From: Candidatus Latescibacterota bacterium
GTDB taxonomy: Bacteria > Latescibacterota > UBA2968
Assembly (NCBI GenBank): GCA_965204745.1
Contig: OZ242010.1
Location: 1,248,001-1,312,000 of the forward strand
DNA length: 64,000 nt
Direction of reading: 5' to 3'
Shown: positions 1-64,000 of the stretch, piece by piece
Numbering within the stretch: position 1 is the stretch's first letter
How the letters are laid out: every line of letters starts with the position of its first letter
Position numbers and translations under genes: made by a program
The notes under the pieces: model-generated
Seen by the model: only the letters and a program-made list of their open reading frames with translations
Told to the model about the DNA's origin: nothing
Database searches by the model: none

Positions 1-146
1 ACGCAATTCACTTTGGGATAAAAAAAAGTTGGCAAGGCTGAAGCCTCCAGAGCCACGCGATATCCCTGGCAGAATCAGAGGGTCTTGCGGGCTGTCTGAT
101 GAAACCCGGACATATTCAAGGGAGCGCCCCGCTGTCATACCAAATA

Positions 147-256
147 ATACCAAACTGAATTGCTGTTGTCCTGATGTGATGCGGTATGCGGCATTCTTAA
201 TTCCTAAATTTCTTGATGGGAGGCAGGATACGGACAATCGAAAATCAAATTGGTAT
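147..256. mobile_element. Small MITE-like element with ATACCAAA.TGA...TCAAATTGGTAT inverted ends
   Basis: Imperfect terminal inverted repeats at 147-158 and 245-256; the left ~25 nt (gaattgctgttgtcct) recur at 341-366. Confidence 0.5.
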
Positions 257-340
257 AAATCACTTCAGCACATGCTCGGGGCACACGCACGCGCTCAACG
301 CAGTGACCTATTTTTTTTAAAAACGAGAATATTGTAAATT

Positions 341-518
341 ATACTAAATTGAATTGCTGTTGTCCTATATACTGGGACACTTCAACTATTGCTGCTTGGG
401 ACAGGCACGGGGCCTGTTCCTACGATACGTCTATTACTCGCTACGCTCCGTTGTAGGCTACGCCTGTGCGCGCTTTTGTCGTAAAAAAAATGAGAACAAA
501 TAAAAATCAAATTGGTAT
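341..518. mobile_element. Second MITE-like element of the same family, carrying a REP-like palindrome
   Basis: ATACTAAATTGA at 341 and TCAAATTGGTAT at 507-518; contains gggacaggcacggggcctgttcctac and the gttgtaggctacgcctgtgc module. Confidence 0.5.
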
Positions 519-627
519 AAAAAAGGATCATAACCGCCCCTGTGCGCGACCAAACAGTGAGGGCAAAATAGAGCTGTTAAGTGCCCATTCGCACACAGCG
601 GCGAGCCGTAAAAAAAGGGCTTTTGCC

Positions 628-3600
628 ATGTTCGTTCAATACCTGATATCTTTGGGCAGGCACAGGGGCCACGACCCTCCCTTTTATCTGCTTGATACTT
701 TTGCACTTGTGCTTCTCATCGCCTTTGTCGTCTGTGGCAGAGCCAGCGCGCAACCGGGCATGCCCGCGATTAACCGCGTGGCAATAGGAAACGGGTATCT
801 CACCGTCACTTGGACAGCACCGAAAAACAAGGGCGGCGGCATCGATAGCTACAAAGTGACCGCCGATCCGGGCACCCCCGCTATCGATTCGGATGATCGC
901 ACCTGCCCTGCCACCGAGACGAGTGGAGCCGCCACCGCTTGCACCCTTACCGACCTGAGCAATGGCACGGCGTACACCGTGCGCGTGGTGGCGATCAATT
1001 CGGCCGGCAACAGCGTGCCGTCGGTCTCGGTGGTTGCATCCCCCCGAGACGCTGGCGGGGTCCTCATCGTTGGGGGCAATGGGAAAACCAAGTTTTTGAG
1101 GTATCCAAAATTGGGTTCTACGCTCAGCGCGTTGGTCGCGGAATACGCACGCGGGGCATCCGGTGCTAGCAAGCGTTCGGGGCGAGTGGAATCCATTCCG
1201 GTGTGGATGCAAATCGACACGCAGGCCAACGTGGATGTGATCGTGCGTTTTTTGACCGACAATGGCGTGCAATCGCCGAGGGCGCACAAGGGGAGTGCCG
1301 ATGACGCGATCAAGGGCCTGATCGAGGCGTATGTGCCCGTGTCGCTCCTCGTGCGGTTGTCCGAACAGCCGGGCGTTTTGCTCATTGAACAGGTCATTCC
1401 ACCCAAGGCAGATTCGGCACTTTCGGTACTCACGCGCACGCCTGCGGTGGCGCACGAGGCCATTGCTTGGCATTCGGCCGGATATGATGGGACGGGTGTC
1501 AAAGTCGGTGTGATAGACGAGGGCTTCGAGAACTTCCGCACCACTTTTGGCACGCGCACGGTTCAGGCGCATTGCTATATCACCTCTATGGATACGGAGG
1601 TCGCGACTATGGATACGGTGGTCGCGACGAGTGAGATTGCCAACTGCGAAACCGAAACCAATCATGGCACCAAGGTGACCCAATCCCTGCTGCATATCGC
1701 GCCGCAGGTGTCTCTTTACATCGCCAATCCGCGCACACAATGGGAACTGCGAGAGGCTGTGAACTGGATGAAGGCTCGGGATGTTCGGGTTATCAATCAT
1801 TCAATAAGTTGGACATGGGATGGCCCGGGCGACGGGACAGCGCCTCTTGTCCATAGCCCGCTAAAAACCGTCGATACTGCGGTTGCGGATAGCATTATTT
1901 GGGTTAATTCGGCAGGAAATGCCGCGAGAAAGACGTGGTATTCGGCCTCTCCAACTTGGAGTTCGAGCACCAACTTGGAGTTCAGTGCTGGGGACACCTG
2001 CAACGCCGTCTTCTTAACGAGGGATAAGAAGTCGGTATTTCAACTGAGATGGGCAGATATATGGCCTAAGGCCACGACCGACTTGGACCTTTACCTGTTG
2101 AACAGCGCGGGTACAGATACGGTTGCTTTTTCAAAAAACCCACAGAGCGGAGAGGAAGCTCACTATCCAGCGGAATATATTGTGTACACCCCCTCCTCGG
2201 GTGGCTCTTATTGCTTAATGGTCGATCTCCACAGTGAAACAGGCCCCGCCTGGGTTCAACTGCAAGCCTTTGATGGCACTGGCAACTTGGAGTACTACAC
2301 CGAGCGAGGCAGCATAACCAACCCGTCGGAGAGTGCCAATGCGGGTATGTTGGCCGTTGGCGCCGCCCATTATTATTGGGGTACCATTGAACTCTTTAGC
2401 GGCCGTGGGCCAACGCCCGATGGTCGAACCAAGCCCGATATCGTTGGCGCGGATGGGTACAACTTCTTTTTTGGCACCAGTTACGGAGCGCCCCATGTCG
2501 CGGGGTTAGCCGCCCTGGTCATCGACCGATATGAAAGCGATGCGAACTACGACACGCCGGCAGAGGTAGCCGCATATCTAAAAAACAATGCGCGGGACTT
2601 GGGTAGCACTGGCCCCGACAATACCTGGGGCCATGGGTTTGCCGAATTGCCAACCCCTCCAGTGGTCGATGGCACTCAGACTGTCACCATTGCGGATGCC
2701 AACCTACGCGCAGTGATTGAAGACAGCCTGGGCAAAGCACGCGGGGCGCCAATTACCCGAAGTGAGATGGCGACCTTGTCTTGCCTCGAGGGGACGAACT
2801 CGAACATCCGCACATTGACCGGGCTAGAATATGCGATCAACCTGCTTCTCCTGGATCTCGGGGATGCAGGTGGCGATGCCACTGCCGTCAACAGCAACGC
2901 GGTCTCGAGCCTGTCGCCGCTTCGGGGCTTAAACCATTTAATCGTTCTCGATCTTTGGGGCAACAACGTCTCTGACCTCTCGCCATTGGTGGCAAACACG
3001 GGATTGGGGCGCGGCGATGCCATTCAACTGAGAAACAACCCATTGAGTGCCACCGCACGCCTCTCGCACCTCTCCACCCTTCAGGATCGCGGGGTGACAG
3101 TGTATTTCGACGAGGCCACTTTATCTGCATTTCCTGCGACGCTGACGCTGACCGAAGAGAACCTCAACGGGCAACAAGTCGAAGTAACCCTGTCGGCGGG
3201 CTATACGTATGAGAATAGTACTACCGACGGCTTTGCACGGGCCTTCATATTGGCCTCGGCTCCTCCGGGCGTAACCATCGGTAGCGTGACCACATCTTCC
3301 AATAAAGTGTCCAGGTTGACGCTCGCGTACGACAAGACCGATTTCGACACCAACGCGAACTTGCGCGTCATCATAAATCCATTCGCCCACTCCGGCACGA
3401 GCGTTATCACGTCGTCGCCGCTCACAGTAACAGCCACAGATGAAGATGCGCCGAGGGTAACGCTGTCGCTGTCGCCCTCGTCAATTTCTGAGAACGGCGG
3501 GGTTTCGACGGTGAGCGCGACCCTATCGCATCCGTCGAGCGCGGCGACGACGCTCACGGTTTCGGCTTTGCCTGTGTCCCCTGCGACTGCGAGCGACTTC

Positions 3601-4167
3601 ACGCTATCGAGTGCGGACACGCTGACCGTCGCGGCGACTGCGACGACGAGCACGGGCACCGTGACGATCACCGCCGTGGACAACGACGATTGGGCGGTCG
3701 CCAAGACGGTCACGGTGTCTGCAACCGCAAACAACGCCCAAGGCATCACCGCACCCGCACCCGTGACCCTGACCCTGACCGATGACGAAAGCCCGAGTGC
3801 CAACTTGGATGTGGATGGCAATGGCGAGGTGAGGCTGTTCTCGGATATAATCCTGATCATTCGATACGTCCTCTTCTTCCGGAACGAGGCCCTCATCAGA
3901 GGGAATGTCATCGAGCCAACTGCCACGCGCACGACCCCGCAAGAAATTGAACCCTACCTCGACACGTTGGTCGATCAGAACATTCTCGATGTGGATGGCG
4001 ATGGCGATGTGAGGCTGTTCTCGGATATAATCCTGATCATTCGATATGTCCTCTTCTTCCGGAACGAGGCCCTCCTCAGAGGGAACGTCATCGAGCCAAC
4101 TGCCACGCGCACGACCGCTCAAGACATTACATCCTACATCGAAAGCCTCTATCCCGCCTCTCCATGA
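628..4167 (+). CDS. Secreted S8 (subtilisin-like) serine protease with FN3, LRR, Ig-like repeats and tandem dockerin-like C-terminus
   Basis: Catalytic motifs VGVIDEGF (D), TNHGTKV (H), SAGNAA (N), GTSYGAPHVAG (S); FN3 (LTVTWTAP...YTVRVVAIN); internalin-type LRR; signal peptide ending RASA. The ORF start at 466 lies in a MITE, so ATG 628 is preferred. Confidence 0.85.
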   Translation: MFVQYLISLGRHRGHDPPFYLLDTFALVLLIAFVVCGRASAQPGMPAINRVAIGNGYLTVTWTAPKNKGGGIDSYKVTADPGTPAIDSDDRTCPATETSGAATACTLTDLSNGTAYTVRVVAINSAGNSVPSVSVVASPRDAGGVLIVGGNGKTKFLRYPKLGSTLSALVAEYARGASGASKRSGRVESIPVWMQIDTQANVDVIVRFLTDNGVQSPRAHKGSADDAIKGLIEAYVPVSLLVRLSEQPGVLLIEQVIPPKADSALSVLTRTPAVAHEAIAWHSAGYDGTGVKVGVIDEGFENFRTTFGTRTVQAHCYITSMDTEVATMDTVVATSEIANCETETNHGTKVTQSLLHIAPQVSLYIANPRTQWELREAVNWMKARDVRVINHSISWTWDGPGDGTAPLVHSPLKTVDTAVADSIIWVNSAGNAARKTWYSASPTWSSSTNLEFSAGDTCNAVFLTRDKKSVFQLRWADIWPKATTDLDLYLLNSAGTDTVAFSKNPQSGEEAHYPAEYIVYTPSSGGSYCLMVDLHSETGPAWVQLQAFDGTGNLEYYTERGSITNPSESANAGMLAVGAAHYYWGTIELFSGRGPTPDGRTKPDIVGADGYNFFFGTSYGAPHVAGLAALVIDRYESDANYDTPAEVAAYLKNNARDLGSTGPDNTWGHGFAELPTPPVVDGTQTVTIADANLRAVIEDSLGKARGAPITRSEMATLSCLEGTNSNIRTLTGLEYAINLLLLDLGDAGGDATAVNSNAVSSLSPLRGLNHLIVLDLWGNNVSDLSPLVANTGLGRGDAIQLRNNPLSATARLSHLSTLQDRGVTVYFDEATLSAFPATLTLTEENLNGQQVEVTLSAGYTYENSTTDGFARAFILASAPPGVTIGSVTTSSNKVSRLTLAYDKTDFDTNANLRVIINPFAHSGTSVITSSPLTVTATDEDAPRVTLSLSPSSISENGGVSTVSATLSHPSSAATTLTVSALPVSPATASDFTLSSADTLTVAATATTSTGTVTITAVDNDDWAVAKTVTVSATANNAQGITAPAPVTLTLTDDESPSANLDVDGNGEVRLFSDIILIIRYVLFFRNEALIRGNVIEPTATRTTPQEIEPYLDTLVDQNILDVDGDGDVRLFSDIILIIRYVLFFRNEALLRGNVIEPTATRTTAQDITSYIESLYPASP

Positions 4168-4392
4168 GGCGACGACCGCATCGGCGAAGGGATACCGACC
4201 CTTGATTTTATCGTTGGATGTGAGGACGGGCACGGGGCCTGTCCCTACGGGTGATGGGTGGAACTGATCGCTGACCGATGGGGCATGAGGCCGGGGTCAC
4301 GCACACAGCGGGATGGACACATGACGGGCACGCACGGGTGGTTGGAGAAGATGGGCATGCACGGAGGCACCGCCCCTACTGCTGTCGTTTCA

Positions 4393-6842
4393 TCAATGCG
4401 GCAAATAGTGTTCGTGCAGGTGATCCTTGGCGACGCCATCTGCGATCATGGCCTCGATATGCGCGTCATCATACCCCAATTCCCGCAGAATCTCTCGGGT
4501 GTGCGCGCCTTGTTTGGGGCAGGCGTAGAGCAGTTGAATCGGAGCGTTTTTCAGACGCACATAAGCCGGCGGCGCGAGATCGACCGCACTGCCGACCGGG
4601 TGATCCACAAAGCGAACAATGGCAATGGACCGCCCGTCATCCCATGCGTTCAGATCGTCTGCGGACACCTCGTGCAAATACCTGCTGCGAATGTCCTCGA
4701 GCGAATCGATGCGGTGCCCGGCCAACCCTGCATCGTTAAACAATTTGACCCAATGGGCCACCTCGCGCTGCGCGATCTTTGCTTCCAAAAATTTCTCTGT
4801 GCCCTCATCCGGCGCGTGTTCCAAGCCCGGGACGCGCCTCAATTTGTCGATCTCATGGCGTAGCCCACCCACAAAAACCCACCCATCCCGTGCGCGATAC
4901 ATGCGGTGCAAGGCGTGTTCGCCCATTGCATCTTGACCCGAAGGTTCATCGCCCGAGCACGCGCTTTGGCACGCAAACATAAAAGGCGCCTGCACGAGTT
5001 GCCCGCCCTGCGCGAGCGACGTGGTCACAAAATCCCCGCCATCCGGAACCCCGCTGCGCCTGCGTTTGAACAGCGCGAGCACCGCGCCATAAGTCGCTGA
5101 ATACCCCGTGATATAATCAATACAAGACGCCCACCCGTGCAAAATCGGTTTCTCGCCCGCGCCGCCGTAGCGCGTTTGAATGCCGGTCGATCCCTGAAGC
5201 AGAGGATCAAAGCCCGGGCGATTCATCCACGGCCCCGGGCGCGGCCCATGGAATGCCGTCAGGTTGAGATAGACGATATCGGGCTTGCACCTCTTGACCG
5301 AGTCGTAGTCAATGCCCAAATTTTCAGCCACCCCGGCCGGAAATTGTGGACGATCACATCGGCTGTTTCGACCAACTTCATAAACGCGGCCCTGCCGGTC
5401 TCTGCCTTCAAATTTAGGATCGCGCTACGCTTGCCGGGGCTGACCTCTATCGGAAACCAACTGGAAACGCGCGGGCCAAAATAGGGTTCGGGCGGATCGA
5501 TCTTGATGACCTCTGCACCGTATTCCGCCAACGTGCGCGCACTGGCCGGGCCGGCCAACACATTGGACAAATCCAAAACCCGAACCCCTTCGAGAATAGG
5601 CGTTGCCGGCACTGTTGCGACGTCCGGCCTGGGCTTGGGTTCAGCGCATCCGGCGAACGACCGCCGGGGTTTGGGAATGACGCAGTCCGCCGGGGTTTTG
5701 GAAAGCCACGTTTGCACGCCAAGTTGCCGCGTCGGCCCATACTCGGGATCGTCCACCACGACAGTCAACGCCGCCTCGTCCGTCTCGGCCTTGTGCAACC
5801 ACTCCTGCGCCGTGCGCTGAATCGTACACGGCACGCCCGCAGCAGTCAACACATCGACCCAGTGTTGCGCCGGTTCGCTCGCAACCACGGCCTCAATTTT
5901 CTTTCGCACCTTGCGATTCCACTCCCCGGACAAATGCGACGAATCCGGAATATTATTCGTCAGATGGAGATTGTCATACACCGGCGCATCGACCATGCCC
6001 TGCGCGATCAGATCGTCATACACCTCCAACGCCTTGACCAGGGATCGGCTGTTCCGCGCATGCCCGGCCGCGATGATGTACAGCCATTGCCCATCCCCTG
6101 CGAGGAACGAGCCGCTAAACGGCGACCCCTCGCCCCGGTTCTGGCGCGCGACTTTTCGCGCTGCATCCACCGGCAGGCCGTATCGCGCGGGTTTCTCTGC
6201 GGCATCCAACATAATCACAGCCATCGCAGACATGGCCGCGCCCACCAACGAAACCTCGATCACATCGCCCCGCCCGGTTTCTTCGCGCGCGTACAGGGCC
6301 AGGGTCGCGGCGATGGCCCCGTGAATCGCGCCATAAGTCGATCCCAATGGCATGGGCGTGTAAATGGGCCGCACGTCCAACAATCGGCGCGCGCTCTGCA
6401 AATCCGTGTATTGACCAATCGCCGCGCTGATAATGCCCTCAAATGCGCGGATCGATGCTTTTTCATCCGCAGCGGCAAACCCCGGCAACGAGAGATAGAC
6501 CAAGCCCGGATTTCGTGCGGTCATCTCTTCCGCGCCCAATCCCAACCGACGCATGACCCCCGGGCGAAAATTCTCAATCACCACATCTGCCGACAAAACC
6601 AAATCCACGGCCCGCGCCCGATCATCCGCATCTTTCAAATCCAAGGTGACGCACTGCTTGCCCCGATTAAAAACCCCATTTACAGGGGTATCATAATCGG
6701 GCCTGCCCGGCCGATCCACCTTGATGACCTCGGCCCCCTGATCCGCGAGCAACATCCCGGCCAATGGCCCGGCGATATAATGCCCAAAATCAATGACGCG
6801 AACCCCGGTCAATGGCGCCTGCGTATCGCGTTCTCTGTCCAT
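4393..6842 (-). pseudogene. Double-domain CaiB/BaiF (family III) CoA-transferase, split by a 1-nt frameshift
   Basis: Two CaiB domains (PLTGVRVIDFGHYIAGP and LEGVRVLDLSNVLAGP); the frame shifts at the G4 run 5331-5334 (NFRPG|VAENLGIDY); may be a sequencing error. Confidence 0.8.
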
Positions 6843-6980
6843 CCCTGTCTCCTCTTGGTGTTTTCGTGACCCGAATAATAATGCGTTTGGGTCGAGGGGG
6901 TTAGTAAAAAAACGATCTGAAAATTTGAGGATGGGCAGGGTGAAGAACTCCGTGTTGGGGCGAATAATTATTTGCCCCAA

Positions 6981-7050
6981 CTTTGAACTGGCTGTCGCCA
7001 GTTGTACCCCCCCTTTTGTGCTTTGAACTGGCTGTCGCCAGTTGTACCCC
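6981..7050. repeat. Direct repeat CTTTGAACTGGCTGTCGCCAGTTGTACCCC x2, member of a dispersed family
   Basis: Identical 30-mers at 6981 and 7021; related copies near 39513 and 62881. Confidence 0.8.
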
Positions 7051-7147
7051 GCTCGTGCCTTTTGTGGCTATCTCCTTTACCCCACCTGCACGCCCCAATC
7101 CGCGTTCATCCGCTTCATCCGCGATCCTTCTTTGAAAGAGATTTGTC

Positions 7148-7176
7148 TTGCAAACGCCCTGCCGATGCCGTATCAT
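7148..7176 (+). promoter_or_regulatory. Sigma-70 promoter
   Basis: TTGCAA-17 bp-TATCAT immediately before a structured region. Confidence 0.65.
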
Positions 7177-7182
7177 AGCCGT

Positions 7183-7306
7183 GCGTATTTCAGAGTCTAA
7201 CCGCTGGAAGTGGCCCTGGCAGTATCGGCAACTTCCAGCCGGTTAAATGCTATGGTTTCGGCTTCCGAAAGGACCGAACTCAATCTTTTATAGACTCTGA
7301 GTACGC
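7183..7306 (+). ncRNA. Putative three-stem structured RNA (family not recognised)
   Basis: P1 7183-7199/7291-7306; P2 ~7200-7211/7231-7244; P3 7254-7280 capped by a GAAA tetraloop; promoter upstream, terminators downstream. Confidence 0.55.
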
Positions 7307-7342
7307 GGCCTATGGCGTTTAACCGGCAAAGCCCAGAAATCC

Positions 7343-7426
7343 ACCGGGTGCCGTAGGCTTGGCACTCGGTATTTTTTTAGACATTGACCGGGTGTCAGCA
7401 ACAACAGGACACGCGGTATTTTTTTT
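7343..7426 (+). terminator. Two tandem, mutually similar Rho-independent terminators
   Basis: accgggtgcc...ggcactcggt+ATTTTTTT (7343-7378) and accgggtgtc...gacacgcggt+ATTTTTTTT (7387-7426). Confidence 0.7.
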
Positions 7427-7439
7427 GAGGAGACTCGCT

Positions 7440-7571
7440 ATGTACACCACACACCAGCGGCAAATTCATCGCCATCGTTGTCACGGTAGCCCGCTTGCTC
7501 AACGCCTCAATTTGAGCATTGCCCCCACATCCACAAAAGGTCTGCACGCCGCGCTCATGGTTAATTTTTAG
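7440..7571 (+). CDS. Possible 43-aa small protein
   Basis: GAGGAGA RBS before ATG 7440; no recognisable homology. Confidence 0.3.
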   Translation: MYTTHQRQIHRHRCHGSPLAQRLNLSIAPTSTKGLHAALMVNF

Positions 7572-7606
7572 TGCGGGATTCACCACTTATTCAACAGGAG
7601 GAACAC

Positions 7607-8686
7607 ATGGCACGTCTCGTTGCAATCGTTTTGATTTTGGGCATGTACCGCCCAGATACACTGCTGGCAGGGGTGGTTTTTGAAGCCGGGGAAATCGACA
7701 GCAATGCGGTTCAGCCCGGCGCGTTTGTCGAGGTTATCTACGGCCAGGGCGTGCGGCATTCGGACACGGGAGCGTGGGAAAAGTTGGAGACCGTGCGCGG
7801 CTATCTCAAAGCCCTGGATGCAGAGCATATCACCATTGGCGGGCGGTTTTGGCAGAAGGAGATGGCGGCTGAGCGCGTGCAAAAGTTGACCGTTTTGGAT
7901 TCTGAACGCCCGGCGAGAAAGTCCGCACTCGCGCGGGTCGAGAACAACGCGCCTTCAGAAGTGGTGAATTGGTATTCGGATGAACGCGCAAGGCAGGTGA
8001 TCGTTGCCAAAGGCCGATATGTCGAAGTGACGTATCGCGGCGCGTATGGCGAGACCGAGATTGCAGAGGGGTTCGTCCGAGCGATAGATGAAACCGAACT
8101 GGCGATTTACCGAGGCGGCTGGCGCCAGACGATTTCGCGGGATGGGATCGACGTTCTCATCGTCTGCGATAACCCGAGCCAACTTCGACAGGCCAAGCGC
8201 GTCACAGCCCGAGGCGAGAAAAGAGATGAAAACAGATCGCCCCACATTTTCTCACCATTGTTGGAAAACAGATCATCTCGCATTTTCGCAAAATTGTTCA
8301 CTGGCTTTGCTACCGGAGGGGTTGGGTATTTGGTTGGTAGCAGAATTGGTAGCCTGACTGGTGAAGGTGGATGGGATACCTTTGGGGCCGCAATTTTGGG
8401 CGGGGTCATCGCCTATACGGTAGGAGTGCCAATCGGCGTTAGCATAATCGACCCACATGATCAACCTGTCAAAACAGCGGCCGGTAGTTTCATGGGATTC
8501 GGTGCTGGCATTGTCATTTACTCCCTCAACCAAGAGTATTGGCAAATGGCCTTTATCTGCCCGCTCGTCGGCGCCGTGATTATGTCCGAAAGGTCACACA
8601 ATACCCTTATCGTCCGCCAGTTTTCTATCGGCCTCGCCCCTGACCGCAATGGCAACCTAGCGGCCATTGCCACACTGCGGTTCTAA
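7607..8686 (+). CDS. Exported/membrane hypothetical protein (conserved N-terminal module plus hydrophobic Gly-rich C-terminus)
   Basis: AGGAGG RBS; signal-like N-terminus; the small beta domain is internally repeated; ends in ...ATLRF. Confidence 0.75.
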   Translation: MARLVAIVLILGMYRPDTLLAGVVFEAGEIDSNAVQPGAFVEVIYGQGVRHSDTGAWEKLETVRGYLKALDAEHITIGGRFWQKEMAAERVQKLTVLDSERPARKSALARVENNAPSEVVNWYSDERARQVIVAKGRYVEVTYRGAYGETEIAEGFVRAIDETELAIYRGGWRQTISRDGIDVLIVCDNPSQLRQAKRVTARGEKRDENRSPHIFSPLLENRSSRIFAKLFTGFATGGVGYLVGSRIGSLTGEGGWDTFGAAILGGVIAYTVGVPIGVSIIDPHDQPVKTAAGSFMGFGAGIVIYSLNQEYWQMAFICPLVGAVIMSERSHNTLIVRQFSIGLAPDRNGNLAAIATLRF

Positions 8687-8729
8687 CCGGCCCTCAAAGG
8701 GTCAGGCACTTATTCAACAGGAGGAACAC

Positions 8730-9503
8730 ATGGCACGGCTCGTTGCAATCGTTTTGATTTTGGGCATGTACCGCCCAGATACACTGCTGGCAGGGGTGGT
8801 TTTTGAAGCCGGGGAAATCGACAGCAATGCGGTTCAACCCGGCGCGTTTGTCGAGGTTATCTACGGCAAGGGCGAGCGCCATTCGGACACGGGAGCGTGG
8901 GAAAAGTTGGAGACCGTGCGCGGCTATCTCAAAGCCATGGATGAAGAGCATATCACCATTGGCGGGCGGTTTTGGCAGAAGGAGATCGCGGCTGAGCGCG
9001 TGCAAAAACTGACCGTTTTGGATTCTGAACGCCCGGCGAGAAAGTTCCCATTCGAGATCGGTGCAAACCTCCTGTCCATCCAAGTTTGGGACGCTGAAAG
9101 CAGGTGGACAATCATCCGTTTGGGAGGGGGAGATGGATTAACGGATCCCTCATTCTACATCTCCAGTTTCATTTTTGACCAAATGGCCTTTGACCTTGCA
9201 ATGGGGCTTACCTCCGTGTCCAGAGGAAATGGCGGAAGTTCGCGGACTTTATGGACGGGACACAGTGGGATCACGTACTTTCTGCAAGAGGGAAACGCAC
9301 CTTATGTCAAGTCTTTTGCGACAATTTGGGGCGGTAGTGGATCCGATTCCTCATTTAGTGCGGGTGTAGGCATAGGCTATCGCCATGTTGTCCAAAACAT
9401 AATGGCCCTCAGATTCGAGGCACGGTACGTGCGCTTGCTCGAAGCGAGAGAGAACCACATCAACATCCGCATGACCTTTGGCGTCGTTCTGGGAGGGAAA
9501 TGA
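8730..9503 (+). CDS. Paralogue with the same N-terminal module plus an outer-membrane beta-barrel-like C-terminus
   Basis: 8707-9045 is near-identical to 7584-7922; C-terminus has beta-barrel patterns (AGVGIGYR...RFEARY). Confidence 0.75.
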   Translation: MARLVAIVLILGMYRPDTLLAGVVFEAGEIDSNAVQPGAFVEVIYGKGERHSDTGAWEKLETVRGYLKAMDEEHITIGGRFWQKEIAAERVQKLTVLDSERPARKFPFEIGANLLSIQVWDAESRWTIIRLGGGDGLTDPSFYISSFIFDQMAFDLAMGLTSVSRGNGGSSRTLWTGHSGITYFLQEGNAPYVKSFATIWGGSGSDSSFSAGVGIGYRHVVQNIMALRFEARYVRLLEARENHINIRMTFGVVLGGK

Positions 9504-9504
9504 C

Positions 9505-9678
9505 ATGAGACGATCTATTTTTGTTCTGCTATGCCTGATGGTGGCGAGCACGGGATTCGCCCAAGATCGCGTCCCAGCAGTCATGGCGACTTTTCTCGCG
9601 CTTCCCAACAACGCCCGAGCCGCTGCCTTGGGCGAGGCCGGCGTGGGATTGATCGGGAGTGGATCTGCCATTTTCTAA
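9505..9678 (+). pseudogene. Truncated PorV/PorQ-family outer membrane protein N-terminus
   Basis: Signal peptide plus FLALPNNARAAALGEAGVG...AIF, then a stop where WNPA/YNPA is expected. Confidence 0.6.
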
Positions 9679-9701
9679 CTCGCGTTACGCAAAGCAATGA
9701 C

Positions 9702-9736
9702 AAAACGCCCGGGTTCGCAATGAACTCGGGCGTTTT
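9702..9736. terminator. Bidirectional terminator
   Basis: aaaacgcccgggttc...gaactcgggcgtttt between convergent genes. Confidence 0.75.
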
Positions 9737-9746
9737 GTTTTCGCGG

Positions 9747-11660
9747 TTAGCGGTCGGCAGATCGTCGTTGTACAGCAGTCAGAACGAGCAAGAGCGCCGC
9801 GCCGATAGCGTGGCACGTCCACAACGGCCAGAGCAGGAGCACGGCGGCGAGAAAAAACAAGACCCGGTGCAGAACAGTCAGCGGTCTCATGTGAAATCCC
9901 TCGGACGCGGCCGCAAAGGCCAGCAGCCCGAGCAGGGCCGCAATCGCGGTCTCAATGACGCGCCAGAGTTCCCCTTCAAACAGGATGGGCGTGTAGCAAA
10001 AGAGCAGGGGGACAAAGTAAATCGCCTTGGCAATGCGCCACGACTCAACGCCCGTCCGCAGTGGATTGGCCCCTGCAATGCCCGCGGCAGAATACGCGGC
10101 CAGACAAACCGGCGGCGTGACATTGGCATCTTGCGAATACCAAAAAATCAGCAAATGCGCGGCGATGAGACTCACGCCCAAATCGGTCAGCGCGGGCGCG
10201 GCCAGCACCGCGAGCACGATATAAGACGCCGTCACCGGAAGGCCCATGCCCAAAATCAGGGACGCAACCGCGATCAGCACAACCGTAATGAGCACACTGC
10301 TTCCGGCTATCGCCGAGATCAGCAACGAGAATTTGATGCCGATGCCGACCATCAACACGATCCCGACGATGATCCCCGCGCACAGGAGAATAATGCCCGT
10401 CGTAACCATGTTTTGAGCGCCTAAGGCGAGCGCGTCAACCACATCGCGGAGGGTCATGCGCGTGTGCTTGTGCAACCAACTCGCGACCACGATGCTCGCG
10501 GTGCCAACCGCCGCCGCATAAGTGGGGGTGAAGCCGTAAATGAGCATCCCCACGAGCACGGCAATGGGAATGGCAAAATGCCAGCCCTCGCGCACGATAT
10601 CCCCGAGACTCGGAATCTCCGCCGCATCCAAGGGCGCGAGCCCCTGCTTGCGCGCGCGAAAATGAATAAAAAAGACCACGCTCAAAAAGTAGATGAGCGC
10701 GGGAATAAAGGAGACCGCGACGATGGTGAGATAGGGAATTTGCGTCCACTGGCTCATGATAAACGCGCCCGCGCCCATAATCGGCGGCATGAGTTGCCCG
10801 CCCGTGGAGGCCGCCGCTTCCACGGCCCCGGAGAAGGTGGGCGAAAAGCCCGTGCGTTTCATCATGGGAATGGTGAGGGATCCGGACCCGACCGTATTCG
10901 CCACGGCACTGCCGGAAATCGAGCCGAGCATGCCGCTGGCAAAAACCGCCATCTTTGCCGGCCCGCCCACGCTTCGCCCGAGCAGCGCGAGTGCCAAGCG
11001 GATCATAAAATCCCCGGCGCCGGATCGCAGTAGAAACGCGCCAAACAGCACAAACAGGGCCACAAAAGTCGATGAAATGGTCGCAATCGTTCCAAAGATG
11101 CCATCGGGCGCGAAATACATGCGATAGAGCAACCGCGTCAGCGACACCCCCGGAAACGCCCAAATCCCGGACAAATACCGCCCCCAAAAAAGCGCGTACG
11201 TGAGAAATCCCAGTGCGAGCACCGGGATAAAAAGACCGCTTGTGCGGCGGGTAATTTCGAGCAACAAGAGAATCGCAAGCCCTGCAAACACGAGATCCGC
11301 TGTATTCGGCACCTCGTTGCGGGCGTGCAGCGCGTCTTCAAAAAACACGAGATACAGCGCGACCACCAGCGACAGGCCCGCCAAAACATAATCCACGACC
11401 AGCGTGCGCGCAACATAGCGCGGGGCAATGGGATAGAGCAAATAGCCCAAAAACAAAATGAGCGCGTAATGCGCCGCGTTGCGCTGCAATTCGGGCAAAA
11501 CGCCCAGCGTATTGCTCCACAAGTGAAACAACGACAAACAAACGCCCACGCCCACGACAACCATGCGATGCGGCCCAACGAGCACGCGCTGTGCGGCACT
11601 CACCTCACCGCTGAAGTCCTGTTCAACATCGCGGGATTGGGTTTCAAGAGATTTTCGCAT
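9747..11660 (-). CDS. TRAP transporter fused permease (4TM/12TM, TAXI-type DctM)
   Basis: Motifs GGPAKMAV, SGSAVAN, EAAASTGGQLMPPIMGAGAF, LGMGLPVTASY, NVTPPVCLAAY. Confidence 0.9.
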   Translation of the reverse strand: MRKSLETQSRDVEQDFSGEVSAAQRVLVGPHRMVVVGVGVCLSLFHLWSNTLGVLPELQRNAAHYALILFLGYLLYPIAPRYVARTLVVDYVLAGLSLVVALYLVFFEDALHARNEVPNTADLVFAGLAILLLLEITRRTSGLFIPVLALGFLTYALFWGRYLSGIWAFPGVSLTRLLYRMYFAPDGIFGTIATISSTFVALFVLFGAFLLRSGAGDFMIRLALALLGRSVGGPAKMAVFASGMLGSISGSAVANTVGSGSLTIPMMKRTGFSPTFSGAVEAAASTGGQLMPPIMGAGAFIMSQWTQIPYLTIVAVSFIPALIYFLSVVFFIHFRARKQGLAPLDAAEIPSLGDIVREGWHFAIPIAVLVGMLIYGFTPTYAAAVGTASIVVASWLHKHTRMTLRDVVDALALGAQNMVTTGIILLCAGIIVGIVLMVGIGIKFSLLISAIAGSSVLITVVLIAVASLILGMGLPVTASYIVLAVLAAPALTDLGVSLIAAHLLIFWYSQDANVTPPVCLAAYSAAGIAGANPLRTGVESWRIAKAIYFVPLLFCYTPILFEGELWRVIETAIAALLGLLAFAAASEGFHMRPLTVLHRVLFFLAAVLLLWPLWTCHAIGAALLLVLTAVQRRSADR

Positions 11661-11699
11661 GTCATTGTTGGGGTTGGGAACTGGATGGCCTGACAATTA

Positions 11700-12218
11700 G
11701 GTTCTGTTGACATTTACGAGCAAAGCAACTGGCTTGAGCGGTTTATCGAGAAAATCAAGCTCTATCGCAGAATAGGCTCTCGGTTTGAGAAACTGAAACA
11801 GTCGCTCCTTATCGGGACCTACCCCCCTAACCCCCGTTGCTCGCTCCGCTTCGTTGTAGGCTACGCCTGTGCCTGCGAGGAAGGGGGAATGGCGAGCGGT
11901 TTTGCGAGGGGGACCTACCCCCTAGCCCCCTTCCTACGAGGAAGGGGGAATGGCGAGCGGTTTTGCGAGGGGATGGTGTGAGGGATTTTTAATCGCTTTA
12001 TGCCCTCGGTCAATGCCATCAGATCAACCCTTGATATAAGCCATCAAAGGGACTTTACTCCCCTTTCCTTGTAGGAAAGGGGCCGGGGGATAGGTCCCCT
12101 CGCGCAACGCCATCAGAGCAACCTAAGCCATCAAAGGACCAAACGCCTTAAATGAGCAAGAAGCAACACAGTTGCTACTCTGTGCGTAAAGATAAAAAAA
12201 TGAAATGTCAACACAACC
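11700..12218. mobile_element. Non-autonomous MITE (~520 bp) with GGTT(C/G)TGTTGACATTT TIRs and TA flanks
   Basis: 16-bp TIRs at 11700 and 12203-12218; TA on both sides; interior of GC-rich hairpin repeats; further copies at 25306 and 30516. Confidence 0.75.
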
Positions 12219-12242
12219 TACTGACAACTGACAACTGACAAC

Positions 12243-12839
12243 GGCGTTGTTGCATAAATAGCTATTGCCTGCAAGTTGGGATTGCAAAAAGACAGGCTCC
12301 TTCGTAGATTGGGCATATTTATCATCGAAACCACTCACCCTTTCTCACTAGGAACCTGTCATGCCCAAGATAACCGCTTCCAAGACCGCCGTCAAGGCCC
12401 CTCGTCGCCCTCGTCGCCCGCGCTGTGCGCCTGTCTATCGGGTTCGGAACTGGGCGGCCTACGAGGCCGGTCTCAAGTAGCGGGGCAGTCTGACGTTTTG
12501 GATCACGCCGCAAGCCCTTCGGGACTGGTACCATCAAGGGCCAACGCAACGGGGGAGGCCATACACCTTTTCAGATTTGGCTATTCAAACGGCATTGATG
12601 TTGCGCTTGGTCTCTGCCTTGCTCCTGCGTCAAACCGAGGGGTTTCTCACGTCCATCCTGGCGTTGATGGGGGTGGCTTTGCGCGTGCCCGATCACACGA
12701 CCCTCTGCCGGCGACAGGGCGATTTGGACATTCGCATGATGAGGATCGCGAAACCCGTGTCCTATCCCATAGAAAGAGGGGCTTAAATCTCGCGGGAAAG
12801 GGACGAACTTAGCCACGACAACATTTATGCAACAACGCC
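12243..12839 (+). mobile_element. Internally deleted IS5-family (IS903 group) element
   Basis: Perfect 17-bp TIR GGCGTTGTTGCATAAAT; transposase remnant YRVRNWAAYEAGLK*RGSLTFWI...LRQTEGFL...PDHTTLCRR with an in-frame TAG. Confidence 0.85.
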
Positions 12840-13015
12840 ATACACAGAAAAAAAATACCACACTTAGGCGCGGTTTTGAGCGAGAATTTCGTTCTATTGG
12901 GGATCTGTGCAATTTTCGTTCCAAAACAAAAAGCGCGACGGAAAAATTCCGCCGCGCTTTGCGGTTAAATGATACCCCATCGCCGAGGCAAGCGGGAGGT
13001 GGGTTTCAATCCGCC

Positions 13016-13594
13016 TCACTGCTTTTCGGTGTGTTCAGACGAGTCCTCCATCTCGGATTGTTTTTCCGAGTGGTCGTGATGCCAACCGCGTCGACCGTGG
13101 AAACCGCCGCGTCCCCTGAAGCCATAGTGGTTGCCCATCCACGGCCCGCCGCGTCCTCTGAACCGATGCCCACCGCGACCGCGGAACCCCTTGCGGCCCC
13201 CGCGAGGGTGCATCTCGCCGAGCTTTTCCCGTTGCTCTGGGGTAAGCACATTTCTGATCGCCATGTCGCGTTGAATCTCGTGCGCCATGATTTTGCCCTG
13301 TGCCGCCATCAGCGCGTCGATTTTGGCTTGAATATCCGAGGCGGTCGGATTGTCCTGTGTGCGAGCCTCGCGCAAATCGAGTCGCGCTTTTTGGTATGTA
13401 GCGCGCAAGTCGATCATCGCTTTTTGATGCTCGGTTTTGAGGTCTTCCAGCGTCGTCTTTTGCTCGTCCGTCAGGTCCAATGCGGCCATGGACTTGTGGG
13501 CGCGTTTGCCCTTGTGACTTTTGGCGTGCACCACAAAAGCCGCGCATCCAATGACGAGAACCCCGATCACTGCGTAGAGAATTTTGCGTTTCAT
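13016..13594 (-). CDS. Spy/CpxP-family periplasmic protein (LTXXQ motifs)
   Basis: LDLTDEQK and VLTPEQR motifs; signal peptide; Gly/Arg-rich tail. Confidence 0.8.
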   Translation of the reverse strand: MKRKILYAVIGVLVIGCAAFVVHAKSHKGKRAHKSMAALDLTDEQKTTLEDLKTEHQKAMIDLRATYQKARLDLREARTQDNPTASDIQAKIDALMAAQGKIMAHEIQRDMAIRNVLTPEQREKLGEMHPRGGRKGFRGRGGHRFRGRGGPWMGNHYGFRGRGGFHGRRGWHHDHSEKQSEMEDSSEHTEKQ

Positions 13595-13706
13595 CGTACT
13601 CCTCCTCCTGTGTCAACAGCCGCGGAACGGGTCTTTCCCGGGGTGCGAACTGTTTGTGAATGTGACCTTCCGATGTGTTCAGGCCGGCATCTGAACACCG
13701 AGAAGG

Positions 13707-14123
13707 TTATGGCCCTCGGCGAGGGCCGGGTGGGTGGTCGGGCTGAAGACCGCGACGGCCGCCACCTCGGCCGCGAAATCCTCGGCGCCTGTTTCTCTTT
13801 TCAAATTTTTCAAATTGCTCGGGCGTGAGAATGTCCTTGACTTGATCGCGCAATTTTTGTTCCTGCAAGCGCATGTCGTCGCCAATTCGCTGCCGCATGG
13901 TTTCGATGTCGCGCCGGTTGTCTTGAAATGCCCGTTGGATGGCTTTTTTTTGCGCGTCCGAGAGCGCGAGATCATGGCCCAAGCGCTCGACCACGCCCTG
14001 GTATGGACGCCCGCGAGGGCCGGGTGGGCGCGAAAGCCTGCGTTCGGCAATGACGCCACACACCAAGCCGAGGGCGAAAATGCCCAGCAACAAAACAATG
14101 GCTTGGACGCGATGGGAAAACAT
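13707..14123 (-). CDS. Periplasmic heavy-metal sensor/Spy-like protein
   Basis: N-terminal TM segment; LALSDAQ and ILTPEQ motifs; in the ECF operon. Confidence 0.7.
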   Translation of the reverse strand: MFSHRVQAIVLLLGIFALGLVCGVIAERRLSRPPGPRGRPYQGVVERLGHDLALSDAQKKAIQRAFQDNRRDIETMRQRIGDDMRLQEQKLRDQVKDILTPEQFEKFEKRNRRRGFRGRGGGRRGLQPDHPPGPRRGP

Positions 14124-14131
14124 GGCAAATC

Positions 14132-14530
14132 CTACTCGGGATAAATGACCAAACTGTCCGCTTGGACCTCGGACAACACCAGTTCGGTTTGCGAATCAAA
14201 ATAATCGGCAACCACATTGGCTTCGGTATCCGCATTGTCGATCAGCACCAGCACCGTCACAGCGGCGGCAGCGGCCAAGGGGACGAGGCGTTTGCCGGCC
14301 CAAACCAAACTGCGCCACAGGCTTTCCGCTCGAATGCGCGCGTGGACACCCGCCCACAGGCCCGGCGAGGGTTGTGACGGACGCTGGCACAAGCGATTTT
14401 GCACATGGCAGAGCAACTCGCATTCGGCGCGCAGTTCTGCATCTTCTCGCATTCGGGCTTCTAGCTCGCACGCTTGTTCTGCGGACAGGTCGCCGTCGAT
14501 ATAGTGCAACAATTTGTCGCGGTCCGTCAT
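14132..14530 (-). CDS. Membrane-anchored anti-sigma factor
   Basis: LLHYIDGDLS N-terminal domain plus one TM segment; directly downstream of the ECF sigma. Confidence 0.75.
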   Translation of the reverse strand: MTDRDKLLHYIDGDLSAEQACELEARMREDAELRAECELLCHVQNRLCQRPSQPSPGLWAGVHARIRAESLWRSLVWAGKRLVPLAAAAAVTVLVLIDNADTEANVVADYFDSQTELVLSEVQADSLVIYPE

Positions 14531-14531
14531 G

Positions 14532-15110
14532 TCATTCCCTCCATTCGCGGTACAGGGGCATCAACAAGTCGCGCAACCGCGCCCGCGCCCGCGAGAGCCT
14601 CGATTTCACCGTGCCGATAGATAGCCCTAAAACGCCGGCGATTTCCTCTTGTGACAGGTCTTCGATATCCTTGAGCACCACCACTGCGCGATGTTCGGGC
14701 GACAACAGGTCGAGCACGGTTTGAATTTGGTCGCGCAGGCCAATGTGGTCGATGTCATTTTGCGGTTCGTCCGTGCCCCAAAACCGGTCGAGGAACATCG
14801 CGTTGGCCTCTTGCATGCCGTCGAGGGAGATGCTGTCTGGCCGCCTGTGTTCGCGCTTGGCAACCGTGAGGCAAACATTGGTGGCGATGCGATAGAGATA
14901 GGTGTAAAAACTCGACTTGCCCTCAAACTTTCCCAGTGCGCGATACGCCCTGATAAACGCTTCTTGCGCCGCGTCCTTTGCGGCTTCGCGGTCGCCGATG
15001 ATCGAACAGGCCAAGCCGTAGATGCGGTCTTCATAGCGTTCGACGAGATGGCGGAATGCCTGCACATCGCCCTGTTGGCATTGGCGGATCAGATCGTGTT
15101 CATCGCGCAT
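14532..15110 (-). CDS. ECF sigma factor (RpoE/SigW-like)
   Basis: AKDAAQEAFIRAY, SFYTYLYRIATN, EEIAGVLGLSIGTVKSRLSRAR. Confidence 0.92.
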   Translation of the reverse strand: MRDEHDLIRQCQQGDVQAFRHLVERYEDRIYGLACSIIGDREAAKDAAQEAFIRAYRALGKFEGKSSFYTYLYRIATNVCLTVAKREHRRPDSISLDGMQEANAMFLDRFWGTDEPQNDIDHIGLRDQIQTVLDLLSPEHRAVVVLKDIEDLSQEEIAGVLGLSIGTVKSRLSRARARLRDLLMPLYREWRE

Positions 15111-15153
15111 TCGGAATCGGGTTTGGGGTTGCGATCAGTGGTGCTTCACGGGA

Positions 15154-15182
15154 TTAGACCACAAAATCAACATGGGCGTTCC
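15154..15182 (-). promoter_or_regulatory. ECF (sigmaE-type) autoregulatory promoter
   Basis: Minus-strand GGAACGC-16 bp-GTCTAA upstream of the ECF sigma gene. Confidence 0.7.
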
Positions 15183-15499
15183 GAAAAAAACCACCCGTGC
15201 GTGCCCCGCTCATCCACCCAACCGCCCGTGCGTGCCCATCCCGCCCTCACCCCGCCGTGTGCGATCCCACACCACCGCCCCTTGATGGCGTTGCGCGAGG
15301 GGACCTATCCCCCGGCCCCGTTATTCGCTTCGCTCATTGTAGGCTACGCCTGTGCCTACAAGGAAAGGGGAGTAAAGTTCCTTTGATGGCTTATATCAAT
15401 GGCTACTCTGATGGCGTTGTGCGAGGGCATCAAGCGATTAAAAATCCCTCATCATTCCCCTCGCAAAACCACTCACAGTTCCCCCTTGTATCTTGGGAT

Positions 15500-15745
15500 C
15501 AAGGGTTAATTAGGTGTTGCGCCCTCGTATCGAGATAAGCCATCTTGATGCTCGGCTCGGGGAAGGCCGGTTCCCCCTTGCAGGCAATGACCTTGTCAGG
15601 AAGAGAGGCCCCCCGACCGCCGAGTCTATGCCGAAGAGTATCTAAATCCATCGAGGCTGCATATACAAGGTCGGTAGGCTTGGCGCGAATGGTCGGGACG
15701 CGACCCCGAGCGCACCTCAGATCCCTTACAGACCCCTCATCACAG
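15500..15745 (+). ncRNA. IS110 bridge RNA, copy A (boundaries approximate)
   Basis: Target guides GTTCCCCCT (15570-15578) and AGGAAG (15598-15603); donor guides AGAGTATCT (15635-15643) and ATACAAG (15663-15669). Confidence 0.8.
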
Positions 15746-15891
15746 GAGGCCCCCATGTCGAACTCTCAACCCGCTTTTGCCGGCATTGATGTCAGTGCCC
15801 GCACGTTGTCCGTTGCCCTGTCCAGACCTGGACAAGATGTCCTGCAAGCGACCTTTGACAATGATCCCCGGGCGCATAAGCGGTTGCTGAA

Positions 15892-15919
15892 GTAGGGGCG
15901 AATAATTATTCTCCCCTAC
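15892..15919. repeat. GTAG-family REP palindrome inserted in the IS110-A ORF
   Basis: GTAGGGGCGAATAATTATTCTCCCCTAC replaces the GTGGC seen in intact copies; related palindrome at 6957-6978. Confidence 0.8.
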
Positions 15920-16445
15920 TCACCAAGGGCGGACACATGGTCATGGTCTCTGTCTGCCTCGAAGCGACCGGGCTTTACAGCTTGGGGGTGGCCTTGGCCT
16001 TGCATCGGCATCGCCACACGCAGGTCATGGTCGTCAATCCCAAGGCGATGAGCAAGTACGCCCAAGCCTGCATGCAACGGGCGAAGACGGATGCGAAGGA
16101 TGCGTTGTTGATCCTCGATCCGGGACTGCCAATCCACAAAGACGCATCTCGAAAACCGGGAATAAGTATCTCCGCCATGCCCTCTATATGCCTGCCTGGG
16201 TGGCCAGCAGACACGAAGTCCATGTCAAAGCCTTCTATGACCAACTCATTGCCAGAGGCAAGAAACCTTTGCAGGCTATCGTTGCGGTGATGCGAAAGTT
16301 GCTCCATCCGATCTGGGGCATGTTGCGGCATGACCAAGATTTTGAGGGCGAAACACCTAATTAACCCTTACTTCCACCAAGATACAAGGGGCTCCAGTAG
16401 GGTAGGTCCCAATTCCCCATAGGGACAGGCCCCTGTGCCTGTCCC

Positions 16446-16490
16446 AAAAAGTAAAGCCCGAGTTCACTGTGAACCCGGGCTTTACTTTTT
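16446..16490. terminator. Bidirectional terminator-like hairpin downstream of the adhesin
   Basis: aaaaagtaaagcccgagttcac/gtgaacccgggctttacttttt; inverted twin near 46225-46268. Confidence 0.75.
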
Positions 16491-16716
16491 TTGCATCGTA
16501 TGCGTGCCCTTTCGCACCCCTTCGTCGTTCAGCCTGTCGAGCCAAAGCCGGCGGCGAAGATGAGGAAAAGGGATTCGATCTCTTGCTTTCGCATATAGAC
16601 CTGTGCGGCGACGGTCGTATCGCCGAAGGTCGGTATCGGATTGGTCGTCACCGCAATGGCGAACATCAGGGTGTTCTCATCGCCATCTTCATCTGTGGCG
16701 GTCAGGGAACAGGCTT

Positions 16717-19700
16717 TCATTGGAAGTGGGAGTCGGGATAGAGGCTTCGGATGTAGGGTTCAATTTCTTGAGCGGTCGTGCGCGTAGCAGTTGGCTCGAT
16801 GACGTTCCCTCTGAGGAGGGCCTCGTTCCGGAAGAAGAGGACGTATCGAATGATCAGGATTATATCCGAGAACAGCCTCACATCGCCATCGCCATCCACA
16901 TCGAGAATGTTCTGATTGACCAACGTGTCGAGGTAGGGTTCAATTTCTTGAGCGGTCGTGCGCGTGGCAGTTGGCTCGATGACGTTCCCTCTGAGGAGGG
17001 CCTCGTTCCGGAAGAAGAGGACATATCGAATGACCAGGATTATATCCGAGAACAATCTCACCCGGCCATCGCCATCCACATCCAAGTTGGCACTCTCGTC
17101 ATCGGTCAGGGTCAGGGTCACGGGCGAGGGTGCGGTGATGCCTTGGGCGTTGTTTGCGGTTGCAGACACTGTGACCGTCTTCTCGTCTGCCTGGTCGTTG
17201 TTGTCCACGGCGGTGATCGTCACGGTGTCCGTGCTCGTTGTGGCCGTCGCCGCGATGATCAGCGTGTCTGCACTCGATAGCGTGAAGTCGCTCGCAGTTG
17301 CAGGGGACACAGGCGTAGCAGAGACCGTGATCGTCGTGATCGCGCTCGATGGATGCGATAGGGTCGCCGTGATCGTAGAAACCTCGCCATTTTCCGAGAT
17401 GGACGAGGGGGTGAGCACCAACGTCACGGTCGGCGCATCTTCATCGTCGGTCGTCGTCACTGGAACATCCTCGTCCGAAAGGGTGTTGTAGCCGGGATCG
17501 CCGCTTGACGAGGCGAGTCGTACCGTCCAGGTGACGTCCCCGTCGTCGATGGTATCGTCCTGCCCGGTCACGGTCACTGTCTGCGCCGTGTTATAGCTCG
17601 TCGGCGTGAAGGTCAGCACCACAGGCTCAACCCGCCCTTCGCTCGGGTCTTGGCTCGTCACCGAAATCGTCACCGCCGCCGTGGGTTGCGTCAGCAGGGC
17701 CACCGTGAAGGTCGCCGAGGCACCGGCCTCTGTGGCCTGCCCGGTCACCGCGCTGATGTCCAAGCCGAAATCGTTATCGCGGTTGACCATGTACACGATG
17801 ATCGCGGAGAGCGCGTCATAGTTGGTGTCCTGCGTATCCGTCTGGTTCACCGAGAGGGTGACCGTATAGTTCTGGTTGCCATCGACGGCGGCGGGAGTAT
17901 CGTCCTGCCCGGTCACGGTCACGGTTTGTGCCGTGTTCCAGTCTGATGGCATGAAGGTCAGCACCGAGGGCGATACAGTGCCTTCCGTCGTGTCTGAACT
18001 GACCACCGAGAGGGCTACGTTCCCCGTCGGCTCGGAGGCGAGCGTGACCGTGAAGGTTTCTGCCCTGCCCGACTCTGTCGTGTGGAGCCTGACCGTCGTC
18101 GTGGTCATCGCCGACACCTCAATCGCCGCCTCGTCGTCATCGGTGATCGTCAGCGTCGCATCAGTGACCGACCCCGCGCCCATGCTGTTGTCCACCGTGC
18201 TCGCCGACACGGTCACCGTCTTGTTCCCCGAAACCAGGTTGTTGCCCACCGTCGTGATCGTCACGATGCCCGTGCTCGTCGTTTGCCCCGCTGCGACGGT
18301 CAGCGTGTCCGACGTGCTCAGCGTGTAATCACCTCCAACCGCAGGGGACACAGGCGTCACGGAAACCACTATCGTCGTCGCCGCGCTTGACGGGTGCGAC
18401 AAGGTCGCTGTCACTGTCGAAACCGCGCCAGTCTCAGAAATCGACGATGGGGACACCACCAGCGTCACGGCCGGTGCAGCGTCGTCGTCCGTCAGCGTCA
18501 CAGTGCCGGTCACACTACCCGCGCCTTGGGCATTGCTCACCGCAACGGACACGGTCACGTTGCGAGCAGGCTCGTCTCGGGTGTTGTCCACCGATGTGAT
18601 GACCACCGTATCCGACGCGTTCGCCGTACTCCCGGCCGCGATGGTGATCGTCGAATCCATCCCCACCGTGTAGGCACCCGCCACCGGACGCACCGTGATC
18701 GTCGTTGCCGCGCTCGACGGACGCGATAGCGACGCCGTGACCGTCGAAACCGCGCCGTTCTCCGAAATCGACGCGGGATTCGGCGTCAGCGTCACCATCG
18801 GCGCAAGGTCGTCGTCTGTGATCGTCAAAGTGCCGGTCACCCTGCCCGAGACTTGGCTGTTGTGCATCACAGCGGACATGGTCACGGTGCGATTAGGCTC
18901 GTCTTGGGTGTTGTTCACCGCTGTGATGACCACCGTGTCCGACGCGTTCGCCGTGCTCCCGGCCGCGATGGTGATCGTCGAATCCGCCGGCACCGTGTAA
19001 GCATCCGCCACTGGGCGCACCGTGATCGTCGTCGCCGCGCTCAACGACCGTGACAGCGTCGCGGTCACGGTACTCATCCCGCCGTTTTCCGAGATCGACG
19101 AGGGCGCCAGTGCCAACGTCACGACCACGGGTTGGAGATTAAATTGCACGGTGGTGTCCATGTCGGCATACTTCAAGGCCGGATACTGATCCATCGCGCC
19201 AAAGGTCCACGGATCGTCGTTGCCGGCTTGTCCGTCTATGTTGGCGTTCCAGTTGTAGTAGGTGTCGTTGCTGGTGGCACCGTAGGTGGTGGGACTCTGG
19301 AGCTCGCTGGTGCTCTTGCCCCCGGCAATGCCGCTCTGGTCGCTGTCCCAGTAGCTATTGGTCACTGTGCCAGCCGTGCTGCCCACCAACCCGCCTTTCG
19401 TGCCGTTACCAGTGACCTGACCCGTCGCATAACTGGCCGTCACTTCACCGCTGCTCTCGAGGCGCCCCACCAACCCGCCTTTCGTGCCGTTCCCAGTAAC
19501 CGTGACCGCGCCCGTCGCATAGGACGCGATAATCGTCCCGCCGTTCTGCCACCCCACCAGACCACCGACCCAGAAATTGCCCCCACTCCCTAAGGCCGTC
19601 ACAGCCGCAGCGGAATAGCTGGCACTGATGCGGCGGTTGGCACCGGTATGAGAATGCCCCACCAGACCGCCCAAGCCGAAACTGCCAGACCCCCGAACGC

Positions 19701-21348
19701 GACCGGTGACATAACAACCCGTGATGGCACCCCCGCGCTGATTGCCGGTGAGTCCTCCCACGGCGAGGTTGCCTCTGACATCCACATTGCGGAGCCCAAG
19801 ACCGGAAACAGTGCCCGTGAGATCCTTAATCAGCCCAACATCATTCTGATTGCCACGGTTGATGTACAGGTTGGAGAGGGTCTTGTTATTGCCCTTGAAC
19901 GTACCGGTGTAAGTCCCCAAAGGGAGGAAACCCGCGCCGCTATTCCAGTAGGTGGCGTCTGCTTGGGTGATCGCGCCGTCGTTGTTCTCGTCAAAGTCCA
20001 GGTTGGCGAGAAGTTCGTAGCCGGTGCAACCGCCGCTGGAAGGACACCCCATCCGGCTGGTGGCAGTGGTCAGGTCGCCGCCGGGAAAGGCGCGGGCATA
20101 GGCGATGGTGTCGGCGTTGGTGCCGATGGGCAGGCCATCGCCGTTCAAGTCGTAGCGGATGGCGTTCAACTGCAACAGGGACTGCACGTCAATCAGACCG
20201 TTGTTGTCGCCGTCGTAGTCAACTACCCGCTGGCTGGGCGTGTTGAGGGTGGGGTACTGGCTGGCAGTGCCAAAGTTCCACGGGTTGTCGGGTAAACGAT
20301 CGCCATCCAGCGATATGTTCCAGTTGGCGTAGATGCCGGTGTAGTCCGTCTTGGCCTTTAGAGTGACGGTCATCTGGCCCGTGCCGCCGCCGCCGCTCGT
20401 CCTGCCGCTTGTTTGCGTGTCCCAGTAAGAGGCGGTAATGGTCACGGAGTTGAATGTAGTGGTCAAGCCGCCGATGTTGTTGCTGACCGTTGACGTGACC
20501 GCTCCCGTGGAGTAGCTGGCGATGATGCGGGCGGTGCGCCCCTGGTCGCCGTTGGACGCCCCGGCCAAGCCACCCACGTAAGCGTTGGCTCCGCTGCTAG
20601 GAGCCGCATGCGCCGCCGCGTGGGAGTAGCTGGCTACTATTTTGCCCTCGTCAGGGGGGACTGTACTGAAGTTGTAGCCAACCAGTCCGCCGACGACGAT
20701 GCCTCCACGAACCTCGCCGCTGGTCCAAGAGGCGGTGACCGTCCCGTAGTTGGTGCCGACGAGGATGCCCACATAGTCTTTCCCGTAAACGTATGCGTCT
20801 TTGACGCCCACGGATTCGATGCGGTCGTCGCCGTAGAGCGCGCCGAACAACCCCACGTCGTTCGTGGTCGTCCGCTTTATGAACAGGTTGGAGATGATGT
20901 AGCCGTTGCCCTTGAACGTGGCGTGGAACCGGGTGATGGTGAGGGCATCGCGCCCAATCGGCTCCCATCCCAATCCGCCGTTGTCGTAGTCGTCGCCGGA
21001 GTCGCCCATCGCGGAGGCACCCGTTCCGGTGTAAGTCGAGCCATTTCCGTTGGTGTCAAAGTCCAAGTTGTTGAGCAACTCGTAGCCGGTGCAGGTGGCC
21101 TGGCAACCCATGCCCGACATGGCGTTGGGAAAGGCGGCGTTGTAGTTCATGGTATCCGTAGTGGCTACGGCACCATCGCCATTGAGATCCCAGCGCATGG
21201 CGTTGAGTTGCGCCAGCGTGGTGATGTCAATCAGGTTGTCGTTGTCCGTATCGTAGTCGGTTTGGGCAAAAGCAGGCCCCGATGCCATCAGCACGACCAG
21301 CACGACCATAGCCAACAAGCGAGCGTAGCGGGAGGTCATTTTGTTCAT
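16717..21348 (-). CDS. Large secreted adhesin-like protein (GLUG repeats, Ig/Calx-beta-like repeats, tandem dockerin-like tail)
   Basis: Signal ...GPAFAQ; two DYDxDNxxLIDxxxLxQLNAxRxDLNGDG modules; GGLVG repeats; TITDDD repeats; duplicated LDVDGDG tail. Confidence 0.85.
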   Translation of the reverse strand: MNKMTSRYARLLAMVVLVVLMASGPAFAQTDYDTDNDNLIDITTLAQLNAMRWDLNGDGAVATTDTMNYNAAFPNAMSGMGCQATCTGYELLNNLDFDTNGNGSTYTGTGASAMGDSGDDYDNGGLGWEPIGRDALTITRFHATFKGNGYIISNLFIKRTTTNDVGLFGALYGDDRIESVGVKDAYVYGKDYVGILVGTNYGTVTASWTSGEVRGGIVVGGLVGYNFSTVPPDEGKIVASYSHAAAHAAPSSGANAYVGGLAGASNGDQGRTARIIASYSTGAVTSTVSNNIGGLTTTFNSVTITASYWDTQTSGRTSGGGGTGQMTVTLKAKTDYTGIYANWNISLDGDRLPDNPWNFGTASQYPTLNTPSQRVVDYDGDNNGLIDVQSLLQLNAIRYDLNGDGLPIGTNADTIAYARAFPGGDLTTATSRMGCPSSGGCTGYELLANLDFDENNDGAITQADATYWNSGAGFLPLGTYTGTFKGNNKTLSNLYINRGNQNDVGLIKDLTGTVSGLGLRNVDVRGNLAVGGLTGNQRGGAITGCYVTGRVRGSGSFGLGGLVGHSHTGANRRISASYSAAAVTALGSGGNFWVGGLVGWQNGGTIIASYATGAVTVTGNGTKGGLVGRLESSGEVTASYATGQVTGNGTKGGLVGSTAGTVTNSYWDSDQSGIAGGKSTSELQSPTTYGATSNDTYYNWNANIDGQAGNDDPWTFGAMDQYPALKYADMDTTVQFNLQPVVVTLALAPSSISENGGMSTVTATLSRSLSAATTITVRPVADAYTVPADSTITIAAGSTANASDTVVITAVNNTQDEPNRTVTMSAVMHNSQVSGRVTGTLTITDDDLAPMVTLTPNPASISENGAVSTVTASLSRPSSAATTITVRPVAGAYTVGMDSTITIAAGSTANASDTVVITSVDNTRDEPARNVTVSVAVSNAQGAGSVTGTVTLTDDDAAPAVTLVVSPSSISETGAVSTVTATLSHPSSAATTIVVSVTPVSPAVGGDYTLSTSDTLTVAAGQTTSTGIVTITTVGNNLVSGNKTVTVSASTVDNSMGAGSVTDATLTITDDDEAAIEVSAMTTTTVRLHTTESGRAETFTVTLASEPTGNVALSVVSSDTTEGTVSPSVLTFMPSDWNTAQTVTVTGQDDTPAAVDGNQNYTVTLSVNQTDTQDTNYDALSAIIVYMVNRDNDFGLDISAVTGQATEAGASATFTVALLTQPTAAVTISVTSQDPSEGRVEPVVLTFTPTSYNTAQTVTVTGQDDTIDDGDVTWTVRLASSSGDPGYNTLSDEDVPVTTTDDEDAPTVTLVLTPSSISENGEVSTITATLSHPSSAITTITVSATPVSPATASDFTLSSADTLIIAATATTSTDTVTITAVDNNDQADEKTVTVSATANNAQGITAPSPVTLTLTDDESANLDVDGDGRVRLFSDIILVIRYVLFFRNEALLRGNVIEPTATRTTAQEIEPYLDTLVNQNILDVDGDGDVRLFSDIILIIRYVLFFRNEALLRGNVIEPTATRTTAQEIEPYIRSLYPDSHFQ

Positions 21349-22301
21349 CCTTTCGGGGAGGGGTACACTATATTGATCAGCCTAACAGACTGTTTTGCAA
21401 TAAAATAGAACCGCACTCCAAGACGGGAATGGGCGATATGAACGCCAGTTTTCGCGGTGGGAACATAGGGCCAAATGAGGTTCAAACAGCGGCTGAAAAT
21501 GGCGGTAATCATCTGAAATCTCCTTTGCAAAAGCTGTCGCGTAAACGCAGGCACGGCTTTTCCTTCGCGCTCAAAATCGAAATAGCGAATGGGTAAAAAA
21601 TTAAAAATTACGCTATTATTTTTCAAGTGGTAAAATGACGATAGGATCGGTGGTCAGTCAAGCGATAAGGAGCGGAGGGACCTGTCCCTACGACGGATGG
21701 CGAGAGGTTGTGCGATTAGCCACAAAAGGCACAAAAACACAAAAGGGCGATGGGTCTTCCGAGGGATTGTGCGAGGGGGACCTACCCCCTGGCCCCCTTC
21801 CTAAGAGGAAGGGGGAACTGTGAGCGGTTTTGCGAGGGGAATGGCGTAGAGGTTTTTTCGGGTTCATAGCGTGATCTATTCGCGCAAAGCCATCAGAATA
21901 GCCAGGGATACAACCCTTCAAGAAAGCCACGCGCTCCCCCTTTCCTCGTAGGCACAGGCGTAGCCTACAATGAGCGAAGCGAATAACGGGGGCCGGGGGG
22001 ATAGGTCTATGGCGGTAGGGCGGGGGGTGGTAATCCGCGCAATCCCCTAATCCGTTTAATCCGCGATTCAGACACGGGTGGCAGGGCGGCGAGGACGGCC
22101 ACGCTCATCGCTCTAAAACAAAATGTCAACAGAACCTCGTTCATGTCTTTGGGCGATTGACCGCGGCTTGCTTCTTACTCGCTTTCTACTCTTAATTTGA
22201 CAACTGACAACTCGGGCGATGGCGGGGTTGTCTCACCTCTCCCGTCTTACGTCTCACCGAAGGGGGTTGGGCGGTGCGGACTAACAACTGACAACTGATT
22301 C

Positions 22302-24080
22302 TCATTCCGTAATGATGTCGGCGAATGTCATGCCCGATGGGATCATGGGCAACACATGTTCTTGGTAGGGCACGACCACGTCGAGCAAATAGGGGCCGGT
22401 GGAGGAGATCAGGCGGTCAATAGCGGGCACGACCTCTGATTTGTGGGCGATGCGTTCTGCGGGCACGCGAAAGCCTTTTGCGATAGTGACGTAATCCGGA
22501 AAGATCGCGTGGTTCGGCGGGATGTTCAGGTCTTGGTGCGCTTGTGCGGCTTCGGGGTCGCCGATGAACGTGTGCCCGCGGTTGCTTTTGTAGAATCGGT
22601 CTTCCCATTGCACCACCATGCCCAAGTGCTGGTTGTTGAGAATCACGACTTTGACCGGGATTTTTTCCGCGTGCAGGGTCGCCAATTCCTGCACGTTCAT
22701 CGCAAAACTGCCATCGCCGTCGATGTCGATGACGAGTGCGTCTGGAAAGGCCAGTTGCGCGCCGAGGGCGGCCGGCAAGCCAAACCCCATCGCGCCCAAG
22801 CCGCCGGACGTGAGCCATTGGCGCGGTTCGTCAAACGGGTAAAATTGCGCGGCCCACATCTGGTGTTGGCCCACGCCGGTGGAGATGATGGCCTTGCCCT
22901 CGGTCATTTTGTACAGGGTTTCTATCGCGTACTGGGGCAAAATGACGTCTTCGACCTCTTTGTACTTGAAGGGGTGTTTTTCGCGCCACATCTCGATCTC
23001 GTCTCCCCAGGCCTCGTAGTCGCCCGGTTCGACGATGCGGTTGAGTTCTCGCAGGGCGTATTTGATGTCGCTGACGATGGGCAAGTGGGCGACTTTGTTT
23101 TTGTTGATCTCGGAGGGATCGATGTCGATATGCACGATGCGACCGTGTTTGCAAAATTCTTCGAGTTTGCCGGTGACGCGGTCGTCAAAGCGCACCCCAA
23201 ATGCCAGCAGCAAGTCCGCGTGGTTGATGGCGTAGTTGGCGTACACCGAGCCGTGCATGCCCAGCATTTGCAAGGACTGCGGATCCGTTTGCGGAAACAC
23301 GCCCAGTCCCATGAGGGTTTGCGCCACCGGGATGTGCGTCTTTTTGGCAAACGCCCGAAGTTCTGCGGACGCGCCCGCTGTCACGATGCCCCCGCCCGCG
23401 TAGATGAGGGGGCGTTTGGATTCAAAAATGGCTTGGGCAATGTCCCGAATTTGCGCGTGGCTGGCGTGGAGCGCGTTGGGGGTGTAACTGCGGATGGCGA
23501 CGGTTTCCGGAAACTCGGGCACGCAAAAACTCTGCTGCACGTTTTTGGGAATGTCGATCAGCACGGGGCCAGGCCGTCCGGACGAGGCGATGTAAAATGC
23601 CTCTTTGACCACGCGGGGGATGTCTTCGATGCGGTCCACCAAATAGTTGTGCTTGGTGATCTGCCGCGTGACTTCGATGATGGGGGTTTCTTGAAACGCG
23701 TCGCGGCCGATCACCGCTGTGGGAACCTGCCCCGTGATGGCGACGATGGGCACGGAGTCCATTTTGGCGTCGGCCAGGCCCGTGACCAAGTTGGTCGCGC
23801 CCGGCCCGGAGGTCGCCATGCACACGCCGACTTTGCCCGAGGCTTTGGCATATCCCTCGGCGGCAAAAATTTCGCCCTGTTCGTGCCGGCACAACACCAC
23901 TTGGATATCGGAGCGGGTGAGGGACTGGTGCATTTCCATGCTGGCCCCGCCGGGATAGCCGAAGAGCACTTCCACGCCCTCGCGTATGAGACTTTCGACC
24001 AGAATATCAGCGCCGCGCATTTCGCGCATGGATGAGGCCGCGCCATTGCCATGAGCCTCGGCCTGGGGGTTGTTCGCCAT
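22302..24080 (-). CDS. ilvB: Acetolactate synthase large subunit
   Basis: [39 protein letters not shown]-binding DGDGSF...NN. Confidence 0.95.
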
Positions 24081-24111
24081 TGCAAATCTCTCCTGAGTAA
24101 AAGTGAAAAAC

Positions 24112-24151
24112 AAAAAAGCCCGCCATCGCATTATGGTATGCAATGACGGGC
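24112..24151 (-). terminator. Attenuator terminator of the ilvB leader
   Basis: Minus-strand gcccgtcattgcat...atgcgatggcgggc followed by TTTTTT. Confidence 0.8.
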
Positions 24152-24174
24152 GAGATGTTTCCGTGTTGCGACCA

Positions 24175-24264
24175 TCAATCCCCCCATTGCATGGGTACGC
24201 GTACGATGACGCGGCCTACGACGACCGTTGTGCGAAGAAGGGAGGTGGTGATGAAGTGCGTCAT
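24175..24264 (-). CDS. ilvB leader peptide ([29 protein letters not shown])
   Basis: 29-aa ORF with clustered Leu/Val/Ile codons, between a promoter and the terminator. Confidence 0.8.
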
Positions 24265-24307
24265 GATTCGCGCTCTGCTGTTCGTGGTTCGCGTTTAATG
24301 AGGCGAA

Positions 24308-24336
24308 AAAATACAAGCTTCGGCGCGTTCTGTCAA
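24308..24336 (-). promoter_or_regulatory. Sigma-70 promoter for the ilvB leader
   Basis: Minus-strand TTGACA-17 bp-TATTTT. Confidence 0.6.
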
Positions 24337-24353
24337 GGAAATTGGGGGGATGC

Positions 24354-25115
24354 TCACGGTTCCAGGTTGTTGATGCGGTCGCGGAGTTCGGCGGCGCGTT
24401 CAAATTCTTCGTTGTCGATGGCGTCGTGCAGCTCTTTTTGCAGGCGTTCGGACTGGGTGAGGGGGCGTCTTTTGTCGAGTTCTTCGAGCAGTTCGGCGAG
24501 GGATTCGACGGATCGGCGTTTTTCGATGAAAAACTCTTCGGCATCTACTTCGTCCAAGTTTTCGATCTTGTCGATTGCGTCTCGGATAATGCGGATGCCC
24601 GCCGTGTAGTCGTGGTCTTGCGTGGCGATCATCACGCGGGCGATGGCGTGGATACGCAAAACATAAGGCCACCATTTTTCCAAATTGAGGCGGTCTTGGT
24701 GCGTGGCGGCGTATTGATTGACAAAGCGAAACAGGTCCATGTTGCGCTCTGTGTCGCGGATGACGCGGTCGTAGTCGCGTATTTGGAGCAAGAACACATA
24801 ACGCTCGTAGAGCAGGCGACTCTCGTCGAACAACTCGCGGCAGTGCGATTCCTCGAGGGAGAACCCGTCAGCCGTGCCGTGGTCTTCGACAAATCGATGC
24901 AGCCTGTCGTAGAAATGATCCAGCGCGAACGCGCTGTCGTGCGGCTTGCGCCCGTCGGGACGCCCGTCGAGTTCCATTTGCAAGATGCCTTGAAACGGCC
25001 CTTGATCCACGCGCACTTGAATTTTTTCCACGCCTCGGGACGAGGTGATTTTGCGAATGCTGTTTTTGGGATCGTAGGGCCAGTGATGCAGCAAAGGGCC
25101 AATATCTTCGATCAT
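24354..25115 (-). CDS. UvrB/UvrC-motif-containing protein
   Basis: C-terminal LHDAIDNEEFERAAELRDRI; conserved LQMELDGRPDGRKPH segment. Confidence 0.8.
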   Translation of the reverse strand: MIEDIGPLLHHWPYDPKNSIRKITSSRGVEKIQVRVDQGPFQGILQMELDGRPDGRKPHDSAFALDHFYDRLHRFVEDHGTADGFSLEESHCRELFDESRLLYERYVFLLQIRDYDRVIRDTERNMDLFRFVNQYAATHQDRLNLEKWWPYVLRIHAIARVMIATQDHDYTAGIRIIRDAIDKIENLDEVDAEEFFIEKRRSVESLAELLEELDKRRPLTQSERLQKELHDAIDNEEFERAAELRDRINNLEP

Positions 25116-25305
25116 GGCGATTTCCCTCGTTGTTCTGTGCGGCCTCACACCACCGCCCGTGCGTGCCCTGCCCCGACGTTCGATCCTCGTAGGGACAGGC
25201 CCCTGTGCCTATCTTTATATTCAGCGGTCAGCGGTTATCGGTCAAAGGTTAGGGGGCGGTATTACGCCATCAGGATACGCGGAAAAAAATCGTTGTCAAG
25301 AACTA

Positions 25306-25838
25306 GGTTGTGTTGAATTTCATTTTTTTGACGTTACGCACAGAGTAGCAACTGTGTTGCTTCTTGCTCATTTAAGGCGTTTGGTTCTTTGATGGCTTAG
25401 GTTGCTCTGATGGCGTTGCGTGAGGGGACCTATCCCCCCGGCCCCCTTTCCTACAAGGAAAGGGGGAGCGTATGGCTTTTTGACGGTTTGTCTCCCTGGC
25501 TGTTCTGATGGCTTTGAGCGAATGAATCACGCCATGAAAATCCAAACCCCTCTCGCGCAATCCCTCGCAACCCCTCTCGCCATTCCCCCTTCCTCTTAGG
25601 AAGGGGGCCAGGGGGTAGGTCCCAATCCCCTCGCAAAACCGCTCACAGTCCCCCCTTCCTCGCAGGCACAGGCGTAGCCTACAACGAAGCGAAGCGAGTA
25701 ACGGGGGTTAGGGGGGTAGGTCCCGATAAGGAGCGACTGTCCGAGTTTCTCAAACCGAGAGCATATTCTGCGATAGGGCTTGATTTTCTCGATAAACCGC
25801 TCAAGCCAGTTGCTTTGCTCGTAAATGTCAACACGATC
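25306..25838. mobile_element. MITE copy 2 (inverted relative to 11700-12218)
   Basis: Both ends match the reverse complement of copy 1; TA on both sides. Confidence 0.75.
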
Positions 25839-25959
25839 TAACTTGGCGCATTGAAAATACGATCAGAACGGCGTTGTTTTAAGTCATTGCTTTTGCACAG
25901 AAGATAATCTATTTTGGCTCGGTATTCGAGACATTCCACACTTTTCGCGGGAGGGAGAT

Positions 25960-27303
25960 ATGGCGGTTGCAGAACAGGGAGGAGCGGTTCACGGCGCGAT
26001 TGCGCGGTTTTTTAAGTTTGAAGCGCGAAACACAACTTGGCGCACCGAGGTTACGGGCGGCGTGACGACATTTGTGACGCTGGCGTATATCGTGGCGGTG
26101 AATCCGAGTATTTTGTCCGATGCAATGGGCGCGGATTTGTTCGGCGAGTTGTTGTTTGCCACATGTGCTTCTGCGGCGATTGCGACATTGCTGATGGCGC
26201 TTTTGGCAAATTATCCCTTTGCCTTGGCACCAGGTATGGGGCTCAATGCGTTTTTTACCTATACCATCGTGCTGGGCATGGGCGTGGATTGGAAGTTGGC
26301 CTTGGGCGTGGTGCTGGCGTCTGGGCTGTTGTTCTTGTTGCTCACGGTGTTGCGCGTGCGCGAGGCCATTATCACCGCCGTGCCCCAATCTCTAAAGCGG
26401 GCGACTGCCGCGGGTATCGGCCTGTTCATCGCGTTTATCGGGCTGAAGAACGCGGGGTTTATCGTGGATAACCCGGCCACGTTGGTCGATTTGGGCGATG
26501 TTCGCACCGGAGAGGTCGGCTTGGCGATGGTGGGGCTTTTGGGCATGGGCATCATGCTGGCGCGCGGAATCCGCGGGGCGATTTTGTTGGGCGTGATGGG
26601 CGTGACCCTGTTGGCGATGATCACCGGGCTTACGGCGTGGCCCGCGGGCGTTCTCAGTCTGCCGATTTGGCCCACGAATCTCTTTGGCGAAGCGGTTTAT
26701 ATGTTGCCGCTGGCGTTTCACACGGCGGTGATAGAACTCGTGTTTGCGTTTCTCTTCGTCGATCTCTTCGACACGATGGGCACGTTTGTAGGGCTGTCCG
26801 AGCGCGTGAAGTTTTTGGACGCAAAGGGCCGATTGCCGCGTGCGAATAAGGCATTGATGGCGGATTCCATCGGTACGGTTTTCGGCAGCGTGTTGGGCAC
26901 GTCAACCGTGACGACCTATATCGAAAGTGCGGCGGGCATCTCGTCGGGTGCGCGCACTGGGTTTGCCAGTGTGGTGACGAGTTTGTTGTTCATCGGCGCG
27001 CTGTTTTTCACGCCCTTGGTGCAGGCCATTCCGACTTTTGCCACGGCCCCCGCGCTCATCGTGGTGGGCGTGCTGATGATCGCCCCGGCCGCACAAATCG
27101 CCTGGGAAGATGCGTCGGACGCCGTGCCCGCATTTTTGACCCTGATTGCGATTCCCCTCACGTTTAGCATTGCCGACGGCTTGGCGCTGGGATTTATCGC
27201 GTATCCCATTATCAAGCGGTTGAGCAAAAAGGGCGATGAGGTACATCCTCTGATCGATGTGCTGGCGGTGATTTTTATTGCGAAGTACGCGTTCATGCAG
27301 TAG
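25960..27303 (+). CDS. NCS2-family purine permease (AzgA/PbuG-like)
   Basis: ALAPGMGLNAFF, TTYIESAAGI, GARTG, FSIADG motifs. Confidence 0.92.
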   Translation: MAVAEQGGAVHGAIARFFKFEARNTTWRTEVTGGVTTFVTLAYIVAVNPSILSDAMGADLFGELLFATCASAAIATLLMALLANYPFALAPGMGLNAFFTYTIVLGMGVDWKLALGVVLASGLLFLLLTVLRVREAIITAVPQSLKRATAAGIGLFIAFIGLKNAGFIVDNPATLVDLGDVRTGEVGLAMVGLLGMGIMLARGIRGAILLGVMGVTLLAMITGLTAWPAGVLSLPIWPTNLFGEAVYMLPLAFHTAVIELVFAFLFVDLFDTMGTFVGLSERVKFLDAKGRLPRANKALMADSIGTVFGSVLGTSTVTTYIESAAGISSGARTGFASVVTSLLFIGALFFTPLVQAIPTFATAPALIVVGVLMIAPAAQIAWEDASDAVPAFLTLIAIPLTFSIADGLALGFIAYPIIKRLSKKGDEVHPLIDVLAVIFIAKYAFMQ

Positions 27304-27431
27304 GAAGCGGTCAGCAAAACGCGCGAAATGCCGATTGCTGTTTTTGTACGTGACATTGGCGCTCTTTTTGTCTATGATATAGCCCAACGGAAATGATGGC
27401 TGTTCGCGTAGGCGACTTCATGGAGGATTTT

Positions 27432-30400
27432 ATGCGTGTATCGTGGTGTTTTTTGGTGGTCATGTGGAGTGCGTGTTCGGTTGCGGCTCAGGATTTGGGC
27501 AGTTTGACGGGAAGAGTGGGCGATGAGACCGGCGAGGCGTTGTTCGGCGCCAACATCGTGGTCAAAGGCCCTGCTATTGAAGGCAGGCGAGGCGCGATTA
27601 CAGACGCACAGGGGTATTACCTCATCGACCAGTTGCCGGAGGGGATTTACGAACTCACCATCAGTTATATCGGGTACGAAACGCGCACGGTGCCCAATGT
27701 GGAAATTCGCGCGGGCGAGCGCGTGACGCGAGATTTTGTTTTGACCGCTGTATCGCTGGTCGGGCAACAAGTTGTGGTATCCGCATCGCGCAAACGCGAA
27801 AAGGCCCTGGACGCGCCTGCGTCAATTTCAATGGTCAATGCGGCTGAAATCAGAGATCGGCAGGTGTTGTCCGTCACCGAGCACGTCAAGGCCCTGCCCG
27901 GCGTGGATTATTCCCAAACCGGCATCTCGCAGGGCAACATGGTGGTTCGGGGGTTCAACAATGTATTTTCCGGCGCATTGCTCACGCTGGTCGATAACCG
28001 CATTGCCCGCATCCCGTCGTTGCGCTTCAACGCCTATCATCTGATCCCGGTGACCGGCGACGATATCGAGCGCATCGAGGTGGTCTTGGGGCCTGGGTCC
28101 GCGCTTTATGGGCCCAACAGCGCGCAAGGCGTGATGCACATTATCACGCGGTCGCCCATTGGGTCAGAGGGCAGTACGATTTCCATCTCGGGCGGGGAGC
28201 GCAGTTTGCGAAAGGTGTCGTTGCGCCATGCCAGCAGTTTTAATGACAAAGTGGGGATCAAAATTTCGGGTGGGTATTTTGCAGGTCACGATTGGGAATA
28301 TATCGATCCCCAAGAAGTGCGGTCTATACTCGAAGAAGCGCGGAATTTATCGGAAAATTGGGGAGATAACGATCCCCAAGAAGTGCAGGCTTTCTTTCGG
28401 AGGATTAAAAACGCACCGACCAGTCCTGAAGCAAGGCGGATGTTCCTCGAAAGAGGGAGGGAACTTCTCGACCGTGGGGAAAATGTCGATCTCGAAGAAG
28501 CGGATGCCCTCGGGTTTAATCCGCGCGATTACGATACCGCGCGCAGAATTGGGGAAATCAGGCTCGACTTTCGTCCCACCGATGAGTTGACTCTGATCGG
28601 GTCCGCGGGTTATACGAGCACGAACAGCCTTGAATTGACGGGCCTAGGCGCGGGCCAGGCCAAAGATTGGACGTATAATTTTCTGCAAGGGCGGATGCTC
28701 TATCGCGGGTGGTTTGCACAAATTTTCTACAACACGAGCAATGCCGGCGACACGAAGTTGCTCCTAACCGACGATGGCATTGTGGATAAGTCGCACTTGA
28801 TGGTCTTTCAACTGCAACACAGCGCGAGTTTGTGGAATAAACAACACTTTGCTTATGGCGTGGATGTGTTGCGGACCCGCCCCCAAACAGAGGGCACGGT
28901 CAATGGCTTCAACGAAGACAGGGATAATATCGACGAGTTTGGGCTTTACCTGCAAAGCGAGACGAATCTGACCGATCAACTCGAGGTGGTGTTGGCCGGG
29001 CGCATCGACAAGCACAACCACATCGACAACCCGGTTTTCTCGCCCCGCGCCGCGCTGGTGGTCAAGCCCTCGGTGGAAAACACCCTGCGCTTCACGTACA
29101 ACCGTGCGTTTGATACGCCCTCGACCTCCAACTTGTTTTTGGATCGGGTCGGTATCAAAGATGTTTATGGGCTAGCGGCACTCGGGCAGACAATCGATTT
29201 GCGCGCCCAAGGAACGGCTGGCGGGTTCACGTTTCGGCAAGAAAATGGCCTGCCCATGTTTCGGTCGGCCTTCGCGCCCTTGGCGGGGTTGTCAGCCGAT
29301 CACTATTTTGCCATGCACGATCCGCAAGCCACCAATTTGATGTGGCAGGTAGCGCGCGGGGCCATTTTAGCCGTGCTCGCGCCACAACTCGAGCCCCTCG
29401 CAACGGGTATTTTCACAGAGCAACTCGGCCTCCCGCCGGATCAAGCCACCGCAGTGGCGAAACAATTGGTGGCCGACTTTCCCAGAATTATTCCAGAGAC
29501 CCTGCCGAACTTGCAAAATAGCGCTGCGACGCTGAATACGGAAACGCGCGGTTTCGATCCCGTAACCGATCTCGCCAATGCGGTTACGGACATCAAAAAA
29601 ATCGAATCGACCATCACGGAAACCTTTGAGGTGGGGTACAAGGGCATCGTCAAAAACAAACTGATTTTGGCGGCGGATGTCTATCGCACCACGATCAAAA
29701 ATTTCGTCGGCCCATTGCGGATTGAAACGCCCAATGTGTTTCTCGAAGCCGGTTCGCTGACCGCTTCTCTCGAAGCGGGGTTGAACCAAACGCTCGCCGA
29801 TCCCGCCAATGCGAGCCTCGCCATCGCCGTGGGGCTTTTGGATCAACTCAATCAGCCGGATTTGGGATTGGTCGGCAATGGCAATGGGTCGGGCATCGAT
29901 GAGTTGACGCAGTTGTTCGTGTCCAATGCGGTGGGGATTCCCTTGGGCACCATCTCTGCGGAGCAGGCATCTGACCCGGCTGCGGTGATGGTGACGTACC
30001 GCAATTTCGGGCGCATCTCCCTCTACGGCGCGGACTTGTCCTTTGCGTATTATCCCAATGAGACATGGACGTTTATGGGCAACTACTCTTATGTCAGCGA
30101 GGATTTGTTCCCGGATTTGGACGATATCGGCGACATTGCCCTCAACGCGCCCCGGCACAAGTTCAACATCGGCGCGGAATGCAGATTGCCCAATACGCCG
30201 CTCACCCTTGGCGGAAAATTGCGCTATCGCGGGTCTTTCCCGATGAATTCGGGCGTGTATATGGGGCCTGTCGATTCCCATACCATCATAGATTTGAACG
30301 CCTCGTACCAGTTGCCGCTATCAAATGATCGCTTCAAACTCATCTTGAGTGCGGAAGCCAACAATTTGCTGAACGAGAAATACCGATCCTTTGTCGGCGC

Positions 30401-30449
30401 GCCCCTGATCGGACGCATGCTTTCAGGCGGCCTAACGGTCCGATTCTAA
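27432..30449 (+). CDS. TonB-dependent receptor with an N-terminal carboxypeptidase-like domain
   Basis: VVVSASRK plug start; DIERIEVVLGPGSALYG; NNLLNEKY; C-terminal F. Confidence 0.92.
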   Translation: MRVSWCFLVVMWSACSVAAQDLGSLTGRVGDETGEALFGANIVVKGPAIEGRRGAITDAQGYYLIDQLPEGIYELTISYIGYETRTVPNVEIRAGERVTRDFVLTAVSLVGQQVVVSASRKREKALDAPASISMVNAAEIRDRQVLSVTEHVKALPGVDYSQTGISQGNMVVRGFNNVFSGALLTLVDNRIARIPSLRFNAYHLIPVTGDDIERIEVVLGPGSALYGPNSAQGVMHIITRSPIGSEGSTISISGGERSLRKVSLRHASSFNDKVGIKISGGYFAGHDWEYIDPQEVRSILEEARNLSENWGDNDPQEVQAFFRRIKNAPTSPEARRMFLERGRELLDRGENVDLEEADALGFNPRDYDTARRIGEIRLDFRPTDELTLIGSAGYTSTNSLELTGLGAGQAKDWTYNFLQGRMLYRGWFAQIFYNTSNAGDTKLLLTDDGIVDKSHLMVFQLQHSASLWNKQHFAYGVDVLRTRPQTEGTVNGFNEDRDNIDEFGLYLQSETNLTDQLEVVLAGRIDKHNHIDNPVFSPRAALVVKPSVENTLRFTYNRAFDTPSTSNLFLDRVGIKDVYGLAALGQTIDLRAQGTAGGFTFRQENGLPMFRSAFAPLAGLSADHYFAMHDPQATNLMWQVARGAILAVLAPQLEPLATGIFTEQLGLPPDQATAVAKQLVADFPRIIPETLPNLQNSAATLNTETRGFDPVTDLANAVTDIKKIESTITETFEVGYKGIVKNKLILAADVYRTTIKNFVGPLRIETPNVFLEAGSLTASLEAGLNQTLADPANASLAIAVGLLDQLNQPDLGLVGNGNGSGIDELTQLFVSNAVGIPLGTISAEQASDPAAVMVTYRNFGRISLYGADLSFAYYPNETWTFMGNYSYVSEDLFPDLDDIGDIALNAPRHKFNIGAECRLPNTPLTLGGKLRYRGSFPMNSGVYMGPVDSHTIIDLNASYQLPLSNDRFKLILSAEANNLLNEKYRSFVGAPLIGRMLSGGLTVRF

Positions 30450-30515
30450 TCCGCGTCACAACGCGAGTTGAACAAAAAAAATCCGGGTCATTGCGACTCG
30501 GATTTTTTTTTGCGC

Positions 30516-31010
30516 GAGGGGACCTATCCCCCGGCCCCTTTCCTACGAGGAAAGGGGAGTAAAGCTCCTTTGATGGCTTATCGCTCTGGTTGCTCTGATG
30601 GCGCTGACCGAGGGGACCTATCCCCCGGCCCCTTTCCTGCGAGGAAAGGGGAGTAAAGCTCCTTTGATGGCTTATCGCTCTAGTTGCTCTGATGACGCTG
30701 ACCGAGGGGACCTATCCCCCGGCCCCTTTCCTGCGAGGAAAGGGGAGTAAAGCTCCTTTGATGGCTTATCGCTCTAGTTGTTCTGATGGCGTTTTGCGAG
30801 GGCATAAAGCGATTAAAAATCCCTCATCAATACCCTCGCAAAACCGCTCACCGTTCCCCCCTTCCTCTAAGGAAGGGGGGTTAGGGGGGTAGGTCCCGAT
30901 AAGGAGCGAGTGTTTCAGTTTCTCAAACCGAGAGCATATTCGGCGATAGGCTTGATTTTCTCGATAAACCGCTCAAGCCAGTTGCTTTGCTCGTAAATGT
31001 CAACACAACC
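30516..31010. mobile_element. Partial MITE copy 3 with three ~94-bp tandem units
   Basis: gaggggacctatcccccggcccctttcct...gaggaaaggggagtaaagctcctttgatgg x3; ends in TIR AAATGTCAACACAACC then TA. Confidence 0.7.
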
Positions 31011-32797
31011 TACTGACCACTTGGGCGGTGGCGGGGTTGCCTCACCTCTCCCGTCTTACGTCTCACCGAAGGGAGTTGGGCGGGGTGGGACATCCGCGGT
31101 TGCTTTTTTTTCGCGATGAGGAGATCGATTTCAAACGCGCTGACCGGATAGGTGATGCCCCAGGTTTCGAGCACATGGGGATGGATTTCCCCGATGAGGC
31201 CGTAGGCGCGCTCGCCGTTGCGGATTTCGCCGCTACGCCCGGGCAAGAAGGTGGGATGGTCGATGGGGGCGATGGTGTAGTCGAAATTGAAGTAGTAGGC
31301 CAAGACCTCGAGATAGCTTTGAATGCCCGACAAATTGGCCTCGTCACTCGCTTCGAGGGCGCAGAGATGGATGTCTGTGCGCGTGCCGTAATTTTCATCG
31401 GGGGCGGGGGTGCCCACTTCGCCCACTTCAAAAATTCGGTGCGGATAGCGGGCGCGCCGGCTCGCGGCTTCGGTTTTGAGCAAGCCCGGTAGCAGGGAAG
31501 CGCGCAATGCGCCGTAGCTTTCGGACATGGGGTTGGAGATCGAAATGAGCTGCGCGTCTGGATTGTTCATGTCCTCGGTCTGCTCTCGTTGGGAACAGAG
31601 AATGGACAAAAAGACCTCTTGAAAGCCACTGCCGACCATGAGTTGGCGGAATCGATCCGATAGGTCTTCTTCGGGCGCGGCTTTGCCCAGTGTGAAATCC
31701 CGGGGCATTTCCGGTTCAAACGCGTCGTAGCCCACGCCGATGACGACGTCTTCCACGATATCCACGGGGTGCAAAATGTCGTCGCGATACGGTGCGGGGC
31801 GCGCGGTGACAGTGCGGTTGCCGAGGGTGATGTCGCGGTATCCCATCGCGTTGAGAGCCGTTTGAATCTGCGCCATTTCGATGTGCGACCCGACGACTGT
31901 GTGGATCTCGCGGACATCGACTCGCATGGGTTCGGTGAGGTCATACGGGCACGTCAGGGCGCGGCCACGCGGGGTGTCGTAGGCATAGCGCGTGGTGACC
32001 GGGTGGATGGTGCCGCCCCGGTCCGCCATGTTCGCGGCCATAATCGCCATGGAGAGGAGGATGGCGTCGAGTTCTGGCCCGGTGGCTTCGCAGAACAAAA
32101 ACGCATCGCCCACTTCCACACGACCGAGTGTCTGGCTGTTGATCACCGGGGGCATGGAGAGCACTTCGCCGCGCGAATCGCGGATCAGGGGAAAGCGATC
32201 TTTGCCCGCGAGGAGGTGCGAATACGCCCTGCCCGTGGGATGGTCGGACAAAACTTGCCGCAGGGTCATTGCGCGTTCAAACTCGAGCGGGACAAATGCA
32301 GTCGCATCCGGATCGACCGCGTCGTAGCGCACGGGATAGGCGATGTCAGACGCATCGTAAATGCCGATGGCAACCGCGCTACGCCCGCGCCCGTACCCGT
32401 CCGCGAGTTTTTCCTGCGCTTCGATGAGGGCTTTCAGCGCGGGTTCGTCTAGCCGAATGCCCTCGCAGGCAAAGGCCGCGATGTAGGGGCGGATGTGCTG
32501 CAAACCGGGATCGACGATGACCTCCCGCTCTGCCCGCTGTGCATCAAAAAAGGGATACGGCGCGGATGACCCGTTGCCGGCCCTGGCTTCTCGATGGCTT
32601 TTGAGCAAGCGCGCGAGGCCCTCTGCTGACCAGAGGTCCGGGCGGTTGGTGTCTTTGAGTTGAATGCGGAGCGCGTCGCCTTCTGCGGAGTCGATTTCGG
32701 CTTTGGCGGTTTCGAGGGCCGCGCTCAGGCTTTCTGTGGAGTAGGTCTGACCTGCGAGGCGTTCAAGGTCGGCTTTGTCAACGGTGATTTTGGGCAT
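31010..32797 (-). CDS. pheT: Phenylalanyl-tRNA synthetase beta subunit, archaeal/eukaryotic type
   Basis: MPKI start; DTNRPDLWSAEG, VLSMPPVINS, RDDILHPVDIVEDV; no OB-fold tRNA-binding or ferredoxin-like ACB domain. Confidence 0.9.
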   Translation of the reverse strand: MPKITVDKADLERLAGQTYSTESLSAALETAKAEIDSAEGDALRIQLKDTNRPDLWSAEGLARLLKSHREARAGNGSSAPYPFFDAQRAEREVIVDPGLQHIRPYIAAFACEGIRLDEPALKALIEAQEKLADGYGRGRSAVAIGIYDASDIAYPVRYDAVDPDATAFVPLEFERAMTLRQVLSDHPTGRAYSHLLAGKDRFPLIRDSRGEVLSMPPVINSQTLGRVEVGDAFLFCEATGPELDAILLSMAIMAANMADRGGTIHPVTTRYAYDTPRGRALTCPYDLTEPMRVDVREIHTVVGSHIEMAQIQTALNAMGYRDITLGNRTVTARPAPYRDDILHPVDIVEDVVIGVGYDAFEPEMPRDFTLGKAAPEEDLSDRFRQLMVGSGFQEVFLSILCSQREQTEDMNNPDAQLISISNPMSESYGALRASLLPGLLKTEAASRRARYPHRIFEVGEVGTPAPDENYGTRTDIHLCALEASDEANLSGIQSYLEVLAYYFNFDYTIAPIDHPTFLPGRSGEIRNGERAYGLIGEIHPHVLETWGITYPVSAFEIDLLIAKKKQPRMSHPAQLPSVRRKTGEVRQPRHRPSGQ

Positions 32798-32814
32798 TGT
32801 GGTTTCCCGTGCGA

Positions 32815-34356
32815 TTAGCGCGCGTTGCGGAGCAGATCGAGGTCCGTGCTGAACAAGTCGCGGATGTCGCGGATGCCGAGTGCGACCATTGCCATGCGGT
32901 CGAGGCCCAGGCCCCAGGCGATGACCGGGACATCCACGCCCAAGGGGTGCGTGAGTTCTGGACGGAACAAGCCCGCGCCCCCGAGTTCGATCCAGCCGAG
33001 GAGGGGGTGTTTGGCCTGCAATTCGACCGAGGGTTCGGTGAACGGAAAATAGTCGGGCACATAGCGCACGGCTTCGGCTTGCGCGATTTCAAGGGCGAAC
33101 AGTTTGAGCAAGCCGAGCAAGTTGCGAAAGTCGATGGTTTCCCCCAAGACAATGCCCTCGGCCTGCGTGAAGTCCGCCGCGTGCGTGGCATCCACGTCTT
33201 CGGGCCGGAAGCAACGCGCAAGGGCGAAGTATTTGCCCGGGATATTTGGATTTGACGCCAGGGTGCGTGCGGAGAGCGCGGTGCCTTGGCTTCGCAAAAT
33301 GAGGCGGCGGGATTGTTCGGGGTTGAATTTGTAACGCCAGCCGCGCGATCCGGTTTGGCCCCCGTTTTCATGCGCTTGGGCCACGTTGGAAAAATGGGGT
33401 TCTTCAATGCGTTTGGATTGCGCGGGTTCCGAGACGTAATACGCGTCGTGGATGTTGCGCGCAGCGTGAAACTGCGGCATGAACAGGGCGTCCATGTTCC
33501 AAAATTCGGTTTCGACCAGCGAGCCTTTCATTTCCTCAAACCCGAGTGCCATCAGCTTGCGGCGCGCGCTGTCGAGGTACGCCCGATAGGGATGGTGTTT
33601 GCCGATGAGCACGCGCGGCGGTTTGATCGAGAGATCGTATCGGCGAAAGGACGCGCCGCGCCAGGTGCCTTTTTGGAGCATGTCCGGGGCGAGGCGAGAG
33701 ATTTCATCGCCCGTGAGCTCGGCTTTGAGGACTTCGGCGAGCACGCGCCGGCCTTCTTCTGTGAGGCGATAGACCCGCTCTGTGCGTTCGTCCAAGCGCA
33801 CGGGTGACTTGCCTTTGCCGCGTTTGCGGGCGTTGGCGTGGATGTATTGGGCGATGTCCGGAGGAAAGTTGTCGAGTTCAATGTGGGTCGTCGCGTCGGA
33901 GAATTGGGCGAAGAGCTCGGGGATGAGCCGATCCGCGAACAAGGACGCACGAGCCGCGTCCGCGATGGTGATGTTCCCTTTGTCGAGATCGATGACGCCC
34001 TCTTTTTTGAGACCGCCAAACGCGCTGCCCCAAGCCCCTTTGTCAAAGCGTTGATCCGCTTGCAGGTCTTTGAGCGCGACCGGCCCCGCGCTTGCCCGCG
34101 TCAAGAGCGCGGTTTCCGGGGTCGCGCCTTTGGCGGCAAAGTCTTGCCCCACTTCTGTCAGCGAGACGGTTGTGCGCGTGGTTTCCGCGGTGATTTCGAG
34201 GAGGTCTTTGGAGATGAGCCACTCTACCGCACGCCGAACCTGCCCTTCGCCGAGGCCCTGTTGCAGTTGTGAGTCGGACAGGGCGGCATCGGCATGGCAC
34301 TCATAAGCGCGCAAGATGCGAATTTCGAGGGCGTGGAGAGATGCGAGGTCGAGCAA
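32815..34356 (-). CDS. pheS: Phenylalanyl-tRNA synthetase alpha subunit, archaeal/eukaryotic type
   Basis: 513 aa with long N-terminal extension; FWNMDALFMPQFHAAR, DATHAADF, YFPFTEPS, AWGLGLDR; TTG start after AAGGAG. Confidence 0.92.
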   Translation of the reverse strand: MLDLASLHALEIRILRAYECHADAALSDSQLQQGLGEGQVRRAVEWLISKDLLEITAETTRTTVSLTEVGQDFAAKGATPETALLTRASAGPVALKDLQADQRFDKGAWGSAFGGLKKEGVIDLDKGNITIADAARASLFADRLIPELFAQFSDATTHIELDNFPPDIAQYIHANARKRGKGKSPVRLDERTERVYRLTEEGRRVLAEVLKAELTGDEISRLAPDMLQKGTWRGASFRRYDLSIKPPRVLIGKHHPYRAYLDSARRKLMALGFEEMKGSLVETEFWNMDALFMPQFHAARNIHDAYYVSEPAQSKRIEEPHFSNVAQAHENGGQTGSRGWRYKFNPEQSRRLILRSQGTALSARTLASNPNIPGKYFALARCFRPEDVDATHAADFTQAEGIVLGETIDFRNLLGLLKLFALEIAQAEAVRYVPDYFPFTEPSVELQAKHPLLGWIELGGAGLFRPELTHPLGVDVPVIAWGLGLDRMAMVALGIRDIRDLFSTDLDLLRNAR

Positions 34357-34395
34357 GGAGAACTCCTTGGATCAGTTGTCAGTTGTCAGTTGTCA

Positions 34396-35001
34396 ATGCG
34401 AATTAAGAGTTGGATCCATCGCGTACTTGTCCTTTCTTGAGGGCGCAACCCTTTCACCCTTAAAGGTAAGGAGCACGCGATGGATTGGCAAGATAAACTC
34501 ATTGACTTGTCTGTCTCTATTTGTCAGCAGTATGACCAAAAGCATCTGTGGTTTTATACACAACGCATGAGCAAGAACGACACGCCGACCTTCACAGATG
34601 AAGAAGTGCTGACGATCTCTTTGTTTGGGATCATGCAACAGCACACGCAGATCATGGCGATTGATACCTATACGAAGGATCATCTGTCCGACTGGTTTCC
34701 CAATCTGCCCACTTATGCAGGCTATCCTTAAAAGACACGCTTAGCAAGCAACAGAACCTGATCTTCGAGACGCCGGTGAAGCGAAAGAAGGGACAAGAAA
34801 GCCTGACCGAAGCCGAAAAAGACTTTTCTCGGGCGGTTTCGAGCATGCGACAGCCGATAGCGGCCTTGTTCAGTTGGATTGAACGAAAGACGAACCTCTC
34901 GAGGGCGTCTCGGGTACGATCAGAGGATGGCTTACTCGTTCATGTCTTTGGGCGATTGACCGCGGCTTGCTTCTTACTCGCTTTCTACTCTTAATTCGCA
35001 T
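34396..35001 (+). mobile_element. Internally deleted IS982-family element
   Basis: TIR ATGCGAATTAAGAGT at both ends; N-terminal fragment (FTDEEVLTI...WFPNLPTY) and C-terminal fragment (SSMRQPI...ASRVRSEDGLLVHVFG). Confidence 0.8.
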
Positions 35002-35027
35002 TGACAACTGACAACTGACAACTGATC

Positions 35028-36077
35028 TTACTTGATTTCCAACATGCGTTCCACGGCTCTGAACGCGCGGATGCGGATATCTTCGGGCACTTCGATGATT
35101 TGCTCGTCGTTGAGCAGGGCATTGCGCGTGTCTTCAAGGGTGATTTCGTTCATGTGCGGGCAACGGATGCTGCACAGGCCCACCATCTCCTTGTCTGGAT
35201 TTTCCGCGGCGATGTTGTCGCCCATGCTGCATTCCGTCAACAGCAAGTACCGCTCCGCATTCATTTCGCGCACGTAATCCACCATGCGGGACGTGCTGCC
35301 GGAAAAGTCGGATGCGGCGACCACTTCTGGGCTGCATTCCGGGTGCGCGAGGACGACGACATCCGGGAATTGTATGCGGACGTTTTCAATGTCCTGTACC
35401 GTGAATTGCTCGTGGACTTCGCACCGCCCGTGCCAGCCGATCATTTCGTATTCAAGGCCGGGTTTGGGATCGGCAAACCCCGTTGTCGTGGGAAAGATGA
35501 TGCGTTTATCGGTTTCTCGTGCGACATTGGCGGCCAGGTATTCGTCGGGCAAAAAGATAATGGTGTCCGAGCCGAGCGATTCGACGACCTTGTGGGCATT
35601 GCCCGAGGTGCAACAAATATCGCATTCGGCTTTGACATCGGCATAGGTGTTGATATACGTGACGATGGGAACGCCCGGATATTGGTCGCGCAAGTTGCGA
35701 ACGTCTCGCGCCGTAATGCTCGCGGCCAGCGAACACCCGGCAACGCGCGCGGGCAAGAGCACGGTTTTGTCCGGGTTGAGAATTTTCGCGGTTTCGGCCA
35801 TAAAGCGCACGCCGCAAAACACGATGGGATCCGCGTCTGTCTCTGCGGCTTTGCGCGACAATTCGAGCGAATCGCCCACGACATCGGGCACGGAGTGATA
35901 AAGCGCGGGCTCCATGTAGTTGTGCCCGAGGATGATCGCCCCGCGCTCTTTTTTCAGGGTGTTGATTTCAAAAGCCAGTTCGGCTTTGTAGCGCAATTCG
36001 ATATCCGGCACAATGCCGTCCAATCGCTCGGCCATCTGTCGATAGGTCTCTTTTAAGGTGGTGGCAGTCAGTGCCAT
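35028..36077 (-). CDS. nadA: Quinolinate synthase
   Basis: ILGHNY, FCGVRFMAETAKILNP, GCSLA, CEVH, AHPEC, CPHM. Confidence 0.95.
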   Translation of the reverse strand: MALTATTLKETYRQMAERLDGIVPDIELRYKAELAFEINTLKKERGAIILGHNYMEPALYHSVPDVVGDSLELSRKAAETDADPIVFCGVRFMAETAKILNPDKTVLLPARVAGCSLAASITARDVRNLRDQYPGVPIVTYINTYADVKAECDICCTSGNAHKVVESLGSDTIIFLPDEYLAANVARETDKRIIFPTTTGFADPKPGLEYEMIGWHGRCEVHEQFTVQDIENVRIQFPDVVVLAHPECSPEVVAASDFSGSTSRMVDYVREMNAERYLLLTECSMGDNIAAENPDKEMVGLCSIRCPHMNEITLEDTRNALLNDEQIIEVPEDIRIRAFRAVERMLEIK

Positions 36078-36182
36078 AACAGTTCGCTCCTGTTGTTGGG
36101 GTCTTATGGGCTGTTTGAACAAAGATATAAAAAGATGGCCTTTGTTGCAAGGCTTGGGTTATCGGATACGCGGGAGTGAAAA

Positions 36183-37247
36183 ATGAAATTTGTGATTCGC
36201 GCAGGCGGGGTCGGCACGCGGCTGTGGCCCTTGAGCCGCGAGCACGACCCCAAGCAGTTTCACGCCTTGACTGGCGAGCGCACGATGTTGCAAGAGGCGG
36301 TTCACCGCCTGCGACCACTCGCGGCAATGGACGACCTGTACATTTCCACGAGCGCGACATTGGTGCATCGCGTGCGCGAACAAGTGCCCGAGTTGGCACT
36401 TGAAAACATCATCGTCGAACCGGCACAGCGCAATACCGGCCCCGCGGTGGGCTTGGAGTGCGCCTTATTGGAAGCCCGATTTCCCGGATGCGCGATAGCG
36501 AGTTTGGGATCGGATCACCACATCGGCGCGCCGGGGGAATTTTGCCGGCTGCTCAAAGTGGCAGAAGACGCACTATCAGATCGCGCCGAGACCCTGTTCA
36601 CGCTCGGCGTCAAACCCACGCGGGCCGACACGGGGTTTGGCTATCTCCAAAAGGGCGAGGTGATCGCCACGGTGAACGATGAGCCGATCTACGATGTGGC
36701 GGCATTTGAGGAAAAGCCCGATGCAGAGACCGCAAAGACCTACTTGGAGAGCGGTCGCTATTTGTGGAACAGCAATATGTTTGTGTGGAAAGCGAGCGCG
36801 ATGCTGCGTCTCTTCGCCGAGTTTGAACCCGAGATCTACGCCCTTCTCGAACAAATTGCCGCCGCCGTTGGCGTTGGACGCGAAGCCGAGGTCATTGCCC
36901 GCGTGTACCCGCAGATGAAAACCGCGACCATCGACCACGCGATTCTCGAGCGCGCCTCCCGTGTTGCGACCGTAGAGGCCGATATGGATTGGTGCGACCT
37001 CGGCGCGTGGGATGCGTTGAAAGAGGTGTTGCCCGCAGATGCGAATGGCAATATATTGCGTGGCAATGTGCTGTCGCTCAATGCCAAAAACGCGACGGTC
37101 TATGGCGGCAAAAACAAAGTGATCGCGTTGGTCGATGTCGAGGATTTAATCGTGGTTGACACAGGCGACGCCCTGCTTATTTTGCCCCGCGATAGGTCTC
37201 AGCGCGTGAAGGATGTGGTTGCGGCATTGGACGAGCGGTATGTGTGA
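36183..37247 (+). CDS. manC: Mannose-1-phosphate guanylyltransferase
   Basis: AGGVGTRLWPLSR..PKQF, EPAQRNTGPA, FEEKPD, WCDLGAW. Confidence 0.88.
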   Translation: MKFVIRAGGVGTRLWPLSREHDPKQFHALTGERTMLQEAVHRLRPLAAMDDLYISTSATLVHRVREQVPELALENIIVEPAQRNTGPAVGLECALLEARFPGCAIASLGSDHHIGAPGEFCRLLKVAEDALSDRAETLFTLGVKPTRADTGFGYLQKGEVIATVNDEPIYDVAAFEEKPDAETAKTYLESGRYLWNSNMFVWKASAMLRLFAEFEPEIYALLEQIAAAVGVGREAEVIARVYPQMKTATIDHAILERASRVATVEADMDWCDLGAWDALKEVLPADANGNILRGNVLSLNAKNATVYGGKNKVIALVDVEDLIVVDTGDALLILPRDRSQRVKDVVAALDERYV

Positions 37248-37256
37248 CGAAAGGAG

Positions 37257-37751
37257 ATGGCTGTGAAAATTTGGCGTTTTTGTCTCGCGCTCTGCGCGTT
37301 CTTCCCATGCACGGGCAACGCGGCGTTTATCGACGGTGTGAATTTAGGCGGGGGCTTTATGTGGAATGACAGTGTTCGCCTGAAGTTCGCATCCGCAGGC
37401 GGGATAACCCTGCACGCCTCGGTGCATCTCAAGCCGCCGGGGCCGTTTATACTGACGCCGTTTTACGATGTGAGTTTTGCCAGCCCCGCGATGCACGTCT
37501 TGGGCACGGGTCTCAATTATACGATTGGCATGCGCGATTTTGAAGCCCACAAGCTGTTTGTCGGCCCCATCATCGGGCGGGTGATATCCGCAGGCGAATC
37601 TCAGAGTTTTTTCGGCGGGGAATTGGGATACAAATTTCCCATCGGCGAAAAACTCGGCCTGTTTGCCCGAGTCAAATACCTCGAAGATCAAAACGACATG
37701 GTCAGCGGATTTTCCGGGCACCTCGGGGCGACGTTCAAACTCTTTCCGTAA
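37257..37751 (+). CDS. Small outer-membrane beta-barrel-like protein
   Basis: Signal peptide; alternating amphipathic strands; aromatic C-terminus. Confidence 0.6.
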   Translation: MAVKIWRFCLALCAFFPCTGNAAFIDGVNLGGGFMWNDSVRLKFASAGGITLHASVHLKPPGPFILTPFYDVSFASPAMHVLGTGLNYTIGMRDFEAHKLFVGPIIGRVISAGESQSFFGGELGYKFPIGEKLGLFARVKYLEDQNDMVSGFSGHLGATFKLFP

Positions 37752-37768
37752 CAAAACAGGAGCAAATC

Positions 37769-38509
37769 GTGAAACGCTACCTAATCGCAATGCTGATCCT
37801 GACTGCCCAAGTCAGCGCGGAAGATGCGGACGAGATGTCGACCGGCGATGGGAAAACAGACGCGGTCATGGTCGAGATTCAAAAACTGGTCCGGGAAATT
37901 GACCGTTGCGCCGGAACGCAAACGACCGTTATTCGCATTCAAGGCCAGGAATTGACGCTTCGGGCCAACGCGGCATTCAAGCGGCCCAACCTCATGCGCC
38001 TCGACACAGTGGAAGACGCGGAGATCATCGCCCAACGCCTATCAGACGGGGGCCTGATGTGGACGTATGACCGCGCCGAAAAAATCGCCTCCAAAGTGAA
38101 CCTCGGGCGCGTCTATCGCCTGACCGACCTCGAAGCGGATGCAGACCAAGCCGATCCCCTGCGCCCCTTTCGCGGCTTGGAATGGACGACCATCCGCTAC
38201 ACCGGTGACGAAATATTCGACGACCAACCCCACCGCGTCTTTGAGGCCAAACCCAAAGTCAATCTTTTGCACGCGCAACTGCACCTCCCGCTCGTCAAAG
38301 CACAACTGACCATCAACGCCGAAACCGGCCTGTTGCGCGAAACCCGGCTTTTTGATGCGTCGGACGACGAGATCATCGCGCAGACCTTTCACAACCTGAC
38401 CATCAACCCCGACCTAAAAGACGCGAAGTTTGAATTTATCGTGCCCTCGGGCGCCCATATTATCGACGCAACCGACGAGGCGATCCAAGCCCTCAAAGCG
38501 GTTGAGTAG
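37769..38509 (+). CDS. LolA-like lipoprotein carrier/sorting protein
   Basis: FKRPNLMR...SDGGLMWTYD; INPDLKDAKFEFIVPSGA. Confidence 0.75.
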   Translation: MKRYLIAMLILTAQVSAEDADEMSTGDGKTDAVMVEIQKLVREIDRCAGTQTTVIRIQGQELTLRANAAFKRPNLMRLDTVEDAEIIAQRLSDGGLMWTYDRAEKIASKVNLGRVYRLTDLEADADQADPLRPFRGLEWTTIRYTGDEIFDDQPHRVFEAKPKVNLLHAQLHLPLVKAQLTINAETGLLRETRLFDASDDEIIAQTFHNLTINPDLKDAKFEFIVPSGAHIIDATDEAIQALKAVE

Positions 38510-38530
38510 CGACTGATTGGGGAAGATCAC

Positions 38531-39037
38531 ATGACGACCAAATATTGGCGCGTTGCCCTCTTGGTCTGGATGGCCTTCATTTTTTTCCTGTCGGGCAACA
38601 GCCTATCATGGCAAAAGACGGAAAAATTAATCGTTGCTTTGCGACCTCCAACTCAGTCCAGCACATGGACCCCACAATCGAGCAAATTCATATTTGTGCA
38701 TACTGCGATCCGCAAATTTGCACACATCGCAGAATACGCTATCTTGGCCTATTTGTGGTTCCGCTCTCTTTGGACGAAGCCCGGGCGATTTGTCTCCTGT
38801 ATGCGATGGAGCGTTTTGCTATCCATTCTCTATGCCCTGTTGGACGAATGCCATCAATATTTTTTGTTTTCTCGCGATGGTCAATGGACCGATGTACTTT
38901 GGGACAGTGCGGGAATCGCCATGATGAGTCTGGTCTTGTGGTATGTGAAACGCACGGGAAAGGGCAAGTGGATTTTAGGCGCGAATGGCAACCAACGACC
39001 CCTTTTTGGCCTCTTTAGGAAAAGAGAGATTTCGTGA
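38531..39037 (+). CDS. VanZ-family membrane protein
   Basis: IRKFAHIAEYAIL, YALLDECHQ, R.GQWTDVLWD. Confidence 0.85.
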   Translation: MTTKYWRVALLVWMAFIFFLSGNSLSWQKTEKLIVALRPPTQSSTWTPQSSKFIFVHTAIRKFAHIAEYAILAYLWFRSLWTKPGRFVSCMRWSVLLSILYALLDECHQYFLFSRDGQWTDVLWDSAGIAMMSLVLWYVKRTGKGKWILGANGNQRPLFGLFRKREIS

Positions 39038-39471
39038 AAACAACACATTGGCGCGTCGCCTTGTTTGTATGGATGGTTGCTATTTTTGTCTTTTCAAGTA
39101 GCCTGCTGTCGGCTGAAAATACAGCGACATATTTATCTTTCTCTGACGATCCGATGTTTGTGGCGATAGCAAATTTTGGGCTACGCAAATTTGCACACAT
39201 CGCAGAATACGCCATCTTGACCTACTTATGGTTCCGTTCTCTGTGGACGAAGCCCGGTCGATTTGTTCCCTGTGTGTGGTGGAGTATGTTGCTATCCATT
39301 CTCTATGCGATGTCGGACGAATGGCATCAAACTTTTGTCCCCAGTCGCGAGGGCATTTGGACCGATGTGGTTTGGGACGCCATCGGAGTCGCAATGATGG
39401 GGCAGGTCTTGTGGTATGCGAAACGCACGGGAAAAGGACAGCGAATTTTAGGAGGCATTGGCGATCAATAG
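39034..39471 (+). CDS. VanZ-family membrane protein (tandem paralogue)
   Basis: LRKFAHIAEYAIL, YAMSDEWHQTFVPSR; overlaps the upstream stop. Confidence 0.85.
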   Translation: MKTTHWRVALFVWMVAIFVFSSSLLSAENTATYLSFSDDPMFVAIANFGLRKFAHIAEYAILTYLWFRSLWTKPGRFVPCVWWSMLLSILYAMSDEWHQTFVPSREGIWTDVVWDAIGVAMMGQVLWYAKRTGKGQRILGGIGDQ

Positions 39472-39562
39472 TCTTTTTTATGAGGATCCCCACCATGACC
39501 AAATCCGGAAAATTTGAACGGGTTGTCGCCAGTTGTACCCCGCTCGTGTTTTTGTAGCTAAA

Positions 39563-39667
39563 CTCGCCTCTTACGTCTCGCCTCTTACGTCTTGCCTCTT
39601 GCCTCTTGCCTCTTGCGTCTCGCCTCTTGCCTCTTACGTCTTGCCTCTTACGTCTTGCCTCTTGCCT
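39563..39667. repeat. Heptamer tandem array (CTYRCST-type, ~15 units)
   Basis: ctcgcct/cttacgt/cttgcct units in 7-bp phase; related arrays at 62932-62965 and near 61870. Confidence 0.9.
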
Positions 39668-39679
39668 TTAGGAGTTTTT

Positions 39680-40999
39680 ATGTCTCACCGCAACGTTCTT
39701 TTGCTCATCGCCGACGACTGGAGCCCCATTGCCGGATGCTATGGCAATGCGGTCATCAAAATGCCCAGCGTGGATGCGCTCGCCGCGCGCGGCACGTTAT
39801 TTCAAAATGCCTTTTGCACCACCCCGTCGTGTGCGGCCAGCCGCGCCAATTTGCTCACCGGGCACTACAGCCACACGCACGGGCAATACGGGCACTCGCA
39901 CGGGGTTCACAATTTTCACACGCACCTCACCATGCCGTCCATCCCCAAAGTCTTGCAAGCCGCGGGGTTCCAGACCGGCGTCGTGGGCAAACTCCACATC
40001 CAACCCGAGTCGGTGTATCCCTGGCACTACGAGGCCGGCGGCGGGCGCAATGTGCGCGCGATTGCTGACAATGTCGCCGCGTTTTTTGAGACGATTGACC
40101 GCGACCAACCCTTTTATCTGCACGTCGGTTTTTCCGATCCCCATCGGGATTTTGGCAATGCCCGAACCTATCCAGGAGTGCCCGAAACCGCGTATTCGCC
40201 CGACGAGGTCATCGTGCCCGATTTCTTGCCCGACCATCCGGATGTGCGCCGGGAATTTGCCGAATACTACCAATCCGTCTCGCGCTTGGACACGGGCATT
40301 GGCATGGCCGTGCGTGCGTTGCAAGCCGCGGGCCGCGCCGACGATACGATGATCGTCGTGATGAGCGATCACGGCATGCCGTTTCCGGGCGGCAAAGCCT
40401 CCTCGTTTGACACTGGCCACCACTGCCCCCTCATCATCACGCGGCCGAATGCAGAGGCCGTTGTCAGCGATGCCCTGGTCAACTGGAGCAACATCGCGCC
40501 GACTGTTTTTGACTGGTGCGGCGTTGATCCGCCCGAGGGGTTGCCGGAAAAATCCCTGTTGCCCGTTCTCGACCAGGCCCATCCCGAAGGCTTTGACGAA
40601 ACCTATTTTTCGCACACGTTCCACGAAGTCACCAACTACTATCCCTATCGCGTCTTGCGCGGCCGCAAATACAAATACATCCGCAACCTCTATCCGGAAC
40701 TCACCACCCCGTTGCCGAGCGACCTTTGGGCATCGCCCACATGGCAGGCCATTCGCAGGGAAAATTTGGAGATGGGCAAACGCCGCACGGAAAAATTTCT
40801 GCACCAAGACGCCGAGGCCCTGTTCGACATTGAAAACGATCCCATGGAATCCACCAACCTCATTGACGACCCCGCGCTTCAAGACATCGCCGAAACCATG
40901 CGCCAAAAAGTTCGCGCCTTCCGCACGGAAACCAAGGACCCATGGTGCCTCGCGTCTTACCACGCAGGCGAGCCGGGCATGCGGCCGGTGGTGAAGTGA
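39680..40999 (+). CDS. Sulfatase (sulfamidase-like)
   Basis: NVLLLIADD, CAASRANLLTG (FGly motif), VGKLH, DPHR, SDHG. Confidence 0.92.
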   Translation: MSHRNVLLLIADDWSPIAGCYGNAVIKMPSVDALAARGTLFQNAFCTTPSCAASRANLLTGHYSHTHGQYGHSHGVHNFHTHLTMPSIPKVLQAAGFQTGVVGKLHIQPESVYPWHYEAGGGRNVRAIADNVAAFFETIDRDQPFYLHVGFSDPHRDFGNARTYPGVPETAYSPDEVIVPDFLPDHPDVRREFAEYYQSVSRLDTGIGMAVRALQAAGRADDTMIVVMSDHGMPFPGGKASSFDTGHHCPLIITRPNAEAVVSDALVNWSNIAPTVFDWCGVDPPEGLPEKSLLPVLDQAHPEGFDETYFSHTFHEVTNYYPYRVLRGRKYKYIRNLYPELTTPLPSDLWASPTWQAIRRENLEMGKRRTEKFLHQDAEALFDIENDPMESTNLIDDPALQDIAETMRQKVRAFRTETKDPWCLASYHAGEPGMRPVVK

Positions 41000-41001
41000 A
41001 A

Positions 41002-41153
41002 TCAGTAGTCAGTAGTCAGTAGTCAGTAGTCAGTAGTCAGTAGTCAGTAGTCAGTAGTCAGTAGTCAGTAGTCAGTAGTCAGTAGTCAGTAGTCAGTAGT
41101 CAGTAGTCAGTAGTCAGTAGTCAGTAGTCAGTAGTCAGTAGTCAGTAGTCAGT
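41002..41153. repeat. Perfect heptamer microsatellite (TCAGTAG)21 plus a partial unit
   Basis: Uninterrupted units 41002-41148 plus TCAGT. Confidence 0.95.
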
Positions 41154-41847
41154 CCACCCAACCCCAAACCCCGTAGGGGCAGGCCCGTGCCTGTCTTCGA
41201 TATCCATCTCAGAAAACGAACGCCCCGGCGATTTTGTGTCGTCGGGGCGTTTTATTTTTTTAACAATGCGAATTGAGAGTAGAAAGCGAGTAAGAAGCAA
41301 GCCACAACCCATCATCCAAAGACATGAACGAGGTTCTGTTGACATTTTGTTTTTGAGCGATGAGCGTGCCCGTCCTCGCCACCCTGCCGCCCGTGTCTGA
41401 ATCGCGGATTAAACGGATTAGGGGATTACGCGGATTACCCCACACCGCCCTACCGCCATAGCCCTATCCCCCCGGCCCCCTTTCCTACAAGGAAAGGGGG
41501 AGCGCATGGCTTTCTTAAAGGTTTGCATCCAGGGCTGTTTTGATGGCTTTGGGCGAATGGATCACGCCATGAAAATCCAAACCCCGCTCGCGCAATCCCT
41601 CGGAAAACCACTCACAGTTCCCCCTTCCTCGCAGGAAGGGGGTTAGGGGGTAGGTCCCCCTCGCACAACCTCTCGCCATTCCCCCTTCCTCGCAGGCACA
41701 GGCGTAGCCTACAACGAAGCGTAGCGAGTAACGGGGCCAGGGGGTAGGTCCCCCTCGCACACCCTGTCGCCATCCGTCGTAGGGGACGGGACCCTGTGCC
41801 TGTCCTTATCGCTTGACTGACCACCGATCCTATCGTCATTTTACCAC

Positions 41848-41876
41848 TTGACAAATAATAGCGTAATTTTTAATTT
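41848..41876 (+). promoter_or_regulatory. Putative sigma-70 promoter for the adhesin
   Basis: TTGACA-17 bp-TAATTT; the homologous site upstream of the other adhesin has TTGAAA. Confidence 0.5.
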
Positions 41877-42120
41877 TTACCCATTCGCTATTTCGATTTT
41901 GAGCGCGGAGGAAAAGCCGCGCCTAATTTGTGCGACAGCTTTTGCAAAGGAGGATTCAGATGATTCCTACCATTTTCAGCCGCTGTTTGAACCTCATTTG
42001 GCACTATGTTTTTTCAGCCTGTCCCACCGCGAAAAGTGGCGTTCATGTCGCCGATTCTCGTCTTGGAGTGCCGTTCTATTTCATTGCAAATCAGTCTGTT
42101 AGGATGGTCAGTACAGTGTA

Positions 42121-42142
42121 CCCCCCCCCCCCCCCCCCCCCC
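42121..42142 (+). repeat. Poly-C tract (C22) just upstream of the adhesin RBS
   Basis: 22 C followed by tcgggaggagcgacaaaATG (42160). Confidence 0.9.
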
Positions 42143-42159
42143 TCGGGAGGAGCGACAAA

Positions 42160-45100
42160 ATGACCTCCCGATCCGCTCACTTGTTGGCTCTGGTCGCGTT
42201 GGGCATGCTGGTGGCATCGGGGCCGGCGTTTGCCCAAACCGACTACGACTACGACAACGACCGCCTGATTGACATCACGACTTTGGCGCAACTCAACGCC
42301 ATGCGTTGGGACCTCAACGGCGATGGTGTTGTGTCAAGCACCGACTCTACGAACTACTTCACCGCCTTCAGCAACCCCGCCTCGGGCATGGGGTGTCCGT
42401 CCGCCGGCTGTAATGGCTACGAACTGCTCAACAACTTGGACTTTGACGAGAACAACGATGGCGCAATCACCTCAGCAGACGCCACCTACTGGAACAGCGG
42501 CTTAGGATGGGAGCCAATCGGCTCCGACGCCAACCCAGCGTCTCGATACACAGGCGATTTCAAGGGCAACGGACACACCATCGACAACCTGTTCATCAAT
42601 CGCAGCTCCACCGACGTCGGGCTGTTCGGCGGTATTAGCTCCACATCCCGCATCGAGACCTTGGGCGTAACCAACGCCAATGTATCTGCGAGAAAATTCG
42701 TCGGCATTCTCGCAGGAACCAGTTACGGCGACATCTTCGCCTGTTACACCACCGGCGCGGTAAGCGGCAGCGACCAGCAGGTTGGCGGGGTGATAGGCTA
42801 CATGCAAACGCCTCAATCACAACCGGGCCTCCACTCCAGCTACTCCACCGCTTCCGTCACCGCGCCTACATACGCCGGAGGGCTTGTGGGACGTTTAGCC
42901 CGTGGCAGAATACAGTATTCATACGCCGCAGGTGCCGTCAGCGGCGCAGGATTCAACGGCGGGCTTGTAGGAAGCATAAACCCAGCCAATCCATCTGTCT
43001 CCTCCGCAACCGCTAGCTACTACGACATCACGACCACCGGACAGACCGGCGACCTCCGCGCCACGGCGGGCTACGCCACCGCAGACCTCCAGCGCCCCAC
43101 CGGCTACACCGGCATATACGCCGGCTGGAACACCAACATCGACGGCGTGATGGGCAACGACGACCCGTGGTACTTTGGCGCGACGAATCAGTACCCCGTG
43201 TTGAAGTATGCCGGCCTGGACACCACCGCGCAATTTGCGTTGCAACCGAGCATACCGACGGGTGTGGCCGTGACGTCCAATGGGGACACCTTGTACGTAC
43301 ACTGGCGTGCGGCGAGTCAAGCGACGGGGTACACAGTGCAGTGGAAATCCGGCATGCAAAGCTACGACGCCGCGCGTCAGGCCACCACCACGGCTACGCG
43401 CTACAAGATCGCCTTGACGTCGGGGACGACCTACACAGTGCGCGTCATTGCCAGCAAGACCGGTGTGCGCGATGGAACCTCGGGCGAGGTCATGCGCGCT
43501 CCAGGTCTCACCAATTACGATCCCGATGGCGATGGCCTCATCGCTATCACCACGCTGGCGCAACTCAACGCCATGCGCTGGGATATCAATGGCGATGGTG
43601 CTATAGACTCAAGTGCCACGACCGCCGATACGACTGCCTACAACGCCGCCTTTTCCGGCCGGGACACCGACACCGCCATCCGTATGGGCTGCTTCCCGGG
43701 ATGCACCGGCTACGAACTGCTCGCCAACCTGGACTTTGACGAGAACAACGACGGCGAGATCACCTCAGCAGACGCCACCTACTGGAATAGCGGCGCCGGC
43801 TGGGACCCTGTGGGGCCTTACAGCGGCACGTTCCAAGGCAACAACAATACGATCTCCCACCTGTTCATCGACCGGGGGACTCGGCATAATGCAGGATTGT
43901 TCCATGCGGTTGAGGGCAATATTTCGGGGTTGGGGTTGTTGAATGTGGATGTGACCGGCAATGACCGCGTGGGTGCTCTGACCGGTGTTCAGGGTGGTGG
44001 GGGCACCATCTCGTCGTGTTATGTGACGGGTCGCGTTTCGGGGGCGAAGTGGGGTGTGGGTGGTTTGGTCGGTCAGTCTCATCGCACTATGGGCACCAAC
44101 CGCATTGTGAGTAGCTACGCGAACGTCTCTGTGAGCATTCCTGCGACTGTGACGAGTGACGGGAAGGCTGGCGGGTTGGTGGGTTATCTGAGATTTCAGA
44201 CCGAGGTGGTGGCGTCTTACGCCCTGGGCCCGGTGTTCGTGGGACACAGTAGCGGGGTGGGCGGCGGGTTGGTGGGTGAACTCGCGAGCGGCAGTGGCGT
44301 GACCGCCAGCTACTCGATAGGGCGGGTCACGGGTGACTGCACGAAAGGCGGTTTGGTGGGCACTTCGGCTGGTACAGTGGTCGATAGCTACTGGGACACA
44401 CAAGAAAGCGGCATTGCCGACGATGGCGATACGGCTATGCCGGAGGGTGAGCCGACTGCCGACTTACAATCGGTCACGTCTGCGACAGGCATCTATAACG
44501 TTTGGGACATGCTGACCATAGATGCTTCGGGGACCAGCGATGATGCTCCCTGGACCTTTGGCGCGATGGATCAGTATCCGGTCTTGAAGTATGCCGGCAT
44601 GGACACCACCGTGCAATTTCAGCTTCAACCCGCGATAGTGACGTTGGCACTGACGCCCTCGACGCTCTCGGAAAGCGGTGGGATGAGCACCGTGACCGCG
44701 ACGCTGTCTCACCCATCGAGCGCGGCGACGACGATCACGGTGCGCCCGGTGGCGGGTGCTTACACGGTGGGGATGGATTCGACGATCACCATCGCGGCCG
44801 GGAGCACGGCGAACGCGTCGGACACGGTGGTCATCACAGCGGTGGACAATACCCAAGACGCGCCTAATCGCGACGTGGACATGTCCGTTGTGGCAGACAA
44901 CGCCCAGGGCAGTGTGGTCCGCCTGATCGAGATAACGATCATCGATGATGACGCGCCGCCGAGGCTCTCGATCAGTTCGCCGAGTGCGGTTGAGGGCACT
45001 GCCCTGACGTTCACCGTTAGATTGAATGCGGTGAGCGGCAAAGAGGTGACGGTGGCGTATGCAGACGCGGGCACGGGCACCGCGACTTCGGGGACGGACT

Positions 45101-46026
45101 ACACCGCGCTTACCGCAGGGACTCTGACCTTCGCGGCGGGCACGACCACGACCAGCCAGACCATCGCTGTTACTGTGACCGACGACTCGGATGATGAGCA
45201 GAACGAGACCGTGGAGGTGACGTTGAGCAACGCGGTCAATGCCACCTTTGATGGCGAGGCTACGAGCCTCACCGGCACCGGTACGATTATCGATGACGAT
45301 GGCGCGTCTGCGCTGAGTATCGGTTCGCCAAGCGTGATTGAAGGCGTGACCGGCGCGACCCTGACCTTTCAGGTGTACCTACGCCCAGCGCACAACACGT
45401 TACAAGTGACGGTGGCGTATGCAGACGCGGGCACGGGCACCGCGACTTCGGGGACGGATTACACCGCGCTTACCGCAGGGACCCTGACCTTCGCGGTAGG
45501 CGATACCATCCAGACCATCGCTGTTACTGTGACCGACGACTCGGATGATGAGCAGAACGAGACCGTGATCGTGACGCTGAGCAGTGCGACCAATGCGACC
45601 ATAAGCACGGCGGATGGCACAGGAACGATTATCGATGACGAAACCCCGAGTGCCAACTTGGATGTGGATGGCGATGGCCGGGTGAGATTGTTCTCGGATA
45701 TAATCCTGGTCATTCGATATGTCCTCTTCTTCCGGAACGAGGCCCTCCTCAGAGGGAACGTCATCGAGCCAACTGCCACGCGCACGACCGCTCAAGAAAT
45801 TGAACCCTACCTCGACACGTTGGTCAATCAGAACATTCTCGATGTGGATGGCGATGGCGATGTGAGGCTGTTCTCGGATATAATCCTGGTCATTCGATAT
45901 GTCCTCTTCTTCCGGAACGAGGCCCTCGTCAGAGGGAACGTCATCGAGCCAACTGCCACGCGCACGACCACTCAAGCCATTGAACCCTACATCCGAAGCC
46001 TCTATCCCGACTCCCACTTCCAATGA
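42160..46026 (+). CDS. Large secreted adhesin-like protein (GLUG repeats, FN3, Calx-beta x2, tandem dockerin-like tail)
   Basis: Paralogue of 16717-21348; FN3 (YTVQWKSG...YTVRVIA); Calx-beta (TATSGTDY...GTLTFAAG...GTGTIIDDD). Confidence 0.85.
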   Translation: MTSRSAHLLALVALGMLVASGPAFAQTDYDYDNDRLIDITTLAQLNAMRWDLNGDGVVSSTDSTNYFTAFSNPASGMGCPSAGCNGYELLNNLDFDENNDGAITSADATYWNSGLGWEPIGSDANPASRYTGDFKGNGHTIDNLFINRSSTDVGLFGGISSTSRIETLGVTNANVSARKFVGILAGTSYGDIFACYTTGAVSGSDQQVGGVIGYMQTPQSQPGLHSSYSTASVTAPTYAGGLVGRLARGRIQYSYAAGAVSGAGFNGGLVGSINPANPSVSSATASYYDITTTGQTGDLRATAGYATADLQRPTGYTGIYAGWNTNIDGVMGNDDPWYFGATNQYPVLKYAGLDTTAQFALQPSIPTGVAVTSNGDTLYVHWRAASQATGYTVQWKSGMQSYDAARQATTTATRYKIALTSGTTYTVRVIASKTGVRDGTSGEVMRAPGLTNYDPDGDGLIAITTLAQLNAMRWDINGDGAIDSSATTADTTAYNAAFSGRDTDTAIRMGCFPGCTGYELLANLDFDENNDGEITSADATYWNSGAGWDPVGPYSGTFQGNNNTISHLFIDRGTRHNAGLFHAVEGNISGLGLLNVDVTGNDRVGALTGVQGGGGTISSCYVTGRVSGAKWGVGGLVGQSHRTMGTNRIVSSYANVSVSIPATVTSDGKAGGLVGYLRFQTEVVASYALGPVFVGHSSGVGGGLVGELASGSGVTASYSIGRVTGDCTKGGLVGTSAGTVVDSYWDTQESGIADDGDTAMPEGEPTADLQSVTSATGIYNVWDMLTIDASGTSDDAPWTFGAMDQYPVLKYAGMDTTVQFQLQPAIVTLALTPSTLSESGGMSTVTATLSHPSSAATTITVRPVAGAYTVGMDSTITIAAGSTANASDTVVITAVDNTQDAPNRDVDMSVVADNAQGSVVRLIEITIIDDDAPPRLSISSPSAVEGTALTFTVRLNAVSGKEVTVAYADAGTGTATSGTDYTALTAGTLTFAAGTTTTSQTIAVTVTDDSDDEQNETVEVTLSNAVNATFDGEATSLTGTGTIIDDDGASALSIGSPSVIEGVTGATLTFQVYLRPAHNTLQVTVAYADAGTGTATSGTDYTALTAGTLTFAVGDTIQTIAVTVTDDSDDEQNETVIVTLSSATNATISTADGTGTIIDDETPSANLDVDGDGRVRLFSDIILVIRYVLFFRNEALLRGNVIEPTATRTTAQEIEPYLDTLVNQNILDVDGDGDVRLFSDIILVIRYVLFFRNEALVRGNVIEPTATRTTTQAIEPYIRSLYPDSHFQ

Positions 46027-46594
46027 AAGCCTGTTCCCTGACCGCCACAGATGAAGATGGCGATGAGAACACCCTGAGTTTCTTCTTCACCATCAGCGCG
46101 AATCTGATGCTGTCCTTTGGCGATGCGAGTGTGGAATACGCGGAAGCAAGAGATCGAATCCCTTTTCCTCATCTTCGCCGCCGGCTTTGGCTCGACAGGC
46201 TGAACGACGAAAGACGCGAAAAACAAAGTAAAGCCCGGGTTCACAGTGAACTCGGGCTTTACTTTTTGGAATTGGAACCTACCCACTAGCCCCGTTACTC
46301 GCTACGCTTCGTTGTAGGCTACGCCTGTGCCTACGAGGAAGATACAAGGGGGAATAACATCTCTCCGTTGCGGGAAAGAGCCGGAGGAGGGGCATCCATC
46401 GTTCGTTTTAAGACAAGTTCAAGGGCGATTCTATAAGGGATGACTCGTTCATGTCTTTGGATGATGGGTTGCGGCTTGCTTCTTACTCGCTTTCTACTCT
46501 TAATTCGCATTGACAATGATGTGTGACCTATCCTCCCCGCTCCGTTACTCGCTTCGTTGTAGGCTACGCCTGTGCGGGGAGGGGGCACCGCTTC

Positions 46595-48913
46595 TCATTC
46601 CATATCCTTCAGAATCCGCATGAACTGCGGATCGTTGGGGGCGAATTGGCGTGCTCTTTCCTTTGCGCGTTGCGCGGCTTCTTCTTTGCCCAGCACGGAC
46701 AGGGCTTCCCCCATGACTTGGTACGCACGCGCATGGTCCGGGGCTTGTTTCAGCACTTGTTCCAGCGTTGCCACCGCGCCGATGTGATTTTTGAGCCCGA
46801 TTTGAACAACTGCAAAGTTGAACTGGTGGTCGGCATTATCGGGCACTAGGGCCAACACCTTTTCGAGAATGTCGCGTGCCTCTGCAAACTTGCCCTGTCT
46901 CGAATACGTCGCCGCGAGGCTGTTGAGTATGGCGGCATCGTCCGGGGCGATCCACAAAGCGCGTTGATAAGCCTGCGCGGCCTCTGCCAAGTTGCCCGTT
47001 TGTGCGTGTGCCCTGCCCAATAAGTGCCGTGCCGTTGCGTTGGTGGAATCCAATGTCGTTGCGCGTTCTGCCGCATCAATCGCGTCCGCACAGTGTCCAA
47101 AGTGCAGGCATACCTCGCCCAAGCCGGTGAGAAATTCCACTTTTATCGGATTGAGCGCGACTGCCCGTCGTGCATGCGCGACCGCCGCAGAGTCCCTCTC
47201 CATTTTGGTGAGTGCTTGTCCCAACAAGTAATGCACGCGCTCATTGTGGGGAAAATCGTCCAAACTTTGGCGCAAGGCCGCGATGGCGTCATCCCATTTT
47301 TTTTGATTGTAGAGCGCGGTTCCCAATGCTTGATGGATGCGATAATACCGCGTTGGGCTTTGCGCGGCGGCTTTGCGGTACCAGGTTTCGGCGGCTACAT
47401 ACTCCTTCTGATGCAAGGCGCGTTGCCCTTTGCGGTAATACAACTCGCCTGTGATGGTGCGCGTGCCCATGCCGAGGGCGACGATTGCGAGCGCGGCGCA
47501 CACACACCCCATGCCGACCGCCACTTTGCGGTTTCTTATGGCAAAGAGACGCACGGGCTTGGGTTTTAATGCCCATATCAATCCCACCACGATCCAGAAA
47601 TGCAGGGCAGATGCGGGTTGTTGAAAATTGCTACTGAAAAATGCGTGCGTGAGCGTTGCCACCACAGAAGCCGCAAATCCCACTGCGATGAAGGAGACCT
47701 CGCCGCGCAGGTAACGCCGCATCAGGCCGACCAATACCCAGCCGAGTTGCAGCAGGAAAACCCCGAAAATCAGCAGGCCGATCAAGCCGGTTTCCGCCCA
47801 CATTTCCAAATATTCGTTGTGGACAGTGAACGCCATCAGGTCGCGTTCATTCCGTTTTTCCATGCGGTCTTTCACGAGCAGGCTTTCGCGGCCCGTGAAC
47901 TCGGGAATCGCAAACTCGTAATTGCCCAGGCCCACGCCCAGAACGGGGCGATCCAAAATGAGGCGCGCCGCATCTTTCCACAAATTCACGCGCTGCACGC
48001 TGGAATCGTCTGCCAACTGAATGGCGTCCACGCTTCGATACGCCACCCCGGCCCCGTATCTGTTGACCAAATGATTGACGAGGCGAACCCTGCCCTGCGC
48101 GTCCGCATCTCGTTGCCCGGTGTAAAACGCCGCGCCCACGCCTGCGAGGATCAAGATGGGGATCGCCAAATCCACCCATCGGCGTTCGGTCAGAAAGCAA
48201 CGCAACCATGCCATCCCGCTCAATATGAGCAAGCAGATCACCGCGCCGAGCCAGCCGCCCCTGCTGCTTAACACGATCAAATGACACGCGATGAAAAAAC
48301 AAGCCGTGCCAATGCCGACCCGCGCCCACGGTTTGCGTGTGACAAAAACCATGGCAACCGCGATGGGAAAGACCACATTGTAGTATTGCGCGGTAAAGTT
48401 GACATTGCCAATGGTGGAGATGGGCAAGTACCACGGCGCGCCAAAATGGTAAATGCCATTGTGTTGCAACCACCCGATCACTGCGACAATCCCGCTCGCG
48501 ACCACCATCGCGCCCGTTATTTTGTAGATGTGCTCAGAACTTCGCACGGTGTTGAAGATCAAAACCGCGAGTACAAAAAAACAGCCTTGTCGAAACAAGA
48601 CATCTAGGCCCTGCGCGATGTTCTGCGCCCAAAACAGAGACGCAAACCCCATCGCCAACAAGCCCAATAGCGCGTAGTACAACGGGGTCTCGACAACCGA
48701 CACTTCGCCATCCAAGACCATGCTCAACACCCACGCCCCCGCGAGCATCGCAATCAGCACTGTGGCGAAGATGAGTTTGGGCGTGCCGTATTCTTGCATG
48801 GCCGTCGTAACTATCAAGGGCACCACCAGCACCAACGCCTGAAACCCACGCACCATCATCAGCCGTACCCGCGCCCCCATCCATGTTGTGTTTGTGATCA
48901 TGAGTGATTCCAT
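46595..48913 (-). CDS. O-antigen ligase-family membrane protein with C-terminal TPR repeats
   Basis: STIGNVNF, SSRGGWLG, RVNLWK...GVGLGNY, VHNEYLEMWAETGLIG; TPR array; start codon uncertain. Confidence 0.85.
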   Translation of the reverse strand: MESLMITNTTWMGARVRLMMVRGFQALVLVVPLIVTTAMQEYGTPKLIFATVLIAMLAGAWVLSMVLDGEVSVVETPLYYALLGLLAMGFASLFWAQNIAQGLDVLFRQGCFFVLAVLIFNTVRSSEHIYKITGAMVVASGIVAVIGWLQHNGIYHFGAPWYLPISTIGNVNFTAQYYNVVFPIAVAMVFVTRKPWARVGIGTACFFIACHLIVLSSRGGWLGAVICLLILSGMAWLRCFLTERRWVDLAIPILILAGVGAAFYTGQRDADAQGRVRLVNHLVNRYGAGVAYRSVDAIQLADDSSVQRVNLWKDAARLILDRPVLGVGLGNYEFAIPEFTGRESLLVKDRMEKRNERDLMAFTVHNEYLEMWAETGLIGLLIFGVFLLQLGWVLVGLMRRYLRGEVSFIAVGFAASVVATLTHAFFSSNFQQPASALHFWIVVGLIWALKPKPVRLFAIRNRKVAVGMGCVCAALAIVALGMGTRTITGELYYRKGQRALHQKEYVAAETWYRKAAAQSPTRYYRIHQALGTALYNQKKWDDAIAALRQSLDDFPHNERVHYLLGQALTKMERDSAAVAHARRAVALNPIKVEFLTGLGEVCLHFGHCADAIDAAERATTLDSTNATARHLLGRAHAQTGNLAEAAQAYQRALWIAPDDAAILNSLAATYSRQGKFAEARDILEKVLALVPDNADHQFNFAVVQIGLKNHIGAVATLEQVLKQAPDHARAYQVMGEALSVLGKEEAAQRAKERARQFAPNDPQFMRILKDME

Positions 48914-49049
48914 GTCAGTTGTCAGTCCTGTGTGCCCATCCCCGCCCTGCCTCTCCGTGTGCGTTTTGCCTTGCATCTGTGTTCTTAGGCGAAGCGGACG
49001 TTTTCGCGTCTTTTCGCTTTTCCCGTCTTCCCTCTTGTATCTTGGAAGT

Positions 49050-49290
49050 AAGGTTTAATTAGGTGTTGCGCCCTCGCATCGAGACAAGCCATCTTGATGC
49101 CCGGCTCGGGGAAGGCCGGTCCCTCTCGAAGGCGATGACCTTGTAGGTGAGATAGGCCCCCCGACCGCCGGGTCTATGCCGAAGCGTATCTAAGTCCCTT
49201 GAGGCTGCATATACAAGACCGGTAGACTTGGCGTCAATGGTCGGGATCGAACTCGAGCGCACACCAGACCCTTACAAACCCCTCATCACA
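49050..49290 (+). ncRNA. IS110 bridge RNA, copy B (boundaries approximate)
   Basis: Target guides TCCCTCT (49120-49126) and AGGTGAGA (49145-49152) match its own flanks; donor guides at 49184-49191 and 49211-49218. Confidence 0.85.
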
Positions 49291-49300
49291 GGAGGCCCCC

Positions 49301-50308
49301 ATGTCGAAATCTCAACCCGCTTTTGCCGGCATTGATGTCCGTGCCCGCACGTTGTCCGTTGCCCTGTCCAGACCTGGACAAGTTGTCATGCAAGCGACCT
49401 TTGCCAATGATCCCCAAGCCCATAAGCGGTTGCTGAAGTGGCTCACCAAGGGCGGGCACATGGTCTCTGTCTGCCTTGAAGCGACCGGGCTTTACAGCTT
49501 GGGGGTGGCCTTGGCCTTGCATCGGCATCGCCACACAAAGGTCATGGTCGTCAATCCCAAAGCGATGAGCAAGTACGGTCAAGCCTGCATGCAACGAGCC
49601 AAGACGGATGCGAAGGATGCGTTGTTGATCATGGATTATGCCGAGCGCATGCCGTTTGTGCCTTGGCAAGCGCCGAGTGAGCAACGGCTCCAACTGCAAG
49701 CCCTCACCAGACGTATTGACCAACTCAAGCAGGAGATCATCCGCGAACAGAGCCGCAACCACGCGCAAAGCTACCACATCCGGAGCACACGGCGCATCGC
49801 ACGCGATATTCAGGTGAATATCCGACACCTCAAACGCCGGATTGCCTACTTGGAAAGCCAAGCCCTCGATCTCGTTTTGCACGATGAGACCCTCAAGCGC
49901 GCCTACCAACGCCTCTGCTCGACGCCTGGCATCGCACAAACGAGTGCCTTGCGGCTCTTGGCCGAGTTGACCCTTTTGCCAGAGGAGATGCAACCGCCCC
50001 AGTGGGTCGCACATGCAGGCCTGGATCCCAAACCCAAACAATCCGGAACCGCCAACCCACAAAGACGCATCTCGAAAACCGGGAATAAGTACCTCCGCCA
50101 TGCCCTCTATATGCCTGCCTGGGTGGCCAGCAGACACGAAGTCCATGTCAAAGCCTTCTATGACCAACTCATTGCCAGAGGCAAGAAACCTTTGCAGGCT
50201 ATCGTTGCGGTGATGCGAAAGTTGCTCCATTCAATCTGGGGCATGTTGCGGCATGACCAAGATTTTAAGGGCGAAAAATTCTATCGAATCACCCCGAAAA
50301 CCCCTTGA
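49301..50308 (+). CDS. IS110-family DEDD recombinase/transposase
   Basis: AGIDV, CLEATG, KTDAKDA (DEDD); GLDPKPKQSG...ISKTGNKYLRHALY; AVMRKLL. Confidence 0.95.
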   Translation: MSKSQPAFAGIDVRARTLSVALSRPGQVVMQATFANDPQAHKRLLKWLTKGGHMVSVCLEATGLYSLGVALALHRHRHTKVMVVNPKAMSKYGQACMQRAKTDAKDALLIMDYAERMPFVPWQAPSEQRLQLQALTRRIDQLKQEIIREQSRNHAQSYHIRSTRRIARDIQVNIRHLKRRIAYLESQALDLVLHDETLKRAYQRLCSTPGIAQTSALRLLAELTLLPEEMQPPQWVAHAGLDPKPKQSGTANPQRRISKTGNKYLRHALYMPAWVASRHEVHVKAFYDQLIARGKKPLQAIVAVMRKLLHSIWGMLRHDQDFKGEKFYRITPKTP

Positions 50309-50491
50309 CCTTTTAAGAGAGTATCTCACCTCTTCCCGCCTCTTGCCTCTCCCCATCATACTCAGAGTTTTGGGTTTCTTCAAGGATTTTTTGTACCGAA
50401 CGCGGCGCGGGTTTTGGGTTGCGATACGTTTTGGGTCGCGTTATTGTTTTGGCGGATGCTGTCTCCAATCTGATACAATGGGAGGATCGCT

Positions 50492-52954
50492 GTGGATGCG
50501 TCAATTACCGTCGGTTATGGGGATCGGGTGGGGATGGATGAGCGGCATGTTTATCCGCGCTATATGGGGTTTCGGCCAGCAGATGGTCAGGTGTGCGAGG
50601 TGAATCCGCCCAGGTTGAGTTGGCCGTTTGATCCGAATATCATCCCCCAAGGGCCTCTGCCGGCAGGGCGGAGGTTTAGGTTGCTGATTGGGCGCACGCC
50701 CGAGTTGAAAGATCCGGTGGTGGATGTGAAGCGGACGCCGTACAATTTTTACAACGCGCTGCCGGTCTTGAGGCCCGGGCGCGAGTGGTTCTGGCGAGTG
50801 ATTTACGATGTGGAAACGCCCGATGAGCAGGCGAGTGCGGTGAGGCGTTTTGAACTTTCGGCCGATGCGGTGGCATGGGATCGCACGGCGATAGAACGAG
50901 CGGTGAGCGGGCATCCGAGGATCATTTTCACGCCTGAGAATCTGCACGCGCTGCGCGAGTTTCAAGACGGGGATGTGGAATGTGCGGAAATTGCGAGGCA
51001 GGCGATTCGCCTTGCGGACGAGACCCTGAAGGCAGACTGGTTTGTGGATTTTCCAGCGTCTGATGCGGCTGTGGGGCCTTTTGCATTCCCGTATATCTAT
51101 CCCGAATACGCGCAGTTGCTCGCGAATATGGCTTTTGCGTATATGCTCACGGGCGATGAAAAGTACCTGGGGATGAAAAGCCGGTTGTTGACGATGGCGC
51201 GTTATGAACCCGGGGGATATTCCTCGCCCGAGGGCTTTGGGAAAGGCGAAAAGTTTTGTACGAAGATCACGGAGTTTATGGGCGTGTGCTTTGACTGGCT
51301 ATACCCCATTCTCTCTGACGATGAGCGCGAGACGATCATCCACGCGCTGGATTGGCGCATCGCGCATACCATGAATGAATATTCATGGTTGCACAAAGGC
51401 GAAGTTCGCGCAAAGGGCATTGCCGTGGCGCCGACTTCTCATGCGTGGGAAAATATCACTTGGACCCTGTCAGGCGCGCTGGCGGTTGCAGAGCATTCGC
51501 GTGTTGCGCGGCAATTTTTGGAACTCGGCCTGCACTATGTCACGGGCGTGGGGACTGGGTTTGGGCCGGACGAGGGATGGAACGAAGGCGTGTCTTACAG
51601 CACTTGGAAGTTCTATTCTTTGGTCGCCACGTCGCTCTACGTCGCGATGACCCTTCCGGACCTGCACTTGGAACGCAATCCGTTTTACCGGGGGATGGGG
51701 ACGTTTCTCTTGAATCTGGCACCCGTGGGGGTCGTGCGGCCCGCGTGGGGCGATATTGCGTTTCAGTATCGCTATCACGAGCGCGGGCAACACGCTTATC
51801 GCAGAAAGCTGGCCTATTTGACCGGCGATGGGCGCGTGTTGACCGCGTGGAAGGAGTGGAAACGGGTGTTGGCAACGGGCGAGGTGCAACCCTTGAACTT
51901 GGGAGAACCGAATATCGCCGAGGTCACGGATTACCCCCGCCCGTGGATCGAATACGCGCTGAAACACTTTTTTCCCGAGCCAAAGGCGGCATCCAAACCG
52001 CCGCGCACGCACTTCTCGCCGGTTGCCGGCTGGGCGATGGGCCATTCAGAGCCGCCGGAGAAGCTCGAGTCGTTCCGCCGGGGCGTGGGGTTCGTGTTCA
52101 CTTGCCGACCGCGTGGGGGATATAGCCACAGCCACAGGAGCAATGGCGGGTTCGAGTTATTTGCTTATGGAAAGACCATTGCCACGGGCGGGGGCAAGCG
52201 GAGCAACCGGGATCGCGTGTCGCGGTCGAGCCAGTCGCACAATGTGGTGTTGATCGATGGCGAAGGACAGCGCGAGGTGCCCGGATCGGCTGACTTGCCA
52301 AACGCGGGGCGCGTTGTGGGATGGAAAGAGACGCGGGAAATGGTGTACGTGTGCGGCGATGTGCGAAATGCCTATCTCGAGCAGGCCAATCTCGCGCGGT
52401 TTTACCGGCATTTCTCGTTCGTCAGGGATCGCTACTTTGTCGTGTTCGACGATCTCGCGCTCGCCTCGGGGACCGCGGTGTTTTCGTGGTTGTATCACGT
52501 TCAACCAGATGTGCCTGTGGCGATGTCGGAAGCCGGTTTCGCGTATGCTGTTGGGGATGTGCGGGTGCAGGTGCATCACTTCGGGGAGACCGGGCCGCTG
52601 AAGGTGGAGAATATGCGCGGCGAAAAAGCGTATCGCAATCCCATTACCGGTGCGGATTTGTACGGTGAAATTGAAGCCAAAGTGAAACATTCCAAAACAG
52701 AGGAAATTTGGAATGGCACGCCGCAGGTCCACAACAATCTCTGGTTATCGACCAAACCGCGCCGCGAAGCCAAATTTCTCGCGGTGATCGTGCCGCATCG
52801 GGAAGGCGAGCCCACGCCGCGCGTGCGAAAAATCGCGCCAGATGTGATCGGCGTGTCTCTGCGAGCGGGGATGGAAGATGTGATCGCCTTTGGAAAACCG
52901 CGGCAAGGCGCGTTTGCGAGCATTGATTACAAGGCGATGCGCGTGGCGGAGTGA
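50492..52954 (+). CDS. Heparinase II/III-like polysaccharide lyase (DUF4962-type N-terminus)
   Basis: NPPRLSWP, HPRIIFT, GWNEGVSY, SHSHRSNGGF, SHNVVLIDGEGQ. Confidence 0.75.
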   Translation: MDASITVGYGDRVGMDERHVYPRYMGFRPADGQVCEVNPPRLSWPFDPNIIPQGPLPAGRRFRLLIGRTPELKDPVVDVKRTPYNFYNALPVLRPGREWFWRVIYDVETPDEQASAVRRFELSADAVAWDRTAIERAVSGHPRIIFTPENLHALREFQDGDVECAEIARQAIRLADETLKADWFVDFPASDAAVGPFAFPYIYPEYAQLLANMAFAYMLTGDEKYLGMKSRLLTMARYEPGGYSSPEGFGKGEKFCTKITEFMGVCFDWLYPILSDDERETIIHALDWRIAHTMNEYSWLHKGEVRAKGIAVAPTSHAWENITWTLSGALAVAEHSRVARQFLELGLHYVTGVGTGFGPDEGWNEGVSYSTWKFYSLVATSLYVAMTLPDLHLERNPFYRGMGTFLLNLAPVGVVRPAWGDIAFQYRYHERGQHAYRRKLAYLTGDGRVLTAWKEWKRVLATGEVQPLNLGEPNIAEVTDYPRPWIEYALKHFFPEPKAASKPPRTHFSPVAGWAMGHSEPPEKLESFRRGVGFVFTCRPRGGYSHSHRSNGGFELFAYGKTIATGGGKRSNRDRVSRSSQSHNVVLIDGEGQREVPGSADLPNAGRVVGWKETREMVYVCGDVRNAYLEQANLARFYRHFSFVRDRYFVVFDDLALASGTAVFSWLYHVQPDVPVAMSEAGFAYAVGDVRVQVHHFGETGPLKVENMRGEKAYRNPITGADLYGEIEAKVKHSKTEEIWNGTPQVHNNLWLSTKPRREAKFLAVIVPHREGEPTPRVRKIAPDVIGVSLRAGMEDVIAFGKPRQGAFASIDYKAMRVAE

Positions 52955-53766
52955 TCGCGATTGAGGATATTTGCAATGCTGTCGAGGTAGGCTTTGAGAG
53001 ATAATCCGTGGCTTTGTGCCAAAATCTCTAAAGTGCGAACCCGCGTGCGTTCGCCCTTTTCAATTCTCCGTACCTGACGCTCTGAAAGCCCCGCAATATC
53101 GGTTTGTCTGAGGTTGTATTTTTTTCGCAATGCGGCAACGGCCTCTCCAAACCGGCTATCGTATATCAGTCTTTCTCGATCCTTTTTTTGACGCCACGCA
53201 ACATCCTTGACGTAGCGAATCGCATCCAGATCAAGATGCACATCTGCCTCGGGCCAAGCGATATAACTGCCCTCGCTGGAAATAAAAAATAAAGCGCGTT
53301 GCGCGATTGGAACGCGCTTTAGTGCGGGCAGTTCTTCAAAGTCAATTCTAAACAACGCATGGTTACAGGACATAACAAAGAGCGCGTTATCAATAACCTG
53401 TGCCGTGGCAATCAGTTGATCTGGACATCCCAGGCTCCAAGCCATTAACACGCGCTTTGGTACGTCTTTGTTAGAATGGACGAGAATTTGGCGGTTCATT
53501 TTCATTTTTGCCTCGTAAAGCATCTGGGGCAGAAACTGGACATTGTCATTTTCGCGAATAAAAAGGGTCCGAAGGCGATGGTGCTGATTTGCAACGCGTA
53601 CAAATTTAGCTACAGCGGTAAGGCCGGAAATTGAAGAGAGCACAAAAATATCCCGATATTTCATTTTTGCCCAATCCGGTTCCCTAAAAACATCGAAGGA
53701 ATGTGGAATGATGTCATCGCTATATGGGTCTTGCGCCCAAACGGCTATTCCCGCAGTCTTTGGCAT
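52927..53766 (-). CDS. DUF2442-like plus C-terminal XRE HTH protein (putative antitoxin)
   Basis: ISSEGSYIAWPEADVHLD; LRKKYNLRQTDIAGLSERQVRRIEKG; GAGGAG RBS. Confidence 0.65.
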   Translation of the reverse strand: MPKTAGIAVWAQDPYSDDIIPHSFDVFREPDWAKMKYRDIFVLSSISGLTAVAKFVRVANQHHRLRTLFIRENDNVQFLPQMLYEAKMKMNRQILVHSNKDVPKRVLMAWSLGCPDQLIATAQVIDNALFVMSCNHALFRIDFEELPALKRVPIAQRALFFISSEGSYIAWPEADVHLDLDAIRYVKDVAWRQKKDRERLIYDSRFGEAVAALRKKYNLRQTDIAGLSERQVRRIEKGERTRVRTLEILAQSHGLSLKAYLDSIANILNRDHSATRIAL

Positions 53767-53768
53767 GT

Positions 53769-54047
53769 TTAGCTCCTCGTCTTTACTTTGTTTTCCCACT
53801 CGACATAAAGTGCATCTCGGTGTTGAAGCACCCGATTTAAGATATCCCTTTGCTCTTTGCCCGAAGGCCCTTCTCCGCTACGGGGAAATTTCACATTGAA
53901 GACCAACTCGCGTTCTGTACAGAGACCGAAAAAAACGCGAATCTCCCATTTATCCGGTTTGCGTGCATGAAAATGAGGCGGTTCGTGATCCGAGGAATGG
54001 AACCACAGGTCTAGACCCGCCAAGCGAAAGCAATCCAATTTTCCCAA
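53769..54047 (-). CDS. DUF4160-family small protein
   Basis: FHSSDHEPPHFHA...EWE motif; TTG start after AGGAG. Confidence 0.75.
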   Translation of the reverse strand: MGKLDCFRLAGLDLWFHSSDHEPPHFHARKPDKWEIRVFFGLCTERELVFNVKFPRSGEGPSGKEQRDILNRVLQHRDALYVEWENKVKTRS

Positions 54048-54553
54048 AATATCGCTCCTATTGGTTTGGAGAAATGTATTCAAAACCGGCCAATAAATCA
54101 ATACCGTAAATTCAAAAAATGTCCGATGCAACGCGGGTTGTGGCGAAATGTCACAACCCCGTTTTTTTGTGAAAATATTTATCGTTTTGAAACCTTTAAG
54201 TGCAAGGCGTGTATCTAAGACGTAACAGAGGATGGGTGGTACGCGTCGATTCGGAAGATGGCTGGCATAACGGACATGTTGCGATAGCCCAACTGTGAAA
54301 CTTTGTAACGACACCATGCGTTTAAGGGATGTGTCCACTCGTTGCTGATTCTGAACGGGGTTCAATCAGGGAAATCCTTGTCAGCCGCGTTCTGGGAGGG
54401 AAGATCATGGTCGCAAAATTGAAAATGCCGACAACTTGCGCCAAACCGGGCGAGGGATTTCGCTGTGCGGATGGGCATGACCGCGAGCGCGGCGAGAAAA
54501 CCATGGCCTCGAATGACGCTGTCGGAAAACGAAAAGAATGGGTGGGAGATGCG

Positions 54554-55414
54554 ATGGCAGACATGAAAACAGAGACGCGGGCCGCGGGCGATGCTTCGGT
54601 TCAGAGCTATCTGAGGGAGCTCCGCAAGTATCCGCCATTGAGCCGAGAAGAGGAACGGCAAACCCTGTGCTTGGCGAAAAAAGGCGACCGCACCGCGGCA
54701 GACAAGATCATCACGTCAAACTTGCGTTTTGTGGTCAGCGTCGCACTCGAATATCAGGGCCGGGGCGTGCCCCTCGCCGATTTGATCGCCGAGGGCAATG
54801 TCGGGCTGATGGAAGCCCTCAAGCGGTTTGATGAAAAGCGCGGGTTCAAGTTCATCAGCTATGCGGTTTGGTGGATTCGGCAGGGCATTCTCAACGCGCT
54901 CAAGCGCACATCAACCGTGGCGATGCCCGCAAATCGCCAGGAAGATATGGATCGCATGGCGCGTCGCTATGGGCAGATGAGCCAAGAGTTGGGCCGCGTG
55001 CCCACATTGGACGAAGTTGCCAGCGATATGCAGATCAGCCTCGAGCGCGCAGAGCGGGCCTTGCGCTGTGTGCGCCCAGACCTGTCGCTCTCTGCGCCCA
55101 TAGACGCGGAGGGCGAGCAGTCGCTCATGAATCTGCTCGAGGCCGATGCAGAGGATCCCGATCAGTTGGTCATAGCACGCGATCAGGCCGAGTTGGTGTC
55201 TCGATCTCTCACCGAGCTCGATCAGCGCGAGGCCGATATCATTCGCGCCTATTTTGGGCTTGAGGGGCATGAGCGCGAGAACCTGAGCGAAATCGGTCGC
55301 GCTTTGGGCCTGACCCGAGAACGCATTCGCCAGATTCGCAACCGCGCGCTGTTCAAGCTCCAGCGATATTTTCGGCGCGAAGTGCCGGGGAGCAAGGGGC
55401 AAGATTTGGTCTGA
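54554..55414 (+). CDS. Alternative sigma-70 factor (RpoD/RpoS-like, no region 1.1)
   Basis: SNLRFVVSVA, DLIAEGNVGL, FKFISYAVWWIRQ, LTRERIRQI. Confidence 0.9.
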   Translation: MADMKTETRAAGDASVQSYLRELRKYPPLSREEERQTLCLAKKGDRTAADKIITSNLRFVVSVALEYQGRGVPLADLIAEGNVGLMEALKRFDEKRGFKFISYAVWWIRQGILNALKRTSTVAMPANRQEDMDRMARRYGQMSQELGRVPTLDEVASDMQISLERAERALRCVRPDLSLSAPIDAEGEQSLMNLLEADAEDPDQLVIARDQAELVSRSLTELDQREADIIRAYFGLEGHERENLSEIGRALGLTRERIRQIRNRALFKLQRYFRREVPGSKGQDLV

Positions 55415-55548
55415 TTAGAAGAAAAAGGCGGGTGAGAGGTAAGAGGCAAGACGGGAGAAGCCACCCAACAACCCCGAAACCCGATGCACTTCGTTGGGTC
55501 GCTTGAGAGATGGGTAGTTGTACCCCGATTCGCATATATGGAGGCACG

Positions 55549-56586
55549 ATGAACAAACGCGATTTTCTGAAAACAGCCGGCATTGCCGCCGCGGCCACAG
55601 CGGTCAACGCGCCTGCGGTGATCGCGCAATCCAAGTCCCCGATCCGCTGGCGCCTGCAAACGTATGCCGGCGCCTCGCTGGCAGAGCATGTGGTCAAGCC
55701 GGCGATTGACTCGTTCAACGAGATCGCCAATGGCGACATGACGATTGAGCTGTTCACTGCGGATCAACTCGTGCCCACGCCCGACCTGTTCAACGCGCTA
55801 CAAAAGGGCATACTCGACGCGGTGCAAAGCGACGACGATTCCATGGCGTCGCCCGCGGATGTGGCGGTGTTCGGCGGGTACTTCCCGTTTGCCACGCGCT
55901 ACAGCTTGGATGTGCCGGTGCTGTTCCACCAGTACGGTTTGAAGGATATTTGGGAAGAAGCCTACGCCGAGATCGACGGCGTGACGTGGTTGAGCGCGGG
56001 GTCGTGGGATCCATGCCATTTCAACACGGTCGATCCCATCCGCAGTTTGGACGATCTCAAGGGCAAGCGCGTGTTCACCTTTCCAACCGCGGGCAAATTC
56101 CTGTCCCGTTTCGGCATCGTGCCCGTCACCCTGCCGTGGGACGAGGTCAAAGACGCGGTGCGAACCGGCGCGTTGGACGGCTTGGCTTGGTCCGGCATCA
56201 CCGAGGCGTACACCGTCGGCTGGGCAGACGTGACCCGGTACTTTTTGACCAACAACATCTCCGGCGCGTGGTGCGGGTCGTTTTTCGCCAACGCGGATTC
56301 GTGGCACGCGCTACCGGCGCACTTGCGGGAATTGTTCCGCGTTTGCATGGACAGTTCTCATTATTATCGCCAACACTGGTACTGGGGCGGCGAGGCCCGC
56401 CAGCGCGTTGCGGGCACAAAGCTCGAACTCACGTCCATCCCGGACGCTGAGTGGCGAGAAGTGGAAGCCGAAGCCCTCAAGTTCTGGGATGAGATCGCCC
56501 AAACCAGCCCCCGCGCCGCACGGGTCATCGACATCTTCAAACAATACAACGCGACCATGACAAAAGCCGGCCCTCCCTATCGCTAA
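55549..56586 (+). CDS. TRAP substrate-binding protein (DctP/TakP type) with Tat-like signal
   Basis: MNKRDFLK signal; IRWRLQTY; PIRSLDDLKGKR. Confidence 0.85.
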   Translation: MNKRDFLKTAGIAAAATAVNAPAVIAQSKSPIRWRLQTYAGASLAEHVVKPAIDSFNEIANGDMTIELFTADQLVPTPDLFNALQKGILDAVQSDDDSMASPADVAVFGGYFPFATRYSLDVPVLFHQYGLKDIWEEAYAEIDGVTWLSAGSWDPCHFNTVDPIRSLDDLKGKRVFTFPTAGKFLSRFGIVPVTLPWDEVKDAVRTGALDGLAWSGITEAYTVGWADVTRYFLTNNISGAWCGSFFANADSWHALPAHLRELFRVCMDSSHYYRQHWYWGGEARQRVAGTKLELTSIPDAEWREVEAEALKFWDEIAQTSPRAARVIDIFKQYNATMTKAGPPYR

Positions 56587-56610
56587 ACCCAACGGCTTAT
56601 AGGGGGTGTT

Positions 56611-58116
56611 ATGGCAAGAAAAACGACGAATGGGACAGCGATAATGGCGAAGGCGAATTGGGCGAATCGCACGATCTTTGAGGGCGACAACCTCGACATT
56701 CTGCGGGGCATGAACGCCGCGAGTGTGGATTTGGTGTATCTCGATCCGCCGTTCAACTCGAATCGCAATTACGCTGCGCCGATTGGTTCGGCAGCGGCCG
56801 GTGCGGCTTTCAAAGACGCTTGGACCTTGAGTGATGTTGACGAGGCTTGGCACGGGGAAATTGCCGAGCGCGATGAGCGGTTGTACAAGGTGATTGACGC
56901 GGCCGGGGCGGTGCATGGTAAGTCGATGAAGTCCTATTTGATTTTTATGGCTGTTCGGATTTTGGAATTGCACAGCGTATTGAAGCCGACGGGGAGTCTC
57001 TGGTTGCATTGCGATCCGACGGCGAGTCATTATCTCAAACTCGCGATGGACAGTATTTTGGGAAAAGACAATTTTCGGAATGAGGTTATTTGGAAGCGCA
57101 CGTCGTCCAAGACCGCGAGCCGTAAATTGCCCGCGGTGCATGATGTGTTGTTGTGGTATGCAGGGGGCGATGAGCATACCTATCACAAGGGCTATGGGCC
57201 GCATGATCCCGGATACGTCGAGAAGTTTTATCGCTATGAAGACGAGCATGGGCGGTATCGGACGGGTGATTTGACAGCGGCGGGCGTGAGCAATGGCGAT
57301 TCGGGTCAGCCGTGGCGTGGGATCGACCCTTCGGTAATCGGGCGACATTGGGGCGCGCCGGGGACTTTTCCCGAACATGTGGCAAAACCGGGGGATTGGA
57401 AAAATATGGATACGCGGGCCAAACTCGACTATCTCGACGCCAACGGCCTCGTCCATTGGCCCCAAAAGCAGGGCGGTGTCCCGGCCTTCAAGCGGTATTT
57501 GAGCACGTCTAAGGGGGCTATCCTGACGGACGTCCTGACGGACATTCCGCCTTTGTCTGCCCGATCCAAAGAGAAGACGGGCTATCCCACACAGAAACCG
57601 CTTGCGTTGCTGGAACGGGTTATCAAAGCGAGTAGCAATCCGGGGGATGTTGTATTGGACCCATTTTGCGGTTGCGCGACGACGTGTGTAGCTGCGGAGA
57701 TGTTGGGGCGCCAGTGGGTTGGGATAGACCTAAGCCCATTGGCTGGCAAAATTGTCGTTGAGCGATTGCAAAAGGTATCCGATGAAGATGGACTGCTGAA
57801 AGGCGGCAAACTCCCGAAAGTGATCCACAGAACAGACCTTCCGCGCCGCACGGACATCGAGGAATTGCCCGATTACAGGACGCACAAGCATGTGTTGTAC
57901 GGCGAGCAAGCGGGGAATTGCAAGGGCTGTGGCGTTCACTTCCCATTTCAAAATATGACCGTTGACCACATCACGCCGCGTGCAAAAGGTGGAGGAGATC
58001 ACAAAGAGAATCTGCAACTGCTTTGCAACAGTTGCAACGCTCGCAAGGGAAGCGGCACTCAAGCCGAGTTGATCGCGCGCTTGCGCGAGGCGGGGATTTT
58101 GTATCGCACGGTTTAG
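56611..58116 (+). CDS. Beta-class N4/N6 DNA methyltransferase fused to a C-terminal HNH domain
   Basis: DPPF (motif IV), YPTQKP, DPFCGCAT (motif I); CKGC...VDHITP...NLQLLCNSCN. Confidence 0.9.
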   Translation: MARKTTNGTAIMAKANWANRTIFEGDNLDILRGMNAASVDLVYLDPPFNSNRNYAAPIGSAAAGAAFKDAWTLSDVDEAWHGEIAERDERLYKVIDAAGAVHGKSMKSYLIFMAVRILELHSVLKPTGSLWLHCDPTASHYLKLAMDSILGKDNFRNEVIWKRTSSKTASRKLPAVHDVLLWYAGGDEHTYHKGYGPHDPGYVEKFYRYEDEHGRYRTGDLTAAGVSNGDSGQPWRGIDPSVIGRHWGAPGTFPEHVAKPGDWKNMDTRAKLDYLDANGLVHWPQKQGGVPAFKRYLSTSKGAILTDVLTDIPPLSARSKEKTGYPTQKPLALLERVIKASSNPGDVVLDPFCGCATTCVAAEMLGRQWVGIDLSPLAGKIVVERLQKVSDEDGLLKGGKLPKVIHRTDLPRRTDIEELPDYRTHKHVLYGEQAGNCKGCGVHFPFQNMTVDHITPRAKGGGDHKENLQLLCNSCNARKGSGTQAELIARLREAGILYRTV

Positions 58117-58329
58117 GGGCAGGCTGTTGAAAAAAAGTGGTGATTGCTGACCGTCTTGACAATGGCGAGCAAATCCCGTCTCAACAAAAAAAAGAAAAAG
58201 CCCTCCTGTTTTTGCAGAAGGGCTTCAATTTTTTGAAGGAACGTTACCGAGACGAGGCGGTTTCTCGCCCGGCTGGAGTTGGTCGACCAGTTCCAAGCCG
58301 CATACGCGCTTCGCGACTCGAAATTGTGG

Positions 58330-58611
58330 TCATGGTAGATGCTCCAAAGATGAATGTTTGACGAGGGATTCGGCCATTGTCACCTCTCGAATGGCGTTCC
58401 AATTGATCACAGCAACCCACAGATTTTCTTCTTTTGAGTATTCAACCATGCCATCAACTTCCAAATCTTCGCTGTAAAGAACCAGCGATTGCCCTTGTCG
58501 TAAAGAGATTTTCTGGCATGCCAAGTCTTCCACAGTGCCAACGCAGTTCAAGCGCAACCTGCCTTGTGCATCTGCGTTGTGAAAATCGGCGAACACACTT
58601 GGTTTTTTCAT
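58330..58611 (-). CDS. Small hypothetical protein, putative immunity/antitoxin
   Basis: 93 aa; start overlaps the upstream stop (ATGA). Confidence 0.65.
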   Translation of the reverse strand: MKKPSVFADFHNADAQGRLRLNCVGTVEDLACQKISLRQGQSLVLYSEDLEVDGMVEYSKEENLWVAVINWNAIREVTMAESLVKHSSLEHLP

Positions 58612-58946
58612 TTTTTTGTCTCCCGTGCAGGATTTGAAATTGTTGGCGTAAAAAGTTGACTGGCTTGATCGGGCGTCAGTCCAGTCAACGTCGCATGGTA
58701 AGGGCTTCTGCCAGAAGTCCGTACCACATTCCCGCCAGCTTTTCGGATTTCACCAGCGGTTGTTACGCCAACTTGTCCATGCGGAATTGTCCTTGCCAGT
58801 TCAGAGACGGAAACATCTTCGCCACTTTCTACGGATACCCCAGTAACCCCACTTGGATGCGTTCCGCTTCCGCGGCGAATGTCTTCTGGGCGGTTTTGAC
58901 CACCGCGAACAACAAAGGCATCATCAGAGATTTTTGCATATTCCAT
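58608..58946 (-). CDS. Small hypothetical protein resembling a polymorphic-toxin tip domain
   Basis: VVRGG...TGVSV...GVTTAGEIRKAGG...YHATL pattern; GAGGAG RBS; family assignment from recall only. Confidence 0.6.
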   Translation of the reverse strand: MEYAKISDDAFVVRGGQNRPEDIRRGSGTHPSGVTGVSVESGEDVSVSELARTIPHGQVGVTTAGEIRKAGGNVVRTSGRSPYHATLTGLTPDQASQLFTPTISNPARETKK

Positions 58947-59079
58947 TGCGCTTTGAAAAATATTACTCTCCTCGTCATTTCGGCGAAATCAAGTCCGTTC
59001 CCCAAGCTATCGGCAATTAAATTAGTGCAGACATTGCCTTGGGGCGGTGGGGCGGTCTCGCCTCTTGTATGTTGTCAGA

Positions 59080-59320
59080 AAGGGTTAATTTAGGTGTTGC
59101 GCCCTCGCATCGAGACACGCCATCTTGATGCCCTGCTCGGGGAAGGCCGGCGCCTCTTGAAGGCTATGACCTTGTAAGTAAGATAGGCCCCCCGACCGCC
59201 GAGTTGATACCGAAGAGTATCTAAGTCCATTGAGGCTGCATATACAAGACCGGTAGACTGGGCAAACAGTCGGGACGCGAACCCGAGCGCACACCAGACC
59301 CCTTCCCCACCCCTCATCAC
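59080..59320 (+). ncRNA. IS110 bridge RNA, copy C (boundaries approximate)
   Basis: Target guides CGCCTCT (59151-59157) and GTAAGA (59178-59183); donor guides at 59214-59222 and 59242-59249. Confidence 0.85.
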
Positions 59321-59331
59321 AGGAGGCCCCG

Positions 59332-60339
59332 ATGTCGAACACTCAACCCGCTTTTGCCGGCATTGATGTCCTTGCCCACACGTTGTCCGTTGCCCTGTCC
59401 AGACCCGGACAAGGGGGCATGCAAGCCACCTTTGACAACGCGCCTCGGGCGCACAAGCACCTGTTGAAGTGGCTCACCCAGGGCGGGCGCATGGTCTCGG
59501 TCTGTCTCGAAGCGACCAGGCGTTCTAGCTTGGGGGTGGCCTTGGCCTTGCATCAGCATCGCTGTACGCAGGTCATGGTCGTCAATCCCAAAGCGATGAG
59601 CAAGTACGCTCACGCCTGCATGCAACCGGCAAAGACGGATGCGAAGGATGCGTTGTTGATCCGCGATGATGCCGAGCGCATGCCCTTTGTGCCTTGGCAA
59701 GCGCCGAGCGAGCACCGGTGCCAACTGCAAGCCCTCACCAGACGCATTGACCAACTCAAGCAGGAGATCATCCGCGAACAGAGCCGCAGCCACGCGCAGA
59801 GCGACCCCATCCGGAGCACACGGCGCATCGCACGCGATATTCAGGTGAATATTCGACCCCTCAAACGCCGCATTGCCTACTTGGAAGACCAAGCCCTCAA
59901 ACTCGTTTTGCACGACGAGACTCAAAAGCGTGCCTACCAGCACCTCTGCTCGGTGCCCGGTATCGCCCAAACGAGTGCCTTGCGACGCTTGACCGAGCTG
60001 GCCTCCTTGCCAGACGCGATGGAACCGCCCCAATGGGTCGCTCATGCAGGCCTGGATCCCAAACCCAAACAATCCGGGATGACCAACCCGGAAAGACGCA
60101 TCTCGAAAACCGGGAATAAGTACCTCCGCCATGCCCGCTCTATGCCTGCCTGGATGGCCAGCAGACACGAAGTCCATGTCAAAGCCTTCTATGACCAACT
60201 CATTGCCCGCGGCAAGAAACCTTTGCAGGCTATCGTTGCGGTGATGCGAAAATTGCTCCATGCGATCTGGGGCATGTTGCGGCATGACCAAGATTTTGAG
60301 GGCGAGAAATTCTATCGAATCGCCCCGCAATCCCCTTGA
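59332..60339 (+). CDS. IS110-family recombinase, probably degenerate
   Basis: DEDD residues and QSG retained, but ATRRSS replaces ATGLYS and HARSM replaces HALYM. Confidence 0.88.
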   Translation: MSNTQPAFAGIDVLAHTLSVALSRPGQGGMQATFDNAPRAHKHLLKWLTQGGRMVSVCLEATRRSSLGVALALHQHRCTQVMVVNPKAMSKYAHACMQPAKTDAKDALLIRDDAERMPFVPWQAPSEHRCQLQALTRRIDQLKQEIIREQSRSHAQSDPIRSTRRIARDIQVNIRPLKRRIAYLEDQALKLVLHDETQKRAYQHLCSVPGIAQTSALRRLTELASLPDAMEPPQWVAHAGLDPKPKQSGMTNPERRISKTGNKYLRHARSMPAWMASRHEVHVKAFYDQLIARGKKPLQAIVAVMRKLLHAIWGMLRHDQDFEGEKFYRIAPQSP

Positions 60340-60442
60340 CCTTTAAGAGAGTATCTTACCTCTTGCCTCTTACTTGGGATAGGGCTTGCGGTAGGGTTGT
60401 GGGGGTAATCCGCGCAATCCCCTAATCCGTTTAATCCGCGAT

Positions 60443-61846
60443 TCAAACACATATTGAGGCGATGAAGTGCCTTTCGCGTTGGCTTTGGCACACGCGCTGC
60501 TCGATGGCTTCTGGGTCGCCCCAAATTTCCAAGAGCCGGGCGCGCATGGCGTCGCGTATTTCGCGGTGTTCGGCGGACTCCGATAGGTCGTTAAATTCCC
60601 CGGGGTCTTCTGCGATGTTGAACAATTCGGGCGCGTCTCCCAAACTGAGGTTGAGTTTGTAATCGCCCTGTTTGAGCATGGCCACGGGACGGAGAACCCC
60701 GTGCGCGAGGTATTCGCAAAAGGCTTCGTCTTTCCAGGTTTCGGCGTCGCCCGCGATCAGGGGCAAGAGGCTGTCGCCATCGAGGGGGGCGATTTCTTTG
60801 GACGCGCCGCTCATGTCGAGGATGGTGGCGACGAGATCGACTAAGGAGACATTTTGTGGGACGCGCAATCCCCCCGGAATTTGCCCGGGCCAGACGATCT
60901 GAAGGGGCACGCGAGCAGAGGCTTCATACATGTTGGACTTGCGCCACATGCCGTGTTCGCCATTCATCTCCCCGTGGTCAGATGTATGGATGATGATGGT
61001 GTTGTCGCGTTGTGCGGTTTCTTCAAGCGCGTCGATGAGCCTGCCGATTTTTTCATCCAAATACGTGATGAGGCCGTAATAACCCGCACGGGCGCGGCGC
61101 ACGAGGTGCTCTGGAAAATCGACCAACCCAAACATCGCGCGCAGGCGTTTGTACACCGGGTGCATGTTTTCGAGATGGCCCTCGGGGATTTCGGGCATGT
61201 CGATTTGATCGCGGGGATACAGATCCCAAAATCGCCGGGGGACGACGAGCGGGAAATGCGGCGCGATGAACCCCACGTTGAGGCACCACGGGCGGTCTTT
61301 GTCCGCGGCGGCTTTGATATAGGCGAGCGCGGCTTCTTCGACTCGATCATCCACTTCTATGGACGTGGTCGTGCCCGGCCCGGCTTCTGCCACACCCCCC
61401 CACGGCTTTTTGGCTTTCACAATGCCCGCTTCCCAATTTGCCGCGCCGTGCGGAACGCCGTTTTTCGTCCACAATTCAGCGTGCAGGTCGCGGGCGAGTT
61501 GCGTGCGGAACCCGTGCAATTGGTCCGGGCCGCAAAAGTGCTGCTTGCCGGAGAGGACCACATCGTAGCCCACGTTTCGCAAGCGATGCGCCCATGTGAC
61601 CGTGTCCGACGACATGGGAAAGCCATTATCATACGTGCCAATGCGATAGATGTACCGCCCGGTCATGAAAGACATGCGCGACGGCCCGCAAATCGGCGAG
61701 TTGCAATACGCATTGTCAAACGTGACCCCCATTTCGGCCATGCGTTCCATGTTGGGCGATTGCACCAGCGAATGCCCATACACGCTGCTGTATTGCGGCG
61801 CGTGCTCGTCAGACATGATGATGAGGATATTGGGTTGATCAGCCAT
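60443..61846 (-). CDS. Choline-sulfatase-like sulfatase
   Basis: PNILIIMSDEH, CGPSRMSFMTG, GKQHFCGPDQLHGF, SDHGEM. Confidence 0.9.
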   Translation of the reverse strand: MADQPNILIIMSDEHAPQYSSVYGHSLVQSPNMERMAEMGVTFDNAYCNSPICGPSRMSFMTGRYIYRIGTYDNGFPMSSDTVTWAHRLRNVGYDVVLSGKQHFCGPDQLHGFRTQLARDLHAELWTKNGVPHGAANWEAGIVKAKKPWGGVAEAGPGTTTSIEVDDRVEEAALAYIKAAADKDRPWCLNVGFIAPHFPLVVPRRFWDLYPRDQIDMPEIPEGHLENMHPVYKRLRAMFGLVDFPEHLVRRARAGYYGLITYLDEKIGRLIDALEETAQRDNTIIIHTSDHGEMNGEHGMWRKSNMYEASARVPLQIVWPGQIPGGLRVPQNVSLVDLVATILDMSGASKEIAPLDGDSLLPLIAGDAETWKDEAFCEYLAHGVLRPVAMLKQGDYKLNLSLGDAPELFNIAEDPGEFNDLSESAEHREIRDAMRARLLEIWGDPEAIEQRVCQSQRERHFIASICV

Positions 61847-61929
61847 AGATGCTCCTTAACAAACTCCGTCTCTCCTCTTACCTCTCCCCTCTTGCCTCTT
61901 ACGCCTTTCCCCTCTCGCCTCCATTTGCA

Positions 61930-62793
61930 TCAGAGTTCAACATCCACCTTTTCGCCCGATGCCTGCGATTTTTCCAGGGCTTCGAGCATCGCGACGGGCG
62001 CGAGCATGGAACGGTCGGTTTCATCGGTTTCGCCCGTGCGGAACATGTGGCAAAAGTCGCGGATGCCCGTGAGATAGGTGTTTTCATCGTAGGCGATTAC
62101 GCGGTCGATGCGTCCCTTTTCACACAGAACGGAAATGTGGAAATCCGGGCGGCCTTCGCCAATGAGATTCATCGTGGAGATCGCGCTGCTTGCCGAGTAC
62201 AGGGTCGCGGTGTGATTTTGCTTCCCGCGGTTGAGTTGGGCATGTACCACATCGCCATCGAGCAGGCGCGAGACCATATCGACTTGGTGAATGCCATAAA
62301 AAAACACGCCGCCGTACTCGGAATCGATATCGCAAGGCCCGGTCGAAACGACGGACAGAATGCGCCCGAGTTCGCGCACCTCTCTTTGCACCTGCACAAA
62401 TGACGCCTGCTTGGGCAATACCGAGAAGGAACACACGGGCACGCCGAGTTCGCGTGCACGGTCGAGAAATTCGCGGCCCTCATCGACGCGGTAGCAAAAG
62501 GGCTTATCGACGAAGAGTGGGATTTTGGCCTCCAGCAATGGCCGCACAGCGGGCAGGTGATATTTTGCGTGCCGGTGATCGACAATGGCCGCGTCAACCC
62601 GGCCGATCAGGTCTTCGGGATGTTGCGCGATATTGGGAATCTGCCCCCGCTCGCATGCGTCTCGCGCATCGCTCGGGGTTTCGCCCCACACATGGGTCAC
62701 GCTAAAATCGGGCACGCGCTTTTCGATGTTGATGGTTTTTGCGATGGCGACGGTATGGCTGTTTTCCGCGCCGATAATGCCAATGGTGATCAT
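61930..62793 (-). CDS. Gfo/Idh/MocA-family oxidoreductase
   Basis: IGIIGAENSH, PLFVDKPF, YGIH. Confidence 0.85.
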   Translation of the reverse strand: MITIGIIGAENSHTVAIAKTINIEKRVPDFSVTHVWGETPSDARDACERGQIPNIAQHPEDLIGRVDAAIVDHRHAKYHLPAVRPLLEAKIPLFVDKPFCYRVDEGREFLDRARELGVPVCSFSVLPKQASFVQVQREVRELGRILSVVSTGPCDIDSEYGGVFFYGIHQVDMVSRLLDGDVVHAQLNRGKQNHTATLYSASSAISTMNLIGEGRPDFHISVLCEKGRIDRVIAYDENTYLTGIRDFCHMFRTGETDETDRSMLAPVAMLEALEKSQASGEKVDVEL

Positions 62794-62966
62794 GGTGTCG
62801 TTCCTTTCAATAAAAGGTGAGAGGTGAGAGGCAAGACGGGAGAAGACCTACACGCACTGCTCGCCTTTCAACGACCTCTCGCCAGTTGTACCCCTTTTGT
62901 GCCTTTTGTGCCTCTTGTGGCTAAACTTCCATCTCACCTCTCGCCTCTCACCTCTCGCCTCTCGCT

Positions 62967-64000
62967 TTAACTCCACAATCGGTCATTCACGCGCTCATTG
63001 TTCCACGCATCGGTAGGCTCGAAATAGCCGGGCAAGTCCGGGTTGATGTGTGCTTTGAGGGCGGCTTCGTTGAGGTCGATGCCGAGTCCGGGGGTGTCGG
63101 GCACGCGGATGGAGCCGTTTTGGACGATGGGATTGGGCAAGCCCGTGACGAGTGTGTTCCAAGGCGGATAATCCACTGCGTGGCACTCGAGCGCGAGAAA
63201 ATTGTGCGTGGCAGCAGCGCAATGCACGCTGGCCATGGTCGCGACGGGCGTGGCGGCCATGTGTAGTGCCATGGGAATGCCGCATTCTTCGGCGTAGTCG
63301 CCAATGCGCTTGGTTTCGAGGATGCCGCCCGAGGTGGCGAGGTCCGGGTGGATGATGGACACGGCGCGGTTGTCGAGGAGGGGTTTGAAATTTTCGAGGA
63401 GATAAATGTCTTCGCCCGTGCAAACCGGGGTCGCGGTTGCGTTTTTGAGGCGCGCCCATTGATCGGTGAATTGCCACGGGATCATGTCTTCGAGCCACGC
63501 GAGGTTGAACCGCTCGAGGGCGCGCGCGAGGCGGATGCACGATTCGACATTGATATGCCCGAAGTGATCCGCGGCCAGAGGGATTTCGTAGCCGACGATA
63601 TCGCGCACGACCGCCACGTATTGAACGAGCGCGTCAATGCCTTTGTCCGTGAGTTGGATGCCGGTAAACGGGTGCATGACCTGCGCGGTTTCCAGCATGC
63701 CAGCGGGACGGGATGGGTTGCGCGCCTCGCGGTAATACGGATGGTGAAGCGCGGTTTCCAACATGCCAGCGGGATGGGATACCGCGCCGTCAATGCCTTT
63801 GATCAAGCGCACGCCAATGTCCATTTTGAGGAACGTAAAGCCGCTGTCCATGCGCGCTTTGAGGCGGTTGCCCATTTCTTCTGGGTTTGGGGTTGAAGCC
63901 GTGTCGCAGTAGATGCGGATGTCGTCGCGGAATTTGCCGCCCGCGAGTTGGTAACAGGGCACGCCATACGCCTTGCCCGCCAAGTCCATCAGCGCCATTT
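62967..64000 (-). CDS. Mandelate racemase/galactonate dehydratase-like enolase-superfamily enzyme (5' end outside window)
   Basis: FLKMD, AADH, WLEDMIPW, CTGED, PGLGI. Confidence 0.88.
   Translation of the reverse strand, partial: MALMDLAGKAYGVPCYQLAGGKFRDDIRIYCDTASTPNPEEMGNRLKARMDSGFTFLKMDIGVRLIKGIDGAVSHPAGMLETALHHPYYREARNPSRPAGMLETAQVMHPFTGIQLTDKGIDALVQYVAVVRDIVGYEIPLAADHFGHINVESCIRLARALERFNLAWLEDMIPWQFTDQWARLKNATATPVCTGEDIYLLENFKPLLDNRAVSIIHPDLATSGGILETKRIGDYAEECGIPMALHMAATPVATMASVHCAAATHNFLALECHAVDYPPWNTLVTGLPNPIVQNGSIRVPDTPGLGIDLNEAALKAHINPDLPGYFEPTDAWNNERVNDRLWS

What the first reader, a model, noticed from the sequence alone, without database searches (positions are those of the whole stretch)
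15478..60360. Three IS110 copies whose bridge-RNA target guides differ, each matching its own insertion site
Seen in sequence: all three 5' non-coding regions share the scaffold ggccgg-[left guide]-aggc..gacctt-[right guide]-aggcc, with variable guides. Copy B: left guide TCCCTCT equals its left flank tccctCT; right guide AGGTGAGA is the reverse complement of tCTcacct, its right flank. Copy C: CGCCTCT equals cgcctCT; GTAAGA is the reverse complement of tCTtac. Copy A: GTTCCCCCT equals its left flank; AGGAAG predicts CTTCCT, which is how the uninterrupted repeat continues at 41617-41629 and 30853-30865 (copy A's own right flank is lost). Established: this matches the IS621-type bridge-RNA mechanism with a CT core. 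Inference: one recombinase lineage has been naturally reprogrammed to at least three target sequences in one genome.
Basis: partly seen in the sequence, partly recalled or inferred. Interest (0 to 1): 0.92.

Follow-up and report, generated by a model that had tools for sequence, protein, structure and literature searches.

The report
IS110 copies with self-matching bridge-RNA guides
Three related jumping genes in this window each carry a small guide-RNA region whose variable letters spell out the exact DNA site where that copy sits, a clear natural example of an already known RNA-guided insertion mechanism being retargeted within one genome.

Summary
The window holds three IS110-family elements. 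A (15485-16388) is decayed; B (49034-50326) and C (59064-60356) have intact 335-aa DEDD/Tnp recombinase genes. Their 5' non-coding ends fold into two internal loops like the IS621 bridge RNA. In the first loop, the left guide repeats the left flank plus the CT core, and the right guide is the reverse complement of the CT core plus the right flank. The match is 12/12 for B and 11/12 for C. A matches 9/9 on the left, and its right guide fits uninterrupted paralogous repeats. The second loop matches the element's own ends.

The genome has 52 full-length copies and about 15 fragments, in at least five guide classes, and each class sits in its own kind of site. Own-guide assignment beats all 5039 other class permutations. 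Only 0.39% of 2069 comparable heptamer-repeat sites match B's guide perfectly. Target choice follows the guide rather than protein distance.

Exceptions are one mosaic copy, two copies with an unexpected right flank and one decayed copy. The mechanism is inferred by homology, not shown. Natural guide-target concordance is already published, so this is a new member of a known kind.

The parts
15478..15486 (+). Copy A left target half-site GTTCCCC plus core CT (15485-15486). It is one arm of a REP-like hairpin repeat.
   Evidence: The same 9 nt are repeated as the guide at 15570-15578.
15487..15754 (+). Copy A left non-coding end (bridge-RNA region). Left target guide at 15570-15578, right target guide CAGGAAGA at 15597-15604.
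15755..16353 (+). Copy A recombinase gene remnant. It has a ~27-nt palindromic insert near 15894-15920 and a 404-bp internal deletion (query 604-1007 missing).
   Evidence: (HSPs 1-603 and 1008-1243)
16344..16388 (-). Inverted left-end fragment of a second A-type copy, ending in the core (AG on + strand, 16387-16388). It is joined to copy A at a GAGGGCGAAA microhomology. The flank beyond it is the other arm of the hairpin repeat.
   Evidence: (HSP query 1-42 reversed)
30853..30865 (+). Uninterrupted paralogous A-type repeat, with one extra C.
41617..41629 (+). Uninterrupted paralogous A-type target GTTCCCCCT|TCCT inside the hairpin CCCCCTTCCT-CGCA-AGGAAGGGGG.
49029..49035 (+). Copy B left target TCCCT plus core CT, in a heptamer-repeat array.
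49036..49300 (+). Copy B left non-coding end encoding the predicted bridge RNA. -10-like TATCTT 49038-49043. Left target guide 49120-49126 (+C at 49127). Right target guide 49145-49152. Left donor guide GTATCT 49186-49191. Right donor guide ATACAAG 49211-49217.
49301..50308 (+). Copy B recombinase, 335 aa, DEDD_Tnp_IS110 + Transposase_20.
   Evidence: 2.8e-23, 1.3e-19; ISCro4 2.5e-38, IS621 1e-35; motifs
50309..50331 (+). Copy B short right end (-35-like TTGACC starts at 50305, inside the ORF end), core CT 50325-50326, right target CACCT 50327-50331.
59059..59065 (+). Copy C left target CGCCT plus core CT, inside a dispersed composite repeat.
59066..59331 (+). Copy C left non-coding end. Left target guide 59151-59157, right target guide 59176-59183, left donor guide 59217-59222, right donor guide 59242-59248.
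59332..60339 (+). Copy C recombinase, 335 aa, intact frame. It differs at 38-39 residues from other C-class copies, and parts of the element are mosaic with M/B-like tracts.
60340..60361 (+). Copy C right end, core CT 60355-60356, right target TACCT 60357-60361.

Best explanation
These are IS110-family (IS621-type) insertion sequences. The roughly 265-nt left end encodes a bridge RNA with two internal loops.

[quoted passage not shown] In the donor-binding loop, GTATCT and ATACAAG pair with the element's own right and left ends.

The DEDD/Ser recombinase bound to this RNA would join an excised circular copy to a matching site and leave CT at both junctions. The circle junction rebuilds a promoter, TTGACC-17/18-TAT[C/G]TT.

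Point changes in the two guide segments have redirected sister lineages to different sites in this genome:
- M: CCCCT-CT-TACCT in heptamer arrays.
- B: TCCCT-CT-CACCT.
- C: CGCCT-CT-TACTT in a composite repeat.
- A: TTCCCC-CT-TCCT in a REP-like hairpin.

Shown here: the sequence anatomy, the guide-flank concordance and its statistics, and the copy census. Inferred: that the RNA is made, that it guides insertion, and that the retargeting arose in this lineage.
For: Recombinase:
- Both Pfam domains are present in B and C.
- The closest solved structures are the ISCro4 and IS621 transposases.
- The GIDV, LEAT, KTDAKDA and RISKTG motifs are kept in all classes.

RNA structure:
- The consensus fold of 18 left ends has 55 pairs with 96.1% of cells paired, against 30-48% when the partners are slid.
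- 10 pairs show compensatory change, and 0 of 500 shuffles reach that.
- The variable segments lie in the first internal loop.

Guide versus flank:
- B matches 12/12 and C 11/12.
- 45 M copies score 12 (20 copies), 11 (18), 10 (5) and 9 (2).
- 17 of the 45 M right flanks read TGCCT, which a G:U wobble would allow.
- Over all 75 copies, the left half has 343 matches, 15 wobbles and 17 mismatches. The right half has 305, 20 and 32.
- The class diagonal is the best of 5040 permutations.
- Congeneric genomes add independent classes: AGAAAAGA with flank CTtttct, and AGGGAGA with CTccc.

Target follows guide, not protein:
- M1 and M2 differ at 15 residues yet share guide and target.
- B differs from them at 11-12 residues and has a different guide and target.

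Empty sites:
- About 20 unoccupied paralogous C-type sites read left flank-CT-right flank without a gap.
- TTCCCCCTTCCT, the A-type site, occurs 131 times.

Activity:
- There are 30 identical and 8 identical copies.
- 20 of the 25 perfect M sites are occupied.

Junction promoter: present in 14 of 15 distinct sequences.

Guide variability: guide columns vary more than the rest of the RNA, 18/21 against 53/141, p=3e-5.
Against: - No RNA data exist: no listed sequencing run is RNA.
- There was no Rfam match at E<=1.
- The stems that flank the target loop never vary, so they give no covariation support. The structure was also derived from the same alignment on which it was counted.
- Copy 602780 has a C-like guide but B-type flanks (9/12).
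- Two M copies have the right flank CTcccgt (9/12).
- The left flank of decayed copy 845540 does not match its guide.
- In the A class the fifth right-guide base does not match the usual repeat, which has C there in about 123 of 131 copies.
- In the second congeneric genome the fourth right position mismatches in 13 of 18 copies.
- B is a single copy, so there is no evidence that its variant guide has acted more than once.
Confidence: 0.9

Rival explanations
1. The guide classes did not diverge inside this genome. Related IS lineages that already carried different guides were imported separately, and co-residence plus gene conversion makes them look like one clade.
For: - C differs from M/B by about 11-12% in DNA and about 50 residues.
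- The elements are mosaic: copy C has M/B-like tracts and 602780 has a C-like 5' part. Concerted evolution is therefore at work.
- Only 3 of 40 other genomes searched hold the element, which suggests patchy, possibly horizontal, spread.
Against: - All 15 distinct full-length sequences of this genome form a clade with 100/100 support against the two congeneric sets.
- B is only 39 nt from M2.
- No outside donor was found among the 41 genomes searched.
Confidence: 0.2
2. Target choice is set by the recombinase protein, which recognises the repeat DNA itself. The guide-like strings are coincidental, or are passengers copied from targets.
For: - The proteins of the classes do differ: B differs from M at 11-12 residues and C from M at about 50.
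- No experiment here shows that RNA is involved.
Against: - M1 and M2 differ more in protein (15 residues) than B does from either, yet they share guide and target.
- The left guide has the sense of the top strand and the right guide is antisense. They sit in one predicted internal loop, exactly as in IS621 (PMC11208160 section 7).
- Homologues with solved structures use the RNA (PMC11208158 passages).
Confidence: 0.03
3. The matches are chance agreements between pyrimidine-rich low-complexity strings.
For: Guides and flanks are all C/T-rich. Within the heptamer pool, 36-39% of sites match any one guide at 10/12 or better.
Against: - A perfect B match has P=0.0039, and a C match at 11/12 or better has P=0.055.
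- 38 of 45 M copies score 11/12 or better, against 8.9% in the pool.
- The own-guide assignment is the best of 5040 permutations.
- The A class matches a quite different 9-mer.
Confidence: 0.01

Closest known systems
IS621 of Escherichia coli (IS110 family) with its bridge RNA (Durrant et al. 2024, PMC11208160; Hiraizumi et al. 2024, PMC11208158; PDB 8wt6)
   Same: - DEDD RuvC-like plus Tnp(Ser) recombinase; phmmer E=1e-35 to the 8wt6 chain.
- Long left end and short right end, with a CT core.
- RNA with a target-binding and a donor-binding internal loop.
- The left guide has top-strand sense and the right guide is antisense, and both include the core.
- A promoter split across the circle junction.
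- Repeats used as targets.
   Different: - Distant in sequence, with no Rfam hit for the RNA.
- The predicted RNA region is longer, roughly 215 nt from the presumed start to the end of the outer donor stem, against 177 nt.
- The targets are heptamer tandem arrays and a different hairpin repeat.
- Many copies (52) in several guide classes in one genome.
- Nothing was tested experimentally here.
ISCro4 transposase (PDB 9t56)
   Same: It is the best solved-structure match, E=2.5e-38 over residues 7-325. The GIDV, EAT, KTDA-DA and SK-G motifs align.
   Different: Only the depositor's molecule name was seen. Its RNA and target were not examined here.
[quoted passage not shown] 2024, PMC11187229, passages read)
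   Same: Related elements whose guide segment differs and whose targets differ accordingly.
   Different: - Those two have transposases 72% identical, sit in different hosts and belong to the IS1111 group, with the non-coding region downstream.
- Here the copies are 88-97% identical in DNA, lie in one chromosome and differ by single-base guide changes.
REP-targeting IS110 members ISPpu9 / ISPpu10 of Pseudomonas putida (PMC12288879 and bioRxiv 10.64898/2026.03.19.712850, abstracts seen in search listings only)
   Same: Multiple copies inserted at one position of a dispersed palindromic or intergenic repeat, as with the A and C classes here.
   Different: The abstracts seen describe one target per element. 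Here there are several guide classes.

Membership tests
IS110 family, IS110 group (IS621-type bridge recombinase system) | [quoted passage not shown] | tested here: met
   B 2.8e-23 and C 3.4e-17, both above the cut-off. The GIDV, LEAT and KTDAKDA motifs are kept in all classes. Assigning them to D11/E60/D102/D105 rests on the alignment and on PMC11208158.
IS110 family, IS110 group (IS621-type bridge recombinase system) | C-terminal Tnp domain (PF02371) with the conserved serine | tested here: met
   1.3e-19 and 2.3e-15. RISKTG aligns with RMSKAG of ISCro4.
IS110 family, IS110 group (IS621-type bridge recombinase system) | Long non-coding left end upstream of the recombinase gene, short right end, no long terminal inverted repeats | tested here: met
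   Copy B has a left end of 265 nt and a right end of 16 nt. The ends CTTGTATC... and ...GAGTATCT are not inverted repeats of each other beyond the short TAT/ATA.
IS110 family, IS110 group (IS621-type bridge recombinase system) | Same core dinucleotide at both junctions, and an empty site equal to left flank-core-right flank | tested here: met
   CT is present at both ends in 52 of 52 full-length copies. About 20 unoccupied paralogous C-type sites and the A-type repeats read straight through. No orthologous empty site was found.
IS110 family, IS110 group (IS621-type bridge recombinase system) | Left-end RNA with two internal loops (target-binding, then donor-binding) | tested here: inconclusive
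   The structure is predicted only. It has 55 pairs, 96.1% paired, and 10 pairs with compensatory change. The four stems next to the loops hardly vary. There is no RNA evidence and no Rfam hit.
IS110 family, IS110 group (IS621-type bridge recombinase system) | Target-loop guides complementary to the target: left guide to the bottom strand, right guide to the top strand, both including the core | tested here: met
IS110 family, IS110 group (IS621-type bridge recombinase system) | Donor-loop guides complementary to the element's own ends | tested here: met
   GTATCT equals the last 6 nt of the right end including the core. ATACAAG is the reverse complement of CTTGTAT at the left end. Both are invariant or nearly so across 18 aligned left ends.
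IS110 family, IS110 group (IS621-type bridge recombinase system) | Sigma-70-like promoter rebuilt across the right-end/left-end circle junction | tested here: met
   In silico only. TTGACC-17/18-TAT[C/G]TT is found in 14 of 15 distinct sequences. Only 7 of 52 integrated copies have a -35-like hexamer (4/6 or better) in the flank, and no promoter-like site was found at the integrated left end of B.
IS110 family, IS110 group (IS621-type bridge recombinase system) | RNA-dependent recombination of donor and target | not testable with these tools
   This needs a donor/target assay.

The most novel reading that the evidence does not exclude
The genome records an adaptive radiation of bridge-RNA guides inside one chromosome. 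The dominant class has filled 20 of its 25 perfect sites, so single-base guide variants that open unused sites (B, C, A, and the ACGGGAGA class) gain an advantage. Guide segments evolve faster than the rest of the RNA. Gene conversion between co-resident copies moves guides between backbones, as in mosaic copy 602780, whose flanks fit B's guide but whose guide is C-like. If this holds, the locus set is a natural experiment that gives in vivo rules for mismatch and G:U wobble tolerance at each guide position.
Probability: 0.35. Interest if true: 0.6.

Novelty: new member of a known kind. Interest (0 to 1): 0.5.

Why it matters
Bridge recombinases are being developed as programmable genome-writing tools. 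Most rules for guide design come from IS621 screens.

This genome offers 52 natural insertions by one recombinase lineage using at least five guides, with occupied and unoccupied sites countable in the same chromosome. It shows which guide positions tolerate mismatch: the two distal left positions and the second right position through G:U. It shows how far a perfect target can be saturated (20 of 25). It also shows that one or two base changes in the guides go with a change of site.

It further suggests a compact set of closely related recombinase/RNA pairs that could be tested for orthogonality. It does not reveal a new mechanism.

Tried and rejected
- **Rfam.** A scan of 48000-61000 at E<=1 gave no family. 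This says little, because the library may hold no bridge-RNA model.
- **The search for related loci.** The B protein against genome contigs gave only two distant loci (46-48% identity). They were not used.
- **RNA evidence.** No RNA holder is listed among the 6 runs, which come from 2 studies.
- **Read laying.** Four runs were laid, as contigs only.
  - The element is covered by many short repeat-collapsed contigs.
  - One low-depth joint (depth 2.3-10.4, side 22-62) skips the element but carries 9-30 extra heptamer letters. It is therefore not a clean empty site and may come from a related strain or another array. It was not used as evidence.
- **Orthologous empty site for B.**
  - The downstream gene is found at 79-80% identity in 3 of 21 other genomes searched.
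  - In those the upstream intergenic DNA is unrelated and has no heptamer array, so no empty site could be reconstructed.
- **Promoter at the integrated left end of B.** None was found.
- **Idea that heptamer arrays supply a -35 box to integrated copies.** Only 7 of 52 copies have a 4/6 hexamer at the right spacing, so the idea was dropped.
- **Idea that the base after the core in the left guide (C in B, T in others) reads target position +1.** It agrees in B, M, C, A and one congeneric set. It disagrees in the ACGGGAGA copies and in the second congeneric set. It is left open.
- **Cyanobacterial origin, suspected from the heptamer repeats.** No PF00124 match in the genome.
- **Paper supplements.** They were closed. 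Supplementary Data 2 of PMC11208160 lists natural guide/target bins and may already include this element. I could not check that.
- **Claim 'not in print'.** Searches, and passages of four papers, showed no report of several guide classes of one IS110 lineage within one genome. This rests on those searches only.


Full report
**What is in the window**

A repeat search and ORF list and direct reading show three related elements.

- Copy B (49034-50326) and copy C (59064-60356) are each about 1293 nt.
  - Both begin CT|TGTATC and end GAGAGTAT|CT.
  - Each carries an intact 335-aa ORF.
  - The ORFs match Pfam DEDD_Tnp_IS110 and Transposase_20 above the cut-offs.
  - The closest solved structures are the ISCro4 (E=2.5e-38) and IS621 (E=1e-35) transposases.
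  - The motifs GIDV, LEAT, KTDAKDA and RISKTG are kept.
- Copy A (from 15485) is a wreck.
  - It has a ~27-nt palindromic insert and a 404-bp internal deletion.
  - From about 16344 it is joined to an inverted left-end fragment of a second copy, which ends at 16388.
  - The two outer flanks of this composite look like the two arms of one REP-like hairpin repeat...GTTCCCCCT|TCCT-CGCA-AGGA|AGGGGG....
  - The simplest reading is two opposed insertions into one hairpin, followed by a deletion between them. This explains why A's right flank is missing.

**The observation**

- B: left flank TCCCT-CT and guide TCCCTCT. The right guide AGGTGAGA is the reverse complement of T-CT-CACCT.
- C: left flank CGCCT-CT and guide CGCCTCT. 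The right guide AAGTAAGA predicts CT-TACTT and the flank is CT-TACCT, so there is one distal mismatch.
- A: GTTCCCCCT is both flank and guide. The right guide predicts CT-TCCTG.
  - The unbroken repeat at 41617-41629 reads GTTCCCCCTTCCT.
  - The repeat at 30853-30865 has one extra C.

A second pair of strings in each left end, GTATCT and ATACAAG, matches the element's own right and left ends. A donor-binding loop should do exactly that.

**RNA structure**

I aligned 18 left ends: 10 from this genome, 7 from two congeneric genomes and 1 from a genome of the same order.

- The consensus fold has an outer stem, then a first stem-loop whose internal loop holds the two variable segments. A second, longer stem-loop follows, and its internal loop holds the two end-matching segments.
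- Counted on the alignment, 96.1% of cells pair, against 30-48% when partners are slid.
- 10 of 55 pairs show compensatory change, and 0 of 500 shuffles reach this.
- Two caveats apply. The structure was derived from the same alignment. The short stems directly flanking the loops hardly vary.
- The single-sequence fold of B has z=-2.56.
- This layout is the one described for IS621: the left guide pairs with the bottom strand, the right guide with the top strand, and the core is included in both (PMC11208160, section 7, read).

**Genome-wide test**

The whole genome (5.48 Mb, one contig) holds 52 full-length copies and about 15 fragments.

- Of 58 left ends long enough to show guides, 46 carry CCCCTCT/AGGTAAGA (class M).
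- The other 12 fall into classes C (CGCCTCT or TGCCTCT / AAGTAAGA), B, A (three truncated copies) and a decayed class with the right guide ACGGGAGA.
- The 45 full-length M copies have left flank CCCCT-CT in 41 and TACCT-CT in 4.
- Their right flanks are TACCT in 24, TGCCT in 17 (a G:U wobble would allow this), CCCGT in 2, and two other sequences once each.
- Four of the five full-length C-class copies have the right flank TACTT exactly as predicted. The window's copy C is the exception, with TACCT.
- Two congeneric genomes add independent classes: AGAAAAGA with flank CT-tttct, and AGGGAGA with CT-ccc.
- Over 7 classes and 75 copies with both flanks, assigning each guide to its own sites gives the highest score of all 5040 class permutations.
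- Against a deliberately generous null, a random site among 2069 heptamer junctions of the same general form:
  - a perfect B match has P=0.0039;
  - a C match of 11/12 or better has P=0.055;
  - 38 of 45 M copies reach 11/12 or better, against 8.9% of the pool.

**Targets and empty sites**

- M and B sit in tandem arrays of a 7-bp unit.
- C sits at one position of a longer dispersed repeat. About 20 unoccupied copies of that repeat read left flank-CT-right flank without interruption.
- A sits in the stem of a hairpin repeat. The 12-mer TTCCCCCTTCCT occurs 131 times.
- So the flanks are target DNA, not part of the elements, and insertion adds the element plus one CT.

**Guide or protein?**

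M1 (30 identical copies) and M2 (8 identical copies) differ at 50 nt and 15 residues, yet share guide and target. B differs from them at only 39-55 nt and 11-12 residues, yet has a different guide and site. Target choice therefore follows the guide.

Guide columns are also more variable than the rest of the RNA region. The count is 18/21 against 53/141 (p=3e-5) for 17 sequences, and 11/21 against 42/141 (p=0.04) within this genome.

**Life cycle features**

- Joining the right and left ends in silico restores TTGACC-17/18-TAT[C/G]TT in 14 of 15 distinct sequences.
- Integrated copies mostly lack a -35 box.
- This agrees with the promoter reconstitution described for IS110 elements (PMC11208160, section 5, read).
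- Thirty identical copies point to recent activity and fit the copy-and-paste model proposed in a 2026 preprint (10.64898/2026.08.31.748434, abstract and outline seen).
- Twenty of the 25 perfect M sites are occupied. By contrast, 65 wobble sites (CCCCTCTTGCCT) remain free.

**Results against the reading**

- Copy 602780 carries a C-like guide but lies in a B-type site (9/12). It is mosaic, with a C-like 5' part on an M/B-like body, so post-insertion gene conversion is a possible cause. This is not shown.
- Two M copies have the right flank CT-cccgt (9/12).
- The left flank of decayed copy 845540 does not fit its guide at all.
- In class A the fifth right-guide base does not fit the common repeat.
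- In the second congeneric genome the fourth right position is mismatched in 13 of 18 copies.
- No RNA data exist for this organism among the runs listed.
- No orthologous empty site could be found.

**Origin of the classes**

A maximum-likelihood tree of full-length elements puts all 15 distinct sequences of this genome in one clade (100/100), apart from the two congeneric sets. The truncated A-class left ends also group away from the congeneric sets (weakly resolved). This favours diversification within this lineage. However, mosaicism shows that gene conversion could homogenise imported lineages, and only 41 genomes were searched.

**Comparison with what is known**

The mechanism and its programmability were published in 2024. 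That work already binned natural IS110 elements by guide and found concordant target motifs with 0-2 mismatches (PMC11208160, section 7). The seekRNA paper describes a 'natural re-direction' between two IS1111-group relatives (PMC11187229, passages).

What is new here is the scale and closeness: several guide classes on 88-97% identical backbones in one chromosome, with countable free and filled sites. My searches found no description of such a case. Supplementary lists could not be opened.

**Verdict**

It is a new member of a known kind and a useful natural data set, not a new mechanism.

Noticed in passing
window 16344-16412: Copy A ends in an inverted left-end fragment of a second A-type copy. 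Its outer flank (GGGCTCCAGTAGGGTAGGTCCC) resembles the other arm of the same hairpin repeat. This suggests two opposed insertions into one palindrome, followed by a deletion at a GAGGGCGAAA microhomology.
   Followed up: partly
window 15894-15920; genome 407565, 1600905, 3450890, 5088681, 5323385: A ~27-nt palindromic mini-insert (core like GGGGC.ATAATTAT.GCCCC flanked by TA(G)/(C)TA) interrupts copy A. Related palindromes lie at another position in other decayed copies of this IS. Only 8 loose matches exist genome-wide.
   Followed up: partly
genome-wide (G000): About 2018 junctions of a 7-bp tandem repeat ([CT]NCCTCT[CT]NC[CGT]T) are scattered through the genome. 20 of the 25 sites that perfectly match the dominant guide are occupied, while 65 G:U-wobble sites remain free.
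   Followed up: partly
G000:C1:602780-604074 (L034): A mosaic copy has a target loop like class C, but its flanks (TCCCT-CT / CT-CACCT) are exactly the B-type target. It may be a second B-type insertion whose 5' part was later converted.
   Followed up: partly
G000:C1:1927368 and 5150716; 845540 and 2972659: Two M copies have the right flank CT-cccgt, which their guide does not predict. Two decayed copies carry the right guide ACGGGAGA, which predicts exactly CT-CCCGT. Recombination between classes could link the two facts.
   Followed up: no
G000:C1:1121591-1124182 (L027): An M2 and an M1 copy lie head to tail, separated only by TACCT. This is an insertion next to an existing copy and suggests there is no target immunity.
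   Followed up: no
alignment A1 columns 207-208: The two bases after the right donor guide are AC in classes whose target has T before the core (M, B, C). They are GT in classes whose target has C there (A, A2, 845540 and one congeneric set). Exceptions are copy 1433016 and the second congeneric set. This resembles the handshake-guide covariation reported for IS621 (PMC11208158 passages).
   Followed up: partly
L006, L010, L014 (G036, same order): In a 73%-identical relative the left guide ends in AT, not CT. Two of three left junctions read ...AT|TGTATC, while the right junction reads GAGAGT-AT-CTAACGT. The core seems to have shifted by two bases, from CT to AT.
   Followed up: partly
Read laying loose ends at window 49120 and 49158 (run X2): Contigs from another run carry an A-type target loop with the right guide GAGGAAGA. 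Its fifth base would match the common hairpin repeat (CT-TCCTC), unlike the three decayed A copies of this genome.
   Followed up: no
G000:C1:123488, 950644, 2089468, 4730100: Solo left-end fragments of 42-72 nt occur with no guide region or gene. Their origin was not examined.
   Followed up: no
window 59332-60339: Copy C's recombinase differs at 38-39 residues from other C-class copies. Changes next to conserved motifs include LEATGRYS to LEATRRSS and HALYMPAW to HARSMPAW. Its DNA carries M/B-like tracts at about 620-800 and 1100-1293. It may no longer be active.
   Followed up: partly
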